A stretch of DNA of 64,000 nt, from contig JBAZWF010000001.1 in the NCBI GenBank assembly GCA_041660485.1, positions 474,224 through 538,223 on the forward strand. Reading direction: 5' to 3'. This stretch comes from Candidatus Pacearchaeota archaeon (lineage in GTDB: Archaea; Nanobdellota; Nanobdellia; Pacearchaeales; GW2011-AR1). The position numbers were made by a program, and so were the translations under genes. Below, one piece after another: positions 1 through 64,000 of this stretch; the first letter of the stretch is position 1, and each line of letters starts with the position of its first letter. The notes beneath the pieces were generated by a model. It was not told where the DNA came from, did not search any database, and saw only the letters and a list, made by a program, of their open reading frames with translations.

Positions 1-269
1 GACACGGAATATACAGATTCACAGAAATGGCTGATTCACATATAGGATTTATCGCAGCAGCAGGAACTGTTGCAAGCCTCATTGTCGCAGTTATTTGTTA
101 TATTGCAAATTTCCCAGAAATATCAAGACTTTGTATTTATTACTCAGCATTTTCACTTGTTCCATACGGAAATCTCGACGGAACTAAAATATTCATTGGT
201 AGCAGAATACTTTGGATTTCACTTATAATCTTAGTTGCAATATTTTTCGGATTTACATTTGTTCCTTAA
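1..269 (+). CDS. membrane protein, 3' fragment open to the left window edge (possibly M50/site-2-protease-like C-terminus)
   Basis: ORF track 27..269. The same frame has no stop upstream to base 3. Hydrophobic helices; 'VPYGNLDGTKIF' resembles the PxxxLDG motif at the end of M50 peptidases. Confidence 0.35.
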   Translation, partial: HGIYRFTEMADSHIGFIAAAGTVASLIVAVICYIANFPEISRLCIYYSAFSLVPYGNLDGTKIFIGSRILWISLIILVAIFFGFTFVP

Positions 270-381
270 ATCTCATACTTCTTAAATAACTCATACGATT
301 ATAGTTTAATATATTTAAGAATAAAAATTAATATCTAAAAAATATAAAGAAAAAAAGAATAAGAAAAAAATAAAAATTTAT

Positions 382-912
382 TTATGCACACACTGCAGTA
401 AATGATGCTTTATCTACTCCACCACTCATGGAATAAACAACTGCAAGTACTTTTATTGAATTGCCATCTTTTAGTTTATGTAATTGATTTGCACGAGGAG
501 TAAGCAAAGTAGCTGCCTCATTACTTATCAAATTTCCATTAAGGTCAGCATATGATACTTTAAATGTTGCTCCATCACTACCTACATAGTCTAATTTTAC
601 AGCATATGTTCGACCGCAGAAAGTATAAGCATTCATCTCTCCTTCACTCATTGATGCTCCAAGAAGAATAGGAGCTGAATATAAAGGACCTAAATCTTTT
701 TTTGTCTGCACATAAACTGCACCTAATCTTTCATTAATCTCAGTTTGATTAAAAGTTTCAGAGGTAGTATAAACTTTATTAGTTGCAAACGGATAATTAT
801 AAGCTTTTATTGCATTTCCACTTATATTTGCACCAATAACACCTGCTAAAAGTCCAACAATAACTACTGCACCTAAAACAACCCAAATTTGTTTATTATC
901 TTCCATTTTCAC
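382..912 (-). CDS. N-terminally membrane-anchored/secreted hypothetical protein
   Basis: 176-aa ORF with one N-terminal hydrophobic helix (IWVVLGAVVIVGLLAGVIGA); no recognisable catalytic motif. Confidence 0.5.
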   Translation of the reverse strand: MKMEDNKQIWVVLGAVVIVGLLAGVIGANISGNAIKAYNYPFATNKVYTTSETFNQTEINERLGAVYVQTKKDLGPLYSAPILLGASMSEGEMNAYTFCGRTYAVKLDYVGSDGATFKVSYADLNGNLISNEAATLLTPRANQLHKLKDGNSIKVLAVVYSMSGGVDKASFTAVCA

Positions 913-1042
913 CTCCTTTCATCAAATATTAATCTTAAATGATATAAATATATCAAATAAATAGCATATTTATACCTTATTGTTTTTTAATATTAATAAA
1001 TCAAATACAAAATCTTATATAATCTTAAAATCTCAGGAGCAT

Positions 1043-2629
1043 ATGGAAGAGGACAACATTGAAAAGTTTCTTATAGATATAAAACCCCGAGATTATCAAA
1101 AAGCAATTGTAGAAAAATGTAAAAATAAAAATTCACTAATTATCCTGCCAACAGGCATAGGTAAAACCCTTATTGCTTTAATGTTAATCATTGAAAGAAT
1201 GCAGAAATTCCCTCTTGAAAAAATAGTTTTTCTTGCACCTACAAAGCCCCTAGCAGAACAACATTTTAGTTATTTTAAAAAACATCTTCCAGAGCTATTT
1301 GCCCAAATTGATTTATTTACAGGCAAAGTAGAAGCCTCAAACCGAAAAAAAATATGGCAAAGCACAGATATAATATTTTCAACACCACAATGTATTGCTA
1401 ATGACATAAAGAAAAACTTATATGATTTAAACAATGTTTCCCTATTAATTGAAGATGAAGCACATAGATGTGTTAAAAATTATTCCTATACATATGTAGC
1501 TAAAAAATATTCAGAACAAGCAGAACATCCCAGAATTCTTGGACTTACAGCTTCTCCAGGAACAGACAAAAAAACAATTAAATTAATATGTGAAAATTTA
1601 ATGATAGAAGAAGTTGAGATTCGTACAAGAGAAAGTGAAGATGTAAAAGAATATCTGCAAGAATTAGATTTTCAAACAATTAAAATTGAATTTCCAGAAA
1701 GATTTAAGCAAATTCGTGATTTGCTTCAATCAATTTTTATTAAAAAAGTAGAAGAACTAAAAAATAGAAAACTTCTTTTTGGTCCTCCAAATAAGATAGT
1801 AATTCTTGAAACTCAAAAAAGAATTATGCGTTCAATTGCAACCGGAAATAAAAATGGAAATATGTTTGCAGGAGCTTCTGCCTGTGCACAAGCACTTAAA
1901 ATACAACATGCAATTGAACTAATTGAAACTCAAACATTATATGGATTAGATAATTATCTTCAAGGCATGTTTCAACAAGCAAAAGAAAATAAAAGTAAGG
2001 CAGTAAAAATTTTAGTTTCTCTGCCAGAATTTAATAAAGCATATACAATCTTGCAAGAACTACTAGCAGAAAATCTTGAGCATCCTAAACTTTTAGAATT
2101 AAAAGATCTAATTGAATCAAGATTAAAAGAAAATCCTAAAGCAAAAACAATTATTTTCTCCCAATATAGAGATAGTGTAACAAGAATTTCAAGAGAGCTT
2201 AATAAAATTGAAAATGCAAATGCAAAAGTTTTTGTCGGACAAGCAAAAAAAACAAATAAAGGCCAAGAAGATACTGGATTATCACAAATAGAACAAAAAC
2301 AGATTATAAATCAATTTTCAACAGGAGAATTTAATATTTTATGTGCAACTTCGATTGGTGAAGAAGGTTTAGATATTCCTGAGGTCAATACAGTTATTTT
2401 TTATGAACCTGTTCCTTCAGCAATTAGAAAAATTCAGCGTGCAGGACGTACAGCACGTTTAATGCCTGGAGAATTAATAATGCTAATAACAAAAGGAACT
2501 CGAGATGAAACATATTATTGGGCAGCAAACAGCAAAGAAAAGCGAATGCACAAAGCAATTAAAGAAATCAAAGAAGATTTTGACAATAATAAAATAGATA
2601 ATTTAAGTGAGCAGAAAAAGTTATTTTAA
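1043..2629 (+). CDS. hef: Hef/FANCM-type SF2 DNA helicase (helicase part only)
   Basis: Motifs 'LPTGIGKT' (I), 'EDEAHR' (II, DEAH), 'TASP' (III), 'QRAGRTAR' (VI), with a helical insertion between the RecA lobes. The ORF-track start at 980 is a TTG; the ATG at 1043 preceded by 'caggagc' is the likelier start. Confidence 0.85.
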   Translation: MEEDNIEKFLIDIKPRDYQKAIVEKCKNKNSLIILPTGIGKTLIALMLIIERMQKFPLEKIVFLAPTKPLAEQHFSYFKKHLPELFAQIDLFTGKVEASNRKKIWQSTDIIFSTPQCIANDIKKNLYDLNNVSLLIEDEAHRCVKNYSYTYVAKKYSEQAEHPRILGLTASPGTDKKTIKLICENLMIEEVEIRTRESEDVKEYLQELDFQTIKIEFPERFKQIRDLLQSIFIKKVEELKNRKLLFGPPNKIVILETQKRIMRSIATGNKNGNMFAGASACAQALKIQHAIELIETQTLYGLDNYLQGMFQQAKENKSKAVKILVSLPEFNKAYTILQELLAENLEHPKLLELKDLIESRLKENPKAKTIIFSQYRDSVTRISRELNKIENANAKVFVGQAKKTNKGQEDTGLSQIEQKQIINQFSTGEFNILCATSIGEEGLDIPEVNTVIFYEPVPSAIRKIQRAGRTARLMPGELIMLITKGTRDETYYWAANSKEKRMHKAIKEIKEDFDNNKIDNLSEQKKLF

Positions 2630-3358
2630 ATCACTATAAATAAGTCTATGATCAGAATAGCCTTCTAAAGCTCCGCTTTTTTCAACTTTAAATCCTTTTA
2701 CAAAAATATGATCAATATCATCAAATTTAATATGTTTCAACCATCTTGTATTACTACAGGTTTTAATTTCACATGATGCTAAGTTTAACGTATCAAAAAA
2801 CTGTCCGAGTTTTTCAAAGCTCATATTAAAATCTCCCATAAGAATAAGTTTTCCTTCAATCTTTAAAATATATCTTTGTAAAAAAGCAATTTGTCTCATA
2901 TAAAGTTTTCTTTTTGTAGGAATAGCCATATGAACGTGAATAATATTAGTATCTAATTTAGGTATATAACAATGAACCATTCCTCCACCCCCATAAAAAG
3001 TATTTTTAATTGGAAACCCTTCAACTTCAATTTGCTTGCACTCAAATTTTGAAGCTATAGCAGCCATAATGCCTATTTTACTATATTTTTTAGTATGTCC
3101 ATTTGCAAAAAAAACATAAGGATAGCCAATTTGAAAAAGTTTTTCTCTAAGAGCACCTTCATGATCTTCAAGTATTTCACAAATCCCTACAATATCTGCT
3201 TTTGAACTAACAACTACCTCTGCAGTTCTATCAATTGAAGCTTTAGCATAGATATTATCTGATTTTTTCCTAAAATTTACAGATAAATAGCTTAAAACTG
3301 TTGAATGTAGTCTTGTACCATCTAATGCAAACATTTGATTATATGTCGCAATTCGCAT
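2621..3358 (-). CDS. endonuclease/exonuclease/phosphatase (EEP) family protein
   Basis: 'LMGDFN' and C-terminal 'YSDHRL' motifs typical of the EEP fold. Convergent with the helicase gene, with a 9-nt overlap. Confidence 0.7.
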   Translation of the reverse strand: MRIATYNQMFALDGTRLHSTVLSYLSVNFRKKSDNIYAKASIDRTAEVVVSSKADIVGICEILEDHEGALREKLFQIGYPYVFFANGHTKKYSKIGIMAAIASKFECKQIEVEGFPIKNTFYGGGGMVHCYIPKLDTNIIHVHMAIPTKRKLYMRQIAFLQRYILKIEGKLILMGDFNMSFEKLGQFFDTLNLASCEIKTCSNTRWLKHIKFDDIDHIFVKGFKVEKSGALEGYSDHRLIYSDLK

Positions 3359-3408
3359 CAGTTAAGGTGTAAAAGATAATATTTAAAGCTTAAGTATTTG
3401 GTTTTATC

Positions 3409-4098
3409 ATGCCAGAATTATATGAAATTTTCTCAAAAAAGAAAGCTCCAGAAACAATAAAACCTATAATTATAGTCGATAATCACGAAAAAAATTCACT
3501 AGTTGCTTCTGAAATTATTCATCAAGGAGGAGAAGTAAATTTTAAGCATTTAGAAGTTGGAGATTACCTTGTAGGAAATGCAGTTATTGAAAGAAAAACT
3601 ATAAGTGACTTTATCTCATCAATGATAAATAAACGCTTGCTGAAACAACTAGAAAATATGCTCCCAATTGAAAATAGAATATTAATTATTGAAGGCATAG
3701 AAGAACATGAATTATATCATGAACAATCAGATATAAATGAAAATGCAATTCGTGGATTCATGCTTTCAATTATATTAAAATATAAAACTCCTATTTTGTT
3801 AACAAAAGACTATATAGATACAGCAAAATTTCTTTTAGTATTAGCAAGAAGACAAGATAAAGAAACAAGTCTCTTTATAAGAAGAAAAGCTTCTAATTCA
3901 AAAGAGCAAATTCAATATATTGTTGAAGGTTTTCCAGGAATTGGCCCAAAAAGCGCAAAAAAGCTTCTTCAAGAGTTTAAAACAATAAAAAATATTATTA
4001 ATGCTTCTCAAGAAGAGTTGGAAAAAATTATAGGAAAGAAAGCTGAAATATTTAAACTTTTAAACCAAGACTTTCAAGAGTTGAATGATAATAAGTAG
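3409..4098 (+). CDS. xpf: XPF/ERCC4-type structure-specific nuclease with C-terminal (HhH)2
   Basis: ERCC4 signature 'GDY...IERKTISD' (GDXnERKX3D) and 'GFPGIGPKSAKKLLQEF' helix-hairpin-helix. Confidence 0.85.
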   Translation: MPELYEIFSKKKAPETIKPIIIVDNHEKNSLVASEIIHQGGEVNFKHLEVGDYLVGNAVIERKTISDFISSMINKRLLKQLENMLPIENRILIIEGIEEHELYHEQSDINENAIRGFMLSIILKYKTPILLTKDYIDTAKFLLVLARRQDKETSLFIRRKASNSKEQIQYIVEGFPGIGPKSAKKLLQEFKTIKNIINASQEELEKIIGKKAEIFKLLNQDFQELNDNK

Positions 4099-4459
4099 CA
4101 TTTTCATTTAAAACTTTTTTAGTTAAATTATCAATGTCTTCAGAAGTATAATCTCTTGTAACCTTTACTCTAACAACATCTCCGTGTTTTGAAGGAGAAA
4201 CAATAGTCATGTAACTTTCTTGCCCTTTATCACAGAATAACGCCCAATGACACGGATGATGTAATTGAATAACAACTTTTTTATCAATATCTAAATAATT
4301 TGAAAGTCGAGTTCTTAATTTTTCATCAAATTCTTCTAAGGGTAAATTTTTTCTAGCAAGATCAGAAGCCTCGTATATATATGTTCGAACAAATTTATCC
4401 ATATTAAACTTGCCGTTTTGTGGTTTTTTTAATGTTTCCATTAAAATAGTGTTAGTCAA
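4052..4459 (-). CDS. hypothetical protein
   Basis: 135-aa ORF with no recognisable motif; 3' end overlaps the xpf 3' end. Confidence 0.4.
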   Translation of the reverse strand: MTNTILMETLKKPQNGKFNMDKFVRTYIYEASDLARKNLPLEEFDEKLRTRLSNYLDIDKKVVIQLHHPCHWALFCDKGQESYMTIVSPSKHGDVVRVKVTRDYTSEDIDNLTKKVLNENATYYHSTLESLGLKV

Positions 4460-4696
4460 AGTTTGTTTAAAAACAAGATTATTCTAAAATATAATCATTG
4501 CACTACAAAAGTTATTTAAATCAACAAATTCTTTCTTAGTTATATTTTAACAGTATATTATTTTCCAGCTGTTAAAATGTTTGAAAAATTCTATTTTTTC
4601 TATTAAGAAGTTAATACAAATAAATAAAGTATAATCAATTTAATTAATAATAAATTAGCAATGTCAGACAGCATATATTTCCAGATATTATAATAT

Positions 4697-4715
4697 CATT
4701 TCGCTTAGCGAAATG
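4697..4715. repeat. perfect 8-bp stem / 3-nt loop hairpin (catttcgc-tta-gcgaaatg), member of a dispersed intergenic hairpin family
   Basis: Read directly. Flanks (atataat..ca(t)tttcgc) resemble the copy at 19847..19869. Confidence 0.6.
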
Positions 4716-4829
4716 GACAAAAAGTTGACTAATTAAAGGAAGGTAGAGCCGAGAAATTTTGCGAGGTTTGGCAAAGGTCTAGATGAGCAAAGTTTTGAGT
4801 AAGTAGGAAAACTTGGTTTCCTGCGCTTT

Positions 4830-5630
4830 TTAAGCAATCATCTCCCCCAACAACTTTGAACCCAGCTTAACAGTTACATTATTAAAATCTTTTTCAGGGT
4901 TTATTTCAGCTATATCAATAACTTTAACACCTTTTAACAAATTAAGCCTTTGAATAAAATAAACCAGCTGTCTGCTTGTTAATCCTCCACTTTCACTATG
5001 GGCAGTTCCAGGCACAAAAACACTATCAACAACATCAATATCAATAGAAAGATAAATTTGATATTTATTTGCCTGTTCCATAACAATATCACATATTTCT
5101 TGAAAATCAATTAAATCTTTCATTTGATAAACCCTTATTTTATTTTCCTGTAAAAACATATTTTCTTCAAGTGAGCTTTTTCTAAGCCCAATTAAAATAA
5201 TTTTGTCTTTTGGAAAACCCTTATCAATTAATTTTCTTAACCATTGAACATTATTTGCTACATTATTACCATAATCCTTGCAATCAGGATGTGCATCAAA
5301 TACAATTAAAAACGGCTGTTTATCTTCACTCTCACAAACATCTGCAAATGCTTTGCCAATTGGATAACTAATTGAGTGGTCTCCACCAAGAAAGATTACT
5401 TTATCATTATTAGAAATTAAATCCATTGACTCTTGATAAATAATTTCTTCAACATCTGCATCATTTTTACCATTAAATTCCAATTTTTTTATATCAAGTT
5501 TCTCTTTAACAGCTTGTCTTCCATTCTCGCCTGTATAAATATCATCTAAGTTTTTTACAATTTCTTCCGGCGCTTTTCTGCACCCAAGTGCATCATTACT
5601 GTTTTCTGCAGGAGCTTGAATGATTATCAT
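4830..5630 (-). CDS. arginase/agmatinase/formiminoglutamase-family ureohydrolase
   Basis: Mn-binding motifs 'GGDHSISYP', 'FDAHPD', 'SIDIDVVD'. Confidence 0.85.
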   Translation of the reverse strand: MIIIQAPAENSNDALGCRKAPEEIVKNLDDIYTGENGRQAVKEKLDIKKLEFNGKNDADVEEIIYQESMDLISNNDKVIFLGGDHSISYPIGKAFADVCESEDKQPFLIVFDAHPDCKDYGNNVANNVQWLRKLIDKGFPKDKIILIGLRKSSLEENMFLQENKIRVYQMKDLIDFQEICDIVMEQANKYQIYLSIDIDVVDSVFVPGTAHSESGGLTSRQLVYFIQRLNLLKGVKVIDIAEINPEKDFNNVTVKLGSKLLGEMIA

Positions 5631-5680
5631 GTTGATAAGTAAAACAATAAACTTATAAATATTGTTAGACTAATTAAATA

Positions 5681-6526
5681 ATGTTTGAGAAATTAGGTAC
5701 TGGATGGAATCTTACTAAACAAAGCCTTAAGGCTCTAAAGGCAGATAAAGAAATAATTTTATTTCCAATTCTCTCTGCAATAATTACTATTATTTTAACT
5801 TTAGTTTTCTTCGGACTTTTCATATTAACTTCTTTAACCGGACAGGCAATTAACCAATCACTTGGAGCAATATTGTTTTATATAATTATTTTTGTATATA
5901 TAATTTTAACTTATTTTATTACACTTTTCTTTAAATCTGCAATTATAACCTCTGCATCAATAAGATTTAATGGGCAAAATCCTTCATTTTCTCAGGGATT
6001 ATCTCTTCCATTAAAAAAGATATTTAAAATATTTTTATGGGCTATAATTTATGGAATTATTAACTCTATTATTTCCGTAATTTCAAGAGCTGGAAAGGGA
6101 AAATCAAGAAATGTTCAAATGGCTACACAAGTAGGAGGTTCAACACTTAAAACTATTTGGAACTTACTAACTTTCTTTGTATTGCCAGTAATTTTATTTG
6201 AAAATGTATCTTTTTTTAGTTCATTTGCAAGATCTAAAGAACTATTTGTAAAAAATTGGCAAGAAAGTATTGGTTCAAGGATTTCTATGGGCGGAGTATT
6301 TTCAATAATTATAATAATTGCAGCTATTCCTCTTTTAATTTCATTTTTTATTGGAATAAGTATATTAACAATAGTTATGCTACTTTTGTTTTTCTTATGT
6401 TTTACAATTGTTCTTGTTTTAGCAACAAGTGCAAATGGTATTCTTACAGCAGCACTTTATCATTATGCAACAACTGGCAAGATGCCAAGCATCTATGATA
6501 AAGAATTGACAAAGAGTTTGGAATAA
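5681..6526 (+). CDS. multi-pass membrane protein
   Basis: 281-aa ORF with at least 6 hydrophobic segments. Confidence 0.6.
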   Translation: MFEKLGTGWNLTKQSLKALKADKEIILFPILSAIITIILTLVFFGLFILTSLTGQAINQSLGAILFYIIIFVYIILTYFITLFFKSAIITSASIRFNGQNPSFSQGLSLPLKKIFKIFLWAIIYGIINSIISVISRAGKGKSRNVQMATQVGGSTLKTIWNLLTFFVLPVILFENVSFFSSFARSKELFVKNWQESIGSRISMGGVFSIIIIIAAIPLLISFFIGISILTIVMLLLFFLCFTIVLVLATSANGILTAALYHYATTGKMPSIYDKELTKSLE

Positions 6527-6529
6527 GAT

Positions 6530-6630
6530 ATTTAGTAAACATCCCATATTAGTTTGTGCTACGCAAAACCTTGCTAATTTTAAGCTGTTTAAACATAGAT
6601 GAATTAGTTATATAATCTCAATCTCATAAA
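6530..6630. repeat. about 100-nt dispersed intergenic repeat, copy A (contains bulged hairpin gtttgtgc-tac-gcaaaac)
   Basis: Aligns by eye with 19719..19815 ('ccc[a/t]tat[t/a]ag[t/a]tttgtgct[a/t]cgcaaaacc ... aattagtt[-/t]ata[t/c]aa[-/a]tctcaatc'). 'tttagtaaacatcccat' recurs at 19873..19890. Confidence 0.6.
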
Positions 6631-6714
6631 ATATTTAGGCGTATAGATTACTAATAATTGTAATAACTTGTGAAGCAAGCAAAAAAGCCGAGGGCTTTGC
6701 CCGAGGCGTATATT

Positions 6715-7362
6715 TTACACAAAAATCCCCTTTTTCAAGAACCAAAGTCCAAGTATAACTAATAATACAACCATTAATATTCTTCCGTATTTTCTTAAAA
6801 GTCTGCCTAAAAACTCAAGAATCTTCTTAGAAGATTTAGGGAAAATGAAATAAATTAAAAGAGGTAAAGCAGCAGCCATAATAAGCATTATACTAGAAAA
6901 CAAAAATAAAATAAATTGATTAAAAATAGCAATTCCAGATTCAGAAATTTCATTTATTGAAATTAAATAAAGTGCTTCAGCATCAATATTACTAATACTT
7001 GCAATAAAACCCAAACCAAAAAACAACCATAATTTAATTATATTTCCTTCTTTTTTATTAGGAGCTTTTTCTTTTCTCTCATAAAAATAAACTTTATATG
7101 CAAATACTAAAAGTAAAATTCCAAATATAATATCTAAAACCCGGACAGCACCTGAAAAATTATCATGCAAACTTGTTCCAATAAACATCCAAGCTAAAAA
7201 TAAAATAATCAAAGTTAAAATATTCCCAAGAAGAAACAAAAAGCTCTTGGTTATTGGCTTAACTTTGCTGCTTAATAAAAGAACAGCAACTGCAAATATG
7301 CCTGGAGAAAGAAGAAGCATTCCAAACCCAAGTGTCAACACCTCAATAATTAAACTTAACAT
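6715..7362 (-). CDS. multi-pass membrane protein
   Basis: 215-aa ORF with about 6 hydrophobic helices. Confidence 0.6.
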   Translation of the reverse strand: MLSLIIEVLTLGFGMLLLSPGIFAVAVLLLSSKVKPITKSFLFLLGNILTLIILFLAWMFIGTSLHDNFSGAVRVLDIIFGILLLVFAYKVYFYERKEKAPNKKEGNIIKLWLFFGLGFIASISNIDAEALYLISINEISESGIAIFNQFILFLFSSIMLIMAAALPLLIYFIFPKSSKKILEFLGRLLRKYGRILMVVLLVILGLWFLKKGIFV

Positions 7363-7423
7363 ATAATTATATTAGTTTATAGCTTAAAAATCCTTTTGAT
7401 TTCTGTTTATTACTAATTAATCT

Positions 7424-7726
7424 TCAAGCATAAACTTCTTCAACACCCTTGACTAAATTCCAATCTAATTTAATTAATTGTTTAACTGCAGGATTTTGAA
7501 CATTTAATTTATATAAATCAGATTTTCCAACTCTTCTTGTTTTTATAACAATTTTATTTTTTTCCAGCTTATCCCAAAATGTCTGCAAAGTTGAGTAGCT
7601 TACTCCAGAATTTTTAGCAATTTCAGTCATAGGATAATCAAATAACTGAAAAGTTATAAGAAAATCTAAAACTTTCATTATAGGATTGTTTCCAAATACC
7701 TCAATAAAAACTGTTTCTTCTGTCAT
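7424..7726 (-). CDS. small winged-helix transcriptional regulator
   Basis: 'MTEIAKNSGVSYSTLQTFWDKLEKNKIVIKTRRVGKSDLYKLN' reads as HTH plus wing. Confidence 0.55.
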   Translation of the reverse strand: MTEETVFIEVFGNNPIMKVLDFLITFQLFDYPMTEIAKNSGVSYSTLQTFWDKLEKNKIVIKTRRVGKSDLYKLNVQNPAVKQLIKLDWNLVKGVEEVYA

Positions 7727-7823
7727 AATTATCTTAACTAAAACCTCTTTTTAAATGTTTCTATTTATGTTTTTATATTACAATATTAGAAACATTTAAA
7801 AATACTAATTAATTATATTATTA

Positions 7824-8105
7824 ATGGATTTTAGTGATGAAGATAAAATAAAAGCTACTATCTTATATCATTTAAGAAGAAAAAAAGTAATTGGTGGAGT
7901 TCATACTCCTTTTGATACTGTTAAAAGAGGATTTCCATCACATATTGGAAAAGATATAGAAAAAACAGCTAAAGAATTAATTCGAGAAGGATTAATATTC
8001 ACAAAACCTACAAATCAGGGCATCCATATTTCACTAAATAAAGATAGATTAAAAGAAGTCGAAGAATTTATCTTCAAAGTTTTAGGATATACTTTTGAGA
8101 TTTAA
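7824..8105 (+). CDS. hypothetical protein (possible wHTH)
   Basis: 93-aa ORF divergent from 7424..7726. Confidence 0.4.
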   Translation: MDFSDEDKIKATILYHLRRKKVIGGVHTPFDTVKRGFPSHIGKDIEKTAKELIREGLIFTKPTNQGIHISLNKDRLKEVEEFIFKVLGYTFEI

Positions 8106-8109
8106 TCTC

Positions 8110-9303
8110 CTATTTCTCAGGCACCAATGCAAAAAAACTATAATCTTTTATATCTGCCATTTGTTTGACATCTTTAAGTTTAACAGCTTTTATTTTCTCA
8201 ATATATTTCTCAGCATCTCGTGCATCTTTAACCAACTCACTTGTTAACAAATTAACCATAACTCCTTGCGAATCTTCCTGAGAGATTAAATAATTCCCAA
8301 TTATCTGCTCTTTAACCTGATTAAGCTCTTTTTCCTGAAGATTATTTTTAACTTTAACAAACTCTTCTAAAATTAGTTTCTTAATAGCTTCAACATTTTC
8401 AGGCATTGCACCAACGTAAATCTGGTTGTAAGCATAATCTCTTTCAGTTGCTGTATCTCCTTTAACTGCATAAGCTAAATTTCTTTTTTCTCTTATTTCT
8501 GAAAATAATCTTGAAGACATTCCACCAGCCATTAATGTGCTTAAAACCTGTGCAGCATGATGCTTTTCTTCATTAGGCATGGGTACATGATAAGCAAAAA
8601 CTAAATTTGCCTGGTCAATGCTCTTTCTTTTTTCAATTTCACTGCCATTTTTAATTTCAACCTTAGGATAACTTGTTTTTCTATTGCCCTTTTTAAAATT
8701 CTTCTCAGCAAATTTACATAATTTATTAAAATTTGCGTCTCCAACAACACACAAGATCATATTTTCAGGAACATAAATCTCATCAAACAACTTTTTCAGT
8801 CTTTCATGAGTATTTGACATCATTGATTCGCGAGTTCCAATAATTGGAATTGAAAAGTCTCCTTTATACATTAAACTTTTAACTTTATCAAAAACATGCA
8901 TTCTTGGATTATCATGATACATTTTCATTTCTTCAAAAATAACCTGTCTTTCTTTATTCATTTCTTTTTCATTAAATAACGGGTTTTTCACCATATCACT
9001 TAAAACATTAAGGGCAATATCTAAATGCTTACTTGGCATTTTACACCAAAAAGCAGTAATTTGTTCAGCTGTAAATCCATTAAGCTCTCCCCCATTTTTT
9101 TCAATTTCCTCAGAGATTTGCTGAGTATTTCTAGTTGGTGTTCCTTTATACAACATATGCTCAATAAAATGAGCAATTCCTTTATTTTCCTTAGTCTCAT
9201 TAATTGCTCCAAAACGAACTGCAAATGCAACACTAACCACCTTATTTGCTCTTTTTTTAAAAACAACAGTCATTCCATTTTTCAGAACCTTTCTCTGTAT
9301 CAT
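8110..9303 (-). CDS. M16 (pitrilysin/insulinase) family zinc peptidase
   Basis: Inverted zinc motif 'HFIEH' (HxxEH) near the N-terminus, downstream 'E' region, and about 400-aa two-domain length. Confidence 0.85.
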   Translation of the reverse strand: MIQRKVLKNGMTVVFKKRANKVVSVAFAVRFGAINETKENKGIAHFIEHMLYKGTPTRNTQQISEEIEKNGGELNGFTAEQITAFWCKMPSKHLDIALNVLSDMVKNPLFNEKEMNKERQVIFEEMKMYHDNPRMHVFDKVKSLMYKGDFSIPIIGTRESMMSNTHERLKKLFDEIYVPENMILCVVGDANFNKLCKFAEKNFKKGNRKTSYPKVEIKNGSEIEKRKSIDQANLVFAYHVPMPNEEKHHAAQVLSTLMAGGMSSRLFSEIREKRNLAYAVKGDTATERDYAYNQIYVGAMPENVEAIKKLILEEFVKVKNNLQEKELNQVKEQIIGNYLISQEDSQGVMVNLLTSELVKDARDAEKYIEKIKAVKLKDVKQMADIKDYSFFALVPEK

Positions 9304-9414
9304 TTGGACGCTCCTTTAAGGACAAATGATATTCTAAAAATCTTTGATTTTCTCTGTATCATATTAATAAAAACATTTTATCATTTTTAAAACTGCTGGT
9401 TGAAAAATTTAATG

Positions 9415-10332
9415 TTATCCTGTCTTAAACTCAATAATATCTTTATCCTTTATCTCATGATTAATTCCAACTTTTTGATTTGGAAATTTGCTTGATGGCC
9501 CCCAAATATGAATTTCTTTAATTGTATTTATCATCTGCTTAGATATTTTATTTACAACATCTTTAATAGTTGAGTGTGGTTTCATTATCATAGGAATTTT
9601 GCTAGGTTCTCTATATGGTTCTTTAAGATAAATTCTAAGAACATCAAAATTTGAAAATATTTTCTCCTTTAAATTTTCAATATTTTCATTTGTCAAGCTT
9701 GAAACCATAATAAACTGATACTTTTTCGAACGCAAATGAGCTTCTATTTTTCTTCTTTCATTTTCATTTAGCAAATCAATTTTATTAAAAACAATTAATT
9801 TTTTACCTTTTGCTCTTTGTAAATAATTTTCCTGAATATTTTTTATATCTTCAATTGAATCAATTACAATTATAACTAAATCAGTATTATTAACTAAACC
9901 TATATCAAAACTATCGCTCTTCAAACTTGGCTGGTCAAGAATTTGAATTTTAACATTATAATAATCCATTGTTCCAATTTCTGGCTGATATGTATTAAAT
10001 GAATGGTTTGTAACCAATGGTTGAGCATTTGTTAATGCTGCTAAAAGAGAAGACTTTCCAGAACCTGTAAAACCAGTAAGAACTGCCTGCATATCTGCCT
10101 TTTTAATTCCTTCTCTTGAACCTCCTTTCTTTGATTTTTTAATTCTCTCAATTTTTTCCTGCAATTTTATTCTTCTTGTCTTTAAATTTGCAAGCATTGC
10201 TTCTGAAGATTTATGTTTAGGGCATTCACGAATCATTTCATCTAAGTAGTATAAACGCTCTTCATCTGTCTGTGCATTTAAGAAATGTTCTTCTGCTTTT
10301 TTATAAAAAGGAGATTGATTTGTTGAGGCCAT
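9415..10332 (-). CDS. DRG/Obg-class GTPase with C-terminal TGS domain
   Basis: N-terminal helical region ending in a 'KKSKKGG' linker, P-loop 'GFTGSGKSS', 'NKIDL' (G4), and a C-terminal TGS-like 'VGINHEIKDKDIIEF'. Confidence 0.7.
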   Translation of the reverse strand: MASTNQSPFYKKAEEHFLNAQTDEERLYYLDEMIRECPKHKSSEAMLANLKTRRIKLQEKIERIKKSKKGGSREGIKKADMQAVLTGFTGSGKSSLLAALTNAQPLVTNHSFNTYQPEIGTMDYYNVKIQILDQPSLKSDSFDIGLVNNTDLVIIVIDSIEDIKNIQENYLQRAKGKKLIVFNKIDLLNENERRKIEAHLRSKKYQFIMVSSLTNENIENLKEKIFSNFDVLRIYLKEPYREPSKIPMIMKPHSTIKDVVNKISKQMINTIKEIHIWGPSSKFPNQKVGINHEIKDKDIIEFKTG

Positions 10333-10424
10333 AACAATAAATGATTATTCAAGTTAAAAAGAGTTTTGGTTATAAAGAAATTTATTCGCTTAAGTATTTT
10401 AAAACCAAAATCTAAAAATTTTCC

Positions 10425-13400
10425 CTATTCAATATAAATCTCTTTGCTATACTTATTATCAAATACTCCATTTTTAACAACTCTTATTTGAATATCATTA
10501 ACCCCAGAATTAAAGTCAATATAACTAAATGTTGCACTAAATTTTCCTTGAGAATCAGTTAAACTTGAAACACTTTTTCCCACGAATGTTAATTCAACAC
10601 TACAGCTTTCACATAATAAATCTCCTGAATTTTTAGAAACAACTCCATTTACAGTTAAATTTTTTCCAGACAATATTATAACTGGATTTGGAGATTCACT
10701 TGGTCCTCCAGAACTTCCTCCCCCGCCACCGCTACTTCCTGGCCCACTAGGAGGATTTATAGGAGGCGCAGAATATCCTTCTCTAACTTCATAAGTGCTG
10801 AAATTATTTACTTCAAAAGAATAATTTCCTCCAATATAAGAAACACCATAACAATATGCTCCGCATTCAACTCCATTTCTAAATAATTTAGGCTCTCTAA
10901 ATGCAACATTAAAGAAAGTAATATTTGCTCTTTTAATAAATTCAAAATAAATATTTGTATCAATACTCAAGATATAACTGCTAAAATTAACAATGTTTCC
11001 AAGATTCATTGAACGATTAATTGTTATATTTTCCAAGAAACTAATTTTTCCAAAATCATTTTCTAAACTTAAATTAGTTATATTTGAATTACACATTACT
11101 GGATTTGACGAACCTAAAGTTGGTATTGTAAAATTAAATCCGCTTGTTATTAACCAAACCCTGTCAGTAAATCCATCACAATTACTATCAATCCCATTAC
11201 AAAATTCAGGAGCTCCTAAATAAAAATTAGCATTAGTATCATTGCAATCTACTCCAATTGAAGCATAAGGTTGTATAGAACATTGTGCAGTTTTATTATC
11301 TGGTACATAACCTGATTTACAATATCCATCACTATCAACATCTGCTAAATCCCAGCCATCACAATTTTCATCAATATGATTATAAGGAATTTCAGTTGCA
11401 TTTGGATAAATATTTGGATTTGCATCATTACAATCAATCACTCCACATTCAGTAGTTATATTAAATCCATCACCATCTGCATCAATACAACTACTATAAA
11501 CACTAACCTGATAAATTGTAGAATTAATATTTCCAGAACTATCATTAATTGAAACATTAATATTATAAGTTCCAACAGCAAGCGAAGTTATATTTTTCAA
11601 CCAACCACTTGAATTAATATTAAAGTTAGTTGTATCATTTACTTTATATGTTCCAAATTCAGTTTCATCAGCGCCAGTAAACTTAACTCCAACTTCTTGC
11701 ATATAAACAATTGAAGTAGGCGCAGGAATTAAAGTAAAATATGGAGGAGTTGTATCTGAAAATATAGGAAGATTATTAACTGTATAATATCTTATTCCAG
11801 AAAAATTATAATTTCTATTTGTCCCATTTCCATAAGCATTCCAGTAATAAGTATATGTTTTATTATATATTAAGTTTATAGAAACATTATAGTTATTTGT
11901 AGTTAAATTTCTAGCCGGATAATTTGTATTATTTATTATCAGCCATACAGTTCCATTTGTATTAGATACATTAACACTAAATAATGCAACTCCGCTTCCA
12001 ATAAGGGTAGCATTATTATCTAAGTAATTTGAAAATACTGGATAAGTTGTATCCCCACTATTTGATATAGTTATTGTTCTCTGCTCGCTTTGATTATTTC
12101 CAATATTATCAGAAGCAAATACTTGATAGGTATATGTTGCATCATCTAATCCAGTAGTTGTATTTTTACTTTGATTTACATATAATCTCCATTGAGTTTT
12201 ATTAACTTTCTGTAAATTACTAAAATATAATTCCTGAACTTCATTAGCACTAAGACTTCTATTCCAAACCATTAATTCATCAATTGTTCCATTATAATAT
12301 ATTGCAGAATTCCATCTATCTCTTCCATAACCCACATGTAAAACTGCTGATGAATATTTTGATAAATTTCCTGTTATTGTTTGATTAGCTCTCAAAATAC
12401 CATTGACATAAAGCTTTGCAGAAGTTCCATCATAAACTCCAACTCTATGTTCCCAAACATCTTTAGTTGATGCAAATGAAGGAGCAACTAAAGTTCCGCT
12501 TTCATTTACAACAGTAAATCTAAATGAATCTAAAGCTGCAGGCCTACCATTTGAATTATCAAAATTTGAAAATATAACTCCAGAATCAGTCGGATGTTTT
12601 CTATAAACCCATGCAGAAATAGTTATTTCTGTAAAATCAGATTGAAATGAATTCCATAAATTTGCTCCTAAATTAATTCTATCATTTACTCCATCATACT
12701 CATAAGCTCCTCCGTATTTTCCAGTTGCATTCCATATAGCACCAACAACTGTAAAATTATTTTCATTCTTACTTAAATCTGCAATCCTACTATCATTTTC
12801 ACCAAGGAGACTATTATTCTCAAAGTTCATCATTAAAACAAGCGAGCTATCATAAATTGGAAAATCAATACTATTCCATTTATAATTAATTTTATTTAAT
12901 GCTTTTTCAGAAATTGAAACATTAATATTAAATGATTTATCTGAAATTACAGCCATATTAGCAGGAGTTGGATAAACAAAATCAATAACTGGAGCCAAAG
13001 TATCAGTTATTTGTAGATTATTCGAATTTCCCCATCCACTATAACCTTCACCATCAAACAATTGAAGTCCGCATTTCCAAGAATCACCAACAGATAAATT
13101 ACCTTTATCAAGCACAGCTTTAAATTCAGTTCCACTAGCATAACTATTATTATAATCAACACTTAAATTTAAAACATTATTTCTATACCATGCAACACTA
13201 ACATTAAGATAATTTGAATCAACATCACTAATCACAGCAGAACAATTTAATCCAGCATTCACACTATTACTTCCATCTTCAGAAACAAGTGAAACAATCG
13301 GACTATTAGGGATACTATGTGTTTCCCCACTTTCAACTCGCAATGAAGGATCTCCATAAATATTAAATCCAATCATATTTTGCCACGATTCAAAACCCCA

Positions 13401-15470
13401 ACCTAAACCAAAATTTTCTCTGCACCAACTCAAAGATTCACCAGAAGTTTTATTTAAACTTGTATTAACCATTCTATTAAACATAAAATAAGAATAACCT
13501 GCATCATCTCCTACAGTAAAAGGCCAACTATTTTCATAATAAATTTCTCCTGCTTCTCCTTGATAATAAGAATTTCTTGAAGAAGAAATAGTTGAAATAG
13601 CTCCATTTTTTAATAATGAGTAACCTAAATTATTAGAATCTTCTGGATGTCCATTATCACAAGAAACCTGAATAACAAATGTTGGATAATTATCATCAAG
13701 AACATTTGCATCTTCATTATTAAAAAATTGAGTGGTGCTTGTCTCAGAATGCTGGCACTTTCCATCTGCATTACTATCCACTAACCATTGATGCCGATAA
13801 ACTCCTTGAAAATTCCCATGCCCTTGCCAAAGAACAAAACCATAATGATTCTGCCATTCAGAAATAACATTTGTTTTTGTTAAAGATGCATTAGATTCAA
13901 TTAAAGAATAGGCATTACCTGTACTATAAACTCCTTGTTTTTCATATAAAGTAAAAGGAATATAATTATAATTAATTGATAAATTCTTAATTTTTTCACC
14001 CCATCCAGTACCATAAGACTTTGGCATATTAGGGAAATCAGCACCAACATTAAATTCAGCAAAATTAGCAATCCCTACCGGAATCATAACTTTATTTCTC
14101 CAAGATAAATCTCCTCCTGCATCTTCATAACTAATTGTTTTATTCAAAATTTTATCTAAATCATTTATACTATTATAAAACGGAATTCTACCAACCAAAA
14201 CTTCCTGAATTTTATCAATACCCCCAACTGCAAAATCCTCAAGATAAAGCGGAGGCATTTCTTGATACTTATATTCGCAAGGATATCCATCTCCATCAAT
14301 ATCCCAATTGCCGGAAAGTTCACCATAAGCCATATCTGTTGGAACAGTAATTCCATGATTTGCAAAATCCGGATAACACATATACATTGGAACACTATTA
14401 GAAACACTAAATATTAAAGGATTAGGATCACCAATCAATAAAACATAAGAAACATTCAAAGAAATATAATAAGTTTTCAACCAGTCACGAATATTTTTTA
14501 CTCTTGTTTGCGCACGAGTTCCACTAACATAATGATAATCATCTCTATCACTTCCATTTGTAATTACACGAACACTAAATCCTTTAGCTTCTTTATGTGC
14601 AACAAATTCAGCAAGTTTTGTACTTGTGCTATTAATATAATCTGTTGTAACAATTACATAATCAATTCCTCCACCAATTCCTCCTCTTTCTCCTGGATAA
14701 AATAATTCATTGCTTTCAGGATTTATAACACTACTAGATATTTGATTATAAAATTCATCTCCACCAACACTTCGAGTTAAAGGATAATCATTTCCATCTC
14801 TTGAATAAGTTATATTAATTGTTCCTGATTTTAATTTTTTAATTGTTTTATCTTTAGCGTTATATTTTACCGGATAAAAATCAAAAGACATAATTCTCCA
14901 CTCACGATATTTAGAACTCATTAAATTTTTAAAAGGTGTTAGTGGCAAATATTCATCTTGATTATAAACTAAAGTATCTTTTCCATCAACAATATTACCA
15001 TTGTCTCCCCAAGAAACAACAATTTGCCCATCATCAGTAACAGTTGTTGCAGGTTGTCCCGGAGCAATATCAAAATTTCCAGAAACATCTTCCCAAACAC
15101 CATTATCAACAGATAATTTAATACTTGTCCAATTAATATCATCAGGAACTAAAAATTCCATTTTATATGAAGGCAACATTGGTTCTCCTGGAAAACCACT
15201 CAGAACAAATCCTGGAATTGAAACAACTTCACCTTTACTAATATTTATAGTATCAACAGGAGATGTTTGAACATCTTTAACAACTGTAACTGGCATCACA
15301 ATACTTTTATTTTCAACAATTAAATTATTCTGTTTTAATCCCTCATTAATCATTTTAACAGGAGCTTTTTCACCAAATAAAATTCCTCCAAAGAAATAAA
15401 TAGCAACTGCCAAAAATATCACAGCTACAGCAATCACGGCAAATAAAGTTATTTTAACTCCCTTTTCCAT
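10425..15470 (-). CDS. giant (1681 aa) membrane-anchored surface protein: C25 (gingipain)-like peptidase region + LamG lectin-like domain + Cys-rich metal-binding repeats + C-terminal beta domains
   Basis: N-terminal TM anchor. '[29 protein letters not shown]', 'WQGHGN' and 'QVSCDNG' resemble the C25 core. '[31 protein letters not shown]' reads as Laminin_G_3. Two 'DCND[AT]N...[ES]NCDG' repeats. Gly/Ser linker '[17 protein letters not shown]'. Dense N-x-S/T sequons. Confidence 0.85.
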
Positions 15471-15557
15471 CTTAATTAATAAGATTTTTACATTTATAAG
15501 ATATTCTATATTCTCCAGAACAGTTAAGTTTAAATCCTTTATATTAACAATAAAAAC

Positions 15558-16148
15558 ATGAATAGTATAAGAAAATCTCTATCAACAGCAGTACTTTGTT
15601 TAGGAGTTATGTGTTCTACCCCAGTTTATACTCAAGAACAAGATATTCACGAAAAAAACATTCAATTAACAAATAAAGTTGCAGAACTTGCAGAAAAAAC
15701 AGATAATAAAGAGTTCAAATTCAGCAGAGGAGAAGAAATAGAAGGTTTTAGTTATAAAAAAGCACTTAATGTTAGTCTAGATTATAAATTAGGAAAAGAA
15801 ATATTTGTAAAAATTGAAAATAAAGAGTCAAGAAACTTATTAAGAAAAAAAACTTATGCTTTAATTATAACCGATGCACCAGATAAAGAGGGCAAATATG
15901 GGACAATAGATTATGCTAAATTTAGTTATAAAGACACTTTTACTCCCGGCAAAGGCGAAGGCGGCTGGTTTGATATAAGCAAACCTGAAATAAAGGAAAT
16001 TGATGAACAATATAACAAACTTCTTGAATGGGCAGCAAATAACAATAATCCAAAAGCAGAAGAATTTTTTAATATAAGGCAATTATATAAAAAAATTTAT
16101 TCAGAAATAGAAAATAAACTTATAGAAAAAGAAAAGTTAGAAAAATAA
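15558..16148 (+). CDS. secreted hypothetical protein
   Basis: Signal-peptide-like N-terminus '[18 protein letters not shown]'; Lys/Glu-rich body. Confidence 0.5.
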
Positions 16149-16279
16149 TAAATTCTAAATCTAAAGTTATTACTTATTTTATATTAGTTTAATTATTAAT
16201 GTACACCTTGATTAAAACTAGCAATAATTAATCTATTAAGCATCAAATAAGGAGAAGATATATTATACCAAATTAATAT

Positions 16280-16726
16280 TTAACAAAACCCAATAGTTTT
16301 TGTTTCAAGTAAACACCCAGAAATCTTAGTAGTAATTGTTAAAGGTTGTTTGTCTTGATAAAAGTAATATTTTTTTGTTTCTCCAGAATTTAAAATAATA
16401 CAATTCTTACAAGATTGAGAACAACTAAATGTTTCACTTGAATCTCCAGTATCAATTATAAAGTCCATTGAAAATACAGGTATTTTTTCATCAATTGAAC
16501 GTTCTAAATTAATTTCAATATCTTTTGTCTGATTATTATAACAAACTAATTGTATTTTAATTGGAGGATTTATTTGAGCTTCAATACATGAAAACTCTGG
16601 AGATAAAGCAGGTTTAATAAATTTATTAATTGAATAAAACAAAATTCCAATAGAAGCTAATACTATTAAAATTATAAAAACAGAAGTTATAACCTGAGAC
16701 AATCCTTTTTTATTTATTTTTTGCAA
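16280..16726 (-). CDS. archaeal type IV pilin-like protein (class III signal peptide)
   Basis: 'KKGLSQVITSVFIILIVLASIGILF' reads as a basic-Gly cleavage site followed by a hydrophobic helix. 13-nt overlap with the upstream peptidase gene. Confidence 0.6.
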   Translation of the reverse strand: MQKINKKGLSQVITSVFIILIVLASIGILFYSINKFIKPALSPEFSCIEAQINPPIKIQLVCYNNQTKDIEINLERSIDEKIPVFSMDFIIDTGDSSETFSCSQSCKNCIILNSGETKKYYFYQDKQPLTITTKISGCLLETKTIGFC

Positions 16727-17826
16727 GGTCTCGCCCCCATATCTTGAAGATTTATTTCACTTAGTTTTTGAGAATCTTTTAATATTTCTAAAGTTTTTGA
16801 ATTTGAAACAATTGGTATTTTTAAGAAAAACTCTTTATCAGATTGGTAAATTTCTCCATTAATTTGAGTTTCATTTGCAGATTGTGCATCTGTAAATATT
16901 AATTCTGGATTAAATTCTCCATTAAAACTATTATTATTATCCAAAATCACATTATAATTAAATCCTCCTGAACCAGATGAACCAATGCAACCTGTTTCAA
17001 GAGTTTTATCCAGTATAGTAATTTGATTTAACTGATATTTCCCTTCAATTAGATAATAATTTTTCAAACTACAATCAACTGTTTCACTTATTGCCCTTCC
17101 AACCATTGAAGGAAATTTAGAAGAAATTTTTTCCATAATTAATCCTTCATCAAATTTACCATATTCAGTTGAACTTAATGTCCTCATAATCCCACTTTCA
17201 ATAGACCGATAATAATCTGATTTTGAACATCCTATAAAACACGAGTTATTTTCAAATTTATCACAATTTAACTGACAATTTTTTGAGCCAGCAGTAATTT
17301 CTGCAGGCACATATTCTTCTGCAAGATTTGCAAATACATGTCCAAATTCATGAGGCAAAACAGTTGGAAGATGATTCATATTAATGCTCATTACATTCAT
17401 ATAAGCAGAACTCCTAATTGTTGAATCTTTAGAATCTAAAACAATAATATAATCATTTGGACAAGAACCTGCTTTTTTTACAAGTTCTTTTGAATAACAT
17501 AATAAAGCAATCCCTTGATACAATTCGCATTTAGGTGTATAATTTTCAATAGAATATACATTAAATTCATCTTTAATATTATCAAAGGGCGCAATAGTTT
17601 CTAAAAAATCAGAATATAGCTTAGCATTTTCTCGACTTGAAAAAAATACAAGATTAATCTTTCCCTCACCACTCTCTTTTATAACATTACAATCAGTTAA
17701 TGAAGGAGACGAAGAAGGATTTAAATCTTGGTTAAGTAGAATAACTAATGCAGAAGTTAAAGCAACTAAAATAATGACTAAACAAGATATAATAAAAATT
17801 GACTTCTTTTCCATAAAACTATACAT
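16714..17826 (-). CDS. secreted zinc metallopeptidase, M64-like
   Basis: N-terminal TM/signal. 'LPHEFGHVFANLAEEY' gives HExxH followed by an acidic-aromatic, as in 'HEFGHSFGGLADEY'-type M64 enzymes. Confidence 0.55.
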   Translation of the reverse strand: MYSFMEKKSIFIISCLVIILVALTSALVILLNQDLNPSSSPSLTDCNVIKESGEGKINLVFFSSRENAKLYSDFLETIAPFDNIKDEFNVYSIENYTPKCELYQGIALLCYSKELVKKAGSCPNDYIIVLDSKDSTIRSSAYMNVMSINMNHLPTVLPHEFGHVFANLAEEYVPAEITAGSKNCQLNCDKFENNSCFIGCSKSDYYRSIESGIMRTLSSTEYGKFDEGLIMEKISSKFPSMVGRAISETVDCSLKNYYLIEGKYQLNQITILDKTLETGCIGSSGSGGFNYNVILDNNNSFNGEFNPELIFTDAQSANETQINGEIYQSDKEFFLKIPIVSNSKTLEILKDSQKLSEINLQDMGARPCKK

Positions 17827-17830
17827 AAAT

Positions 17831-18181
17831 TCAATTTAAATAGATTATCTTATCTGCCTGCAATTGAATTTTTCCATTATATTCACTTACTTTTCCATTA
17901 ATTTTCAAGGTTTTATTAATATAATTAATTAATTTTGGGCAATTACATACTATATCTATTTTAGTTGAATTGTCTAGGATTTTAGCAACTGTAAAATTAT
18001 TTTCATAAACATTAACATTAATTAATCTGCCAACAATTTGAAAATTATGATTTATTAACGTTTTATCTAAATTTTTAATATCTTTTAAGGGAGGTTCAGT
18101 TAAATTTAAAATAAGTAATATTAAAATCCCTCCAAGAGAAATTGCTAAAAAAAGTCTATTCATAAATAAACAAATATACAA
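17831..18181 (-). CDS. membrane-anchored OB-fold protein
   Basis: N-terminal helix, then 'FQIVGRLINVNV..TVAKILD..IDIV...LKINGKVSEYNGKIQLQADKI', which resembles the OB-fold (tRNA_anti-like) pattern. Confidence 0.45.
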   Translation of the reverse strand: MYICLFMNRLFLAISLGGILILLILNLTEPPLKDIKNLDKTLINHNFQIVGRLINVNVYENNFTVAKILDNSTKIDIVCNCPKLINYINKTLKINGKVSEYNGKIQLQADKIIYLN

Positions 18182-18299
18182 AAGTTTATATATTCTTTAC
18201 TTATTAATTTATAATGGCTTTAGATACCAAAAATTTCAACTGGTATTTTTATTATTTTAGCTAAAGCCCTCTAAATCTTTTAAATTTTGAGGAAAATCA

Positions 18300-18527
18300 A
18301 TGAGTTCTAATATACCTATACACAATATTGAAGATGTTTTGAATAAATCGGTTTGTGAATGTCGTTTATTAACTAAAGAAAAAATATGTATTTATGGAAA
18401 TGCATGCCCTGCAATAAAAAATCCCAATTATTCAACAGCTAATTGTGGATATTATAAAGGATATTTAGTAACAATCGATGTTTTTCAGCATTATGCAGAG
18501 AACTTATCTGCTAATCGCAATATTTAA
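18300..18527 (+). CDS. small Cys-rich hypothetical protein
   Basis: 75-aa ORF with 5 Cys, immediately upstream of tyrS. Confidence 0.3.
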   Translation: MSSNIPIHNIEDVLNKSVCECRLLTKEKICIYGNACPAIKNPNYSTANCGYYKGYLVTIDVFQHYAENLSANRNI

Positions 18528-18551
18528 GAATAAAGGATTTGTTTTTATAAC

Positions 18552-19571
18552 ATGGATATAGAAGAAAAATTTCAGCTAATAAAAAGAAACACTCAAGAAA
18601 TTGTTTCAGAAGAAGAATTAAAGAAATTATTGAAAGAAAAAAAACAGCCCGTGGTTTATTTAGGAACTGCTATAACTGGAAAACCTCATATTGGTTATTT
18701 TGTTTGGGCTTTAAAACTTGGAGATTTTTTAAAAGCAGGATTTAAAGTAAAAATTCTTCTTGCAGATTTACATGGAGCATTAGATAATACTCCTTGGGAA
18801 GTTCTTGAAAAAAGATATGATTATTACAAAGCAGTTATCCCATTAATGTTTGAATCAATTAGTGTTAGCACAAAAAACCTAGAATTTGTTAAAGGAAGTG
18901 AATTTCAATTAAAACCAGAATATATGTATGATGTTCTTCAAATGGCTACAAAAAACAACATTAATGACTGCCAGAGAGCAGCTTCAGAAGTTGTTAAATT
19001 TGGCGATAATCCTAAACTTGCAGGTTTAATTTACCCCATTATGCAGGCACTTGACGAAGAATATCTTAAAGTAGATATTCAATACGGAGGAGTTGATCAA
19101 AGAAAAATTTTAATGTTTGCTCGTGAAAACCTTCCAAAAATAGGTTATGACAGAAGAATTGAAGTTATGACTCCAATTATTCCAGGACTTATAGGAAAAA
19201 AAATGTCTGCTTCAGACCCTAAGTCAAAGATAGATTTAAGGGATGATGAGAAAATAGTTATTGAAAAAGTAAAAGCTGCAGAATGTGCAGAAGGAGATAT
19301 TGAAAATGGGATTATGGCTTTTTTAAAAAATGTAATAATGGTTATAAAACAAGATAAAAAGGAAAAGTTTATTGTAAAACGAGATAAAAAATATGGTGGA
19401 GATTTAATATTTAAAACCTATGAAGAAATTGAAGAAGCATTTAAAGATAAAAAACTTCACCCACTAGACTTAAAAAATGCATTTGCAGAAGAAATCAATA
19501 ATCTTTTATTAACATTTAGAAAAAACAAAGTAAAACTAGACAAACTAGCTAAAGAAGCTTATAATCTTTAA
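18552..19571 (+). CDS. tyrS: tyrosyl-tRNA synthetase, archaeal type
   Basis: Collinear by eye with the M. jannaschii TyrRS pattern: 'IKRNTQEIVSEEEL', 'GKPHIGY' (HIGH), 'ILLADLH', 'YPIMQ', 'GGVDQRKI', 'KMSAS' (KMSKS), 'HPLDLKNA'. Confidence 0.95.
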   Translation: MDIEEKFQLIKRNTQEIVSEEELKKLLKEKKQPVVYLGTAITGKPHIGYFVWALKLGDFLKAGFKVKILLADLHGALDNTPWEVLEKRYDYYKAVIPLMFESISVSTKNLEFVKGSEFQLKPEYMYDVLQMATKNNINDCQRAASEVVKFGDNPKLAGLIYPIMQALDEEYLKVDIQYGGVDQRKILMFARENLPKIGYDRRIEVMTPIIPGLIGKKMSASDPKSKIDLRDDEKIVIEKVKAAECAEGDIENGIMAFLKNVIMVIKQDKKEKFIVKRDKKYGGDLIFKTYEEIEEAFKDKKLHPLDLKNAFAEEINNLLLTFRKNKVKLDKLAKEAYNL

Positions 19572-19689
19572 GAAGACAATTATATCTTATCAAAAATTTC
19601 AGCAAGAAATAATTTATTTATATAAACTAATATCAATCTTAATCTTGTAAAATATTTATATATGTATATTACCAAATATTATAAAACCC

Positions 19690-19706
19690 GTTTTGCTCTG
19701 CAAAAC
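19690..19706. repeat. perfect hairpin gttttgc-tct-gcaaaac
   Basis: Read directly; lies in the convergent intergenic region after tyrS. Confidence 0.6.
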
Positions 19707-19718
19707 TGTACAGATAAA

Positions 19719-19815
19719 TGCCCTATATAGATTTGTGCTTCGCAAAACCTCCCTGATTTTTATAAGTTATATTCTAAATTAATTAGTTTATACAAATCTC
19801 AATCATCCTATAACT
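19719..19815. repeat. about 100-nt dispersed intergenic repeat, copy B
   Basis: See copy A at 6530..6630. Confidence 0.6.
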
Positions 19816-19846
19816 TTACATTCAACATTTTCTAAAGATATATAAT

Positions 19847-19869
19847 CAATTTTCGCTTTGCGAAAATTG
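19847..19869. repeat. perfect 10-bp stem hairpin caattttcgc-ttt-gcgaaaattg
   Basis: Read directly; related to the hairpin at 4697..4715. Confidence 0.6.
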
Positions 19870-20023
19870 CATAATTTAGTAAAACATCCTATGTCTGCTT
19901 AATTTTTAGTAGGTTATTGTAAAGATTAGTAAGTTGATTATTAATTCTCAATTTTTAGTATTATTAATAGTTAATAATTGCAGTTTAATTAATATAGATT
20001 TCCCGCCCACCCCAAACTAATTT

Positions 20024-21745
20024 TTACTTCTTAAACAAATGTTCCCAACCGTTCTTTTTAGTGTTATTTCTTTTCATAAAGTAAATTATAAGTCCAATAA
20101 CTGCTAAAATTACTATTACTAATCCAACCCATAACCAGACATTACTTTCTAATTGCTTTACTTCTTGACCAATAGTTTCAGGAGATTGATTTATAGTTGT
20201 CTCAGGGGCAGTAGTTCCAGGGGTTGCAACGACTGGAATCACTTCAGAAATTGAAGTGACTGTAACAGATGCTTTCCCATTAGTAATTGAATTAAGTTTA
20301 ACACTTAAATCATAAACACCATCACTATTAACATCAAATTTCTTTAAATCACCAATATTAAATGTATTTGTTTGAGGTGTTGAAGCAACAGTAATTGTTG
20401 CAGTTGATGTAGTCAAACTTATAACTCCAATAGAATGGAATTCTACACCTACCTTAGCTTTTACTTGATACTTAGCAGCTAAATTTTGAGTATATCCTGC
20501 AGTTAATTCAGAAGCTGTCGGATAAAGAGTAACATACCAATCAGAAGTGCTTCCTCCTGAGCTTGAAGAGGCAGTTGTTGTAGCTGCTGTAGTCTTCTTA
20601 ATAGAAAATGTTCTTGAAAGAGTTGTAAAATTATTACTTGCATTATCTAAACATATTACACTCCAATTATTTGCCCCAACAGATGCTGCATAAGTAATCG
20701 AATTTGTTACACCAGCATAATTAATACCTGTAGAAGCTGTACTTACAACTGTTTCATTAACAATTAAAGAACAATTTACAATTCCAAAGTTATCAGTAAC
20801 ATTATAATAAAATACTACTGAAGCAGTATCATTCAATGTTTCAAGAGAAGTAGTTGCATTATCCGGACTAATCAATGCAACAGTTGGTGCAGTAAAGTCA
20901 AGGATTATTTTTCTTGTTCCTGCAGTCCAATTTGTCATTTTTTGAGAATCATTTGAAGTTACATTCAAATAATAAATACCCTCAGTTAAATTTATATAAG
21001 TAATATAAGCAGATGCACGAAGACCTGAAGCAGGAGTTCCAGTTATATTTGAACTATTTATTAAAACATTATTGTTAGATAAATTTGTAGCATTCCATAA
21101 AGAAATTGTAAATGAATTTATTCCAATTTGATCATAAGCAGAAACATTTACAGTCATATTCATCACCTTAGTAGTATCATTATGTGCTCTGAATCCCATT
21201 ACAAAAACAGATGTACCAAATTGAGAATTATAAGGTCCAGCATATGAACCATTTATAAGGAAACTGATATTTGCAGGAGGAGCATTAACATAATAAGAAA
21301 TATTTGAATAATTTGTTGCTGATCCATTATAAGATAAAACAGATATATTGTAGAATCCTTCATTAGCCCCAGTTGCATTAAAATAAAAAGTTGTATGATT
21401 AAGTGAAGAATTAATTAATACTCTCGAAGTTCCATTTAAAAAATTCAAAACAATTAAACCAGCACCATTAGTAGAACTTGAAACAGAACAATTAGATTGA
21501 ATACAATAAGCACTTCCTGCAAGATAAGTAAATCCAGAAGGTAATGTAATATTTATAGCAGTAATATTTGCTCCACCATTTGTTTCTGTATTATTTATTG
21601 AAATATTATAAAGATAATCTTGGCTTTGATTAACATAAGTTATTGGCCCGTTATTAACTAAATGTCCTGCAAAAACAAAACCTAAAGCAATTACAATAAA
21701 TGAAAAAACTAGACATAACTTAAATAAGTTTTTACTCATCACCAT
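20024..21745 (-). CDS. surface (S-layer/adhesin-like) glycoprotein candidate with signal peptide and C-terminal TM anchor
   Basis: N-terminal 'LCLVFSFIVIALGFVFA', C-terminal 'WLWVGLVIVILAVIGLIIYFMKRNNTKK', a Thr/Ser-rich stalk 'KKTTAATTTASSSSGGS', and very many N-x-S/T sequons. Confidence 0.7.
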   Translation of the reverse strand: MVMSKNLFKLCLVFSFIVIALGFVFAGHLVNNGPITYVNQSQDYLYNISINNTETNGGANITAINITLPSGFTYLAGSAYCIQSNCSVSSSTNGAGLIVLNFLNGTSRVLINSSLNHTTFYFNATGANEGFYNISVLSYNGSATNYSNISYYVNAPPANISFLINGSYAGPYNSQFGTSVFVMGFRAHNDTTKVMNMTVNVSAYDQIGINSFTISLWNATNLSNNNVLINSSNITGTPASGLRASAYITYINLTEGIYYLNVTSNDSQKMTNWTAGTRKIILDFTAPTVALISPDNATTSLETLNDTASVVFYYNVTDNFGIVNCSLIVNETVVSTASTGINYAGVTNSITYAASVGANNWSVICLDNASNNFTTLSRTFSIKKTTAATTTASSSSGGSTSDWYVTLYPTASELTAGYTQNLAAKYQVKAKVGVEFHSIGVISLTTSTATITVASTPQTNTFNIGDLKKFDVNSDGVYDLSVKLNSITNGKASVTVTSISEVIPVVATPGTTAPETTINQSPETIGQEVKQLESNVWLWVGLVIVILAVIGLIIYFMKRNNTKKNGWEHLFKK

Positions 21746-21937
21746 TTTTTTATAATATCTAAAATAACTTAGGGTATTTAAATCTTTCTAGAGATTTTGC
21801 TCCCCATCTCAAGTTAAAAATAGGATAAAAAGATTATTTTTCCGTCGAGAAATAGAAGATTATAATTTTTATAATTTTTGAAATTAAAAAAGTTCAAAAA
21901 AATTAAAAATCAGTTATTAAAACTAAAAACAAATATT

Positions 21938-22876
21938 TTAGTTAATCTTTTTATCTCTTTTAAGTCTTTTAACCAATATTCCCAGTTTAATCTTTGAAGA
22001 ATTTTTATAAACAATATTAAAAACCTTTTCTTCACCAGTTTTTTCATTTAAAAATCCAATTCTATATGTCCTTCCATTATGCAACTTAACTTTTCTTAAA
22101 ATCTCTCGAGGATAATACCTTTCTTTTCCAATTAAATCAAAAATCTGCTCTGAATTGCTTATATTATATATATAATCTCCAATTCTCAGGCTATCATAAT
22201 CTTCGATTATTAGCAATATAAATATAATTGTAGATGAAAGAACAACAAAAAGAATATTTGTAAACCAATCTCCACGATTTAAGAATAAAAGAGAAATTAA
22301 AATTGCTCCTAAAAGATAATTAGTAAATTTCAAAGACCATTCAATTTTTCTTGAAGTTAAATATTCTAATTTTTCTCTTAAAGGTTCAAACTCTCCCAAT
22401 AGATATAAGAAAGAATCTGCAGAAGCTTTCTGATACTCATTTTTAATTTCCATGCCCCGAATATCTTGATACATTCCATAAATTGATTCTCTGCTTATAT
22501 TATAATTAGTATATTCTCTTAGAGTTTTAACTGTATAATCATCAATTCTTTCTTTTATCTTCTCATGAAACCCTTTTCCCAAATCTTTTGACAATAAATA
22601 TAAGCTAACCAATCTTCCCGCTTCAGTTGCAAGTGCATCTTTTACAGCAGAATTTTTACCAATTAACATTGAAAAAGAAATACTAATTAAAAAGCCAAAT
22701 AAAAAAGAAACAATAGAAATCATAAGTTCAATATTAAGTGCAGCAATTTTAAAATCTCTTGCAAAGTAATTAATTAATACAAATAGAATTACAACCGGGA
22801 TAGTCCAATAGTATAAATAAATATTAAATCCTTTTTTAACTAATTCAACTCTTTCTTCCATATTAATGAAACCCAT
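21938..22876 (-). CDS. membrane protein, unknown function
   Basis: 312-aa ORF with 4-5 hydrophobic helices and a soluble C-terminal domain. Confidence 0.5.
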   Translation of the reverse strand: MGFINMEERVELVKKGFNIYLYYWTIPVVILFVLINYFARDFKIAALNIELMISIVSFLFGFLISISFSMLIGKNSAVKDALATEAGRLVSLYLLSKDLGKGFHEKIKERIDDYTVKTLREYTNYNISRESIYGMYQDIRGMEIKNEYQKASADSFLYLLGEFEPLREKLEYLTSRKIEWSLKFTNYLLGAILISLLFLNRGDWFTNILFVVLSSTIIFILLIIEDYDSLRIGDYIYNISNSEQIFDLIGKERYYPREILRKVKLHNGRTYRIGFLNEKTGEEKVFNIVYKNSSKIKLGILVKRLKRDKKIN

Positions 22877-22910
22877 TATAACTATTTAAACTTTTTACTA
22901 AAAAAGAATT

Positions 22911-23153
22911 TCAATTTTTCTTCTTTTGAATCAAACTCCAAATTAAATAAACAAATATTCCTACAATTAAACTAAACACTAAAACCAGCTTATCAAATAT
23001 CATTTGATAAATAGGTGTGCAAGTATCTGTAGGTAATTTTATGTTATAGGGAACACATCTAAAAATTAATGAAAATAAAATATCAAAGCAAATAAATAAT
23101 ATAAGACATAAAACCAATTTTAATCTAGTTAATTTAAAATTCATAAATATCAA
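22911..23153 (-). CDS. small 2-TM membrane protein
   Basis: 80-aa ORF with two hydrophobic helices. Confidence 0.4.
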   Translation of the reverse strand: MIFMNFKLTRLKLVLCLILFICFDILFSLIFRCVPYNIKLPTDTCTPIYQMIFDKLVLVFSLIVGIFVYLIWSLIQKKKN

Positions 23154-23196
23154 ACCCCCTTCCAGTTTATTAATTTAACTTTAAAACTTAGAAAGA

Positions 23197-23439
23197 TTAT
23201 AAAATTCTTTCACAAGCACTAAATTCAGAAACTCTTGATAAAATTTGCCTAGGATAATCATTATCTTTAGCAATTTCTCCCGCAACTAAATAAAGCCCAT
23301 TTGCAATTGCATAGCAAAATCTGTTCCAGGAAGAATTCCCATTAAGCCCTTGCCGATTTTCGCGAGCAATTACTAAAACAGCATATTCATCTACAGGTTC
23401 AAGAAACCTTTCTAATTTTGTCTTATTTTCTAGTTCCAT
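23197..23439 (-). CDS. hypothetical protein
   Basis: 80-aa ORF with no motif. Confidence 0.35.
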   Translation of the reverse strand: MELENKTKLERFLEPVDEYAVLVIARENRQGLNGNSSWNRFCYAIANGLYLVAGEIAKDNDYPRQILSRVSEFSACERIL

Positions 23440-23577
23440 AATAGCTATAATTCATTTACATATAAATAGTTTTTTCGTAGTTTATTAAACAAATAGCTAT
23501 TTATTACCATTAAATTTATATATATGTATGGTTTTAACATTAAATATTTAAACAAATAATACAAATGTTAAGAAAAA

Positions 23578-24021
23578 ATGACACATGATGACGTCGATAA
23601 ACGGCTGATAAATGCACTAATTAAAGACCCAAGAAAATCTTATCGCCAGCTAGCCCATGAATCAAAAGTTAGTGTAGCAACTATCTCAAATCGTCTAAAA
23701 GAGCTTTCAAAAAAACAAATTTTAAAAGATTATACTTCAATTGTAGACTATGATAAACTCGGATATGAAATTCATGTAATGGTTAATATAAGAGTATCAA
23801 AAAGCAAAGAGCTTTTTGTTGCAGAAAAACTCAATAGCCCAAATGTTACTGCAATTTATGATATAACAGGAGATTTTGATTTAATGGTAATTGCCCGTTT
23901 TAAAAATCGCAGAGCCCTTGACAATTATGTTAAGAAAATTCAAACTTACGAGTTTATAGAACGCACTCAAACTCTCTTAATTCTAAACACTATTAAAGAA
24001 CATCCGATTGAAGTTGAATAA
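23578..24021 (+). CDS. Lrp/AsnC family transcriptional regulator
   Basis: N-terminal HTH 'DPRKSYRQLAHESKVSVATISNRLKELSKKQIL' plus a C-terminal RAM/AsnC ligand domain pattern ('VTAIYDITGDFDLMV'). Confidence 0.85.
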   Translation: MTHDDVDKRLINALIKDPRKSYRQLAHESKVSVATISNRLKELSKKQILKDYTSIVDYDKLGYEIHVMVNIRVSKSKELFVAEKLNSPNVTAIYDITGDFDLMVIARFKNRRALDNYVKKIQTYEFIERTQTLLILNTIKEHPIEVE

Positions 24022-24291
24022 TTATTTTTTATTCTTAATCCTATTAATAATCCAACCAACTATTGCACCAATAATAAACCAAAATATTGCAGAACCCAAT
24101 ATCATTAATACAAAATATCCTGTAAAAATAGTTGAACTATTCATTATATCATATCCAAACAAAGCTGCTAAGAAAAGACCTGCAAAATCAATAGGTACGA
24201 TTATCCCTATTGCTCCAATAGGTAAAAAAATTATATTTATTAATGCAAATATACCTGAAAAAATTAAACCAAATTTCAACCATGTTTTCAT
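24022..24291 (-). CDS. small 3-TM membrane protein
   Basis: 89-aa ORF with a membrane-protein-like sequence; preferred over the overlapping + strand ORF 24008..24307. Confidence 0.45.
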   Translation of the reverse strand: MKTWLKFGLIFSGIFALINIIFLPIGAIGIIVPIDFAGLFLAALFGYDIMNSSTIFTGYFVLMILGSAIFWFIIGAIVGWIINRIKNKK

Positions 24292-24390
24292 ACTTAATTT
24301 AATATAAAGTTATTTATAAATTGTTTGTTTGTTTATTATGTCTAAAATAAAACTAAAAAGTATTTAAACTAAATATAATTTAAGAGAGTT

Positions 24391-24771
24391 ATGAAAAAGA
24401 ATTATCCCATAAGATTATTTATTATTTTAACAGTAATAATATTAATTATAATTTTAGGAATATTCTTTTATTATAATCTAGAGACTAAAAGTAATCTTGT
24501 TGTAATTAAAATGGGTTATTTTAGTGATGAAACTGGAAAAGAATTGGGCAAATGTAATGTTACTATAACTCAACTTCAAAATAGCCCAGGCGTAACTAAA
24601 AAAATTTTATTTTATAGACCAAATGGAGAATTAATAGGAGAATGTAATGAAGTTTCTGCCCCAGGAACAGCCCAACATTGTTCAGGAACTTGCGATTCAA
24701 AAGAACTTCTTCAAGACTTAGAAACAGAAGGTTGTAACCATAATCTTCCAAAATATTCTTGTACATATTAA
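24391..24771 (+). CDS. membrane-anchored Cys-containing extracellular protein
   Basis: N-terminal TM helix and 6 Cys in the ectodomain. Confidence 0.45.
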   Translation: MKKNYPIRLFIILTVIILIIILGIFFYYNLETKSNLVVIKMGYFSDETGKELGKCNVTITQLQNSPGVTKKILFYRPNGELIGECNEVSAPGTAQHCSGTCDSKELLQDLETEGCNHNLPKYSCTY

Positions 24772-24795
24772 AAAACCAGAAAAATAAATAATCTT

Positions 24796-25074
24796 ATGGA
24801 CATAGCACAAATACTTGGATGGACTGCAACAATTTTATTTTCTATAATGATAATACCTCAGATAATAAAAACAATAAAATCAAAAGACACTAAGGGTGTT
24901 AGTTTATTATTATTTATAATATTTTTAATTGCAAATATAATTGCTTTAATTTATGCAATTATGATAAATCAAAGTCCTTTAATGATAAAATATACTATTG
25001 CCATAGTTACAACTTTATTCTACATAGGATTATTTATTTATTATAAAAAACAGACAAAATCACAATTTAGATAA
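24796..25074 (+). CDS. PQ-loop / SemiSWEET-type 3-TM transporter
   Basis: 92 aa, three helices, 'IIPQIIKTIKSKDTKGVS' PQ motif after TM1. Confidence 0.65.
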   Translation: MDIAQILGWTATILFSIMIIPQIIKTIKSKDTKGVSLLLFIIFLIANIIALIYAIMINQSPLMIKYTIAIVTTLFYIGLFIYYKKQTKSQFR

Positions 25075-25112
25075 TTTCGAATAATTATTAAATTCCCTTT
25101 ATTTAGCATAAT

Positions 25113-26306
25113 ATGCTAATAGAACTAATCTTAGCACTTCTCCTTGGCATTCTCGCCGGCACAATCACTGGCCTCGCGCCCGCCATTCATATAAATCTTG
25201 TTGGGGCGCTCGTACTATCAGCTTCTGCATTTCTTCTATCAATCTCATCACCAGAAGCAATAATTGTTTTTATTGTTGCAATGTCAATAGCACATACATT
25301 CATTGATTTTATTCCGAGTGTTTTTCTTGGAGCTCCAGATGAAGAAACTGCACTTTCAGTTCTTCCTGGACATGAATTATTAAAACAAGGAAAAGGATAT
25401 GAAGCAGTTTTTTATTCAAGTTTAGGAAGTCTTTTAGCAATGCCCTTGTTAACCATTATAATTCCATTATTTATTCTATTTCTGCCAAAAGCTGAAAACA
25501 TAATAATTTTTTTCATCCCATTTATTTTAATTATCTCAAGTTCATTTATTATTTTTACAGACAAAAATAAATTTTCTGCATTTCTTGTTTTTATCCTCTC
25601 TGGATTTTTAGGAATTGCAGTTTTAAATTCAAATATTAATGAACCTCTTCTGCCTTTATTCAGTGGTTTATTTGGAGCATCATCGCTTATTTTAAGTATA
25701 AAAACAAAAATAACTATTCCTGAACAAAAAATAGAAAAAATTAAATTAAACAAAAGAATAATTATTCCTCCAATTTTTGCTTCATTATTAACTGCACCGC
25801 TTTGTAGTTTTATTCCTGCTTTAGGTAGCGGACAAGCAGCAACAATTTCAACAACATTAATTAAAACAACAAAAAGAAGATTTCTTATTTTATTAGGCTC
25901 AACAAATATTCTAGTTTTAACACTAAGTTTTATTGTTTTATATTCTATTGGAAAATCACGTACAGGAATAGCAGTATTTATTGGAGAACTAGCACCTAAA
26001 ATAAGTCAACAAACTCTTTTAATAATTATTTGGGTAATTATTTTCACAACAATTATCAGTTTTTTCTGGACACTTTATCTAACTAAAATATTTTCAAAAT
26101 TAATCTCTAAAGTAAACTATTCAATAATTTCAATTTTCGTTTTAATTTTTATTTTAATAGTTGTAATAATATTTTCCGGATTTTTAGGCTTTTTAATATT
26201 TATCACCTCAACTGCAACTGGAGTTTATGGAATCTCCACAGAAGTAAAAAGAATTAATTTAATGGGATGTTTGCTTATTCCAACTATTTTAATTTATTTA
26301 ATATAA
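25113..26306 (+). CDS. TctA-like (DUF112) multi-pass membrane protein
   Basis: About 10 TM. 'GTITGLAPAIHINL' and 'LGAPDEETALSVLPGHELLKQGKGYEA' resemble TctA-family motifs. Confidence 0.5.
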   Translation: MLIELILALLLGILAGTITGLAPAIHINLVGALVLSASAFLLSISSPEAIIVFIVAMSIAHTFIDFIPSVFLGAPDEETALSVLPGHELLKQGKGYEAVFYSSLGSLLAMPLLTIIIPLFILFLPKAENIIIFFIPFILIISSSFIIFTDKNKFSAFLVFILSGFLGIAVLNSNINEPLLPLFSGLFGASSLILSIKTKITIPEQKIEKIKLNKRIIIPPIFASLLTAPLCSFIPALGSGQAATISTTLIKTTKRRFLILLGSTNILVLTLSFIVLYSIGKSRTGIAVFIGELAPKISQQTLLIIIWVIIFTTIISFFWTLYLTKIFSKLISKVNYSIISIFVLIFILIVVIIFSGFLGFLIFITSTATGVYGISTEVKRINLMGCLLIPTILIYLI

Positions 26307-26397
26307 AAAAATTTTACAATAATAATCTATATATTTTGATTATTCCCAATTTTTCAAAACCCATAATGTTTATAATAATTGATTTTTTAGTATAATT

Positions 26398-26808
26398 ATG
26401 AAAAAAAATATTTCAAAAATAAAAAAGTACTTCCTAATAGGATTTTTTATTATTTTTCTTATTTTTGGATGTATTTTTATTTTCTGTAGAAGTAATGAAG
26501 ATAATTGGATAAAAGATGATAGGGGAGTTTGGATGAAACACGGAAATCCCAGTGAAACTCCTGATGAAATTAAAGAACAGCAACAAGCAATTATAAATGC
26601 ATTTGCTCTTTATAATAATCAAAAAAATAGCACCCAATTTTACAGTCAGTGTTTAGGTAATGTAGGAAATTATGCAGTAGATATTGCTCATAGGCCAAGA
26701 ATTGCAGAAGACAATTTAAAAGAAAATCAGTGTGAAAATTATCTCTCCGAGAAAGTCAATCATTTTATTGAATTAGATTTAGATGGAAATTTAATTAGGA
26801 TTGTATAA
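26398..26808 (+). CDS. membrane-anchored hypothetical protein
   Basis: 136-aa ORF with an N-terminal TM helix. Confidence 0.45.
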   Translation: MKKNISKIKKYFLIGFFIIFLIFGCIFIFCRSNEDNWIKDDRGVWMKHGNPSETPDEIKEQQQAIINAFALYNNQKNSTQFYSQCLGNVGNYAVDIAHRPRIAEDNLKENQCENYLSEKVNHFIELDLDGNLIRIV

Positions 26809-26840
26809 ATATTTAAAAACTACTTTTATTTTTAAAAATT

Positions 26841-27023
26841 ATGAACTCAGAACAAAAATCAAGATTAATTAAGGGAATTTCTAAAGCTGCAGAGGATATT
26901 CGAGCTGGAAAAGAAGATAGAACTGCAATAATTTGTATGAATAATTATTTTATACAACATTTAAGGGAAGTTGAAAAAGCCCAAGAATATGAAGTTGCAA
27001 AAGAGAATTCTTTGTATCATTGA
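26841..27023 (+). CDS. small hypothetical protein
   Basis: 60-aa ORF only. Confidence 0.3.
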   Translation: MNSEQKSRLIKGISKAAEDIRAGKEDRTAIICMNNYFIQHLREVEKAQEYEVAKENSLYH

Positions 27024-27146
27024 GGGATTTTTATATTTAGATACCTTTAAATAGCTTAAAAAATTAGTTTTTTCAGCTACGAAGGTAGAGGAGATTGAAA
27101 GATTGAGTCGATTTCTAGCAAATACATTGAGTGTAAGGAGATATAA

Positions 27147-27527
27147 ATGAGCAAAAAGTTATACGTAGGAAATCTTCCTTTCAGCGTAACTATGGAAAAG
27201 CTTAAAGAACTTTTCTCGAGCTACGGAGAACTTGGAGAAGTAACTGTTATCACAAACAAATACACTGGCAAATCTAAAGGATTTGGTTTTGTAACTGTTG
27301 AAGATGATAGTGAAGCTGACAAAGCTATTTCAGAAATGAATGGCAAAGAAATTGAAGGAAGAGCTTTGACCGTTAATGAAGCAAAACCTTTTGACCCTGA
27401 CAAACCTAGACCCCCTAGAAGAGATTTTGGTGGTGGAAGAAGATTTGGCGGCGGAGATAGAGGCGGTTTCGGCGGCGGAGATAGAGGCGGTTTCGGCGGC
27501 GGAAGAAGATTCAGCAGACGAGATTAA
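27147..27527 (+). CDS. RRM-domain RNA-binding protein with Arg/Gly-rich (RGG) tail
   Basis: RNP-2 'LYVGNL', RNP-1 'KGFGFVTV', and the tail 'FGGGRRFGGGDRGGFGGGDRGGFGGGRRF'. SD 'aaggag' lies 7 nt upstream of the ATG. Confidence 0.9.
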   Translation: MSKKLYVGNLPFSVTMEKLKELFSSYGELGEVTVITNKYTGKSKGFGFVTVEDDSEADKAISEMNGKEIEGRALTVNEAKPFDPDKPRPPRRDFGGGRRFGGGDRGGFGGGDRGGFGGGRRFSRRD

Positions 27528-27586
27528 AAATTAATCGCATTAATTTTATTTTTTTGATTAATTTTATTTTTTTAAAAGAGAAAAAG

Positions 27587-28075
27587 TTATCTTTTTTTAA
27601 TATTAGTTAAACTATTTTTAATTCTACTTAGATTAAAATTTTCAGAATCCTTCCTTAAAGGAAATAAATAAATTATTAAAATAAGATTAATAAGACAAAA
27701 TGTCCCAAGGAAAATTTTAATAGCTAAATAAGGCAAAAAACCAATCATATCAATAAGAATAGTAAAACTAAGAATAATAAACTCAATAGTTATAATAATT
27801 AAAAAAGTCATAATTTTTTTAATTGCTTTATTAAAACTTTTATTTATTTGACTAATTACTTTAAATCCAAATAATCCCGATGCAAAAACTATTGCACTAA
27901 ATAAAATAACCGGAATAAGATCACTAAATGAATGACTCTGACCATAAGGAGGACTAAAAATTGCCCAAACCCCTATCCATAAAATGCCTATAATTACAAA
28001 AAAACCCATTATGATAGATTCAAGAATTAAGACTATTCTAATTAATTCCTGCATAAATAAATCTCTTTCTACCAT
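27587..28075 (-). CDS. multi-pass membrane protein
   Basis: 162-aa ORF with about 4 TM. Confidence 0.5.
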   Translation of the reverse strand: MVERDLFMQELIRIVLILESIIMGFFVIIGILWIGVWAIFSPPYGQSHSFSDLIPVILFSAIVFASGLFGFKVISQINKSFNKAIKKIMTFLIIITIEFIILSFTILIDMIGFLPYLAIKIFLGTFCLINLILIIYLFPLRKDSENFNLSRIKNSLTNIKKR

Positions 28076-28185
28076 TTTTTATATAAAATTTAAGAGTTTA
28101 AATATATTTCTTAAAATAAGTTTCAAATTTTTAAAACTTATTTCTTTTTAATAATAAAAATCTCTAATAGAGTATATATTGATTC

Positions 28186-28953
28186 TTAGACTTTAAACAA
28201 TTCTGTTGGAGCAAATCTTTCAGAAACTGAAATTATTGGTTTTAAATCTCTGCGTTCTTTTATTAAATCTCTAAATGTTTCAAATGCTTTTTTAGGAGTA
28301 TTATTATTTTGGCTAATATGTGAAAGCATTAAATTTTTAAGCTTAGGGTTTCCATGTTCTAAAACACAAAGTGCTGCTTGCATATTAGATAAATGCCCGT
28401 TATCACTTTTTATCCATTTTTTTAAATAATAGGGATAAGGACCATTTTCAAGCATTTCTAAATCATAATTAGATTCTAAACAGAGAAAATCAGCATCTTT
28501 TACATTACTAATTATATTATTACAAACATGTCCTGCATCAGTTATAATTGAAATCCTTTTTCCATTGCAGATATTATAAGAAACCGGTTCAACAGCTTTA
28601 TGAATTTTAGAAAAAGATTCGATTTCCATGCCACAAAGTTTGATAGTTTCACCCGGATTAATTGAATTAATAAGTTCTTCATTAGAACATAAGAAATTTT
28701 CTTTTACCGTTTTTTTAGTTGCAAAAATAGGGATATTAAAATTTCTTGCAAAAACATCTGCCCCTTTAATATGATCAGAATGTTCATGAGTAATAAAAAT
28801 ACCTTTAATATTTTGAGGGCTTTTACCAATAATTTCAAGTCTTTCAACAATCTGTTTGCAGCTTATTCCAGCATCAATTAAAATTCCTTCTTTTTTATTT
28901 TCTACAAAAAAACAATTTCCTGAAGAACCTGAGGCCAATGCAGATATTTTCAT
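28186..28953 (-). CDS. metallo-beta-lactamase fold hydrolase
   Basis: 'ITHEHSDH' (HxHxDH), with downstream His/Asp ligands ('TDAGH', 'SH'). Confidence 0.85.
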   Translation of the reverse strand: MKISALASGSSGNCFFVENKKEGILIDAGISCKQIVERLEIIGKSPQNIKGIFITHEHSDHIKGADVFARNFNIPIFATKKTVKENFLCSNEELINSINPGETIKLCGMEIESFSKIHKAVEPVSYNICNGKRISIITDAGHVCNNIISNVKDADFLCLESNYDLEMLENGPYPYYLKKWIKSDNGHLSNMQAALCVLEHGNPKLKNLMLSHISQNNNTPKKAFETFRDLIKERRDLKPIISVSERFAPTELFKV

Positions 28954-29024
28954 CTTTGAATAAATCTAATAGGCTATTTAAGAATATAGTCAAGGTTTTT
29001 AAATGATAAACTCTTAAAGATATT

Positions 29025-29225
29025 ATGAAAATTAATATGGAACTTAAACAAAATGTAGGTATTATTGATAAAATAATTAGAATAATTTTAGGAGTTCTGA
29101 TATTAAGTTTAGGTATAATTTATAATAATTGGTGGGGATTAGTAGGACTTATTCCTCTTGCAACCGGACTTGCTGGCTGGTGCCCAATTTATTCTTTCTT
29201 AAAAATTTCAACTTGTAAAAAATAA
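29025..29225 (+). CDS. DUF2892 (YgaP-like) small membrane protein
   Basis: 'IDKIIRIILG...LIPLATGLAGWCPIYSFL' pattern. Confidence 0.55.
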   Translation: MKINMELKQNVGIIDKIIRIILGVLILSLGIIYNNWWGLVGLIPLATGLAGWCPIYSFLKISTCKK

Positions 29226-29229
29226 TAAG

Positions 29230-38853: not shown

Positions 38854-39687
38854 ATGGATCAATCAATCCCCATTAAAGAGGCATTTCAAAAAGTTAAAGA
38901 AGATGTATCAAATCTCAAATTTGAACTCTCAAGTATAAAATCTGAGCTTGATGAAATACAGCGTTCTATTTTATTACTTTTGTCATCATTAGATTCAGTT
39001 AAATATCAGCAAAAAACATTTATTCAACAAATTCAACAGACAGACAATCAGACAGACAGACAATCAGACACTTCGACACATAATCAGACACATAATTCGA
39101 CAGAAAACCCTAAAAATTCAACACTTCGACACATAAATAAGACAGAAAAAGCCTCTTCAACACATCCTTCGACACATAATTATGGCTTTCAGGACTTAAA
39201 AGGGTTAAATATCCATATTTCCACAGGAAATAGGGGGGTTTCGACAGACAGACAGACAGACAATCAGACAGACACTTCGACAGGAAATAGGGGGGTTTCG
39301 ACACATCCTTCGACACATAATTTATCCTCGACAATCAAGGAATCTACACAAATTACCTCTCCAAATCCTTTAGCTGTTCTTAATCAGCTTGATAATCTCA
39401 AAAAAGAGATACGTCTTAAATTTAAACGTCTAACTCCTCAAGAAATGCTTGTTTTTTCTTCCATATATCAATTTGAGGATCAAGGTCATCTCGTGGATTA
39501 TACCCTACTTTCAACTCATTTAAACATCTCTGAAAGCTCAATTCGAGATTATATTCAAAGACTCATAATTAAAGGAATTCCCCTCGATAAAGAGAAAATT
39601 AATAACAAAAAAATAGTTCTTCATATCTCGCAGGAATTAAGAAAACTTGCAACCCTTGATACGTTAATTAGCCTAAGAGACCTTTGA
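38854..39687 (+). CDS. coiled-coil / repeat-linker / C-terminal wHTH protein (paralog type A)
   Basis: N-terminal heptad-like 'VSNLKFELSSIKSELDEIQRSI'. Thr/His/Asn/Gln linker built from DNA repeats (TTCGACA x9, two 21-nt and two 18-nt modules). C-terminal 'LTPQEMLVFSSIY...LLSTHLNISESSIRDYIQRLIIKG'. Confidence 0.6.
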   Translation: MDQSIPIKEAFQKVKEDVSNLKFELSSIKSELDEIQRSILLLLSSLDSVKYQQKTFIQQIQQTDNQTDRQSDTSTHNQTHNSTENPKNSTLRHINKTEKASSTHPSTHNYGFQDLKGLNIHISTGNRGVSTDRQTDNQTDTSTGNRGVSTHPSTHNLSSTIKESTQITSPNPLAVLNQLDNLKKEIRLKFKRLTPQEMLVFSSIYQFEDQGHLVDYTLLSTHLNISESSIRDYIQRLIIKGIPLDKEKINNKKIVLHISQELRKLATLDTLISLRDL

Positions 39688-39951
39688 TATCTCTTCCTAA
39701 ATCGCTCTACCGAATAATTATTCCCACTACTTTTTTTATACTTTTCTCTTTTATTTTTCCAAAATTTTTCTTTGAAAACTTGGTTTTAAATTTAACTATT
39801 AATAGATTTAAATAACTTTAGCCCCTACAATCACCTCCTTTACCCACTACATCTTCTCTCTTTTTCCCCTGAGTAATTAATTTTCTTCTTTCCCCAAAGA
39901 AGTAACTAACCTCATTATCATTTATTTTTTTCTTCATTTTTGATATTTTGC

Positions 39952-40240
39952 CTCACTTTTACTTGTTCACTACATTTTTCTTGTTTTTTATCACTTTTTA
40001 ACCACTAACAAACTCTCACTTTTACGTTTTCCCCTATATTTTGCTTACATATTTTATCCTTTTTTCAGTGATCTTTTGCCTATTTAACTCTCACTTTTAC
40101 GTTTTAAGCCCATTTTTCCCCAAAAATAGCTTCTTTAACTCTCACTTTCACTGTTTTGAGCACTTTTTCCCCTATTTTTTACTCTTTTTCTCAGGTTTTA
40201 CTCTCACTTTCACTGTTTTGAGTATTTTTTCCCTCATTTC
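39952..40240. repeat. five direct copies of a CTCACTTT[T/C]AC.. unit (spacing 63/75/51/62 bp) in a pyrimidine-skewed non-coding tract
   Basis: 'ctcact' occurs at 39952, 40015, 40090, 40141 and 40203. Copies 2-3 share 'aactctcacttttacgtttt'; copies 4-5 share '[a/t]actctcactttcactgttttgag'. In addition, '[c/t][c/t]cactac' occurs at 39723, 39843 and 39966 (about 120-bp period). Confidence 0.7.
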
Positions 40241-40789
40241 TCCCGGGATATATACTCTTTTCTTTCCGCTTAGCTCCACAGACTCCTCTATTAGGCCCTC
40301 ACTTTTCTGTTTTATGCTATTTATTTGGCCTCGAATAGTTGACCGAGTTTTTCCTAACATCGCAGCTAAATCATCATAACTTAGCTTAAGATCATTGTTT
40401 GCCAATACCCATATTATTGCTCTTTCAGTTACAGATAAATTTGAAAATCCATTAAAATTACCTGTTTGAACAGCTGTTTGAACAGCTGTTTGAACACCTT
40501 CAACAGCTGTTTGTTTATGATAAACAGGCTTAGCTGTTTTAAACAGCTGCTTAGAAACATTTTCCCCATACATTGCCATAACATCTTTAAGCTGTTCAAT
40601 CTCATCTTTCATCGACGTAATATCTCCCTTAAGCTCATCTAAACGGGTGTTTAAAGTAATATCTTGGTTGTTTAAGTGAGTTACCCAAGCACCAACTTTG
40701 TCAATATCATTTTTTACGAGTTCAAAAGACCTTTTTGTCTCTTCATGCATAGAATTAAGTTCTCTTTTTTTTGAAAACCAGTTAAACAT
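40172..40789 (-). CDS. coiled-coil / repeat-linker / C-terminal wHTH protein (paralog type B)
   Basis: N-terminal 'LNTRLDELKGDITSMKDEIEQLKDV'. Linker 'QTAVEGVQTAVQTAVQT' encoded by tandem CAGCTGTTTGAA. C-terminal 'LSVTERAIIWVLA...LAAMLGKTRSTIRGQINSIKQKS'. The 3' end runs into the repeat array. Confidence 0.6.
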   Translation of the reverse strand: MFNWFSKKRELNSMHEETKRSFELVKNDIDKVGAWVTHLNNQDITLNTRLDELKGDITSMKDEIEQLKDVMAMYGENVSKQLFKTAKPVYHKQTAVEGVQTAVQTAVQTGNFNGFSNLSVTERAIIWVLANNDLKLSYDDLAAMLGKTRSTIRGQINSIKQKSEGLIEESVELSGKKRVYIPGEMREKILKTVKVRVKPEKKSKK

Positions 40790-40828
40790 ATTATTTATTG
40801 ACGGAGATACTATATAAATGTTTCGTTT

Positions 40829-40980
40829 TAAACAGCTGTTTAAACACTCATAAACACCATTTTATTAACTTAAACACCCGCCAATTTGAAAAAAACAGCT
40901 GTTTAAACACCCATAAACACCCATTTTATCGTCGATAAATTAAAAAATATCAAAAAAAACCATAAACACCCTCATTTTCA
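40829..40980. repeat. iteron-like direct repeats upstream of 40172..40789
   Basis: 'aaacagctgtttaaacac[t/c]cataaacacc[-/c]attttat' occurs at 40829 and 40893 (64-bp period), with a third 'cataaacaccctcatttt' at 40961. TAAACAC occurs 6 times in about 130 bp. Confidence 0.7.
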
Positions 40981-41280
40981 TCATTTTCTCCTCATTTTTT
41001 AACCTATTTTTGTCCATTTTTTACAATTTCCTATTTTTTCACAACCTTTTTCTAATTTTTCTTAAATTAAAAATCCTATTTTTGCCCCTTTTTAGGCCTG
41101 TCAAAACCTTTAAATATCTCAAAATCTTAGTACTTTTAGGCTAAAAAAGAGATCAAGAAACAGACTAAACTAGGGTAAGAACTCCCTTAGTTGAGGTTAG
41201 TTGAGTCTATGTTTGTTATGGGCAAAATAGTCAGCTACCTATAAATTAAGTTCACTAAAAAAATAAAAAGAGGTAAAAAA

Positions 41281-41460
41281 ATGGCAAAATTAACAGCATG
41301 GCTGGTGACAGTTATTGGAGTACTTTTAGTGCTAGCTTTAATTGGCGTTGATATAAACAGTTTCGGAATCGCTAATTTAAGTGCATGGCTTATAGCGCTT
41401 TGTGTACTGGTAATTGGTATCACTAAGCTAATGAGAAACTATAACAAAAAGAGAAAATAA
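41281..41460 (+). CDS. 59-aa 2-TM membrane miniprotein (below ORF-track cutoff)
   Basis: My own translation: MAKLTAWLVTVIGVLLVLALIGVDINSFGIANLSAWLIALCVLVIGITKLMRNYNKKRK*. 'agaggt' lies upstream of the ATG. Preferred over the antisense ORF 41235..41423. Confidence 0.5.
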   Translation: MAKLTAWLVTVIGVLLVLALIGVDINSFGIANLSAWLIALCVLVIGITKLMRNYNKKRK

Positions 41461-41659
41461 TTCTCTGAACTAATTTAATTTTCATTTTTAATTAGATAAG
41501 CTTTAGTTAAATATTTTAATCAATGATAGAAAGTTTTAGCAAAGCAAATATGTAGTCTAATTCTATGCACCAAGAGGATTTAATACCCTTAGTGCACAAA
41601 ATTTTCAAAAATCTTAAAATTATCTAAATATTTAAAAAACCACATTCTTAAATATCTTT

Positions 41660-42052
41660 ATGGATTATTCAAAGGACCAAGAAGAACTAAGAAGAGAAGT
41701 ACTTCGTAAAACTTATCTTGTAGATTATATTGGAAATGACTTGACTCCAGGATTTTATGTTGATAGTTCTTCATTTTCTCACTATTATTTTACCGGACAA
41801 ATCTTTTCTGGAAAATTTGCAGTTTGTCATAGCTCATCTGGGACTAATCACCATTTTTCCTCTTCTGCAACAAAAAACTTTCAAAGAATTGAAAACCCTC
41901 AAGAATATTTAAAAAACTTAAGAGAAGATGTAGACTGCCTAGACAAACTTATCAAAAGATATTACCCAGATACCCGCAAACAAAAAGCCTTAGACAAAGA
42001 AGCTCAAGAAGCAGACAAAGATTTAATTAGGCTTGAAGGAGGATTTAAGTAA
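41660..42052 (+). CDS. hypothetical protein
   Basis: 130-aa ORF with no motif. Confidence 0.45.
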   Translation: MDYSKDQEELRREVLRKTYLVDYIGNDLTPGFYVDSSSFSHYYFTGQIFSGKFAVCHSSSGTNHHFSSSATKNFQRIENPQEYLKNLREDVDCLDKLIKRYYPDTRKQKALDKEAQEADKDLIRLEGGFK

Positions 42053-42053
42053 A

Positions 42054-42317
42054 ATGACAAACAAAAACCCTACACTAACCGAGCTAATAAAAGAATCAAT
42101 AGTGGGGAAATACTTTCAAGATACAAGAAATAAAAGTATACTTTTTTGTAATATTGTCGATTTTTCTCCTTCTCAAGAGAGGGATAAACAATATATTGAT
42201 ATTCAAATGTATTCTAACCAAGGAGAAAACCTAGGCAAACATCTGATAAACCTAGCAAACACCAACTTTTACAGAGAAGTGCCAGAACAAGAATTGCCCT
42301 GGATAAAAAAGAGCTAA
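42054..42317 (+). CDS. hypothetical protein
   Basis: The ORF-track start 42033 is a TTG. The ATG at 42054 follows a 'ggagga' SD and lies 1 nt after the upstream stop, which suggests coupling. Confidence 0.4.
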   Translation: MTNKNPTLTELIKESIVGKYFQDTRNKSILFCNIVDFSPSQERDKQYIDIQMYSNQGENLGKHLINLANTNFYREVPEQELPWIKKS

Positions 42318-42377
42318 AACCTTTTGCTTTTGCTTAAATATTTCAGCATAAGGAAAACCTAAGAAAATCTTAAAAAA

Positions 42378-42734
42378 ATGGAAGATAAAAATCAACAAAC
42401 TTATTCCTCATGCAGGTTATGTATAGATTACTCTCCACACTATTCCTCAAGAGAAAAGGGATTCTGTCAAAGAGTAGATGATGCAAATTTTGTCTTTCCA
42501 GCTTACACAGACTCAAGGTTTGAGTGCCATTTTAATAGCCCAAGACATCTAATTTCAGAGCAAGAAGCAGAACAAAGATACCAAGAGGTCCAAGCCAGAC
42601 ACGAGTCTTTTACAAAGTCCTTAGAACAAGCATCAAAGATTGTTCAAAGTTGGCCTGCTTGGAAACAGCAACTTATGCACGAGATAATCCGCCCCCAATA
42701 CGGGCCTAACCTAAGAAAAAATCAGCCAGACTAA
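42378..42734 (+). CDS. hypothetical Cys/His-containing protein
   Basis: 118-aa ORF; 'CRLC...H..........C....' is a possible metal site. Confidence 0.4.
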   Translation: MEDKNQQTYSSCRLCIDYSPHYSSREKGFCQRVDDANFVFPAYTDSRFECHFNSPRHLISEQEAEQRYQEVQARHESFTKSLEQASKIVQSWPAWKQQLMHEIIRPQYGPNLRKNQPD

Positions 42735-42784
42735 TTTTTCTCTATTCCCGACGGAAAACCCCTCATAAATCGCAATATTTATAT

Positions 42785-42833
42785 ACTAAGGGCACCTATA
42801 ATGCACGTGAACAAGGCATTTTATGCCCTTAGT
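42785..42833. promoter_or_regulatory. 10-bp perfect inverted repeat actaagggca / tgcccttagt (29-nt spacer) carrying the recurrent CCCTTAGTGCAC motif
   Basis: Read directly. Related imperfect copy at 41565..41597; CCCTTAGT also at 41184..41191. Confidence 0.55.
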
Positions 42834-42955
42834 GCACGAATATTAGTTAAAGATTAAGTCAATTGACTAATAAAAATATAAAAAAAGAGAAAAATTACAA
42901 GCTAAAACATTTAGTCAAAAACTAAAAGTTTCAGCATGAATAAGTAATACCTAAA

Positions 42956-43630
42956 ATGATAAAAAAATTTAAAAAAGTAGTGGATAAACACCCATCTAAA
43001 CACCTGTTTAAAAGTCAAACAAATACTAAAGAAATTAAAGTAATTATTTTTGATGTTGGAGGAGTTTTGCTAAAAAGTAGAAACAAGTCTATACATGAAT
43101 ATATGTCTAAAAAATTAAAAGTTAGCTTAGAAGATTGGTTTGACTCAATTGAACAATACTGGGATGAAATGATAAAAGATGAATCAACAACTAACTATGG
43201 GTTAACCCAAATAGCAAGACATTATCATATTCCCAAGTATAAATTAGAAGCTATGTTTACTAAAGGTTTTAAAAAAATATTTAGAAAAGACTATAGAATG
43301 TTCAGACTTTTAAAAAAGCTAAAGAAAACCTATAAAATAGCTATACTTTCAGACCAGCTACTAATGTCTTATAATGCCTTTAAAAAATATAGATTTGATG
43401 AAAGAGTTGATTTAGCTATTTGGTCTCATAAAGAAGGGGTTAGAAAACCAAATATTGAAATTTATCAACTTATTGTTAAGCGCTTAAAAGTTCCTGCTGA
43501 AAGTTGTCTGTTTATTGACAACCGGGACTGGAATTTAATACCTGCAAAAAAAATTGGCATGAAGTTTATTCTTTTTCAAAATTTTAGACAGTTGTTTAAT
43601 CAGCTTAAAGTTTTGGGGGTGAAAATATGA
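42956..43630 (+). CDS. HAD-superfamily hydrolase
   Basis: Motif I variant 'IIFDVGGVL', 'ILSDQ', 'KPNIEIY', 'FIDNRDWN'. ATGA overlap with the recombinase gene. Confidence 0.7.
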   Translation: MIKKFKKVVDKHPSKHLFKSQTNTKEIKVIIFDVGGVLLKSRNKSIHEYMSKKLKVSLEDWFDSIEQYWDEMIKDESTTNYGLTQIARHYHIPKYKLEAMFTKGFKKIFRKDYRMFRLLKKLKKTYKIAILSDQLLMSYNAFKKYRFDERVDLAIWSHKEGVRKPNIEIYQLIVKRLKVPAESCLFIDNRDWNLIPAKKIGMKFILFQNFRQLFNQLKVLGVKI

Positions 43631-44379
43631 CTAACCCCTTAGCAGCAATTTATATAAGAGTTTCAACAGAAGATCAGGTAAAATTTGGAATTTCTCTAAA
43701 TGCCCAACAAGAAGCACTTGAAAACTATTGCAAAGCATTAAGCTATGATATTTTTAAGCTCTATAAAGATGAAGGAAAATCAGGCAAGGATCTCACCCAT
43801 CGCCCAGCAATGCAAGAAATGTTAAGGGATGCAGAATCTCATAAATTTCAAGCAATTTTTATTTATAAGCTTGATAGATTTTCAAGAAGTTTAATGGATT
43901 TAATAACTACAATTGACAAACTTAAAACTTTAGGGGTTGATTTTGTTTCTCTACAAGATAAACTTGAAACAACTTCTGCATCAGGTAAATTAATGTTTCA
44001 TATTATCTCTGCATTTGCAGAATTTGAAAGAAATGTTACAAGTGAAAGGACTAAGTTTACCATGTCAAAAAAAGCCCGTGATGGAAGCGTTGTAACCCGT
44101 GCACCTTTAGGCTATAAAATATCTGATAAAAAGCTAGTTCCTGCTGAAAATTCTTTTATCATCTCTGAAATTTATCATAGTTTTATTAATAACAATATAA
44201 GCCTAACTCAACTAAGCAAGAAGTATAATCTTTCTGTTAATGGGCTGAAAAAAGTTCTTACAAATCAGACATATTTAGGTAAAATAAAGTTTAGCGGAGG
44301 AATTTCCCAAGGCACTCATCCTCCTCTTCTTTCAGAAGAGCTTTTTAATAAAGTTCAGGGAAAGCTAAATAAAAGTTAA
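43627..44379 (+). CDS. serine recombinase (resolvase/invertase-type catalytic domain + C-terminal extension)
   Basis: 'AAIYIRVSTEDQ' (catalytic Ser), 'YKLDRFSRS', 'AEFERNVTSERTK'. Confidence 0.85.
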   Translation: MTNPLAAIYIRVSTEDQVKFGISLNAQQEALENYCKALSYDIFKLYKDEGKSGKDLTHRPAMQEMLRDAESHKFQAIFIYKLDRFSRSLMDLITTIDKLKTLGVDFVSLQDKLETTSASGKLMFHIISAFAEFERNVTSERTKFTMSKKARDGSVVTRAPLGYKISDKKLVPAENSFIISEIYHSFINNNISLTQLSKKYNLSVNGLKKVLTNQTYLGKIKFSGGISQGTHPPLLSEELFNKVQGKLNKS

Positions 44380-44403
44380 ATAAAAATCAATTAATTCTAA
44401 TCT

Positions 44404-44907
44404 TTATATAAAGAAATTTCTTACTGTTTTATTAAACCAAAGATAGTATAACAATATTCCATAGATAATCAAGGATATTATTGCTGAAAAAGGATTAAGT
44501 ATAAAGGTCATAAGAGCATTTAATATGCCAAATATAACTAATATTAATGCCACAACATAAGCCCATTTCTTTCCTTTCATTAAATCTCTTCCAATAAACC
44601 ACTCAACACCTCCAATCAATATTGCAATTACTCCTGCAAAAATTATTGTAATAAATGCAATTTCCCCTACAATTACTTGAGAAAGGTCTAAACCCGGAAC
44701 TAGTTGCATAACTTGATCTACCCCAAGCATACCAATTAATGCAGTTCCTGTAATTCCTCCAAGCATCATAAGAAGTCCACTAATTACACTTAATACTGCA
44801 AAAATATAGAATAATATTGATAAAACTTTAACTTCTTTAGGAGCAGATTTTTTAAAGTTATTTTTAATATTCATAACTTTATTTTTTACCTTCCTCTTTT
44901 TAACCAT
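44404..44907 (-). CDS. 4-TM membrane protein, paralog of 45697..46203
   Basis: Shared 'MVKKRK' N-terminus, 'VLSI[LI][FL]YI' first helix, 'GR[DG]L[MW]KG[KQ]KW' loop and 'YYLWFNKTVRNFF'/'WYLFFVEEVKKFF' ends. Confidence 0.55.
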   Translation of the reverse strand: MVKKRKVKNKVMNIKNNFKKSAPKEVKVLSILFYIFAVLSVISGLLMMLGGITGTALIGMLGVDQVMQLVPGLDLSQVIVGEIAFITIIFAGVIAILIGGVEWFIGRDLMKGKKWAYVVALILVIFGILNALMTFILNPFSAIISLIIYGILLYYLWFNKTVRNFFI

Positions 44908-44985
44908 ATCTAATTTAGGTTTTTAACCTTTTTAAATATATCTGATGCAATATATACTTTAGAATATTACCTTAAAAATAAAATA

Positions 44986-45480
44986 TTAAATAAAATTTAT
45001 TTTGTCTCCGATAGAAATATTATTTTTTTCAACTTCCCCTGCATTTAATTCTAAAACATATATTGTATTTTCATTTGGTTTATATATTTCACATTTACTT
45101 TCTTTACAAGGCAGAGCATTTTCTTTAATATAAACAACCTTTTTATTTTCATCAATCCAGATTATATCTAAAGCAATTAAAGTGTTTTTCATCCAGAAAT
45201 TATAAATCCCTTTATCCTCAAAAATAAACAACATGCCACTATTTTCATTTAATTTTTCTCTAAACATTAATCCTCTTTCTCTTTCAACACTTGTTTGTGC
45301 TAACTCTACCGAAAAACAACGCTGTTTGAAGCATACTTTATTTGTTTGAACAGCTGTTTGTTTAATTATTTGCCCTGTTTGAACAGCTGTTTGCTGTTTA
45401 ACTAGATTATAAACAACTAAAAATGTAATGATTATCACTAAAATTATTAATAGATAATTAATTTTATTTAATCTTTTCAT
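44986..45480 (-). CDS. DUF192 family protein with N-terminal anchor
   Basis: 'RERGLMFRE...GMLFIF......FWMKNTLIALDIIWID' pattern. The N-terminal linker carries the QTAVQT/CAGCTG repeats. Confidence 0.7.
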   Translation of the reverse strand: MKRLNKINYLLIILVIIITFLVVYNLVKQQTAVQTGQIIKQTAVQTNKVCFKQRCFSVELAQTSVERERGLMFREKLNENSGMLFIFEDKGIYNFWMKNTLIALDIIWIDENKKVVYIKENALPCKESKCEIYKPNENTIYVLELNAGEVEKNNISIGDKINFI

Positions 45481-45494
45481 AATATTATAGCTAA

Positions 45495-45695
45495 CTAAGT
45501 GACAAAATAAATCTTTCCATAACTAGAATTAAAAATATAAGTTATTTCCCTGCCCCCGTCATTTGTAGGTCCACTAGGAGACATAACTAATTTTTTTCCA
45601 GTTGTTTTTTCTATATATTTTATTACAAAAAATCCAGCTAGGAGTAAGATTAATATAATTATTGTCACAATTAGCACAACTTTCTTTTTGTTCAT
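45495..45695 (-). CDS. small membrane-anchored protein
   Basis: 66-aa ORF with one TM helix. Confidence 0.35.
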   Translation of the reverse strand: MNKKKVVLIVTIIILILLLAGFFVIKYIEKTTGKKLVMSPSGPTNDGGREITYIFNSSYGKIYFVT

Positions 45696-45696
45696 T

Positions 45697-46203
45697 TTAA
45701 GAAAAGAATTTTTTTACTTCTTCAACAAAGAAAAGATACCAGATAATAAAACAATAAACTATTATCGAGATTATATTAAAAAATTTCCCATGGATTAAAC
45801 TTGAAAGTGAGTTAAAAAAGAAAAATACAATCATAATTGTAAATAAAATCCTACTCCATTTTTGTCCTTTCCATAATCCTCTTGCAATAAAAAAGTCAAG
45901 TATTGCTCCTAATATAAAAATAATCCCGATTAAACCAATTAAAGGAACAATTAAATTTTGAAAAGCAACAATTTCTTCCGGAGTATATCCATTTTCTTGT
46001 AATTGGGAGGTAATGTTTGAGGAACTTATTTGGGAATTGATTATATTTCCCTCAAAAATTGTAACTATTACAATTAATAATCCTAAAATTAAACATATTC
46101 CAGAAATAATGTATAATATAATAGATAAAACTTGTACCCCTGCAGGAATTTTTCCTTTATTTACAGGTTTTCCTTCCTTCCTTATCTTCCTCTTTTTAAC
46201 CAT
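45697..46203 (-). CDS. 4-TM membrane protein, paralog of 44404..44907
   Basis: See 44404..44907. Confidence 0.55.
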   Translation of the reverse strand: MVKKRKIRKEGKPVNKGKIPAGVQVLSIILYIISGICLILGLLIVIVTIFEGNIINSQISSSNITSQLQENGYTPEEIVAFQNLIVPLIGLIGIIFILGAILDFFIARGLWKGQKWSRILFTIMIVFFFFNSLSSLIHGKFFNIISIIVYCFIIWYLFFVEEVKKFFS

Positions 46204-46288
46204 TATTTAAATAGTCATAACTTATTTTTAAACCTATCTAGCTTTCAGATATTTTAAAAACCCTTATGGTATCTAAAAAGCAACTAAA

Positions 46289-47407
46289 ATGAACCAAAAA
46301 ATCGTTTTTATCAAAAATCAAGTATTTAGTTGGATTTATATAAACACATTAAGACCAATTTTTTTCTTAGTTGATGCTGAAGTAATTCATGATCAATTTA
46401 CATTTCTTGGAAAAGTTTTAGGTTCTAATTTTATCACAAAGTTTTTTACAAGAATATTTTTTAGCTATTCAAATCCTAGATTAACTCAGAAAATTCTTGG
46501 TATTGAATTTAAAAATCCAGTAGGTTTAGCAGCAGGTTTTGATAAAGGGGCTAATTTAGTTAATATATTACCTGATGTAGGATTTGGTTTTGAAGAAATT
46601 GGTTCTATAACTGGCGAACCATGCGAAGGAAACCCCAAACCTAGATTATGGCGCCTAAAAGAATCAAAATCTCTTGCAGTTTACTATGGTTTGAAAAATG
46701 AAGGCTGTGAAAAAGCATATGAAAAATTAAAAAATATGAAATTTATAATTCCTATCTGGACAAGTATTGCAAAAACAAATTCTCCAGAAACCGCAGACAC
46801 TAATAAAGGTATTGAAGATTATATTAAAGCATATAAAACTCTTTCAGGTATTGGAAGTATTTCAGTACTTAATATTAGCTGTCCAAATGCTTTTGGTGGG
46901 CAACCATTTCATGATAAAGAAAAATTAGAAAAACTTTTAAAAGAAATTTCAAAAATCAAATCAAGCAAACCCCTTCTACTTAAACTTTCTCCTGATTTAA
47001 ATAAAAAACAATTAGATGATATTATTATTCTTTCAAAGAAATATAATGTTAAAGGATTTATTTGTTCAAATTTAACAAAAGAAAATAAACCTGTTGAAAA
47101 AGATGTTTCATATAAAGGGGGCTTAAGCGGAAAACTTGTTGAAAATCTGTCAAATGAACAAATAAGCTATATTTATAATAAAACTAAAGGCAAATTTATA
47201 ATAATTGGCACTGGCGGAATTTTTTCAGCAGAAGATGCTTATAAGAAAATTAAGCTTGGAGCTTCACTTGTTCAATTAATTACAGGTATGATTTATCAAG
47301 GTCCCCAGTTAATAAGTGAAATCAACCAAGGATTGGTTGAACTTCTTGAAAAAGATAGATATAATAATATTTCAGAAGCAATTGGTAAAGAATCAAAATT
47401 AAATTAA
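46289..47407 (+). CDS. pyrD: dihydroorotate dehydrogenase, class 2-like
   Basis: Collinear with the E. coli PyrD pattern: 'FKNPVGLAAGFDK', 'GFGFEEIGSIT', 'NPKPRLWRL', 'NISCPN', 'GGLSG', 'IIGTGGI', 'GASLVQL'. Confidence 0.9.
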   Translation: MNQKIVFIKNQVFSWIYINTLRPIFFLVDAEVIHDQFTFLGKVLGSNFITKFFTRIFFSYSNPRLTQKILGIEFKNPVGLAAGFDKGANLVNILPDVGFGFEEIGSITGEPCEGNPKPRLWRLKESKSLAVYYGLKNEGCEKAYEKLKNMKFIIPIWTSIAKTNSPETADTNKGIEDYIKAYKTLSGIGSISVLNISCPNAFGGQPFHDKEKLEKLLKEISKIKSSKPLLLKLSPDLNKKQLDDIIILSKKYNVKGFICSNLTKENKPVEKDVSYKGGLSGKLVENLSNEQISYIYNKTKGKFIIIGTGGIFSAEDAYKKIKLGASLVQLITGMIYQGPQLISEINQGLVELLEKDRYNNISEAIGKESKLN

Positions 47408-47459
47408 TAATAGTGTTATACCTTAATTATTTTTATAAACCCTCTTTAATATTTAATTT

Positions 47460-47975
47460 ATGCCAGCATTATATATTGGAGGAGATGAATCTAATAACGG
47501 ACATATTCCTGAGATTCATTCAGCAGTTTTTTCTTACATTCAATCAGATATAGCTTTTGGGGATTTTCCAAAAATTCGTGATGGAGATTATAAATGGGAT
47601 TTAACAGTTGGAAAAAATAGGTGGTTTAGGTTTTTAATTAATTCAAACAGAAGAAATTCAAAGTCAAACAAAGACCTTATTGGAAGAATTTATGGAAGTT
47701 TATTATATGAAGAAATTTCTCCAGATGTCTCTGAAATTAATTTTTATATTGATGGACATATTTCAAATCCTGAGAAAAACTCGCTTCTAGGTATAGTGTC
47801 TGAAGTTTCAAATTTATCCCATAAGTATATAAAAATTAATTTTGGTCCGCATTATGATGAAAGAATATCTCTAGTAAATAAAGCAGACAAAATTGCTAAT
47901 TATTTATTTAGGAAGAAAACAACTCTTGAAACTCTTTCTCAGGATAGTCGTATAAAGCCTCTTTTATCTTTCTAA
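47460..47975 (+). CDS. hypothetical protein (weak DUF3800-like features)
   Basis: 'LYIGGDESNNG' N-terminus and 'ADKIANYLFR' near the C-terminus; assignment is weak. Confidence 0.4.
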   Translation: MPALYIGGDESNNGHIPEIHSAVFSYIQSDIAFGDFPKIRDGDYKWDLTVGKNRWFRFLINSNRRNSKSNKDLIGRIYGSLLYEEISPDVSEINFYIDGHISNPEKNSLLGIVSEVSNLSHKYIKINFGPHYDERISLVNKADKIANYLFRKKTTLETLSQDSRIKPLLSF

Positions 47976-48472
47976 CTCCATTTACATCCAATTCCATTAA
48001 TTATTGCATTTTTCTCCGCTTTTTGAATTTCTTCTTTATACTTAGACTCTCCCACAAATCTTGCAACACAATATCCCTCTTCTACTAATTGCAAATTTAT
48101 ATTATTTCCATTAAGAAAAATCCATCTTAATTGTCTATCATACATATCTCTATCTTCTTTTTCCATTTCTAATTCAACTGTTTTTCCTAATAACAACTCA
48201 TCAATTCTTTTTTTAGCAGGAGTAAAACATTCTTTTCCCTTTTCATCACAATCAATTCCCAATAATCTTACGCTTTCTCCTCCTTCAACAATTACTGTAT
48301 CTCCATCAATTATCTTGGTAACAATTTTTTCTTCTTTTTGAGATTCAGATAAACCAATTATATTTCCACTAATTCCCATACCTATTATCAGATATAATGA
48401 AATATACATACTAATAAAAAGAACTATTACAATTAATAAAACTAGAATAATTTTCGCCCCCCTTTTTTCCAT
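47972..48472 (-). CDS. membrane-anchored staphylococcal-nuclease (SNase/thermonuclease)-like nuclease
   Basis: TM anchor, then 'VTKIIDGDTVIVEGGESVRLLGIDCDE' and 'DRQLRWIFLNGNNINLQLVEEGYC'. Confidence 0.75.
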   Translation of the reverse strand: MEKRGAKIILVLLIVIVLFISMYISLYLIIGMGISGNIIGLSESQKEEKIVTKIIDGDTVIVEGGESVRLLGIDCDEKGKECFTPAKKRIDELLLGKTVELEMEKEDRDMYDRQLRWIFLNGNNINLQLVEEGYCVARFVGESKYKEEIQKAEKNAIINGIGCKWS

Positions 48473-48548
48473 AGTTTATTTAATTTAAGAAATATTTTAA
48501 ATTTAACTATTCCACAAGTTTTTTATATGCCTTTAGCCATATAAATAA

Positions 48549-49004
48549 ATGGAAAAAGAATACCGTCATAAGATGTTTGATCCAAAAGTAATTAATCAGA
48601 ATATTCTTGCCCCAGAACATTTTCATAAGCTTTTCAGTAAGAAAGAACTTACATTCAGCCAAAAAGCATCTGATACATTGACCAGTTTTATTGGAAGTTG
48701 GAAATTTATTTTTATTTTCCTTTTCTTTTTGCTACTCTGGATTTCTGTTAATGTTTATTTAGTTGTTGAATTTGAAATAGGAGATCCTTTTGACCCATAT
48801 CCATTTGTTTTTCTTAATTTAATTTTAGCTGCAATAACCTCAATTCAAGCACCAATAATTATGATGAGTCAGAACAGGCAGGCAGAGCGCGAGCGAATCC
48901 GCGCAGAATACGATTATGCAATTAATAGAAAAACCGAAAAAGAAGTTCGTGAAATTAAAAATGATATTGAAAACATTAAGCAGATGTTGAGGGGAAGGAA
49001 GTAA
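48549..49004 (+). CDS. DUF1003 membrane protein
   Basis: 'GSWKFIF', 'DPYPFVFLNLILAAITSIQAPIIMMSQNRQAERER' pattern. Confidence 0.65.
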   Translation: MEKEYRHKMFDPKVINQNILAPEHFHKLFSKKELTFSQKASDTLTSFIGSWKFIFIFLFFLLLWISVNVYLVVEFEIGDPFDPYPFVFLNLILAAITSIQAPIIMMSQNRQAERERIRAEYDYAINRKTEKEVREIKNDIENIKQMLRGRK

Positions 49005-49009
49005 ATTTC

Positions 49010-49618
49010 TTAATTACGAATTGCCGAGATTAAATTAAATCTATCTTTCCATATTCTTACAAGATTAAATATTAAAATAATTGCTGCAAGAATTAAAGAG
49101 ATATAAAAATAAATTATTTTAGTCTCAATAAAAAATATTCCAATAAAGATTATAATAACTGCAAGGATAATTGTCCAAGAAATATAATCTTTAGTTATTG
49201 ATTTGTTCTTTTTTATAACTGGTTTTCTTATCCAAATAAAAATAAAGAGAACTATTCCTATTACAAAAAAAGGAATAAGTAAGAAGGGGTTAAATGGCTT
49301 ACCATAAACTAATTTTCTTAAAAATCCAAATAGTTCAACAAGTATTATAAGTCCCAAAATAATTCCTAAGGAACTTAAATAATATTGTTTTTTAGTCTCT
49401 GGACCAATTGAATTAAAAAAATCCCAATAACTATTATTATCTTTAATTTTTTGATAATATAAAAAGGATATAATTCCTGCAATTACAGAAAATATTAATA
49501 AATTTGGATTTTTATAGTATAAACCTACAATAAAATAAAATAGTACAAAAAAAACACTTGAACCAATATATCTTTTTTTAATCAAGGCATAATTTTGAGA
49601 GACTAATGTTTTTTTCAT
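49010..49618 (-). CDS. multi-pass membrane protein
   Basis: 202-aa ORF with about 5 TM. Confidence 0.5.
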   Translation of the reverse strand: MKKTLVSQNYALIKKRYIGSSVFFVLFYFIVGLYYKNPNLLIFSVIAGIISFLYYQKIKDNNSYWDFFNSIGPETKKQYYLSSLGIILGLIILVELFGFLRKLVYGKPFNPFLLIPFFVIGIVLFIFIWIRKPVIKKNKSITKDYISWTIILAVIIIFIGIFFIETKIIYFYISLILAAIILIFNLVRIWKDRFNLISAIRN

Positions 49619-49656
49619 GTAAGCTTTAGTAAAGTAATTAATTTAAAGCTTTCCTA

Positions 49657-49977
49657 TTAATTAAACTCTACGCAAAGTTTTACCAATCTATTACTATCAA
49701 ATAAATAATTTGAATATATGTCTTTAACTTTCCCTTTCTCACTTTCATTTGAAGGAGTTGTATGTAAGCAAATTCCCCTTTGTTTTATTTTAAAACCAAT
49801 TTTATCTCTTATATTTATTTGCCCCTGATAATATCCATAACATTCTCCAACTAATATTAGTGAATTAAGTTGAATACCCTTTAAATCTTCAATTGATTTT
49901 ATTTCTTTTGCTTTAGCTCTTTCAGCTGGTGTTGGTCCACTAACTATTTTTCCCAATAGTTCCTGATATGTTTCCAT
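49657..49977 (-). CDS. hypothetical protein
   Basis: 106-aa ORF with no motif. Confidence 0.4.
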   Translation of the reverse strand: METYQELLGKIVSGPTPAERAKAKEIKSIEDLKGIQLNSLILVGECYGYYQGQINIRDKIGFKIKQRGICLHTTPSNESEKGKVKDIYSNYLFDSNRLVKLCVEFN

Positions 49978-50018
49978 AATTAAAGAGATTAAATAAAGAT
50001 ATTTAAGTTTTTATATTA

Positions 50019-50663
50019 TCAAGTCTTCTTTTCAAAATTTCTAAATAATACCTGCCCCATTTTATATGAACCATAAGTTATAAAGAACGCCGCAAAAACA
50101 TCAATGCTATAATGGAGGTGCATGGATAATACAGTTATTGCCATTATAACTGACATTGCTAAGAAAAAATATTTTATTTTCTTATTTTCAAATATTAAAA
50201 AACCTAAAAAAGGAACAGCTACATGCCCAGAGAAAAATAAATCATTTCCAAATGCAAAGTTCTGAATCCCTCCAGGGAATACAGGCAATATTGCATCAGT
50301 AGGAAGTTTTAGGTGAGTTAAACATATAAAAATACTTCTTATAATAACTAATAAACTAAATTGACTAATTACTTTATGTAATTGATGAACTTTAAAAAAT
50401 AAAGGATATAAAAACATAAATAAGAAAATTAAAATAAAACCATAGACAAATAAATAACTTAAATCAGTCGGAGGCAATAAATCTAAAAATAAATCTGTAA
50501 CTTCTACTCCTCCTGCTTTATCAACATAATTTCCAGAAATATATTCTAATATAATTGCTAAACCTAAAAAAAGTAAAGATAATATAATTAGTTTTTTATG
50601 CCCATATAACTCTATTCCCCAGGATTTCACTCTTGAAACAAACTTTTCGCCTAATTTCTCCAT
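50019..50663 (-). CDS. PAP2_C / sphingomyelin-synthase-like membrane phosphatase-fold protein
   Basis: 'FFSGHVAVPF' (SGH) and 'HLHYSIDVFAAFF' (HYxxD) motifs in a 6-TM protein. Confidence 0.55.
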   Translation of the reverse strand: MEKLGEKFVSRVKSWGIELYGHKKLIILSLLFLGLAIILEYISGNYVDKAGGVEVTDLFLDLLPPTDLSYLFVYGFILIFLFMFLYPLFFKVHQLHKVISQFSLLVIIRSIFICLTHLKLPTDAILPVFPGGIQNFAFGNDLFFSGHVAVPFLGFLIFENKKIKYFFLAMSVIMAITVLSMHLHYSIDVFAAFFITYGSYKMGQVLFRNFEKKT

Positions 50664-50758
50664 ATAAATATAGGGAGTTGAGATTTATAAGGGTTTCAAT
50701 AATTAGGTAACATGCCCCCACGAGGAGTTTGACTAAAAGGTACTACTCCTTAAATCCC

Positions 50759-50923
50759 TCATAACCTAGTAGAAATAAAGAAACCAATTACTCCTCCACC
50801 AATTACTCCTAGAGTTCTATCTATACCTATCGCTCCAGCAATAAAATAACCAAGTATAGACCCAATTATAGTAAATAATACTGGGGGTGAAGTTACAGCT
50901 TGTAATTGTGCTTTTTTATTCAT
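50759..50923 (-). CDS. 54-aa 2-TM Gly-rich miniprotein (below ORF-track cutoff)
   Basis: My own translation: MNKKAQLQAVTSPPVLFTIIGSILGYFIAGAIGIDRTLGVIGGGVIGFFISTRL*. SD GGAGGG upstream; ATGA overlap with the stop of 50920..51132. Confidence 0.45.
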   Translation of the reverse strand: MNKKAQLQAVTSPPVLFTIIGSILGYFIAGAIGIDRTLGVIGGGVIGFFISTRL

Positions 50924-51132
50924 TTTTTCTCCCTCCAAATATATACCCCTATACCACCAAGGGTAGTACCAATAATAAAAGTGATTAATGGCAAAACTTC
51001 ATTTGAGGGGACTTTTTGAATAATGATGTAAGTAAAAGAAGCTAATACAAACACTATAACAAAGATGAGTGTCAATATTCTTAGCAAGTTTTTAACAGCT
51101 CTATCATTATAAAGAAATCCTTTCTTTTCCAT
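50920..51132 (-). CDS. 70-aa 2-TM miniprotein
   Basis: ORF track; two hydrophobic helices with basic termini. Confidence 0.5.
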   Translation of the reverse strand: MEKKGFLYNDRAVKNLLRILTLIFVIVFVLASFTYIIIQKVPSNEVLPLITFIIGTTLGGIGVYIWREKK

Positions 51133-51202
51133 GTTCTTGCATTGTTATTATACAATTATTCACCCTATTTATTTATGAAAACCTATTATAAAAAACTATC
51201 AT

Positions 51203-51901
51203 TTATGGGGATTCATCCCCTTTAAAGTACTTAATGGCAAATTCTCTTACAAATTTGTCTATTTCTAAGAAAATGGGGATTGCTTTAATTTTATCTTCTT
51301 CGCTCTTAACTGCTTGTGCTATAGGTCTAAATTCTTTTGAACTCTTAAACATTAATGGTTGTCCTTTTATTAATTCTTTTCTCGCTTGTTCTTCTGTAAT
51401 TTTTCCACTTGTAACTAATCCAGCTAATTCTATCAATTTCTCAACAGCATTTGGAACTTCCCATGTTGGAACATATTTATCTTTAGTTAGTTTAATTTTG
51501 TTATAGTGAGCGTAAGGATTTCTTAACTCGTCTCTTTTAGATTCCAAAAAGTTTAACTCTTCTGGAATTAAACAATTTAACGATTTACATTTAGAAATAG
51601 CGTTCCCAAAATTCATTTTTTCTATTTCTTCATCTTTTACACCTTCGATAAATAATTTTTCTTTTGTAATAACCTCTAAAAGTATACCACAAAGAACCAA
51701 TGAAGCATTATAAAATCCATAAGCAGTTAAAAAATAAGCCTGAAAATATAAGGCTCTTAAATGACTTTCCATAAATGGAAGTTCTTCGTTTGGTAATTTA
51801 TCGAGATTTTCATTCAACTTTACTTTTAAGTTTTCTAATTCTATCTCAATCAATTTATTCTTATCCTCAAAGAGTTTATTTGTCATCTCTTTCACCACCA
51901 T
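51203..51901 (-). CDS. HEPN-motif protein (putative RNase)
   Basis: 'RDELRNPYAHYNK' gives R-x4-H (RNxxAH variant) in a predicted all-helical protein. 26-nt overlap with the upstream gene. Confidence 0.5.
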   Translation of the reverse strand: MVVKEMTNKLFEDKNKLIEIELENLKVKLNENLDKLPNEELPFMESHLRALYFQAYFLTAYGFYNASLVLCGILLEVITKEKLFIEGVKDEEIEKMNFGNAISKCKSLNCLIPEELNFLESKRDELRNPYAHYNKIKLTKDKYVPTWEVPNAVEKLIELAGLVTSGKITEEQARKELIKGQPLMFKSSKEFRPIAQAVKSEEDKIKAIPIFLEIDKFVREFAIKYFKGDESP

Positions 51902-52202
51902 TTAACAATGCAAATATACAAGTCACCAAGACAACACATAGAATATATGCTCCAAATGTTTTAGCAGGTTCAGTTAATAAGTCAACCCACCAAGGTAGTA
52001 AATTAAATGCCGTTGACTCTCCAAATTTTTCTAATAAGCTAGGAGTTTTAAAAACTATATACAAAATTGATAGTATAAACCACTTAATTATTGGTAAAGA
52101 TAACAGTAGACCAAATGATAGTGTTAAAATTCTCCACCAATTATGTATAAATACTTCTAAAAGAAAATTCAATGATGTTTCTATTTCTTCCCAGTCAACC
52201 AT
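51876..52202 (-). CDS. 3-TM membrane protein
   Basis: 108-aa ORF; its start abuts the rhomboid stop (52203/52202). Confidence 0.5.
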   Translation of the reverse strand: MVDWEEIETSLNFLLEVFIHNWWRILTLSFGLLLSLPIIKWFILSILYIVFKTPSLLEKFGESTAFNLLPWWVDLLTEPAKTFGAYILCVVLVTCIFALLNGGERDDK

Positions 52203-53120
52203 TTAATCTCTCCATTTCTTATTTATAAAAATGAAATAACTACCGCAAACAATAATCCCATAAGCTATTCCTATATAGTGCATAAAGAAATCAATAAATG
52301 TTCCACTCTTAAACATAAGATTGAAAGATGGAAAAATAATTTTTGGTGTCATAAAGAAAAGTATGGGTGTAGTAATTAAAAAGAATGCCCATATAACTCC
52401 CCTCTTTGATTCTTTTGATATTTCAATTATAATATTTTTAATATTAGAAATTAAGGTTAATAGAAATATGAAAAATAAAATTGACACAAAAATAAGCAGA
52501 CTTGATAAGCCCTTGCTGTAATAAAAGACAAATAATAAAGCTACATATATCATACAAAATAAACTTGTTCTTACATCAAAACTAATCTTATTGTCTATTT
52601 TATTAAAATACATTGCCCAAAAGATTATTGTAAATCCTGCTAATGCAGATACTATGCCAGACGCTCCTGCTGAATGTTGTAGATTAGGAAGCCAGCTTAA
52701 GATGATTGGATATAATTTCACTTGGATAAATGAGCTTAGTATTGGTAATGAGATTACTAAGAATAAAAATAACCTGTAGAACTCCTTTTTCAAGTTCAAT
52801 TTATTAACAAATATTATTATTAATATTAAATACAAAAAATATCCAAATAGATTGGAACTTAAATGACTCCAACTATTATGAACAAATGATTGAGTAAGAT
52901 ATTGCCACCAAATAGGGTTTTTAATATCAAGTTGTAGTATATTCCTAATATTCAAAGGAAGAATCATAATTAGAGTCGTTAAAACAGGAAGTATTAACAT
53001 AAGCACAATATCTACCTTGTTTATTCCTTTAATTAATTCTAAGACTTGTGTCTTTAAGGAGGAGATGCTTAATTGTCTTTTCAGTTCTTCCTTAACATTT
53101 CTAAAGTTAAACTTCTGCAT
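52203..53120 (-). CDS. rhomboid-family intramembrane serine protease
   Basis: 'WWQYLTQSFVHNSWSHLSSNLFGYF' (W.xxT..F.H....H...N), 'HSAGASGIVSALAG' (GxSG) and 'MHYIGIAYG' (HxxGxxxG). All three signatures are present in a 6-7 TM protein. Confidence 0.75.
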   Translation of the reverse strand: MQKFNFRNVKEELKRQLSISSLKTQVLELIKGINKVDIVLMLILPVLTTLIMILPLNIRNILQLDIKNPIWWQYLTQSFVHNSWSHLSSNLFGYFLYLILIIIFVNKLNLKKEFYRLFLFLVISLPILSSFIQVKLYPIILSWLPNLQHSAGASGIVSALAGFTIIFWAMYFNKIDNKISFDVRTSLFCMIYVALLFVFYYSKGLSSLLIFVSILFFIFLLTLISNIKNIIIEISKESKRGVIWAFFLITTPILFFMTPKIIFPSFNLMFKSGTFIDFFMHYIGIAYGIIVCGSYFIFINKKWRD

Positions 53121-53157
53121 ATCTACCCTAATAAAATGATGCTATAAAGAATTTTCG

Positions 53158-54066
53158 TTATTTGTTTTCTTCAACTTTTTTCTTCAAATCTTCAAGTTCC
53201 TTTTTCAATTCCTCAAGTTCCTTCTCTTGTTTTGCTATATCTTCCTTACTAAAATAAGGTACATCTTTTAACGACTTCAATTTTGCTAGATGTTCTTCTT
53301 TATTCTTCTTCAAAATTTCAAGTTCAGTTATTCTTTTTACCATTGTTCTAAGCGCTCTATTGACCTCTATATCTGTTTTAACATTCAAACATAAAGACAA
53401 TACTTCAAATATTTCTAAGACCCTATCTTTGAACACCTCTTCTTTTAGTGGAAATTCTGCTTCCATTAGGTTAATAGATGGACCTTCAAAATAATATTTT
53501 GGTTTTCTTTTATCTCTTTCATTTAAACCTTGCTCTCTAATGTTATTTCCCAATTTTATTATCTCATCAACAATCGTATCGTTTATTTGATTAGAACTCC
53601 ATTCCTTCTCCAATTTGTAAGTGGGTGTTTGAGCATAATTAAATTCTTTAATTTTCCTTTGAATGTTTATTTTCCAATCATTATTGAGGTTTGTAAGTTT
53701 ATTAGAGATTTTATTTTTAACATCTTTATTCAATCCCCTCATTATTGTTTTGAATCTTTCATAAGACCTAAGATTGTTAAATGTCAAACCTAATCTACCT
53801 GTGCCTTCTAAGTTGCCTTCTCTACTTAATACATCAAAGAAAACATTAGGTTCATCTTTAGCTATTGCAACATCACGAGTTTCATCTTTTTGACAAAACA
53901 TAAGCCAATTCTCTTGACTTACAATATCAAAAATTTCTTCGTTGGTCCTAGAAGGAATAATCTCTTCATTCTTTATAGTCTCTTTTGCTAAGTTATACCA
54001 TTTAGCATACACTTTTTTGTCTACTAATTTTGTTCTATCTTTAGCCATTTTATTCTCCATCTTCAC
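53158..54066 (-). CDS. hypothetical protein with C-terminal coiled coil
   Basis: 302-aa ORF with the tail 'KQEKELEELKKELEDLKKKVEENK' and no recognisable catalytic motif. 17-nt overlap with the upstream nuclease gene. Confidence 0.55.
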   Translation of the reverse strand: MKMENKMAKDRTKLVDKKVYAKWYNLAKETIKNEEIIPSRTNEEIFDIVSQENWLMFCQKDETRDVAIAKDEPNVFFDVLSREGNLEGTGRLGLTFNNLRSYERFKTIMRGLNKDVKNKISNKLTNLNNDWKINIQRKIKEFNYAQTPTYKLEKEWSSNQINDTIVDEIIKLGNNIREQGLNERDKRKPKYYFEGPSINLMEAEFPLKEEVFKDRVLEIFEVLSLCLNVKTDIEVNRALRTMVKRITELEILKKNKEEHLAKLKSLKDVPYFSKEDIAKQEKELEELKKELEDLKKKVEENK

Positions 54067-54730
54067 TTTCTATTAAGCGACACCATTCACACTCTTCTTC
54101 TTTCCCACTATCTTTTGGACAAGGTCCACATAATAATTTGAGTGCTTTATTCCATACCTTTTCTGCATTTTTAACATTGATTTGAAGTTTTAATAATTTT
54201 GTATCAAAGATTACTTCGCCAGTAGTGGTAACTTCCTTAGGAATATAGAACAATAAAAAGCCATAGTCTTCTGTTTCATAACCATTCTTCCTTAATAAGA
54301 AGTTGTAAGTATCTAATTGCAATCTATAGTGTTCATGAGTATCTTCTTTAAGTGGGAAGCCACGAGTTTTATAATCCAAAACTATTAGTTTTTTTCCTTT
54401 CATTAAAATGTTATCAACAGCACCATGTAATATGTTTCCTTCTTCGTCCGCCCATGTGATACCTTTAAGGTTATTTCTCCATACTTTCAATAATTCTTTG
54501 TTATCAAATAGTTTACAATCCTTACAATCACCATTCTCTTTTAATTCAGGTGGTAGTTCATTCTTATCTCTAAACTTATCAAAGTGTGTTTTCAGTATGT
54601 TGTCCATTCCAGAGGGTAAGCTTGGAAATATAGAATCGGGTCTCTTCTTATGTTCATTTTGATGTAACCAAAAACATCTAGGGCATTCCTCCATAAGATT
54701 GAGTGATGATGGTGACAATTTGAATACCAT
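54050..54730 (-). CDS. Cas4/RecB-like PD-(D/E)XK nuclease with Fe-S cysteines
   Basis: 'EECPRCFW' (N-terminal Cys), 'HGAVDNIL...LIVLDYKTR' (D...DxK), 'YRLQLDTYNFLL' (QxxxY), 'CGPCPKDSGKEEECEWC' (C-terminal Cys cluster). The likely start is ATG 54730 ('MVFKLSPSSL'); the ORF track extends to 54796. Confidence 0.7.
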   Translation of the reverse strand: MVFKLSPSSLNLMEECPRCFWLHQNEHKKRPDSIFPSLPSGMDNILKTHFDKFRDKNELPPELKENGDCKDCKLFDNKELLKVWRNNLKGITWADEEGNILHGAVDNILMKGKKLIVLDYKTRGFPLKEDTHEHYRLQLDTYNFLLRKNGYETEDYGFLLFYIPKEVTTTGEVIFDTKLLKLQINVKNAEKVWNKALKLLCGPCPKDSGKEEECEWCRLIESEDGE

Positions 54731-54893
54731 TTTAGTCACTAGAATTAAGATAGAGAGGTTATAAAAGTCTTTGGATTTCACCCCATAGAAAACCATTAGT
54801 GAACTTATTATTCTTTCCTATAAGTCATTTATGGAAATAAATAAGAATGTTTATAAGATAAGTATACTCTAATTTTAATAAGAGAAACTTAAA

Positions 54894-55070
54894 ATGAAAT
54901 TCAACTATATCAAAGCGGTTATTAGAATGTTAACAATAATCTTTGGTTCATTTTTTGTTTGGGTTGTTGCTTCAAACGACTCTAATTTATTGATTACTTC
55001 TATTACACTGATTTTGTTTATTGCTACCGCATTAATTGATACTTCAACTAATGAAACGAGAAAAAGGTGA
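54894..55070 (+). CDS. 58-aa 2-TM miniprotein (below ORF-track cutoff)
   Basis: My own translation: MKFNYIKAVIRMLTIIFGSFFVWVVASNDSNLLITSITLILFIATALIDTSTNETRKR*. Confidence 0.35.
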   Translation: MKFNYIKAVIRMLTIIFGSFFVWVVASNDSNLLITSITLILFIATALIDTSTNETRKR

Positions 55071-55071
55071 A

Positions 55072-55356
55072 TTATTCACAATCATCCACAATTTTAATCT
55101 TATTTGGTTTCTTTTTCTTCTCTTTAGAATACTTCCATTTTTGGATTTTGAGGTATAGTAACTTTACTTCTTTCTTATTTAACTTAGGATAAGCTAGTTG
55201 TAAGTCTTCCTCATCATAATCACTCCTATCTTCTAATAGGTCTTCTTTAAGAAAGGAATTGAACAACTTATCAACCTTCTTTTTGTTAATTGTTTGTTTA
55301 TTATTTTTCATAATAAAATAAAAAGAAGCTGGATTATAAAGATTGCTCGACGACAA
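55072..55356 (-). CDS. hypothetical Lys/Asp/Glu-rich protein
   Basis: 94-aa ORF. Confidence 0.4.
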   Translation of the reverse strand: MSSSNLYNPASFYFIMKNNKQTINKKKVDKLFNSFLKEDLLEDRSDYDEEDLQLAYPKLNKKEVKLLYLKIQKWKYSKEKKKKPNKIKIVDDCE

Positions 55357-55384
55357 ATTATAAAATATTAATAATAATTTAAGA

Positions 55385-55567
55385 TTATCTTTTAGTTAGA
55401 ATTAAAGTGCTTCCATCTTTTTTTATTTTTAATTTTCCACAATCAAAGTCTTTGTATTTTTTATTAAGATAACTTCCCATATTTAAAACCTTATCAACAC
55501 TTTCATCAATCTCTTTTTGAGAAGATTTAAAACCTTTTTCAGTTTTAATGGTTAAAGTAATTTTCAT
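55385..55567 (-). CDS. small hypothetical protein
   Basis: 60-aa ORF. Confidence 0.35.
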   Translation of the reverse strand: MKITLTIKTEKGFKSSQKEIDESVDKVLNMGSYLNKKYKDFDCGKLKIKKDGSTLILTKR

Positions 55568-55611
55568 ACAACATTAAACTATAACTTCTTTATATTAATT
55601 CCGTTTAGTTA

Positions 55612-55764
55612 TCATAAGGGTATGTGCCACATAACATAAGCTTGAACTTTTTTCATAATTTCACAAGTGCATCTCCAACAATAACCAAACTTCTTATATG
55701 CCTGTTTATCCATGACTTTTATTGTTCTTCTACATCGTTTACATTTTGGAGTATGTGTTTTCAT
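55612..55764 (-). CDS. 50-aa zinc-ribbon miniprotein (below ORF-track cutoff)
   Basis: My own translation: MKTHTPKCKRCRRTIKVMDKQAYKKFGYCWRCTCEIMKKVQAYVMWHIPL*, with a CxxC...CxxC pair. Preferred over the antisense ORF 55624..55806. Confidence 0.4.
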   Translation of the reverse strand: MKTHTPKCKRCRRTIKVMDKQAYKKFGYCWRCTCEIMKKVQAYVMWHIPL

Positions 55765-55877
55765 AACTATATGACCCTAATTCTGTTTTTAATTTTTGCT
55801 CGTTAGCTAAGCTTATTATAAATAGTCGTTGGTTATTGTTAGCTTAGCAAATCTTTTAGAGCATTTTTCCAACCCAT

Positions 55878-55910
55878 ATATGAATGAAGTTAAACTTTTG
55901 GGAGGGTTTA
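55878..55910 (+). repeat. 33-bp direct repeat, copy 1
   Basis: atatgaatgaagttaaacttttgggagggttta; 32/33 identical to 56037..56069. Confidence 0.8.
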
Positions 55911-56036
55911 ACAAAATTTCCTGCAAGAGAACTTAATTTATTATTTTAGTTAGTTTGTATGTATGATTCATATATGAGTATCCCATAACAAAACATTATG
56001 AGTATCATACATAGAGATGTCTATTTTGGTTCCTTA

Positions 56037-56069
56037 ATATGAATGAAGTTAAACTTTTGGGAGTGTTTA
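56037..56069 (+). repeat. 33-bp direct repeat, copy 2
   Basis: atatgaatgaagttaaacttttgggagtgttta; 159 bp downstream of copy 1 and 140 bp upstream of the REase ATG. Confidence 0.8.
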
Positions 56070-56208
56070 GAGAAAATCTTTTGAGAAGAGGTATTTTCAA
56101 ATAAACTAATGTTTATTTGTTTTCTAATTCTCCTATTGTGAAGTATCAAAAAACGATGGGGGTAGTTTATTTACAAAGAGTTATAAATATATGATTTATT
56201 GAATTATT

Positions 56209-57264
56209 ATGGAATGTGAGTTTAAGCAAGAAGACTTCAAGCGACTAATCTATTGGATTACTCTAAAGTTTAAAGAAGATGAATTCCATCACCAAGCAGC
56301 ATCTACTAAGAGCGATTTAATTGGTGGTTTCTTCGATAGATGGTTTAATAGGGCTTCAGAATTTATAATCTTTCGAGAACTATTAAAGAACAAAGACTAT
56401 GATGTTGTGATTGATAACTTCTTATATGGCCAAGATACAAAGAAGAATGCTCCTGATGTCATTGGATTGAAAGATAGGAAAGAGAATACTCTAGTTCAAT
56501 TTACACTTTTTAATAATGGAGATTGGGAAGTAATTCCTTCAATGCCGTTTATTGAAGTAAAAACTAATAGAGAGAAACAAAAGTTAATATCTATTGGAGA
56601 TACACAAATGAATAAAGACCATTATTATGTTATTGTGGAGTCTCACATTAGGGAAGATTATCTTATAACCCTTTTTGAAGATTCTGTTTTTAGTCAAGAC
56701 ACATTTAATTCTTTAAAAGTTAGTAAAGACTTTATAAAATCTGATGCTAACAATCAAATAATCACACCTAAACCCTTGCAAATTAAAAAGAATCTAGGTT
56801 CATTTAGACTTATTGGGATTTTTAGCGGTGAGGAAATAAAGAAGTATTGTTTATTAGTTGGAGTTGATGGAGAGGGAAATACACAAAAACCATACTATTT
56901 TGATACTATTGAGAAGACAAAACCCAATTCTAATGATGGAGAGGAAATAAAAGAAGGTTGTTATTCCTATGGTGGTGAGTACATTCCTTTTTGTATAGAA
57001 TTCGTTGATAAGAAATCAAAGGTTAGTCTAGTAAAGAGATTGAAAGGTCATATGGTTATTAATGTTGAAGGAACTATTAAGATAAATGGAATTGAAGCAA
57101 GTGATGGGTTCTATAAAGTGATGTTTAAAAAATTTGATAGAAGCTCTAAAAAGAAGGAATATATTGGAGATAAATATCTATTTGATTGTATCGCCGTAGA
57201 TAAAACAAACGAACTTATCTCCAAATTTGACGATTTAGTAAAGAAAGCAAAGTCTAAAAGATAG
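56209..57264 (+). CDS. putative type II restriction endonuclease (PD-(D/E)XK candidate)
   Basis: Position next to vsr and convergent with a C5-MTase. 'APDVIGL...(about 30 aa)...FIEVKT' fits PD...ExK. No other family assignment is possible by eye. Confidence 0.5.
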   Translation: MECEFKQEDFKRLIYWITLKFKEDEFHHQAASTKSDLIGGFFDRWFNRASEFIIFRELLKNKDYDVVIDNFLYGQDTKKNAPDVIGLKDRKENTLVQFTLFNNGDWEVIPSMPFIEVKTNREKQKLISIGDTQMNKDHYYVIVESHIREDYLITLFEDSVFSQDTFNSLKVSKDFIKSDANNQIITPKPLQIKKNLGSFRLIGIFSGEEIKKYCLLVGVDGEGNTQKPYYFDTIEKTKPNSNDGEEIKEGCYSYGGEYIPFCIEFVDKKSKVSLVKRLKGHMVINVEGTIKINGIEASDGFYKVMFKKFDRSSKKKEYIGDKYLFDCIAVDKTNELISKFDDLVKKAKSKR

Positions 57265-57281
57265 TTTACTCTACTTCTATT

Positions 57282-57629
57282 ATGGTTGATAATCTAACTA
57301 GCAGTCAAAGAAGTTATTGTATGTCTAAGATTAGAAGTAAAAATACTTCGCCAGAATTAATCTTAAAGAAACAATTTAAATCATGGGTTTATCAACCAAA
57401 AGAATTTGGAAAGCCCGACTTTATTGATTATAAAAAGAAGTTGGTGGTATTTATTGATGGATGTTTTTGGCATAAGTGTCCTATTCATGGAAACAAGCCC
57501 AAGTCAAATAAAAAATATTGGCTTCCTAAATTAGAAAGAAATGTTATTAGAGATAGAGAAGTAGATTTAACATACAAATTCGCTGGATGGAAAACTAAAA
57601 GAATTTGGGAACACGAGTTAGGTAATTAG
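57282..57629 (+). CDS. vsr: very-short-patch repair endonuclease
   Basis: 'RSYCMSKIRSKNTSPE', 'GKPDFI', 'VFIDGCFWHKCP', 'YWLPKLERNVIRD', 'GWKTKRIWEHE' read as the Vsr signature. Confidence 0.9.
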   Translation: MVDNLTSSQRSYCMSKIRSKNTSPELILKKQFKSWVYQPKEFGKPDFIDYKKKLVVFIDGCFWHKCPIHGNKPKSNKKYWLPKLERNVIRDREVDLTYKFAGWKTKRIWEHELGN

Positions 57630-57634
57630 ATTGT

Positions 57635-58615
57635 TTAGCTTTCTGCGCATAATACCATCATCATATTATTAGCTATTCTTTCAATAACTGGAACAACTAC
57701 ACTATTTCCAGCTTGATGATATAATTTACTATCGGCTAATTGAGGAAGTTTAAACTCTTTTGGAAATCCCTGCAATGAAAAACATTCTTTAGGCGTGAGC
57801 TTCCTAATTCCTTTTCCATTTTTTATTATTGGAACATTGTGTCCTCCAAGCCCCATATTTGCTGTTAGTGTTGGACAAACTCCTTTCTTATTAGCTCTAA
57901 CATACTTTCTTCTCCATTGATAAACAGTCTCTTCGGAGTTAATGTCATTCTTTATTCTTTCATAAAGAGGTTTATCATTATAGTAGTATTTATCACCAGC
58001 TTCATTTGCTACATATTCTTTAAAACTTTTTGTTAATTTTATTTCATCTGGAAAATTAAAAGCTTCTGATTTAGATTTGTCTAAGAACCCCACAATAAAT
58101 ATTCTCTCTCTATTCTGCGGGACATTTCCATGAGTCATACTATTAAGAACTTCTGTTTTAACGTGGTATCCCAATTTTTCCAATGTTTCTTTTATAACCT
58201 TAAAGGTGTTTCCTTTGTCGTGTCCTTTTAGATTTTTTACATTCTCAAGAAGTATTGCTTTAGGTTTTTTAGCTTCTATAATTTCTGCAATTCTAAAGAA
58301 CAAATTGCCTCTTCCTTTTTCATCTTTAAATCCTTCCATATAACCTGCAACAGAAAAGGGCTGGCATGGGAATCCTCCAAGTAGAATATCAAAAATTGGA
58401 AGTGTGCTAAGGTCTAATTTATTTACATCTTCAGTGTTAAGCTTTGGTTCTGAAAAATTTAAGTCATAAGTCTCTTTACACGTTTTATCAAAATCATTTG
58501 AAAATACCGTAACGAAACCCGCTTTCTCAAATCCTAATCTTATACCGCCTACTCCTGCAAATAAGTCAATAGTTCTAAACTCTTTTTTCGCCATATTATT
58601 GTTATGTTTCACCAT
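57635..58615 (-). CDS. dcm: DNA (cytosine-5)-methyltransferase
   Basis: Motif I 'DLFAGVGG', IV 'GGFPCQPFS', VI 'LLENVKNL', VIII 'QNRERIFIVG', X 'AGNSVVVPV'. Confidence 0.95.
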   Translation of the reverse strand: MVKHNNNMAKKEFRTIDLFAGVGGIRLGFEKAGFVTVFSNDFDKTCKETYDLNFSEPKLNTEDVNKLDLSTLPIFDILLGGFPCQPFSVAGYMEGFKDEKGRGNLFFRIAEIIEAKKPKAILLENVKNLKGHDKGNTFKVIKETLEKLGYHVKTEVLNSMTHGNVPQNRERIFIVGFLDKSKSEAFNFPDEIKLTKSFKEYVANEAGDKYYYNDKPLYERIKNDINSEETVYQWRRKYVRANKKGVCPTLTANMGLGGHNVPIIKNGKGIRKLTPKECFSLQGFPKEFKLPQLADSKLYHQAGNSVVVPVIERIANNMMMVLCAES

Positions 58616-58618
58616 TTT

Positions 58619-59146
58619 TTAATCTTTATTATAACGTAAATAATAGCCTCCTTTGTTCCTATATTTTTTATCTTTAGACCCAATAGGTCTACCTAATTTC
58701 TTACCTTCTTTCTTTCTTCTCTCTAATCCTAATTTGATTCGTTCTTTTAAAACTTCCCTTTCCATTTCTCCAAAACTGGCGAGTATAGTGAAGAAGAATT
58801 TACCCATAGGAGAGAAAGTATCTATATTCTGACTCGTAGCTATTAAACGAACCTCCTTATTTTTTAACTCTTCTAAGACTTGTAAAAGGTGTTGTGTGCT
58901 TCGCCCGAGTCTATCAAATTTCCAAACAATAATAGTGTCAAAACATTTATTTCTCATATCTTGCAACATAATATCTAATTGTGGCCTAGATGTCTTCACG
59001 CCAGAAACACCCTCATCTTTGTATACTTTAAAGATTTCATAACTTTCTCTTTCACAATAAGCTTTAAGTTCTAGTTCTTGATTTAAAGTAGTTTGGTCGT
59101 TAGTTGAAACTCTTGTATATATTGCACATATTTTTTTATTTTCCAT
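58619..59146 (-). CDS. small serine recombinase (resolvase/invertase catalytic domain)
   Basis: 'CAIYTRVSTNDQ', 'WKFDRLGRS', 'GEMEREVLKERIK'. Starts 3 nt after... that is, lies directly downstream of the MTase gene on the same strand. Confidence 0.85.
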   Translation of the reverse strand: MENKKICAIYTRVSTNDQTTLNQELELKAYCERESYEIFKVYKDEGVSGVKTSRPQLDIMLQDMRNKCFDTIIVWKFDRLGRSTQHLLQVLEELKNKEVRLIATSQNIDTFSPMGKFFFTILASFGEMEREVLKERIKLGLERRKKEGKKLGRPIGSKDKKYRNKGGYYLRYNKD

Positions 59147-59299
59147 TTACGAATCTCCTTCAATCAGTTTTAAATTAACAATAATTAATATTAATAACAA
59201 TGCTACAAACCACCAATACTCTTTAATTCTAAATGAGTTTATAGTTACAACTACCAAAACAATATCAACAACCAATATCAACTCTTTATTGTATTCCAT
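59147..59299 (-). CDS. small TM miniprotein
   Basis: ORF track 59147..59332. The internal ATG at 59299 ('MEYNKE') reduces the overlap with the upstream ORF. Two hydrophobic helices. Confidence 0.35.
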   Translation of the reverse strand: MEYNKELILVVDIVLVVVTINSFRIKEYWWFVALLLILIIVNLKLIEGDS

Positions 59300-59492
59300 T
59301 TTGTGATTTTGTATCTCCTTTATTTTTTTCAAGAAGCTTGAAAATTATTATTAATAAAATAATGATTAGTATAAGTGAAATCATTCCCCAAACTGCTAAA
59401 ACCAAAACAACATCACCTAAGTAAGTTTTTTGTAAACACTCAATTCCACTTATAGTATTGTTAATTGTTTGATTCATTTTTACCCCCATCAT
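59286..59492 (-). CDS. small TM miniprotein
   Basis: 68-aa ORF with one long hydrophobic helix. Confidence 0.35.
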   Translation of the reverse strand: MMGVKMNQTINNTISGIECLQKTYLGDVVLVLAVWGMISLILIIILLIIIFKLLEKNKGDTKSQNGIQ

Positions 59493-59498
59493 TATTTA

Positions 59499-59577
59499 CT
59501 TTGGAAGCACTTAGATATTCAGCAAGAGCGGTCCATCTCCCAACATGGCATATTATTTTATCCTCATGCTTCCAAAG
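59499..59577. repeat. 11-bp perfect inverted repeat ctttggaagca / tgcttccaaag with 57-nt relatively GC-richer spacer
   Basis: Read directly. It occupies the whole intergenic gap between 59492 and 59579. Confidence 0.7.
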
Positions 59578-59578
59578 A

Positions 59579-59782
59579 TTATTCTTTTTCATTTTCATCT
59601 CCTTTAGTTGATTGAATCATTCCAATAAAGTCACATTCTACATCTGCCATGTCCCCATATTTATCAATAATCTCAAAAGATGTTCCATTAAATTTTGGAA
59701 TTGTTGCAGTGTAATTGTAATTATTTTTTAAAACAATTTTACATCTTTTACCAATATATTTTTTTACAGACTCAACATCCAT
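59579..59782 (-). CDS. small hypothetical protein
   Basis: 67-aa ORF; 11-nt overlap with the upstream ORF. Confidence 0.4.
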   Translation of the reverse strand: MDVESVKKYIGKRCKIVLKNNYNYTATIPKFNGTSFEIIDKYGDMADVECDFIGMIQSTKGDENEKE

Positions 59783-60059
59783 TTTCTAATTCCTCCCTTT
59801 GTTTAATAGAGTAATTTTCTAATTTAGTTTGAGGATTTAGCCAAGTGAATTTATAACCATTAAAGTGACCATCAAAATCTATAAGACCCTCTACCTCGAC
59901 CTTATCTCCAATTTTGAATCTATTAGGTATGAACCTACAATAAATTCTAACTCCACTATCCAATATGAACTCACAACTATCTTGGTAAATTGATTTGTTT
60001 TTGGAAACAATTTCTTTAATTCTTCCAACTACAACATCTAACTCTCTTTCTTCAATCAT
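59772..60059 (-). CDS. small hypothetical protein
   Basis: 95-aa ORF within the operon. Confidence 0.4.
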   Translation of the reverse strand: MIEERELDVVVGRIKEIVSKNKSIYQDSCEFILDSGVRIYCRFIPNRFKIGDKVEVEGLIDFDGHFNGYKFTWLNPQTKLENYSIKQREELENGC

Positions 60060-60286
60060 CTTAATATGACCTCCTTAGTTTTATACAGATTATACTTAGT
60101 GTCAAAATCAATCATATTTGATGAAAATCCACCTAAACTTATACGTATAATTAGTAATGAAGAAAAATCATTTATACACCTTATACTCTTTATACACCTA
60201 TCTTTACGTATCTTATCTATAAAGAAGCCTAAGTAAGAAGAAGTGTATAATTGGTATAATCTGTAATACCTATTAATTTTCATCAT
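60056..60286 (-). CDS. small hypothetical protein (doubtful)
   Basis: 76-aa ORF bridging the primase stop and the next gene. Odd composition. Confidence 0.25.
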   Translation of the reverse strand: MMKINRYYRLYQLYTSSYLGFFIDKIRKDRCIKSIRCINDFSSLLIIRISLGGFSSNMIDFDTKYNLYKTKEVILR

Positions 60287-62444
60287 TTTTTACACCCTCC
60301 TTTAATTTTATACCAATTCTAAATCTTTGAGAGGAAGTCCCAATAGGAATTACTTTTGATTCATAACCCATATTTGTGAGTATTCTCCCCACCATATTAT
60401 CGCTCATTTCTTTGTGACCATTCGTTTCTAAGAATAATTTATACTCTTCATAAAAGTCTCCAAATTGTACTCTAAACTCCTTCCCAATGTCACATTTAGC
60501 CCTAATAAAATGACTAATGGGGTTACTTCGTTCTTTGTATCTTTCTTCTCTTTGTTCAATACTTCCATCATTAACAAATTCACCTCTTTGTAAAAGTTCT
60601 CTTAAGATTTTTGGTATTTGTTTACAAAAATTACTAAATTCTTGCTCAGGTACATCCTTTATGATGTCTTTCTTTTCATTAAATTGGTTGGGAAAATCAA
60701 CTATAGTCCATCTTCTATAGAATCCTTTAGAATTATCAGTAGACTCTGGCAGTGCGTTTGTAGCAATGATTGGTGTAGCATATAAGTGGGCATTCCAAGA
60801 ATCTTTGCCTTTAAATTCAATAGGGAGTAAATCATCGCCAGACAATGCTTTTAACAAAGCTGTCCTGCTAAAAATACTCTTATCTATTTCTCCAATAATA
60901 GCTACTAATTTTTTATAAAGTTTAGAGGTTTCAAATTGTCCTTTAGTTAATCTTTCAATAGTGGTAGATGTTGCGTTTTCTTCACCAACAAATTTTTCTA
61001 TTAATCTTAAATATGAACCTTTGCCATTTAGACCACTTCCAATTAAACAAAATATTCTATGTATTGGAATATAGGTTAGAGTACAATAGGCCATAATTTC
61101 CTTTAATGTTGTTACATACTCTTTTCCAACCCATTCTTCAAATATTCTATCTAAATTTGGTGTTTCTTCACTCTCTCCTATTTGCCAAGGAAGAGGATTA
61201 GTTATAAAATATTCTGGAGTTGCTGGAAAATAATTCCCATTTTCTATATCAACAATAGTGTCGTAAAATTGAACCCAAACTTTTTTTGGTTCCTTTGGAG
61301 TATTTAACCTTCCTACTCTCTTTAATGCCTCAAGGATTTTCCCCTTAATTTTTGAATCAATAGTTCCACTCCATTTTAAGCCCCTATCAATTTCATTCAT
61401 TACATCGACGTCATCAACAATCTCCCATTTAAAATTAGCATGATTCCAAAACCACCAAAGGTGATGCTTGTCATAAAAGTAGGGTTGGTCCATTAAGAAT
61501 ATTTTAGCCATAAGTTGATAGTCAACTTGTATTATCCCTTGCGGGCTTGATTTGAAAATAGAGGAGTATCTACCATCATCACTTAAACCAGCTTTCTCAA
61601 TTAATTTGTGTATTGCTTCTTTTCTTGAGATACTTTCTAATTCAGCTACAAAATCAATAATGTTTCCACTCTTACCACATGAACTTGCAAAACATTTAAA
61701 CCAACCTAAAGCATCGTTCAAACTTAAACTTGGGTGTTTGTCATTATGAAAAGGACAATGATAATTATTTGTTTCTTTTCCTTTTATAACTCCATATTCA
61801 TTTGCTAAATCAGTTATCTTTATTTTTTCTTTAATCTTATCAGTTATGCTTGTGGTCCTTTTAGAATCAATTTTTTTCTCAATTACTTCCTCTTTCCCAT
61901 ATTTTTCATCTTCTACATCTATAATAAGCCCACCTTTATTTTTAATTAAATCCTTTATGGTTCCATATTTATAATGTGGTGAATAAGGAACTGCTATTAA
62001 ATGAGAACCACATAAACTAGTATCAACAAATTCCCAACTATCTTTAGGGAAGTAATACTTTAATATTGATTCCTTCTTATTTTTGTTAGCTTCTTTATTT
62101 AGAAATAAATGTATGTGGGGACATTTTCCTTTATGGTCAAATAAGTCATAACCTACATTCTCGCTTTCCAATTTAGCAATCGTTTCATCAATCCATTTAT
62201 ATCTCTCTTCTTTAGTACATACTTTTCCCCTATTCTCTTTAATTTTGCTTTCCTCGTCAATTTCTCCAACCAATTCATTTTCATTAATCTCAATTAGATT
62301 AATTTGAGGGTCATATTTTTCATCTCTATAATCCTTCTTCCATTTAGATTTGTCAATATTCTCTTTCTTATCACAAACCTTATACCTCTTGCCTTCATGT
62401 GATTTAAGCCATTCTCTATGTTTATTTTGTATTTGTTCTTCCAT
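60273..62444 (-). CDS. replicative primase-helicase: AEP/prim-pol-like N-terminus + CHC2 zinc finger + D5/P4-type SF3 helicase
   Basis: 'CPFHNDKHPSLSLN....FKCFASSCGKSGNIIDF' (zf-CHC2). 'IGSGLNGKGS' (Walker A), 'VAIIGEID' (Walker B) and 'FYRRWTIVDF' (P4-primase C-terminal pattern). N-terminal 'GEIDEE', 'CPHIHLF' and 'FVDTS' are candidate AEP motifs. Confidence 0.85.
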   Translation of the reverse strand: MEEQIQNKHREWLKSHEGKRYKVCDKKENIDKSKWKKDYRDEKYDPQINLIEINENELVGEIDEESKIKENRGKVCTKEERYKWIDETIAKLESENVGYDLFDHKGKCPHIHLFLNKEANKNKKESILKYYFPKDSWEFVDTSLCGSHLIAVPYSPHYKYGTIKDLIKNKGGLIIDVEDEKYGKEEVIEKKIDSKRTTSITDKIKEKIKITDLANEYGVIKGKETNNYHCPFHNDKHPSLSLNDALGWFKCFASSCGKSGNIIDFVAELESISRKEAIHKLIEKAGLSDDGRYSSIFKSSPQGIIQVDYQLMAKIFLMDQPYFYDKHHLWWFWNHANFKWEIVDDVDVMNEIDRGLKWSGTIDSKIKGKILEALKRVGRLNTPKEPKKVWVQFYDTIVDIENGNYFPATPEYFITNPLPWQIGESEETPNLDRIFEEWVGKEYVTTLKEIMAYCTLTYIPIHRIFCLIGSGLNGKGSYLRLIEKFVGEENATSTTIERLTKGQFETSKLYKKLVAIIGEIDKSIFSRTALLKALSGDDLLPIEFKGKDSWNAHLYATPIIATNALPESTDNSKGFYRRWTIVDFPNQFNEKKDIIKDVPEQEFSNFCKQIPKILRELLQRGEFVNDGSIEQREERYKERSNPISHFIRAKCDIGKEFRVQFGDFYEEYKLFLETNGHKEMSDNMVGRILTNMGYESKVIPIGTSSQRFRIGIKLKEGVKNDEN

Positions 62445-62501
62445 TTTGTTATTGTTCTAACTCGATTTATCTTCATGACAAATTTTAAAAAAAAATTGTT
62501 T

Positions 62502-62804
62502 CTACCTTTTTTCAATGAGCAGTACTTTTCCTTTTTCTTTGGTTTCTTCCAAGTTAAAAACTTTAATCAATTTTCTTTTGAACTTGCCACCGCCATACCA
62601 AGTAGCTCCAAAAAGTTGTTTTTTCATTTCACCAAAGTTAAAAGCAGCACCATCTACTTCGTCCAAAAATTCTTTTATCTTCTTTTCAATTTCTGGCCTA
62701 AAATAAGGTACTCTTATTTTTTTCTCTTTGTTTGTCATTTTGTTAAGTAATGGTTGAATAACTTCCTCAGTTGAGCCTATCTCTTTAGAGTCTTTAGTAT
62801 TCAT
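62502..62804 (-). CDS. hypothetical protein
   Basis: 100-aa ORF; ATGA coupling to the upstream miniprotein. Confidence 0.45.
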   Translation of the reverse strand: MNTKDSKEIGSTEEVIQPLLNKMTNKEKKIRVPYFRPEIEKKIKEFLDEVDGAAFNFGEMKKQLFGATWYGGGKFKRKLIKVFNLEETKEKGKVLLIEKR

Positions 62805-62980
62805 TTTTGTACTTGAATATCTTTCTCCAAGAGATAGCGACGAATTGCCCTAATTCCAGGACCATTAACAATGTTCTTTATTTCGCTCAAATTCTTACCT
62901 TGTTTTCCTAATTCACAACATTGTTGTTTAATTTCATCGCAATAGGTTCTTCCTTTTCGTTTTGAAAGTTGCTCTTCCAT
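62801..62980 (-). CDS. 59-aa HTH-like miniprotein (below ORF-track cutoff)
   Basis: My own translation: MEEQLSKRKGRTYCDEIKQQCCELGKQGKNLSEIKNIVNGPGIRAIRRYLLEKDIQVQK*. Confidence 0.4.
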   Translation of the reverse strand: MEEQLSKRKGRTYCDEIKQQCCELGKQGKNLSEIKNIVNGPGIRAIRRYLLEKDIQVQK

Positions 62981-62992
62981 TTTTATGTAGGT

Positions 62993-63349
62993 TTATTTTA
63001 CCTCCCCCTCATTTAGTTTATTTTGACTTTCGTCAATATGATATTTGTCTGCTGTTACAAAATCAGGTGATTTTATATCTCCAAAAATTACCGAAGAATC
63101 AACACCCAAGGATGTTGCAATTTTTACCTTTAATTCTAAAGTGCAATCCCAAATACCCCAAGAAATACAATACCAATATTGTTTAGTCAAACCCAAACTA
63201 TTGTAGAAATCAGCTTCACTCATTCCTTTAGACTTTATTAGTGTCCTAATTCTATCCTTAAGTGTGGGATTTTTAGTCTTATAGATACGTTTGTATACCT
63301 TTCTATTTAAAAAAAATGTCTTACCTTGTGAATTATCTTGTTCCGCCAT
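62993..63349 (-). CDS. XRE/Cro-type HTH regulator
   Basis: 'IRTLIKSKGMSEADFYNSLGLTKQYWYCISWG....LELKVKIATSLGVDSSVIFG' fits the HTH_3 pattern. Confidence 0.55.
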   Translation of the reverse strand: MAEQDNSQGKTFFLNRKVYKRIYKTKNPTLKDRIRTLIKSKGMSEADFYNSLGLTKQYWYCISWGIWDCTLELKVKIATSLGVDSSVIFGDIKSPDFVTADKYHIDESQNKLNEGEVK

Positions 63350-63444
63350 TTTCCACCTCGTTTTGATACCTAATTATAATCTGGTCACATATCGCAATTT
63401 GCTCTTCAATTATCCCAATCATCTTTTGATAGTTCTCCTCTTTT

Positions 63445-63624
63445 TCATTTCCCATCTCTCTGTCCCCCATTTCTTTTAGTCAATCTTTCAATTTTTTCCA
63501 TAATCGCATTTCTCATAAATTCTGCCATAGAAAGCATTTCTTCAATTGAAGCTCTTTCTAGTTCTTTTTTTTGCTCTTCCGATAACGAAACAATCACCTT
63601 TTTTGTGTATATTTTTGGTTTCAT
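63445..63624 (-). CDS. 59-aa ribbon-helix-helix (CopG/Arc-like) protein (below ORF-track cutoff)
   Basis: My own translation: MKPKIYTKKVIVSLSEEQKKELERASIEEMLSMAEFMRNAIMEKIERLTKRNGGQRDGK*. Reads as a beta-strand 'VIVSL' followed by two helices. Confidence 0.5.
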   Translation of the reverse strand: MKPKIYTKKVIVSLSEEQKKELERASIEEMLSMAEFMRNAIMEKIERLTKRNGGQRDGK

Positions 63625-63764
63625 CTTTTTTTAACCTCTTAAGGTCTATACCTTAAAGATATATACATTAAATGTATGTACTATATAAATGTTTCTATAT
63701 GTAGGTATATAGAGTACATACCTTTAAGCGACATATTTATAAAGATAGATACCCTCAATAGACC

Positions 63765-64000
63765 ATGACAATAAAAAGAAAGAGTGGAGAGAAGAGTGAA
63801 AACGTCCTTAGCAAATTTGACTTAATGATTTTAAAAGTTCTCAATGAATCTAAAGATGATGTTGGAATTTTGGAACTCGCTCGTAGATTAAGTATAGGAC
63901 ATAGAGGAATTAAAAGACACATAATTAGATTAAATGATTATGGCCTTATCACAAAGAACCCAACTGGCAAGAACAAAATGATTGTACTAAAGATAACTGA
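63765..64000 (+). CDS. wHTH (MarR/ArsR-like) regulator, 5' fragment running off the window
   Basis: My own translation from ATG 63765: MTIKRKSGEKSENVLSKFDLMILKVLNESKDDVGILELARRLSIGHRGIKRHIIRLNDYGLITKNPTGKNKMIVLKIT... Divergent from the RHH gene. Confidence 0.5.
   Translation, partial: MTIKRKSGEKSENVLSKFDLMILKVLNESKDDVGILELARRLSIGHRGIKRHIIRLNDYGLITKNPTGKNKMIVLKIT

What the first reader, a model, noticed from the sequence alone, without database searches (positions are those of the whole stretch)
50700..64000. Integrated plasmid/provirus-like element with serine (not tyrosine) recombinase, extending past the window
From about 50.7 kb onward the gene content switches from recognisable host genes (pyrD, SNase, PAP2-like) to a mobile-element repertoire. 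This includes a 723-aa primase-helicase, RHH + XRE + wHTH regulators, a small serine recombinase, an R-M/Vsr module, a Cas4-like nuclease and more than 12 orphan miniproteins. Many of these are translationally coupled through ATGA or short overlaps. No tRNA gene or obvious att duplication is visible at the left border, and the right border is outside the window. Mobile elements of DPANN-like archaea are poorly characterised, and use of a serine recombinase for archaeal element integration is uncommon.
Basis: partly seen in the sequence, partly recalled or inferred. Interest (0 to 1): 0.65.

Follow-up and report, generated by a model that had tools for sequence, protein, structure and literature searches.

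The report
Integrated plasmid-like element, tyrosine integrase
The stretch is a real 14.6-kb mobile element inserted next to a ribosomal-protein operon of a tiny DPANN archaeon, but it most probably integrates with an ordinary tyrosine integrase lying 53 bases beyond the window's end, while its small serine recombinase is an internal accessory module.

Summary
Observation confirmed, interpretation only partly. The window comes from a Candidatus Pacearchaeota MAG. A 100 %-identical public contig extends it by 2.6 kb. That extension shows, in order, a wHTH gene cut by the window end, a 401-aa tyrosine-recombinase gene, and then host rpS9-rpL13-rpL18e. In related genomes rpS9 directly abuts the DUF1003 gene (window 48.5-49.0 kb), so the block is an insertion. 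The element is bounded by an imperfect direct repeat with an identical 10-bp core, GCCCCCACGA, at 50714-50723 and at extended coordinate 65317-65326, giving about 14.6 kb. The core equals the 3' end of tRNA-Arg(GCG). Related elements sit behind an intact tRNA-Arg or similar pseudo-sites, and their arm sequences are conserved. One complete relative has the same att pair but no serine recombinase. The 175-aa serine recombinase is therefore not the integrase. It has no recognisable HTH, belongs to a tight DPANN family (73-85 % identity), and always co-occurs with a conserved ~95-nt palindrome-bearing site (56097-56187). Cargo, mostly restriction-modification systems, lies between the gene and that site. 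I read this pair as a res-like resolution or module-exchange system, which is inferred and untested. The element itself is a new member of a known kind, an archaeal cryptic integrated element.

The parts
50703..50713 (-). Host-side flank (B') of the distal att site. It reads TTAGGTAACAT on the + strand, ATGTTACCTAA on the - strand.
   Evidence: In relatives the same sequence follows the core without interruption. L009 has CTCGTGGCATGTTACC in the 43-nt gap between rpS9 and DUF1003. L046 has TCGTGGGGGCGTGTTACCTAAGG. It also follows the distal core of the L086 element.
50714..50723 (-). Distal att core GCCCCCACGA (TCGTGGGGGC on the - strand). The only other copy is at extended coordinate 65317-65326, between rpS9 and the integrase gene.
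   Evidence: Only two copies, even allowing 2 mismatches, in 49-66 kb. One copy in the window against 0.18 expected when 1 mismatch is allowed. A composition-aware shuffle test reaches it in 15 of 1000 shuffles. The core equals the last bases of tRNA-Arg(GCG) genes in related metagenome contigs.
50724..50760 (-). Element-side arm (P) of the distal att. It contains CTAAAAGGTAC (50733-50743), which is an inverted copy of CTTAAAGGTAC in the integrase-proximal arm.
   Evidence: The arm is conserved with the distal ends of the L086, L118 and L136 elements: TTTAAGG-N-GTACCTTT(T/A)AG-N9-TCC-core (alignment A3).
50759..53120 (-). Distal cargo: small membrane proteins (50759-50923 and 50920-51132), a 232-aa protein (51203-51901), a 108-aa membrane protein (51876-52202), and a rhomboid-like 305-aa membrane protein (52203-53120).
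   Evidence: ORFs. Rhomboid domain E 3e-5. The 232-aa protein hits PHROG 1305 'DNA binding protein' at E 1e-5. None has a homologue in the 80 rpS9 loci of relatives.
53158..54066 (-). 302-aa protein of unknown function; element cargo.
   Evidence: A 66 %-identical homologue lies inside the independently bounded L086 element. No family hit.
54050..54796 (-). PD-(D/E)XK / Cas4-like nuclease.
   Evidence: Pfam PDDEXK_1 E 2e-12, Cas4 models E ~1e-8, PHROG 31195 E 3e-38. Homologues at 61-71 % identity also lie a few kb downstream of rpS9 in more distant relatives.
55385..55567 (-). 60-aa backbone ORF, conserved in related elements downstream of the ~95-nt site.
   Evidence: 53 % identical to L089:11845-12024 and 39 % identical to L221:14440-14622.
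55878..56069 (.). Two 33-nt direct repeats, 97 % identical (55878-55910 and 56037-56069), in the 640-nt non-coding gap.
   Evidence: Family D4. Not conserved in relatives. Function not tested; iterons or an operator are possible.
56097..56187 (-). Conserved ~95-nt non-coding site. It holds the perfect palindrome CAAATAAAC-ATTA-GTTTATTTG (56098-56119) and a second inverted half-site pair with a C-rich spacer. It is the candidate recombination (res-like) site of the serine recombinase.
   Evidence: The palindrome is unique in the window against 0.02 expected. The site is 71-84 % identical in L089, L221, L217/218 and L219/220, and is detectable in L223-226 (blastn, alignment A5, nhmmer). Among more than 220 loci it occurs only where the HTH-less serine recombinase occurs.
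56209..58615 (.). Type II restriction-modification cassette: putative REase (56209-57264 +), Vsr (57282-57629 +), Dcm C5-methylase (57635-58615 -).
   Evidence: Dcm E 4e-91 and Vsr E 4e-17. PADLOC MTase_II E 6e-122 and Vsr. The REase assignment is by position and a PD...EVK motif only, with no family or PDB match.
58619..59146 (-). Small serine recombinase, 175 aa: catalytic domain plus E-helix plus GRP arm, with no C-terminal HTH.
   Evidence: Resolvase domain E 1e-44 over residues 8-150. Conserved R12, S14, D78, R79 and R82, and the protein ends 21 aa after the GRP motif (A2). The family's 120 best clusters are 73-85 % identical and mostly 169-180 aa. It is the only protein shared by all six element types examined.
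59147..60286 (-). Five to six overlapping small ORFs (61, 68, 45, 67, 95 and 76 aa) between the primase and the recombinase.
   Evidence: Coordinates. The 76-aa and 68-aa ORFs have weak homologues at the same place in L004 and L005.
60273..62444 (-). 723-aa primase-helicase; the replication protein.
   Evidence: CHC2 zinc ribbon E 2e-18, DUF5906 E 5e-17, TIGR01613 P4-type primase C-terminus E 3e-39, PHROG DNA primase E 3e-51. 68 % identical to P0002 on L004 and 65 % to P0003 on L005, in the same gene order.
62502..63624 (-). Regulatory and early module: RHH (63445-63624), 45 aa (63333-63470), XRE-like 118 aa (62993-63349), 59 aa (62801-62980), 100 aa (62502-62804).
   Evidence: RHH_1 E 5e-5. 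PHROG transcriptional regulator or repressor E ~2e-4. Same order, with 50-75 % identity, in L086 and L089.
63765..64000 (+). Divergent wHTH regulator (90 aa, HVO_A0114 family), cut by the window end; the full gene is 63765-64037. Beyond the window lie the tyrosine integrase (64053-65258, -), the proximal att arm and core (65259-65326), and then host rpS9 (65353-65760, -), rpL13 and rpL18e.
   Evidence: Contig L001 is 100 % identical to window 57699-64000 and adds 2602 bases. HVO_A0114 E 1e-6.

Best explanation
What it is. Window 50714 to extended coordinate 65326 (about 14.6 kb) is an integrated, plasmid-like cryptic element of a Candidatus Pacearchaeota genome.

Integration. It was inserted by its own tyrosine recombinase, a 401-aa protein encoded 59 nt from the right junction and just outside the window. 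The target is a tRNA-Arg(GCG)-3'-end-like pseudo-site that lies directly downstream of rpS9. Recombination within the shared core TCGTGGGGGC left an imperfect direct repeat at both ends. The integrase gene stays intact on integration, the arrangement I recall for pNOB8-type integrases and unlike the SSV type, whose gene is split by integration.

Other modules:
- A regulatory module of wHTH, RHH and an XRE-like protein.
- A primase-helicase with co-translated miniproteins, which presumably replicates the excised circle.
- A conserved small serine recombinase with no recognisable HTH, plus a cognate ~95-nt site bearing a palindrome. I infer that this pair acts as a res-like system that resolves multimers and/or recombines different co-resident elements.
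- Cargo placed between that gene and its site. Here it is a type II Dcm/Vsr/REase cassette.
- Further cargo: a Cas4-like nuclease, a 302-aa protein, a rhomboid-like protein and small membrane proteins.

Shown: the insertion relative to relatives, the att duplication, its identity with the tRNA-Arg 3' end, the conserved arms, the tyrosine-recombinase fold, the recurring architecture, and the co-occurrence of the serine recombinase with its site.

Inferred: that the integrase is catalytically active, that the element replicates episomally, and what the serine recombinase does.
For: 1. Extension. L001 is 100 % identical over 6302 bases and adds int, rpS9, rpL13 and rpL18e.

2. Empty site. Eighty rpS9 loci from related species were compared. 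In the closest ones (L006, L008-L013, L020, L040, L063) rpS9 is followed within 0-1.6 kb (0-160 bases in six of the ten) by the DUF1003 homologue. After that come SNase, pyrD, DUF192, HAD ... Orc1 and PolD, in the window's order and orientation. None of the genes in 49010-53120 or 55000-64000 is present in those loci.

3. att sites. The core GCCCCCACGA occurs only at 50714 and 65317. The two halves are contiguous in L009 and L046.

4. The core is the 3' end of tRNA-Arg(GCG). An intact tRNA-Arg sits directly in front of the homologous integrase in L092-94. The proximal arm CTTAAAGGTACATA..AAAGTATATATACTA is shared with L086 and L089. The distal arm is shared with L086, L118 and L136. L086 is a second complete element, 7.8 kb, with both att sites.

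5. The integrase is a tyrosine recombinase, with R279, H302 and Y312 invariant across the 20 aligned homologues.

6. The order int, regulators, replication protein, serine recombinase, cargo recurs in L089, L217, L219, L221 and L223.

7. The serine recombinase and the ~95-nt site are linked.
Against: - The integrase family carries Asn where the first catalytic Arg is expected (N176 aligns with lambda Int R212). Its activity is therefore inferred from genetics, not from an intact canonical pocket.
- Outside the 10-bp core the flanking repeat is imperfect, and the core alone gives only p ~0.015.
- I could look for no excised circle or attP junction, because no reads were available.
- Three genes (49010-50663) lie between the distal att and DUF1003 and are also absent from relatives, so the insertion history at this spot is more complex than a single event.
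- Cas4-like homologues occur near rpS9 in more distant relatives, so part of the cargo may be exchanged with chromosomes.
- The role assigned to the serine recombinase rests on co-occurrence only, and the protein has no recognisable domain for reading the site.
Confidence: 0.85

Rival explanations
1. The small serine recombinase is the integrase or excisionase of the element, and the tyrosine recombinase is incidental or inactive.
For: - The serine recombinase keeps its catalytic residues: R12, S14, D78, R79 and R82.
- It is a conserved partner of the primase in L004, L005 and L089.
- The tyrosine recombinase family lacks the canonical Arg-I.
Against: - The gene lies 6.2 kb from the right att and 7.9 kb from the left att, and has no recognisable DNA-binding domain.
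- Its only conserved associated site (56097-56187) is single and internal, and is unrelated to the att core.
- L086 has the same att pair and arms but no serine recombinase. L092-94 likewise have none.
- The att arms co-vary with the tyrosine integrase, which always sits next to the core.
- Elements with this serine recombinase but other integrase families (L219, L221) lack the TCGTGGGGGC core.
Confidence: 0.03
2. The element is a provirus of an unrecognised small archaeal virus rather than a plasmid. The small membrane proteins at the distal end, and perhaps the 302-aa and 232-aa proteins, would be virion components.
For: - Several small hydrophobic proteins (50759-51132 and 51876-52202) and unassigned proteins sit in one co-directional block.
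- As I recall, small archaeal viruses such as fuselloviruses and pleolipoviruses have structural proteins that sequence searches do not recognise.
- The Cas4-like protein hits PHROG 31195 strongly.
Against: - No capsid, portal, terminase or packaging ATPase hit in Pfam, PHROGs or NCBIfam.
- The integrase family, the att pattern, the serine recombinase family and the primase have no relatives among 2.9 million IMG/VR contigs.
- The distal cargo is not conserved among related elements, so it does not behave like a virion module.
Confidence: 0.12
3. The block is a decayed or composite genomic island that is no longer mobile. It would have been built by successive insertions at a hotspot downstream of rpS9, for example 55.6-65.3 kb as one element, with 50.7-55.6 kb and 49.0-50.7 kb as older remnants.
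For: - The total insert relative to relatives is 16.3 kb, reaching back to 49005 and so beyond the distal att.
- The rpS9 downstream site is occupied by different sequences in other genomes such as L008, L010, L011, L020, L046 and L113.
- The repeat is imperfect outside the core.
- The integrase carries Asn at the Arg-I position.
Against: - All backbone genes are full length, unlike L086, whose primase is truncated.
- The distal arm next to 50714 is the conserved element-type arm, so 50.7-65.3 kb is bounded as one unit.
- The 302-aa gene at 53.2-54.1 kb is also carried inside the L086 element.
- No further core copies occur inside the block.
Confidence: 0.15

Closest known systems
Cryptic integrated elements (CIE) of archaea, as catalogued for Thaumarchaeota (Krupovic et al. 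2019, PMC6563490)
   Same: Small elements (median 17 kb in that study) defined by a XerC/D-like tyrosine integrase. They integrate in tRNA genes, intergenic regions or gene 3' ends and have short att repeats. Their replication proteins are of the primase plus SF3 helicase type. RHH and wHTH regulators and restriction-modification cargo are common, and no virion genes are present.
   Different: The host phylum is different (DPANN, Pacearchaeota). The integrase family carries Asn at the Arg-I position and a ~70-residue C-terminal helix. The target is a tRNA-Arg-3'-like pseudo-site behind rpS9. The element also carries a conserved serine recombinase with no recognisable HTH plus a cognate site. 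That paper uses the term 'serine recombinase' only once, in a passage I did not read.
pT26-2 family integrative plasmids of Thermococcales and Methanococcales (Badel et al. 2019, PMC6972569)
   Same: An archaeal plasmid family found both free and integrated at tRNA genes. It has a conserved core and variable cargo.
   Different: From my own knowledge, pT26-2 integrases are SSV-type and their gene is split on integration. Here the integrase gene stays intact next to att. I compared no pT26-2 core protein with the window directly, and none of the family or profile scans (Pfam, PHROGs, NCBIfam) pointed to that plasmid family. I saw that paper only as a search hit and did not read it in detail.
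Resolvase/res multimer-resolution systems of bacterial plasmids and Tn3-family transposons (gamma-delta/Tn3 resolvase, Sin, beta recombinase)
   Same: A small serine recombinase with the full catalytic set (R, S, D, R, R) and the GRP arm. There is one copy per replicon of a ~100-bp site made of several inverted half-site pairs with different spacings, lying close to the recombinase gene.
   Different: The protein has no C-terminal HTH, the domain that reads res half-sites in all characterised resolvases. The site is downstream of the gene, not upstream, and is separated from it by 0-5 kb of cargo. No biochemical evidence exists.
Lambda-type tRNA-targeting tyrosine integrases (lambda Int, P4 Int, archaeal XerA-like and pNOB8-type integrases)
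   Same: A two-domain fold. Box II Arg, His-III and the Tyr nucleophile are conserved. The gene is adjacent to attP, and the core is identical to a tRNA 3' end, so a target tRNA would be regenerated.
   Different: Arg-I is replaced by Asn and His-II by Lys. Sequence similarity to any curated model is below the curated thresholds: Pfam 25.6 bits against 27.1, and the XerA model 31 bits against 220.

Membership tests
Integrated mobile element (site-specific integration) | Absent from the same locus in related genomes (empty site) | tested here: met
   rpS9 abuts the DUF1003 homologue in L006, L009, L012, L013, L040 and L063. The split core and flank are contiguous in L009 and L046.
Integrated mobile element (site-specific integration) | Direct repeat (att) at both ends | tested here: met
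   An identical 10-bp core within a ~28-nt imperfect repeat at 50714 and 65317. It reaches the observed score in 15 of 1000 shuffles. The arms are conserved with other elements.
Integrated mobile element (site-specific integration) | Excised circular form or restored attB in the population | not testable with these tools
   No read data. The metagenome pattern scan was truncated at 120 loci and showed no attP junction.
Tyrosine recombinase (integrase) superfamily | Two-domain fold of the lambda Int / Cre / Xer type | tested here: met
   AF2 model with pLDDT 82. Its 47 PDB matches at E<=1e-3 are lambda Int, XerA, Cre/Tre, XerH, IntI, Tn1549 Int and P2 Int.
Tyrosine recombinase (integrase) superfamily | Catalytic residues R-K-H-R-H/W-Y | tested here: inconclusive
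   R279, H302 and Y312 are invariant. His-II is Lys276. Arg-I is Asn176 by HMMER and hhalign alignments to IntI4 and lambda Int. The position of the Lys on the beta-hairpin is uncertain, though K211, R212 and R214 in the hairpin loop are invariant.
Tyrosine recombinase (integrase) superfamily | Score above curated family threshold | tested here: not met
   Pfam Phage_integrase scores 25.6 bits against a cut-off of 27.1. NCBIfam XerA scores 30.9 against 220. PHROG_1 integrase gives E 5e-12, but that library has no curated cut-off.
Small serine recombinase (resolvase/invertase) | N-terminal catalytic domain with the Ser nucleophile and the conserved Arg/Asp residues | tested here: met
   Resolvase domain E 1e-44. 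R12, S14, D78, R79 and R82 are conserved.
Small serine recombinase (resolvase/invertase) | C-terminal helix-turn-helix DNA-binding domain | tested here: not met
   The protein ends 21 residues after the GRP motif, and there is no HTH hit even at E<=1. The L004 and L005 relatives keep an HTH_7-like tail. Most of the family is 169-180 aa.
Resolvase/res multimer-resolution system | A single cognate multi-subsite DNA site per replicon, co-inherited with the recombinase | tested here: met
   Site 56097-56187 holds two inverted half-site pairs and occurs once per element. It is present in all six element types that carry this recombinase and in none of the more than 200 other loci.
Resolvase/res multimer-resolution system | Recombinase binds and recombines the site | not testable with these tools
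   Needs biochemistry or genetics.
Large serine integrase (phiC31 / Bxb1 / CcrAB type) | Recombinase domain plus zinc-ribbon C-terminal region, typically several hundred residues (from memory) | tested here: not met
   The protein is 175 aa and has the Resolvase domain only. Matches to the CcrB and XisF models are confined to the catalytic domain.
Provirus | Recognisable virion or packaging genes | tested here: not met
   None found in Pfam, PHROGs or NCBIfam. No IMG/VR relatives of the integrase, the primase or the serine recombinase.

The most novel reading that the evidence does not exclude
The ~170-175-aa serine recombinase with no recognisable HTH and its ~95-nt palindrome-bearing site form a self-contained, horizontally spreading recombination module of DPANN archaeal plasmids. 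The module would do more than resolve multimers. It would serve as a docking and exchange point for defence cassettes. In the six element types examined, the DNA between the gene and its site holds a type II C5 system, type II N4/N6 systems, a type I system, a single gene, or nothing. The recombinase would have to recognise DNA without a canonical DNA-binding domain, either through its basic GRP tail or through a partner protein.
Probability: 0.2. Interest if true: 0.7.

Novelty: new member of a known kind. Interest (0 to 1): 0.4.

Why it matters
Mobile elements of DPANN archaea are hardly described. This locus gives a fully bounded example with att sites, a target, an integrase family and a replication module.

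It also shows that the element belongs to a widespread family:
- The integrase search returned 725 homologues at E<=0.001.
- The core-plus-flank motif that the element targets occurs in at least 120 metagenome contigs.

The family targets tRNA-Arg(GCG) 3' ends and look-alike pseudo-sites.

The finding corrects a tempting misreading, that a serine recombinase acts as the archaeal integrase. That misreading arose only because the window ended 53 bases before the real integrase gene.

Two by-products may deserve follow-up:
- An integrase family that seems to work with Asn in place of the first catalytic arginine.
- A very conserved serine recombinase with no recognisable HTH, paired with a specific DNA site that brackets restriction-modification cargo.

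Tried and rejected
- Long exact direct repeats between the right junction and the rest of the window: the longest is 16 nt, AT-rich and uninformative.
- tRNA genes: none in the window or in L001.
- Rfam at gathering threshold: nothing in the window, and nothing downstream of rpS9 in relatives.
- rpoN or rpS2 as the expected downstream neighbours of rpS9: no motif found. The real ancestral neighbour turned out to be the DUF1003 gene.
- Close relatives of the primase in IMG/VR and in GTDB genomes: none.
- IMG/VR scans for the att pattern, the integrase family, the ~95-nt site palindrome and the serine recombinase family: nothing, or only resolvases at <=36 % identity.
- A second copy of the ~95-nt site, or nucleotide conservation upstream of the serine recombinase gene: none.
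- Function of the 351-aa, 302-aa and 232-aa proteins: no convincing hit. Pfam, NCBIfam, PHROGs and PADLOC were run on all three, and PDB sequences on the 351-aa protein only.
- Breaks in the Logan contigs, inside the Dcm gene at 57699-57729 and inside the 43627-44379 gene: I considered them as possible junction evidence and rejected that. They are more likely de Bruijn graph branch points in multi-copy gene families.
- Two rows in alignments A3 and A4 (L193 and L124) were given wrong coordinates and should be ignored. The corresponding sequences are shown correctly.

Full report
ORIGIN AND CONTEXT

The window has about 28 % G+C and no tRNA gene. It encodes archaeal replication proteins: Orc1/Cdc6 at 35722-36930 and the PolD small subunit at 34109-35692. 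The 723-aa primase is identical to a protein that NCBI names 'phage/plasmid primase, P4 family [Candidatus Pacearchaeota archaeon]', which lies on an 856,651-bp contig.

CHECKING THE OBSERVATION

Family scans confirm each named gene:
- primase-helicase, 60273-62444(-)
- a 175-aa Resolvase-domain protein, 58619-59146(-)
- Dcm, 57635-58615(-)
- Vsr, 57282-57629(+)
- an unassigned 351-aa protein with a PD...EVK motif, 56209-57264(+)
- a PD-(D/E)XK/Cas4-like nuclease, 54050-54796(-)
- RHH, 63445-63624(-)
- a weakly XRE-like 118-aa protein, 62993-63349(-)
- many small overlapping ORFs

To the left lie pyrD, SNase, DUF1003 and PAP2.

WHAT LIES BEYOND THE WINDOW

An exact-protein look-up returned a Logan contig, L001 (8904 bases). 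It is 100 % identical to window 57699-64000 and continues for 2602 bases. I use 'extended' coordinates equal to 66603 minus the L001 position. The 90-aa wHTH gene (63765-64037, +) is the gene cut by the window end. It is followed by a 401-aa gene (64053-65258, -), a 94-nt gap, and then rpS9 (65353-65760, -), rpL13 and rpL18e.

The 401-aa protein is a tyrosine recombinase:
- Pfam Phage_integrase, E 1e-5 (25.6 bits, just under the 27.1-bit cut-off).
- NCBIfam archaeal XerA model, E 2e-7 over residues 51-312.
- PHROG_1 'integrase', E 5e-12.
- An AlphaFold2 model (pLDDT 82) has 47 PDB matches at E<=1e-3. They are lambda Int, XerA, Cre, XerH, IntI, Tn1549 Int and P2 Int.

In an alignment of 20 homologues, box II Arg (R279), His-III (H302) and the tyrosine (Y312) are invariant. 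The position of the first catalytic Arg is occupied by a nearly invariant Asn (N176 aligns with lambda Int R212), and His-II is Lys. This is a genuine caveat about the catalytic pocket.

EMPTY-SITE ANALYSIS

I fetched 80 loci around rpS9 from species-representative genomes of Pacearchaeota, Woesearchaeota and Nanoarchaeota. Their ORFs were compared with those of the extended window.

In the closest relatives (L006, L008-L013, L020, L040, L063), rpL18e-rpL13-rpS9 is followed within 0-1.6 kb by the homologue of window 48549-49004 (DUF1003). The gap is 0-160 bases in six of these ten loci. After it come SNase, pyrD, DUF192, HAD, the gene 43627-44379, 40172-40789, 38854-39687 ... Orc1 and PolD. 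This is exactly the window's order and orientation read leftwards from rpS9.

None of the genes from 49010-53120 or 55000-64000 occurs in any of these loci. About 16.3 kb is therefore inserted in this genome.

THE att SITES

The right junction shares the G+C-rich 10-mer GCCCCCACGA with exactly one place, 50714-50723.
- There is no other copy, even allowing two mismatches, in 49-66 kb.
- The window has one copy against 0.18 expected when one mismatch is allowed.
- A composition-aware shuffle test reaches the observed match in 15 of 1000 trials.

Read on the minus strand, the strand of rpS9 and int, the junctions are:

rpS9-stop-GAAGATAATTTTAGTTCAAGTTCTTT-TCGTGGGGGC-GTAGACCTTAAAGGTACATAGCC...(59 nt from the core to the ATG of int)

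...TTTAAGGAGTAGTACCTTTTAGTCAAACTCC-TCGTGGGGGC-ATGTTACCTAATTATTG...(PAP2)

Relatives carry the uninterrupted site right after rpS9. L046 has TTTTTAGTTAAAAGAT-TCGTGGGGGC-GTGTTACCTAAGG. L009 has ATCTCGTGGCATGTTACC inside a 43-nt gap between rpS9 and DUF1003.

WHAT THE CORE IS

In a number of them the core is the last ten bases, before the discriminator, of a tRNA-Arg(GCG) gene found by ARAGORN.

Homologues of the integrase (67-72 % identical) show the same arrangement:
- In L092-94 an intact tRNA-Arg(GCG) is followed directly by the core, the arm TTGAACCTAAAGGTTCAC, and int.
- In L086-88 and L089/90 the core is followed by (G/A)T(G/A)TATCTTAAAGGTACATA(T/G)CC..AAAGTATATATACTA and int, nearly identical to the window.

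L086, from another Pacearchaeota MAG, is a second complete element. Its proximal core lies after the SRP54 gene. Its distal copy, 7.8 kb away, is preceded by TTTAGTGGAGTAGTACCTTTTCGCTCTGCTCC and followed by ATGTTACCTAAG. That is the same distal arm and flank as in the window.

In a reconstructed attP, the distal arm's GTACCTTT(T/A)AG and the proximal arm's CTTAAAGGTAC are inverted copies flanking the core.

I conclude that the element spans 50714-65326. It uses a tRNA-Arg-3'-like pseudo-site behind rpS9, and the tyrosine recombinase is its integrase. The integrase gene remains intact next to att.

THE SERINE RECOMBINASE

It is internal, not terminal. Its catalytic residues are intact, but the protein stops 21 residues after the GRP motif, and no HTH is detectable. 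Two more distant homologues, in L004 and L005 (45 % identity), keep an HTH_7-like tail.

The HTH-less form is a large and very tight family. The 120 best clusters are 73-85 % identical, most are 169-180 aa, and they come from DPANN MAGs.

In seven sampled contexts the recombinase follows the replication module of an element that carries a tyrosine integrase: the window, L089, L217/218, L219/220, L221 and L223-226. The replication proteins are unrelated among these elements: a CHC2 primase-helicase, PrimPol plus a D5-like helicase, AEP-TOTE plus a 595-aa protein, a 482-aa MTBMA_p00010-like protein, and an 815-aa protein. The integrases are 43-70 % identical or not detectably related. The serine recombinase is the only protein shared by all of them, at 76-85 % identity.

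A ~95-nt non-coding sequence (window 56097-56187) is conserved together with it, at 71-84 % nucleotide identity. It contains:
- the perfect palindrome CAAATAAAC-ATTA-GTTTATTTG, unique in the window against 0.02 expected;
- a second inverted half-site pair with a C-rich spacer.

There is one copy per element. Nucleotide conservation is restricted to the recombinase ORF and this site.

The DNA between the gene and the site varies:
- nothing in L223, where the site overlaps the gene's 3' end;
- one 174-aa gene in L217;
- a type II Dcm/Vsr/REase cassette in the window;
- two N4/N6 methylases plus a ~710-aa protein in L089 and L221;
- a type I HsdMSR system in L219.

The simplest reading is a resolvase with its res-like site, that is, multimer resolution of the episomal form. 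The site may also serve as a point of inter-element recombination, which would explain the mosaic structure. How a protein without a recognisable DNA-binding domain would read the half-sites is unexplained. This part is inference from co-occurrence.

NATURE OF THE ELEMENT

No virion or packaging gene is recognisable. Neither the integrase, the primase, the serine recombinase family nor the att or site motifs occur in IMG/VR. I therefore call it a plasmid-like cryptic integrated element. A provirus of an unknown type cannot be excluded.

The closest published description is the class of 'cryptic integrated elements' of Thaumarchaeota. These have a tyrosine integrase, primase/SF3-helicase replication proteins, RHH and wHTH regulators, R-M cargo, and tRNA, intergenic or gene-3' targets (PMC6563490). 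Text searches found no description of this DPANN family.

VERDICT

It is an integrated element of a DPANN archaeon, but integration is by a tyrosine recombinase that lies 53 bases beyond the window, not by the serine recombinase.

The element is a new member of a known kind. The serine recombinase/site module and the Asn-for-Arg integrase family are the parts that might repay further work. Interest 0.4.

Noticed in passing
window 43627-44379 (+): A second serine-recombinase-like gene: 250 aa, with Resolvase plus a partial Recombinase domain and no zinc ribbon. It overlaps the HAD hydrolase gene 42956-43630 by 4 nt. Homologues lie in the same rpS9-Orc1 neighbourhood in 32 of 80 related genomes, often next to the HAD gene. 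This looks like a vertically inherited, possibly domesticated, recombinase rather than part of a mobile element.
   Followed up: partly
metagenome loci L095-L214; window 50703-50723: The core plus flank TCGTGGGGGC-RTGTTACCTAAGGTTAA occurs in at least 120 metagenome contigs, far more often than behind intact tRNA-Arg genes. It is followed by at least four conserved ~90-nt sequence families and is often preceded by the palindromes TTAATCCTTAGGATTAA or TTAACCTAAGGTTAA. One family ends in ..GTGCCCCCGC, which could pair with the GGGGGC of the core. These may be tandem att remnants, small non-autonomous elements or unknown RNA genes. Rfam finds nothing there.
   Followed up: partly
window 49010-50663 (-): Three genes lie between the distal att site and the DUF1003 gene: a 202-aa membrane protein, a 106-aa protein and a PAP2-like protein. 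They are also absent from this position in all relatives. They may be lineage-specific genes or the remnant of an older insertion at the same hotspot.
   Followed up: no
window 55878-55910 and 56037-56069: Two 33-nt direct repeats, 97 % identical and 159 nt apart, lie in the 640-nt non-coding gap next to the conserved ~95-nt site. They are not conserved in related elements. They could be iterons or an operator.
   Followed up: no
extended coordinates 64053-65258 (L001:1345-2550): The integrase family returned 725 homologues at E<=0.001, and the 120 listed are 50-72 % identical. It has a nearly invariant Asn where tyrosine recombinases carry the first catalytic Arg, Lys in place of His-II, and a ~70-residue C-terminal helix. 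Even so, its elements are bounded by att duplications.
   Followed up: partly
window 54050-54796; loci L032, L043, L050, L052, L077: The Cas4-like nuclease has homologues at 61-71 % identity a few kb downstream of rpS9 in more distant relatives whose rpS9 is only ~58-61 % identical. There it sits among genes conserved between those genomes. The gene may move between elements and chromosomes at this hotspot.
   Followed up: partly
window 44019 and 57699-57729: The Logan assembly of SRR18595301 breaks this region into contigs exactly inside the 250-aa recombinase gene and inside the Dcm gene. These are probably graph branch points caused by many related copies of these genes in the sample.
   Followed up: no
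window 1-64000: No tRNA gene and no Rfam family at gathering threshold in 64 kb. Two very large ORFs are present: 10425-15470 (1681 aa) and 29230-34170 (1646 aa). The second is probably the PolD large subunit, given its position next to the small-subunit gene.
   Followed up: no

What the first reader, a model, noticed from the sequence alone, without database searches (positions are those of the whole stretch)
50759..54796. Seven-gene operon: Cas4-like nuclease, coiled-coil protein, rhomboid protease, 3-TM protein, HEPN-motif protein and two 2-TM miniproteins; candidate undescribed defence / abortive-infection-type system
All seven ORFs are on the minus strand with overlapping or abutting boundaries, so they read as one translationally coupled unit. 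The junctions are a 17-nt overlap at 54050-54066, contiguous genes at 52203/52202, a 26-nt overlap at 51876-51901, and an ATGA overlap at 50920-50923. Motifs read directly from the sequence: (i) 54050..54730 has CPRC, D...LDYKT, QLDTY and CGPC..CEWC, which fits a Cas4/RecB-type Fe-S PD-(D/E)XK nuclease. (ii) 52203..53120 carries the complete rhomboid catalytic signature (HNSWSHLSSN, GASG, HYIGIAYG). (iii) 51203..51901 has LRNPYAH, which fits the Rx4H HEPN RNase motif. (iv) Three small membrane proteins of 108, 70 and 54 aa complete the unit. The operon sits on a mobile element about 1.4 kb from a REase-Vsr-Dcm module, which is a defence-island-like context. I know of no described defence system that couples an intramembrane protease with a HEPN protein and a Cas4-like nuclease. 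One testable model is a membrane-sensing protease that releases or activates nuclease effectors. An alternative reading is a provirus membrane/virion module, because 2-TM miniproteins resemble the capsid proteins of spindle-shaped or pleomorphic archaeal viruses.
Basis: partly seen in the sequence, partly recalled or inferred. Interest (0 to 1): 0.85.

Follow-up and report, generated by a model that had tools for sequence, protein, structure and literature searches.

The report
Mosaic restriction-linked gene island, not one system
The seven genes are real and three domain calls hold, but in related DPANN archaea they occur separately, usually beside restriction-modification genes, so this looks like a patchwork variable island; only the rhomboid protease and its small membrane partner always travel together.

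Summary
The seven minus-strand ORFs exist as described, in a Pacearchaeota-type DPANN chromosome. Three domain calls hold. The first is a Cas4-like PD-(D/E)XK nuclease. The second is a rhomboid with an invariant His/His/Asn, GxSG and HxxGxxxG signature. The third is a HEPN-like protein whose Ex3K and R[N/D]x3H motifs are near-invariant across 125 representatives.

The single-system reading fails its own test. In 80 other species genomes that carry the nuclease, none of the other six genes lies within 10 kb. The HEPN-like protein, the 296-aa coiled-coil protein and the rhomboid each turn up in different contexts. These are most often inside or abutting restriction-modification operons, on elements that carry integrases or Rep genes.

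Only rhomboid plus the 108-aa protein is a constant, tightly abutting pair. Nuclease-then-rhomboid adjacency recurs in three contexts. The 70- and 54-aa proteins have no detectable relatives in the sequences examined.

Best reading: a mosaic variable or defence island of independently mobile, restriction-linked accessory genes. The HEPN protein resembles the PrrC-type arrangement in position. The link between a rhomboid pair and restriction-modification genes appears undescribed and is the part worth following. Interest is moderate.

The parts
54050..54796 (-). A: Cas4-like PD-(D/E)XK nuclease with CxxC...CxxC cysteines. The likely true start is M23 at 54730.
   Evidence: Pfam PDDEXK_1 2.4e-12 and Cas_Cas4 9.2e-5. 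PADLOC Cas4 profiles reach down to 9.5e-9. TIGR00372 scores 33 bits, below its cut-off of 65. phrog_31195 matches at 2.6e-38. In 84 sequences C38, C41, D128, D141, K143, Q160, Y164, C236 and C239 are each kept in at least 95%. The genome scan found 244 relatives.
53158..54048 (-). B: 296-aa protein of unknown family, with an alpha/beta N-terminal domain and a C-terminal coiled coil.
   Evidence: 37 homologue clusters. No Pfam, PADLOC, PHROG or PDB sequence match apart from coiled-coil noise. The AF2 model has pLDDT 88. Foldseek against PDB gives nothing better than E = 0.18. In L094/L095 it lies inside a type I R-M operon. In L096 it is a lone gene between rpoA and rpS12.
52203..53120 (-). C: divergent rhomboid-family intramembrane serine protease with about 8 hydrophobic segments.
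   Evidence: Pfam Rhomboid 3.4e-5, 24.5 bits against a cut-off of 22.6. H81, H86, N90, G152, S154, G155, H281 and G288 are invariant in 18 homologues; G284 is nearly so, at 90% or more. Ser154 and His281 are 127 residues apart.
51876..52202 (-). D: 108-aa membrane protein that is the obligate partner of the rhomboid.
   Evidence: A homologue follows the rhomboid stop codon with a 1-nt spacer (abutting in the window) in L088, L092, L097, L098 and L099, within about 20-50 nt in L102 and L112, and overlaps it in L090. It has two strong hydrophobic segments. No D-like ORF follows the 36-41%-identity rhomboids whose downstream sequence was read (L105, L107, L109, L110, L111).
51203..51901 (-). E: HEPN-like protein carrying Ex3K and R[N/D]x3H motifs.
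   Evidence: R127, Y130, H132 and E76 are invariant in 36 homologues. E76, K/R80, R127, N/D128 and H132 are kept in 121-124 of 125 representatives out of 161 clusters. DUF4145 matches below threshold in 10 of 36 members. phrog_1305 matches at 1.3e-5. It lies next to or inside R-M modules in L002-L005 and L088.
50920..51132 (-). F: 70-aa two-TM miniprotein with no detected relatives.
   Evidence: Two hydrophobic segments. Only sub-threshold family matches in Pfam and NCBIfam, and none in PADLOC or PHROGs. No tblastn relative in 113 loci.
50759..50923 (-). G: 54-aa glycine-zipper membrane miniprotein.
   Evidence: The Pfam glycine-zipper 2TM family matches at 7.6e-4, below its cut-off. The start/stop ATGA overlaps with F. 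The only possible relative is a 64-aa protein upstream of the nuclease in L099, and that match is not significant.
55072..55356 (-). 94-aa acidic/basic small protein upstream of A. It belongs to the same shuffled gene pool.
   Evidence: Homologues at 59-68% identity lie directly after the HEPN-like gene in L097 and L098, which is a different order from the window.
56209..58615 (.). Neighbouring type II R-M-like module: a 351-aa candidate REase (+), Vsr (+) and Dcm (-).
   Evidence: Vsr matches PADLOC at 1.9e-11. Dcm matches TIGR00675 at 7.5e-100. The 351-aa ORF matches no family.
58619..62444 (-). Mobile-element genes: a serine resolvase (58619-59146) and a CHC2 zinc-finger primase/DUF5906 protein (60273-62444).
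   Evidence: Pfam Resolvase 1.4e-44, Zn_ribbon_DnaG 1.7e-18 and DUF5906 5.3e-17.

Best explanation
The cluster is a mosaic stretch of a variable, defence-island-like region in the chromosome of a Pacearchaeota-type DPANN archaeon. It is made of at least four independently mobile units that happen to be stacked head to tail here:
- A, a stand-alone Cas4-like Fe-S or Zn PD-(D/E)XK nuclease.
- B, a protein of unknown fold with a coiled-coil tail.
- C-D, a catalytically intact but divergent rhomboid protease with a small membrane partner. This is the only obligate pair.
- E, a HEPN-like protein and presumed metal-independent RNase.
- F and G, two orphan miniproteins.

In other genomes each unit is found on its own. 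The usual setting is abutting or embedded in type I, II, IIG or III restriction-modification operons, on elements that carry integrases, resolvases or Rep genes.

Shown: the shuffling, the link to restriction-modification genes, and the conservation of the motifs.

Inferred: that these are accessory 'restriction-linked' genes of the kind known from PrrC and other HEPN proteins embedded in hsd operons. Under that reading E would be a latent RNase toxin acting as a second line of defence or as an addiction module. C-D would be a membrane module in which the protease processes, or is controlled by, its partner. There is no evidence that the protease activates the nucleases.
For: Host identity: PolD DP1/DP2 and Cdc6 are present and GC is 28%. 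A 100%-identical protein is named as coming from a Candidatus Pacearchaeota MAG.

A (nuclease):
- 244 relatives at about 60-76% identity in GTDB species genomes.
- In the 80 loci kept, with up to 10 kb of flank on each side where the contig allowed, none of B-G is present at E <= 1e-5. Only noise appears at E <= 1.
- Its neighbours are mostly unique. An HsdM/Eco57I-type methylase cluster is present within 5 kb in 18 loci and an N6_N4 methylase cluster in 10.
- Methylase density is about 2.0 per 10 kb within 300 nt of A, against 0.2-0.3 per 10 kb at 2.5-10 kb.

E (HEPN-like), by context:
- L002: Dcm, R-HinP1I and Vsr adjacent.
- L003: N6_N4 methylase and HinfI.
- L004: between a DUF4145 protein and HsdS in a type I operon.
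- L005: N6_N4 methylase and an HNH nuclease.
- L088: between HsdR and HsdS.
- L006, at 84% identity: no shared neighbour with the window.

B (coiled-coil protein): the order in L094 is HsdM-138aa-122aa-HsdS-139aa-B-HsdR, next to an integrase.

C-D (rhomboid pair): always paired where the rhomboid is at least about 58% identical and the downstream sequence is intact. Its neighbours are:
- HsdM in L088.
- An N6_N4 methylase in L090 and L109.
- A methylase, a helicase, DUF4238 and Rep_1 in L092.
- An EcoRI-type methylase and GmrSD-HNH in L097.
- A complete type I operon in L099.
- A methylase-like ORF with an NPPY motif, unannotated by any tool, in L107.
- A divergently oriented methylase-like ORF with a DPPF motif, likewise unannotated, in L104.

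Gene order differs even among relatives at 80-86% identity. L097 has C-D-E-94aa, L098 has C-D-152aa-E-94aa, and the window has 94aa-A-B-C-D-E.

HEPN hallmarks: Ex3[KR] and Rx4-6H with a polar residue after the Arg are the defining motifs listed in PMC3710099. Both are near-invariant in E's superfamily. That paper also records DUF4145, PrrC and ApeA HEPN proteins in R-M operons.

Background: R-M systems are reported as under-represented in DPANN archaea (PMC12988326). The adjacency is therefore unlikely to be a background effect.
Against: - Nuclease-then-rhomboid adjacency recurs in three contexts: the window (with B between them), L099, and L105/L106, where the rhomboid is only 41% identical. 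That hints at more than chance stacking for A plus C.
- C-D-E are contiguous in L097 and nearly so in L098.
- Context samples for B (2 independent) and E (about 9) are small.
- Methylase detection by tblastn was incomplete.
- No transcript data exist. The tight spacing could still mean co-transcription and functional cross-talk in this particular genome.
- No defence function has been tested for any component.
- PADLOC finds nothing apart from Cas4 and DruK nuclease profiles on A and the Vsr profile.
Confidence: 0.7

Rival explanations
1. A smaller real system is hidden in the cluster. The Cas4-like nuclease together with the rhomboid and its partner (A + C-D) would form a functional module that rides with restriction-modification systems. 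B would be an insertion into it in this genome.
For: A is immediately upstream of C, on the same strand, with gaps of 14-26 nt, in L099 (A 70%, C 77% identity) and in L105/L106 (A 61%, C 41%). In the window only B intervenes. In L092/L093 a different small protein with a faint PDDEXK_5 hit sits two genes upstream of C.
Against: None of 80 A-bearing species genomes has C within 10 kb. Most C contexts lack A: L088, L090, L092, L097, L098, L103, L104, L107 and L109. Both families are independently drawn to methylase genes, which by itself raises chance adjacency. D is missing in the L105 case.
Confidence: 0.13
2. One reading: one seven-gene defence or abortive-infection system in which a membrane-sensing rhomboid releases or activates the HEPN and Cas4-like nuclease effectors.
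For: The genes are co-directional and tightly spaced in the window. Plausible effector domains are present. The setting is defence-island-like.
Against: The set is found nowhere else except on an identical contig. Components occur separately in dozens of genomes. A, B and E have no predicted TM segment that a rhomboid could cut; E's one borderline window at 57-75 falls in a predicted bundle helix. F and G have no relatives at all.
Confidence: 0.04
3. A provirus or plasmid membrane/virion module. The small two-TM proteins would be capsid or envelope proteins, and the rhomboid would process them.
For: The region adjoins resolvase and primase genes. One IMG/VR contig (L113) carries an A homologue next to small TM proteins and a large Asn/Ser/Thr-rich protein. 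A matches phrog_31195.
Against: B, C, D, F and G have no PHROG match. B, C and E have no relatives in INPHARED phages or IMG/VR contigs. F and G have no match to any ORF of L113. C-D sits in chromosomal R-M operons beside housekeeping genes.
Confidence: 0.05
4. Ordinary housekeeping genes that are packed together only because DPANN genomes are gene-dense. No defence or mobile role.
For: DPANN genomes are compact. Downstream neighbours (PAP2, DUF1003, SNase, dihydroorotate dehydrogenase) look like ordinary cellular genes. Some A and C loci sit beside ribosomal, gyrase or tRNA-synthetase genes.
Against: Distribution is patchy: 18 rhomboid clusters and 37 clusters for B among 5.8 billion proteins. 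Synteny is absent at 60-85% identity. Methylase genes are strongly enriched directly next to A and C. Integrases or Rep genes are nearby.
Confidence: 0.08

Closest known systems
HEPN RNases embedded in or linked to restriction-modification operons (PrrC in the type Ic prr locus; DUF4145, ApeA and EC042_2821 families; Anantharaman et al. 2013, PMC3710099)
   Same: E carries both HEPN sequence hallmarks, Ex3K and R[N/D]x3H. It sits between hsdR and hsdS in two type I operons (L004, L088) and abuts type II methylase/REase pairs in three others. It also gives weak DUF4145 matches.
   Different: There is no ABC-ATPase regulator domain as in PrrC/RloC. No Pfam family reaches threshold, and ten distant relatives spread across the E-value range have no DUF4145 hit. 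No structural match was found. In the window itself E is 4.3 kb from the nearest R-M gene. RNase activity is untested.
Cas4 / RecB-family PD-(D/E)XK nucleases with an Fe-S cluster (Pfam PF01930 and PF12705), including the stand-alone Cas4-like nucleases of archaeal viruses
   Same: The D...(D/E)xK and QxxxY motifs and four invariant cysteines flanking the nuclease core. Matches to Cas4 profiles in Pfam, PADLOC and NCBIfam.
   Different: No cas1, cas2 or CRISPR array nearby. TIGR00372 scores 33 bits against a cut-off of 65. The cysteines are arranged 2+2 (CxxC...CxxC). Canonical Cas4 has 1+3; that comparison rests on my own knowledge. Its frequent neighbours are DNA methylases, not cas genes.
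Rhomboid intramembrane serine proteases (GlpG type; Pfam PF01694) and rhombosortase (TIGR03902)
   Same: The TM2 HxxxxHxxxN, TM4 GxSG and last-TM HxxGxxxG signatures are invariant. The Pfam Rhomboid score is above the gathering cut-off.
   Different: The Pfam match covers only model positions 4-119 of 143. Ser and His are 127 residues apart, which implies about two extra TM segments. In GlpG the spacing is about 53 residues (my own knowledge). The rhombosortase score is far below its cut-off (25 against 84 bits), and there is no GlyGly-CTERM partner. The gene always comes with a 71-108-aa membrane partner and is usually beside R-M genes, which I have not seen described. Two literature searches found nothing.
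Defence islands and 'restriction-linked ORFs' in hsd loci
   Same: Unrelated accessory genes shuffle around R-M genes, mobile-element genes lie nearby, and order differs between close relatives.
   Different: None of B, C-D, E, F or G belongs to a described defence family (PADLOC has no hit). The host is a DPANN archaeon, a group reported to be poor in R-M systems.

Membership tests
HEPN superfamily (protein E) | An Rx4-6H motif with a polar residue (N, D or H) immediately after the Arg | tested here: met
   The motif is R127-N-P-Y-A-H132. R is kept in 124 of 125 representatives, N/D in 123 and H in 121. The motif is invariant in 36 close homologues. The criterion is taken from PMC3710099.
HEPN superfamily (protein E) | An upstream conserved acidic residue within an Ex3[KR] motif | tested here: met
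   The motif is E76-V-I-T-K80. E is kept in 123 of 125 representatives and K/R in 121.
HEPN superfamily (protein E) | A significant profile match to a HEPN-clan family such as DUF4145 (PF13643) | tested here: inconclusive
   The DUF4145 match is E = 0.029, 14.9 bits against a cut-off of 23.1. Ten of 36 members match below threshold. hhalign against one true DUF4145 protein gives E = 0.4. Ten distant relatives have no DUF4145 hit.
HEPN superfamily (protein E) | A four-helix up-down bundle fold that matches solved HEPN structures | tested here: inconclusive
   The AF2 model is confident (pLDDT 87) and mainly helical. Foldseek gives no hit with E < 0.1 in PDB or BFVD. The model coordinates could not be inspected.
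HEPN superfamily (protein E) | Metal-independent endoRNase activity | not testable with these tools
   This needs biochemistry.
Cas4 (CRISPR adaptation nuclease) (protein A) | PD-(D/E)XK core motifs including QxxxY | tested here: met
   D128, D141-Y-K143 and Q160...Y164 are kept in at least 95% of 84 sequences. PDDEXK_1 matches at 2.4e-12.
Cas4 (CRISPR adaptation nuclease) (protein A) | Four cluster-binding cysteines | tested here: met
   C38, C41, C236 and C239 are invariant. Their arrangement is CxxC...CxxC. Whether they bind Fe-S or Zn is unknown.
Cas4 (CRISPR adaptation nuclease) (protein A) | A score above the curated equivalog cut-off | tested here: not met
   TIGR00372 scores 33.4 bits against a cut-off of 65.
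Cas4 (CRISPR adaptation nuclease) (protein A) | Genomic association with cas1/cas2 or a CRISPR array | tested here: not met
   No cas genes were found among the window ORFs scanned around A. In 80 related loci no cas-like family appeared among the recurrent neighbour clusters inspected; the neighbours are methylases, HsdR, HEPN, Fic or housekeeping genes. A CRISPR array was not looked for.
Rhomboid protease family (protein C) | A catalytic Ser in GxSG and a catalytic His in a later TM helix with a GxxxG-type motif | tested here: met
   G152, S154, G155, H281 and G288 are invariant in 18 homologues; G284 is kept in at least 90%.
Rhomboid protease family (protein C) | The TM2 HxxxxHxxxN motif | tested here: met
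   H81, H86 and N90 are invariant.
Rhomboid protease family (protein C) | A Pfam PF01694 score above the gathering threshold | tested here: met
   24.5 bits against 22.6, so the margin is narrow. The match covers model positions 4-119 of 143. Ten of 18 homologues carry a precomputed PF01694 hit.
Rhomboid protease family (protein C) | The canonical six-TM core topology, with Ser in TM4 and His in TM6 | not tested
   Hydropathy suggests about 8 segments, with about three between Ser154 and His281. No structure prediction was run for C.
Single multi-gene defence system (all seven genes) | Components co-occur as a conserved neighbourhood across genomes | tested here: not met
   0 of 80 A loci carry any other component. 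Loci for E, B and C carry different neighbours. Only C-D is constant.
Single multi-gene defence system (all seven genes) | A match to a described defence system | tested here: not met
   PADLOC-DB matches only nuclease profiles on A (Cas4 family plus one weak DruK hit) and the Vsr profile on the neighbour.

The most novel reading that the evidence does not exclude
The rhomboid protease and its small membrane partner (C-D), sometimes joined by the Cas4-like nuclease, could be a previously undescribed restriction-modification-linked membrane module of DPANN archaea. It would be an intramembrane protease acting in defence, abortive infection or maintenance of a mobile element. One possibility is that it processes its partner into a membrane-active peptide, or senses envelope perturbation. 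That would make it the first rhomboid tied to prokaryotic immunity islands.
Probability: 0.22. Interest if true: 0.7.

Novelty: new variant of a known kind. Interest (0 to 1): 0.4.

Why it matters
The seven-gene system as proposed does not exist, so that headline claim should be dropped. What remains is useful on a smaller scale.

- DPANN archaea are reported to be poor in known defence systems. Here, several uncharacterised families cluster around their restriction-modification operons in the way PrrC-type toxins do in bacteria. These families are a new HEPN-like family with 161 clusters at 50% identity, a 296-aa protein that matched no solved structure, and a rhomboid pair.
- An intramembrane protease that travels with restriction-modification genes has, as far as I could find, not been described.
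- If the pair has a role in immunity or in stabilising mobile elements, it would add a new enzymatic class to defence-island biology. It would also give a handle on membrane-level events in episymbiotic archaea.

Tried and rejected
- **Structure of E.** Foldseek of the confident AF2 model against PDB and BFVD gave no hit below E = 0.1. Fold-level proof of HEPN was therefore not obtained.
- **Structure of B.** Foldseek of the model against PDB gave nothing. The third-ranked hit, a mimivirus Cas4-like protein at E = 0.26, is noise, and B has no (D/E)xK signature.
- **PDB sequence profiles.** Profile searches for E and B returned only coiled-coil or designed-protein noise.
- **E against DUF4145.** hhalign of the E family against a single true DUF4145 protein was not significant, although the motif regions aligned. 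Pfam scans of ten distant E relatives, meant to bridge to DUF4145, found none.
- **Metagenome scan with the rhomboid.** The first scan, with the single sequence, found nothing. It worked only with the alignment.
- **Viral collections.** Scans of viral contigs and phage records for B, C and E were all empty.
- **Element boundaries.** A search for att-like direct repeats bounding an element at 40-64 kb gave only short AT-rich chance matches.
- **Paralogues.** None of the seven genes has a paralogue in the window.
- **G against the L099 protein.** The alignment score of 57 was equalled by the best of 500 shuffles, so the similarity is unproven.
- **Not attempted.** I skipped the sigma-70 promoter scan because the organism is an archaeon.
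- **RNA genes.** No tRNA or Rfam family was found in the window.

Full report
**1. What is there**

The window is a low-GC (about 28%) archaeal chromosome segment. It encodes PolD DP2 (with an intein), DP1 and Cdc6/Orc1. A 100%-identical copy of one of the proteins is deposited from a Candidatus Pacearchaeota MAG on an 857-kb contig.

All seven minus-strand ORFs are present as described. An independent gene caller recovered them on an identical 13.7-kb contig.

Small corrections:
- The 302-aa ORF really starts at the ATG at 54048, giving 296 aa. All homologues begin MAKDR or similar. It therefore abuts the nuclease gene and does not overlap it by 17 nt.
- The nuclease probably starts at M23.
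- The last miniprotein is 54 aa.

The co-directional run continues beyond the seven genes on both sides.

**2. Domain calls**

*A (54050-54796).*
- It matches PDDEXK_1 at 2.4e-12 and Cas_Cas4 just above its cut-off. It also matches several PADLOC Cas4 profiles.
- It scores only 33 bits against a cut-off of 65 for the curated Cas4 equivalog.
- In 84 sequences D128, D141-x-K143, Q160...Y164 and four cysteines (CxxC...CxxC) are essentially invariant.
- It is a Cas4-like nuclease, not a CRISPR Cas4.

*C (52203-53120).*
- It passes the Pfam Rhomboid threshold narrowly.
- All catalytic residues are invariant in 18 homologues: H81, H86, N90, G152-x-S154-G155 and H281, and the HxxGxxxG glycines are invariant or nearly so.
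- Ser and His are 127 residues apart. Hydropathy suggests about eight membrane segments, so it is a divergent rhomboid.

*E (51203-51901).*
- It reaches only sub-threshold DUF4145 scores.
- A confident AF2 model (pLDDT 87) found no structural neighbour.
- An exhaustive profile search recovered 161 clusters. In 125 aligned representatives the two HEPN hallmarks are kept in 121-124 sequences.
- Those hallmarks, as listed by Anantharaman et al., are an acidic residue in Ex3[KR] and Rx4-6H with N or D after the Arg (PMC3710099).
- I accept E as HEPN-like at motif level. Fold and activity are unproven.

*B (53158-54048).* It has no family and no solved relative. The confident model, an alpha/beta domain plus a coiled coil, has no structural neighbour.

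*D, F and G.* They are small membrane proteins. F and G have no detectable relatives in any of the 113 loci examined.

**3. Is it one system?** No.

- *Nuclease.* It has 244 relatives in GTDB species genomes. In the best 80 loci, with up to 10 kb of flank on each side where the contig allowed, none of the other six genes is present.
- *HEPN-like protein.* It has 90 homologue clusters at 52-90% identity. Six contexts were examined, and none has the rhomboid, the nuclease or B. This holds even at 84% identity.
- *B.* It appears inside a type I operon in one context (HsdM-x-x-HsdS-x-B-HsdR, next to an integrase). In another it is a lone insertion between rpoA and rpS12.
- *Rhomboid.* The family is rare, with 18 clusters plus a few distant metagenomic relatives.
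  - Wherever the rhomboid is at least about 58% identical and the sequence downstream is intact, a homologue of D follows. It lies within a nucleotide or two of the rhomboid stop codon in the closest relatives (L088, L092, L097-L099), overlaps it in L090/L091, and lies within about 20-50 nt in L102 and L112.
  - D carries an in-frame stop in L090/L091 and is truncated in L101.
  - C-D is the only constant association.
- *Gene order in close relatives.* Even at 80-86% identity the order differs. L097 has C-D-E-94aa, L098 has C-D-152aa-E-94aa, and the window has 94aa-A-B-C-D-E.

**4. What the parts have in common**

Each unit is repeatedly found touching restriction-modification genes.

*E:*
- next to Dcm, R-HinP1I and Vsr;
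- next to an N6_N4 methylase and HinfI;
- next to an N6_N4 methylase and an HNH nuclease;
- between HsdR and HsdS in two type I operons.

*C-D:*
- directly after HsdM (L088);
- at the end of a complete type I operon, after the nuclease (L099);
- next to N6_N4 methylases (L090, L109);
- next to methylase-like ORFs in L107 and L104, which I read from their NPPY and DPPF motifs and did not annotate with a tool;
- next to an EcoRI-type methylase plus GmrSD-HNH (L097);
- next to a methylase, a helicase, DUF4238 and Rep_1 (L092).

*A:*
- HsdM/Eco57I-type or N6_N4 methylases lie within 5 kb in 18 and 10 of 80 loci respectively. Several have overlapping stop and start codons.
- Methylase density falls from about 2 per 10 kb within 300 nt to 0.2-0.3 per 10 kb beyond 2.5 kb.
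- One IMG/VR contig carries A next to an Eco57I-type fusion enzyme.

Integrases, Rep genes or resolvases are nearby in many of these loci. In the window a Vsr-Dcm module, a resolvase and a primase/DUF5906 gene lie just upstream. R-M systems are reported as under-represented in DPANN archaea (PMC12988326). This adjacency is therefore unlikely to be a background effect.

**5. Most likely mechanism**

The region is best read as a mosaic variable or defence island built from independently mobile, restriction-linked accessory genes.

For E the closest analogy is the PrrC/DUF4145/ApeA pattern. There, a HEPN RNase is embedded in an hsd operon, is held inactive by the R-M complex, and acts as a back-up toxin (PMC3710099). 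The position and the motifs are shown here. The regulation and the RNase activity are inferred.

For C-D I infer a protease with a substrate or regulator partner acting in the membrane. Nothing links it mechanistically to the nucleases. A and B show no hydrophobic segment, and E's single borderline window (57-75) lies in a helix of the predicted soluble bundle.

One observation resists a purely mosaic reading. Nuclease-then-rhomboid adjacency recurs in L099 and in L105/L106, where the rhomboid is only 41% identical, and in the window with B in between. I keep this as a rival at about 13%.

**6. Rejected readings**

- The virion-module idea found no support. There were no PHROG, phage-record or viral-contig matches for B, C, D, F or G. 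E has only one weak PHROG hit, annotated as a DNA-binding protein.
- A pure housekeeping reading is contradicted by the patchy distribution, the absence of synteny and the methylase enrichment.

**7. Novelty and verdict**

The proposed seven-gene system is not a real unit. The region is a known kind of thing, a defence or variable island with restriction-linked accessory genes, populated by uncharacterised families. The undescribed element is a catalytically intact, divergent rhomboid that always travels with a small membrane partner and usually with R-M genes. Two literature searches found no precedent. Interest is moderate at 0.4. The most novel surviving reading, that C-D is an R-M-linked membrane module, has a probability of about 0.2.

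Noticed in passing
window 29230-34170 (-): The PolD large subunit (DP2) gene carries an intein with a LAGLIDADG homing-endonuclease domain.
   Followed up: no
window 55878-55910 and 56037-56069: A 33-nt direct repeat (97% identical, 159 nt apart) lies in the intergenic region upstream of the candidate REase gene. It could be a regulatory or recombination site.
   Followed up: no
window 38800-44400: This may be a second integrated element. It has an HTH_36 protein (38854-39687), clusters of short direct repeats at 40011-40240 and 40446-40982, and a large serine recombinase (43627-44379).
   Followed up: no
   Followed up: no
L096 7652-8515: A homologue of the 296-aa coiled-coil protein sits alone between the RNA polymerase A subunit gene and rpS12, inside the conserved rpo-rps gene string. 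That looks like an insertion of a selfish gene.
   Followed up: partly
L113 (IMG/VR contig, 27 kb) 3776-7933: A viral-classified contig carries a 79%-identical copy of the Cas4-like nuclease. It is preceded by an 85-aa glycine-rich TM protein. Downstream lie an unannotated 278-aa ORF and then a HSDR_N_2 + N6_Mtase/Eco57I fusion. ORFs that look like IS200/605-type transposase genes (my reading, not annotated) and a 788-aa Asn/Ser/Thr-rich protein are nearby.
   Followed up: partly
L090/L091 (about 10906-11210) and L101 (about 2225): The rhomboid's partner gene has an in-frame stop in L090/L091 and is truncated in L101, while the rhomboid stays intact. The pair can therefore decay on the partner side.
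   Followed up: partly
L099 7274-7468: A 64-aa glycine-zipper membrane protein lies between HsdM and the nuclease. It starts MNKKAQ, as does the window's 54-aa protein, but the similarity is not significant.
   Followed up: yes
L088 8079-8495 and L094 6568-6984: Type I R-M operons of these archaea carry further small unannotated genes. Examples are 138-aa ORFs next to HsdS or HsdM, and ORFs of 125, 272 and 139 aa. These may be additional restriction-linked families.
   Followed up: no
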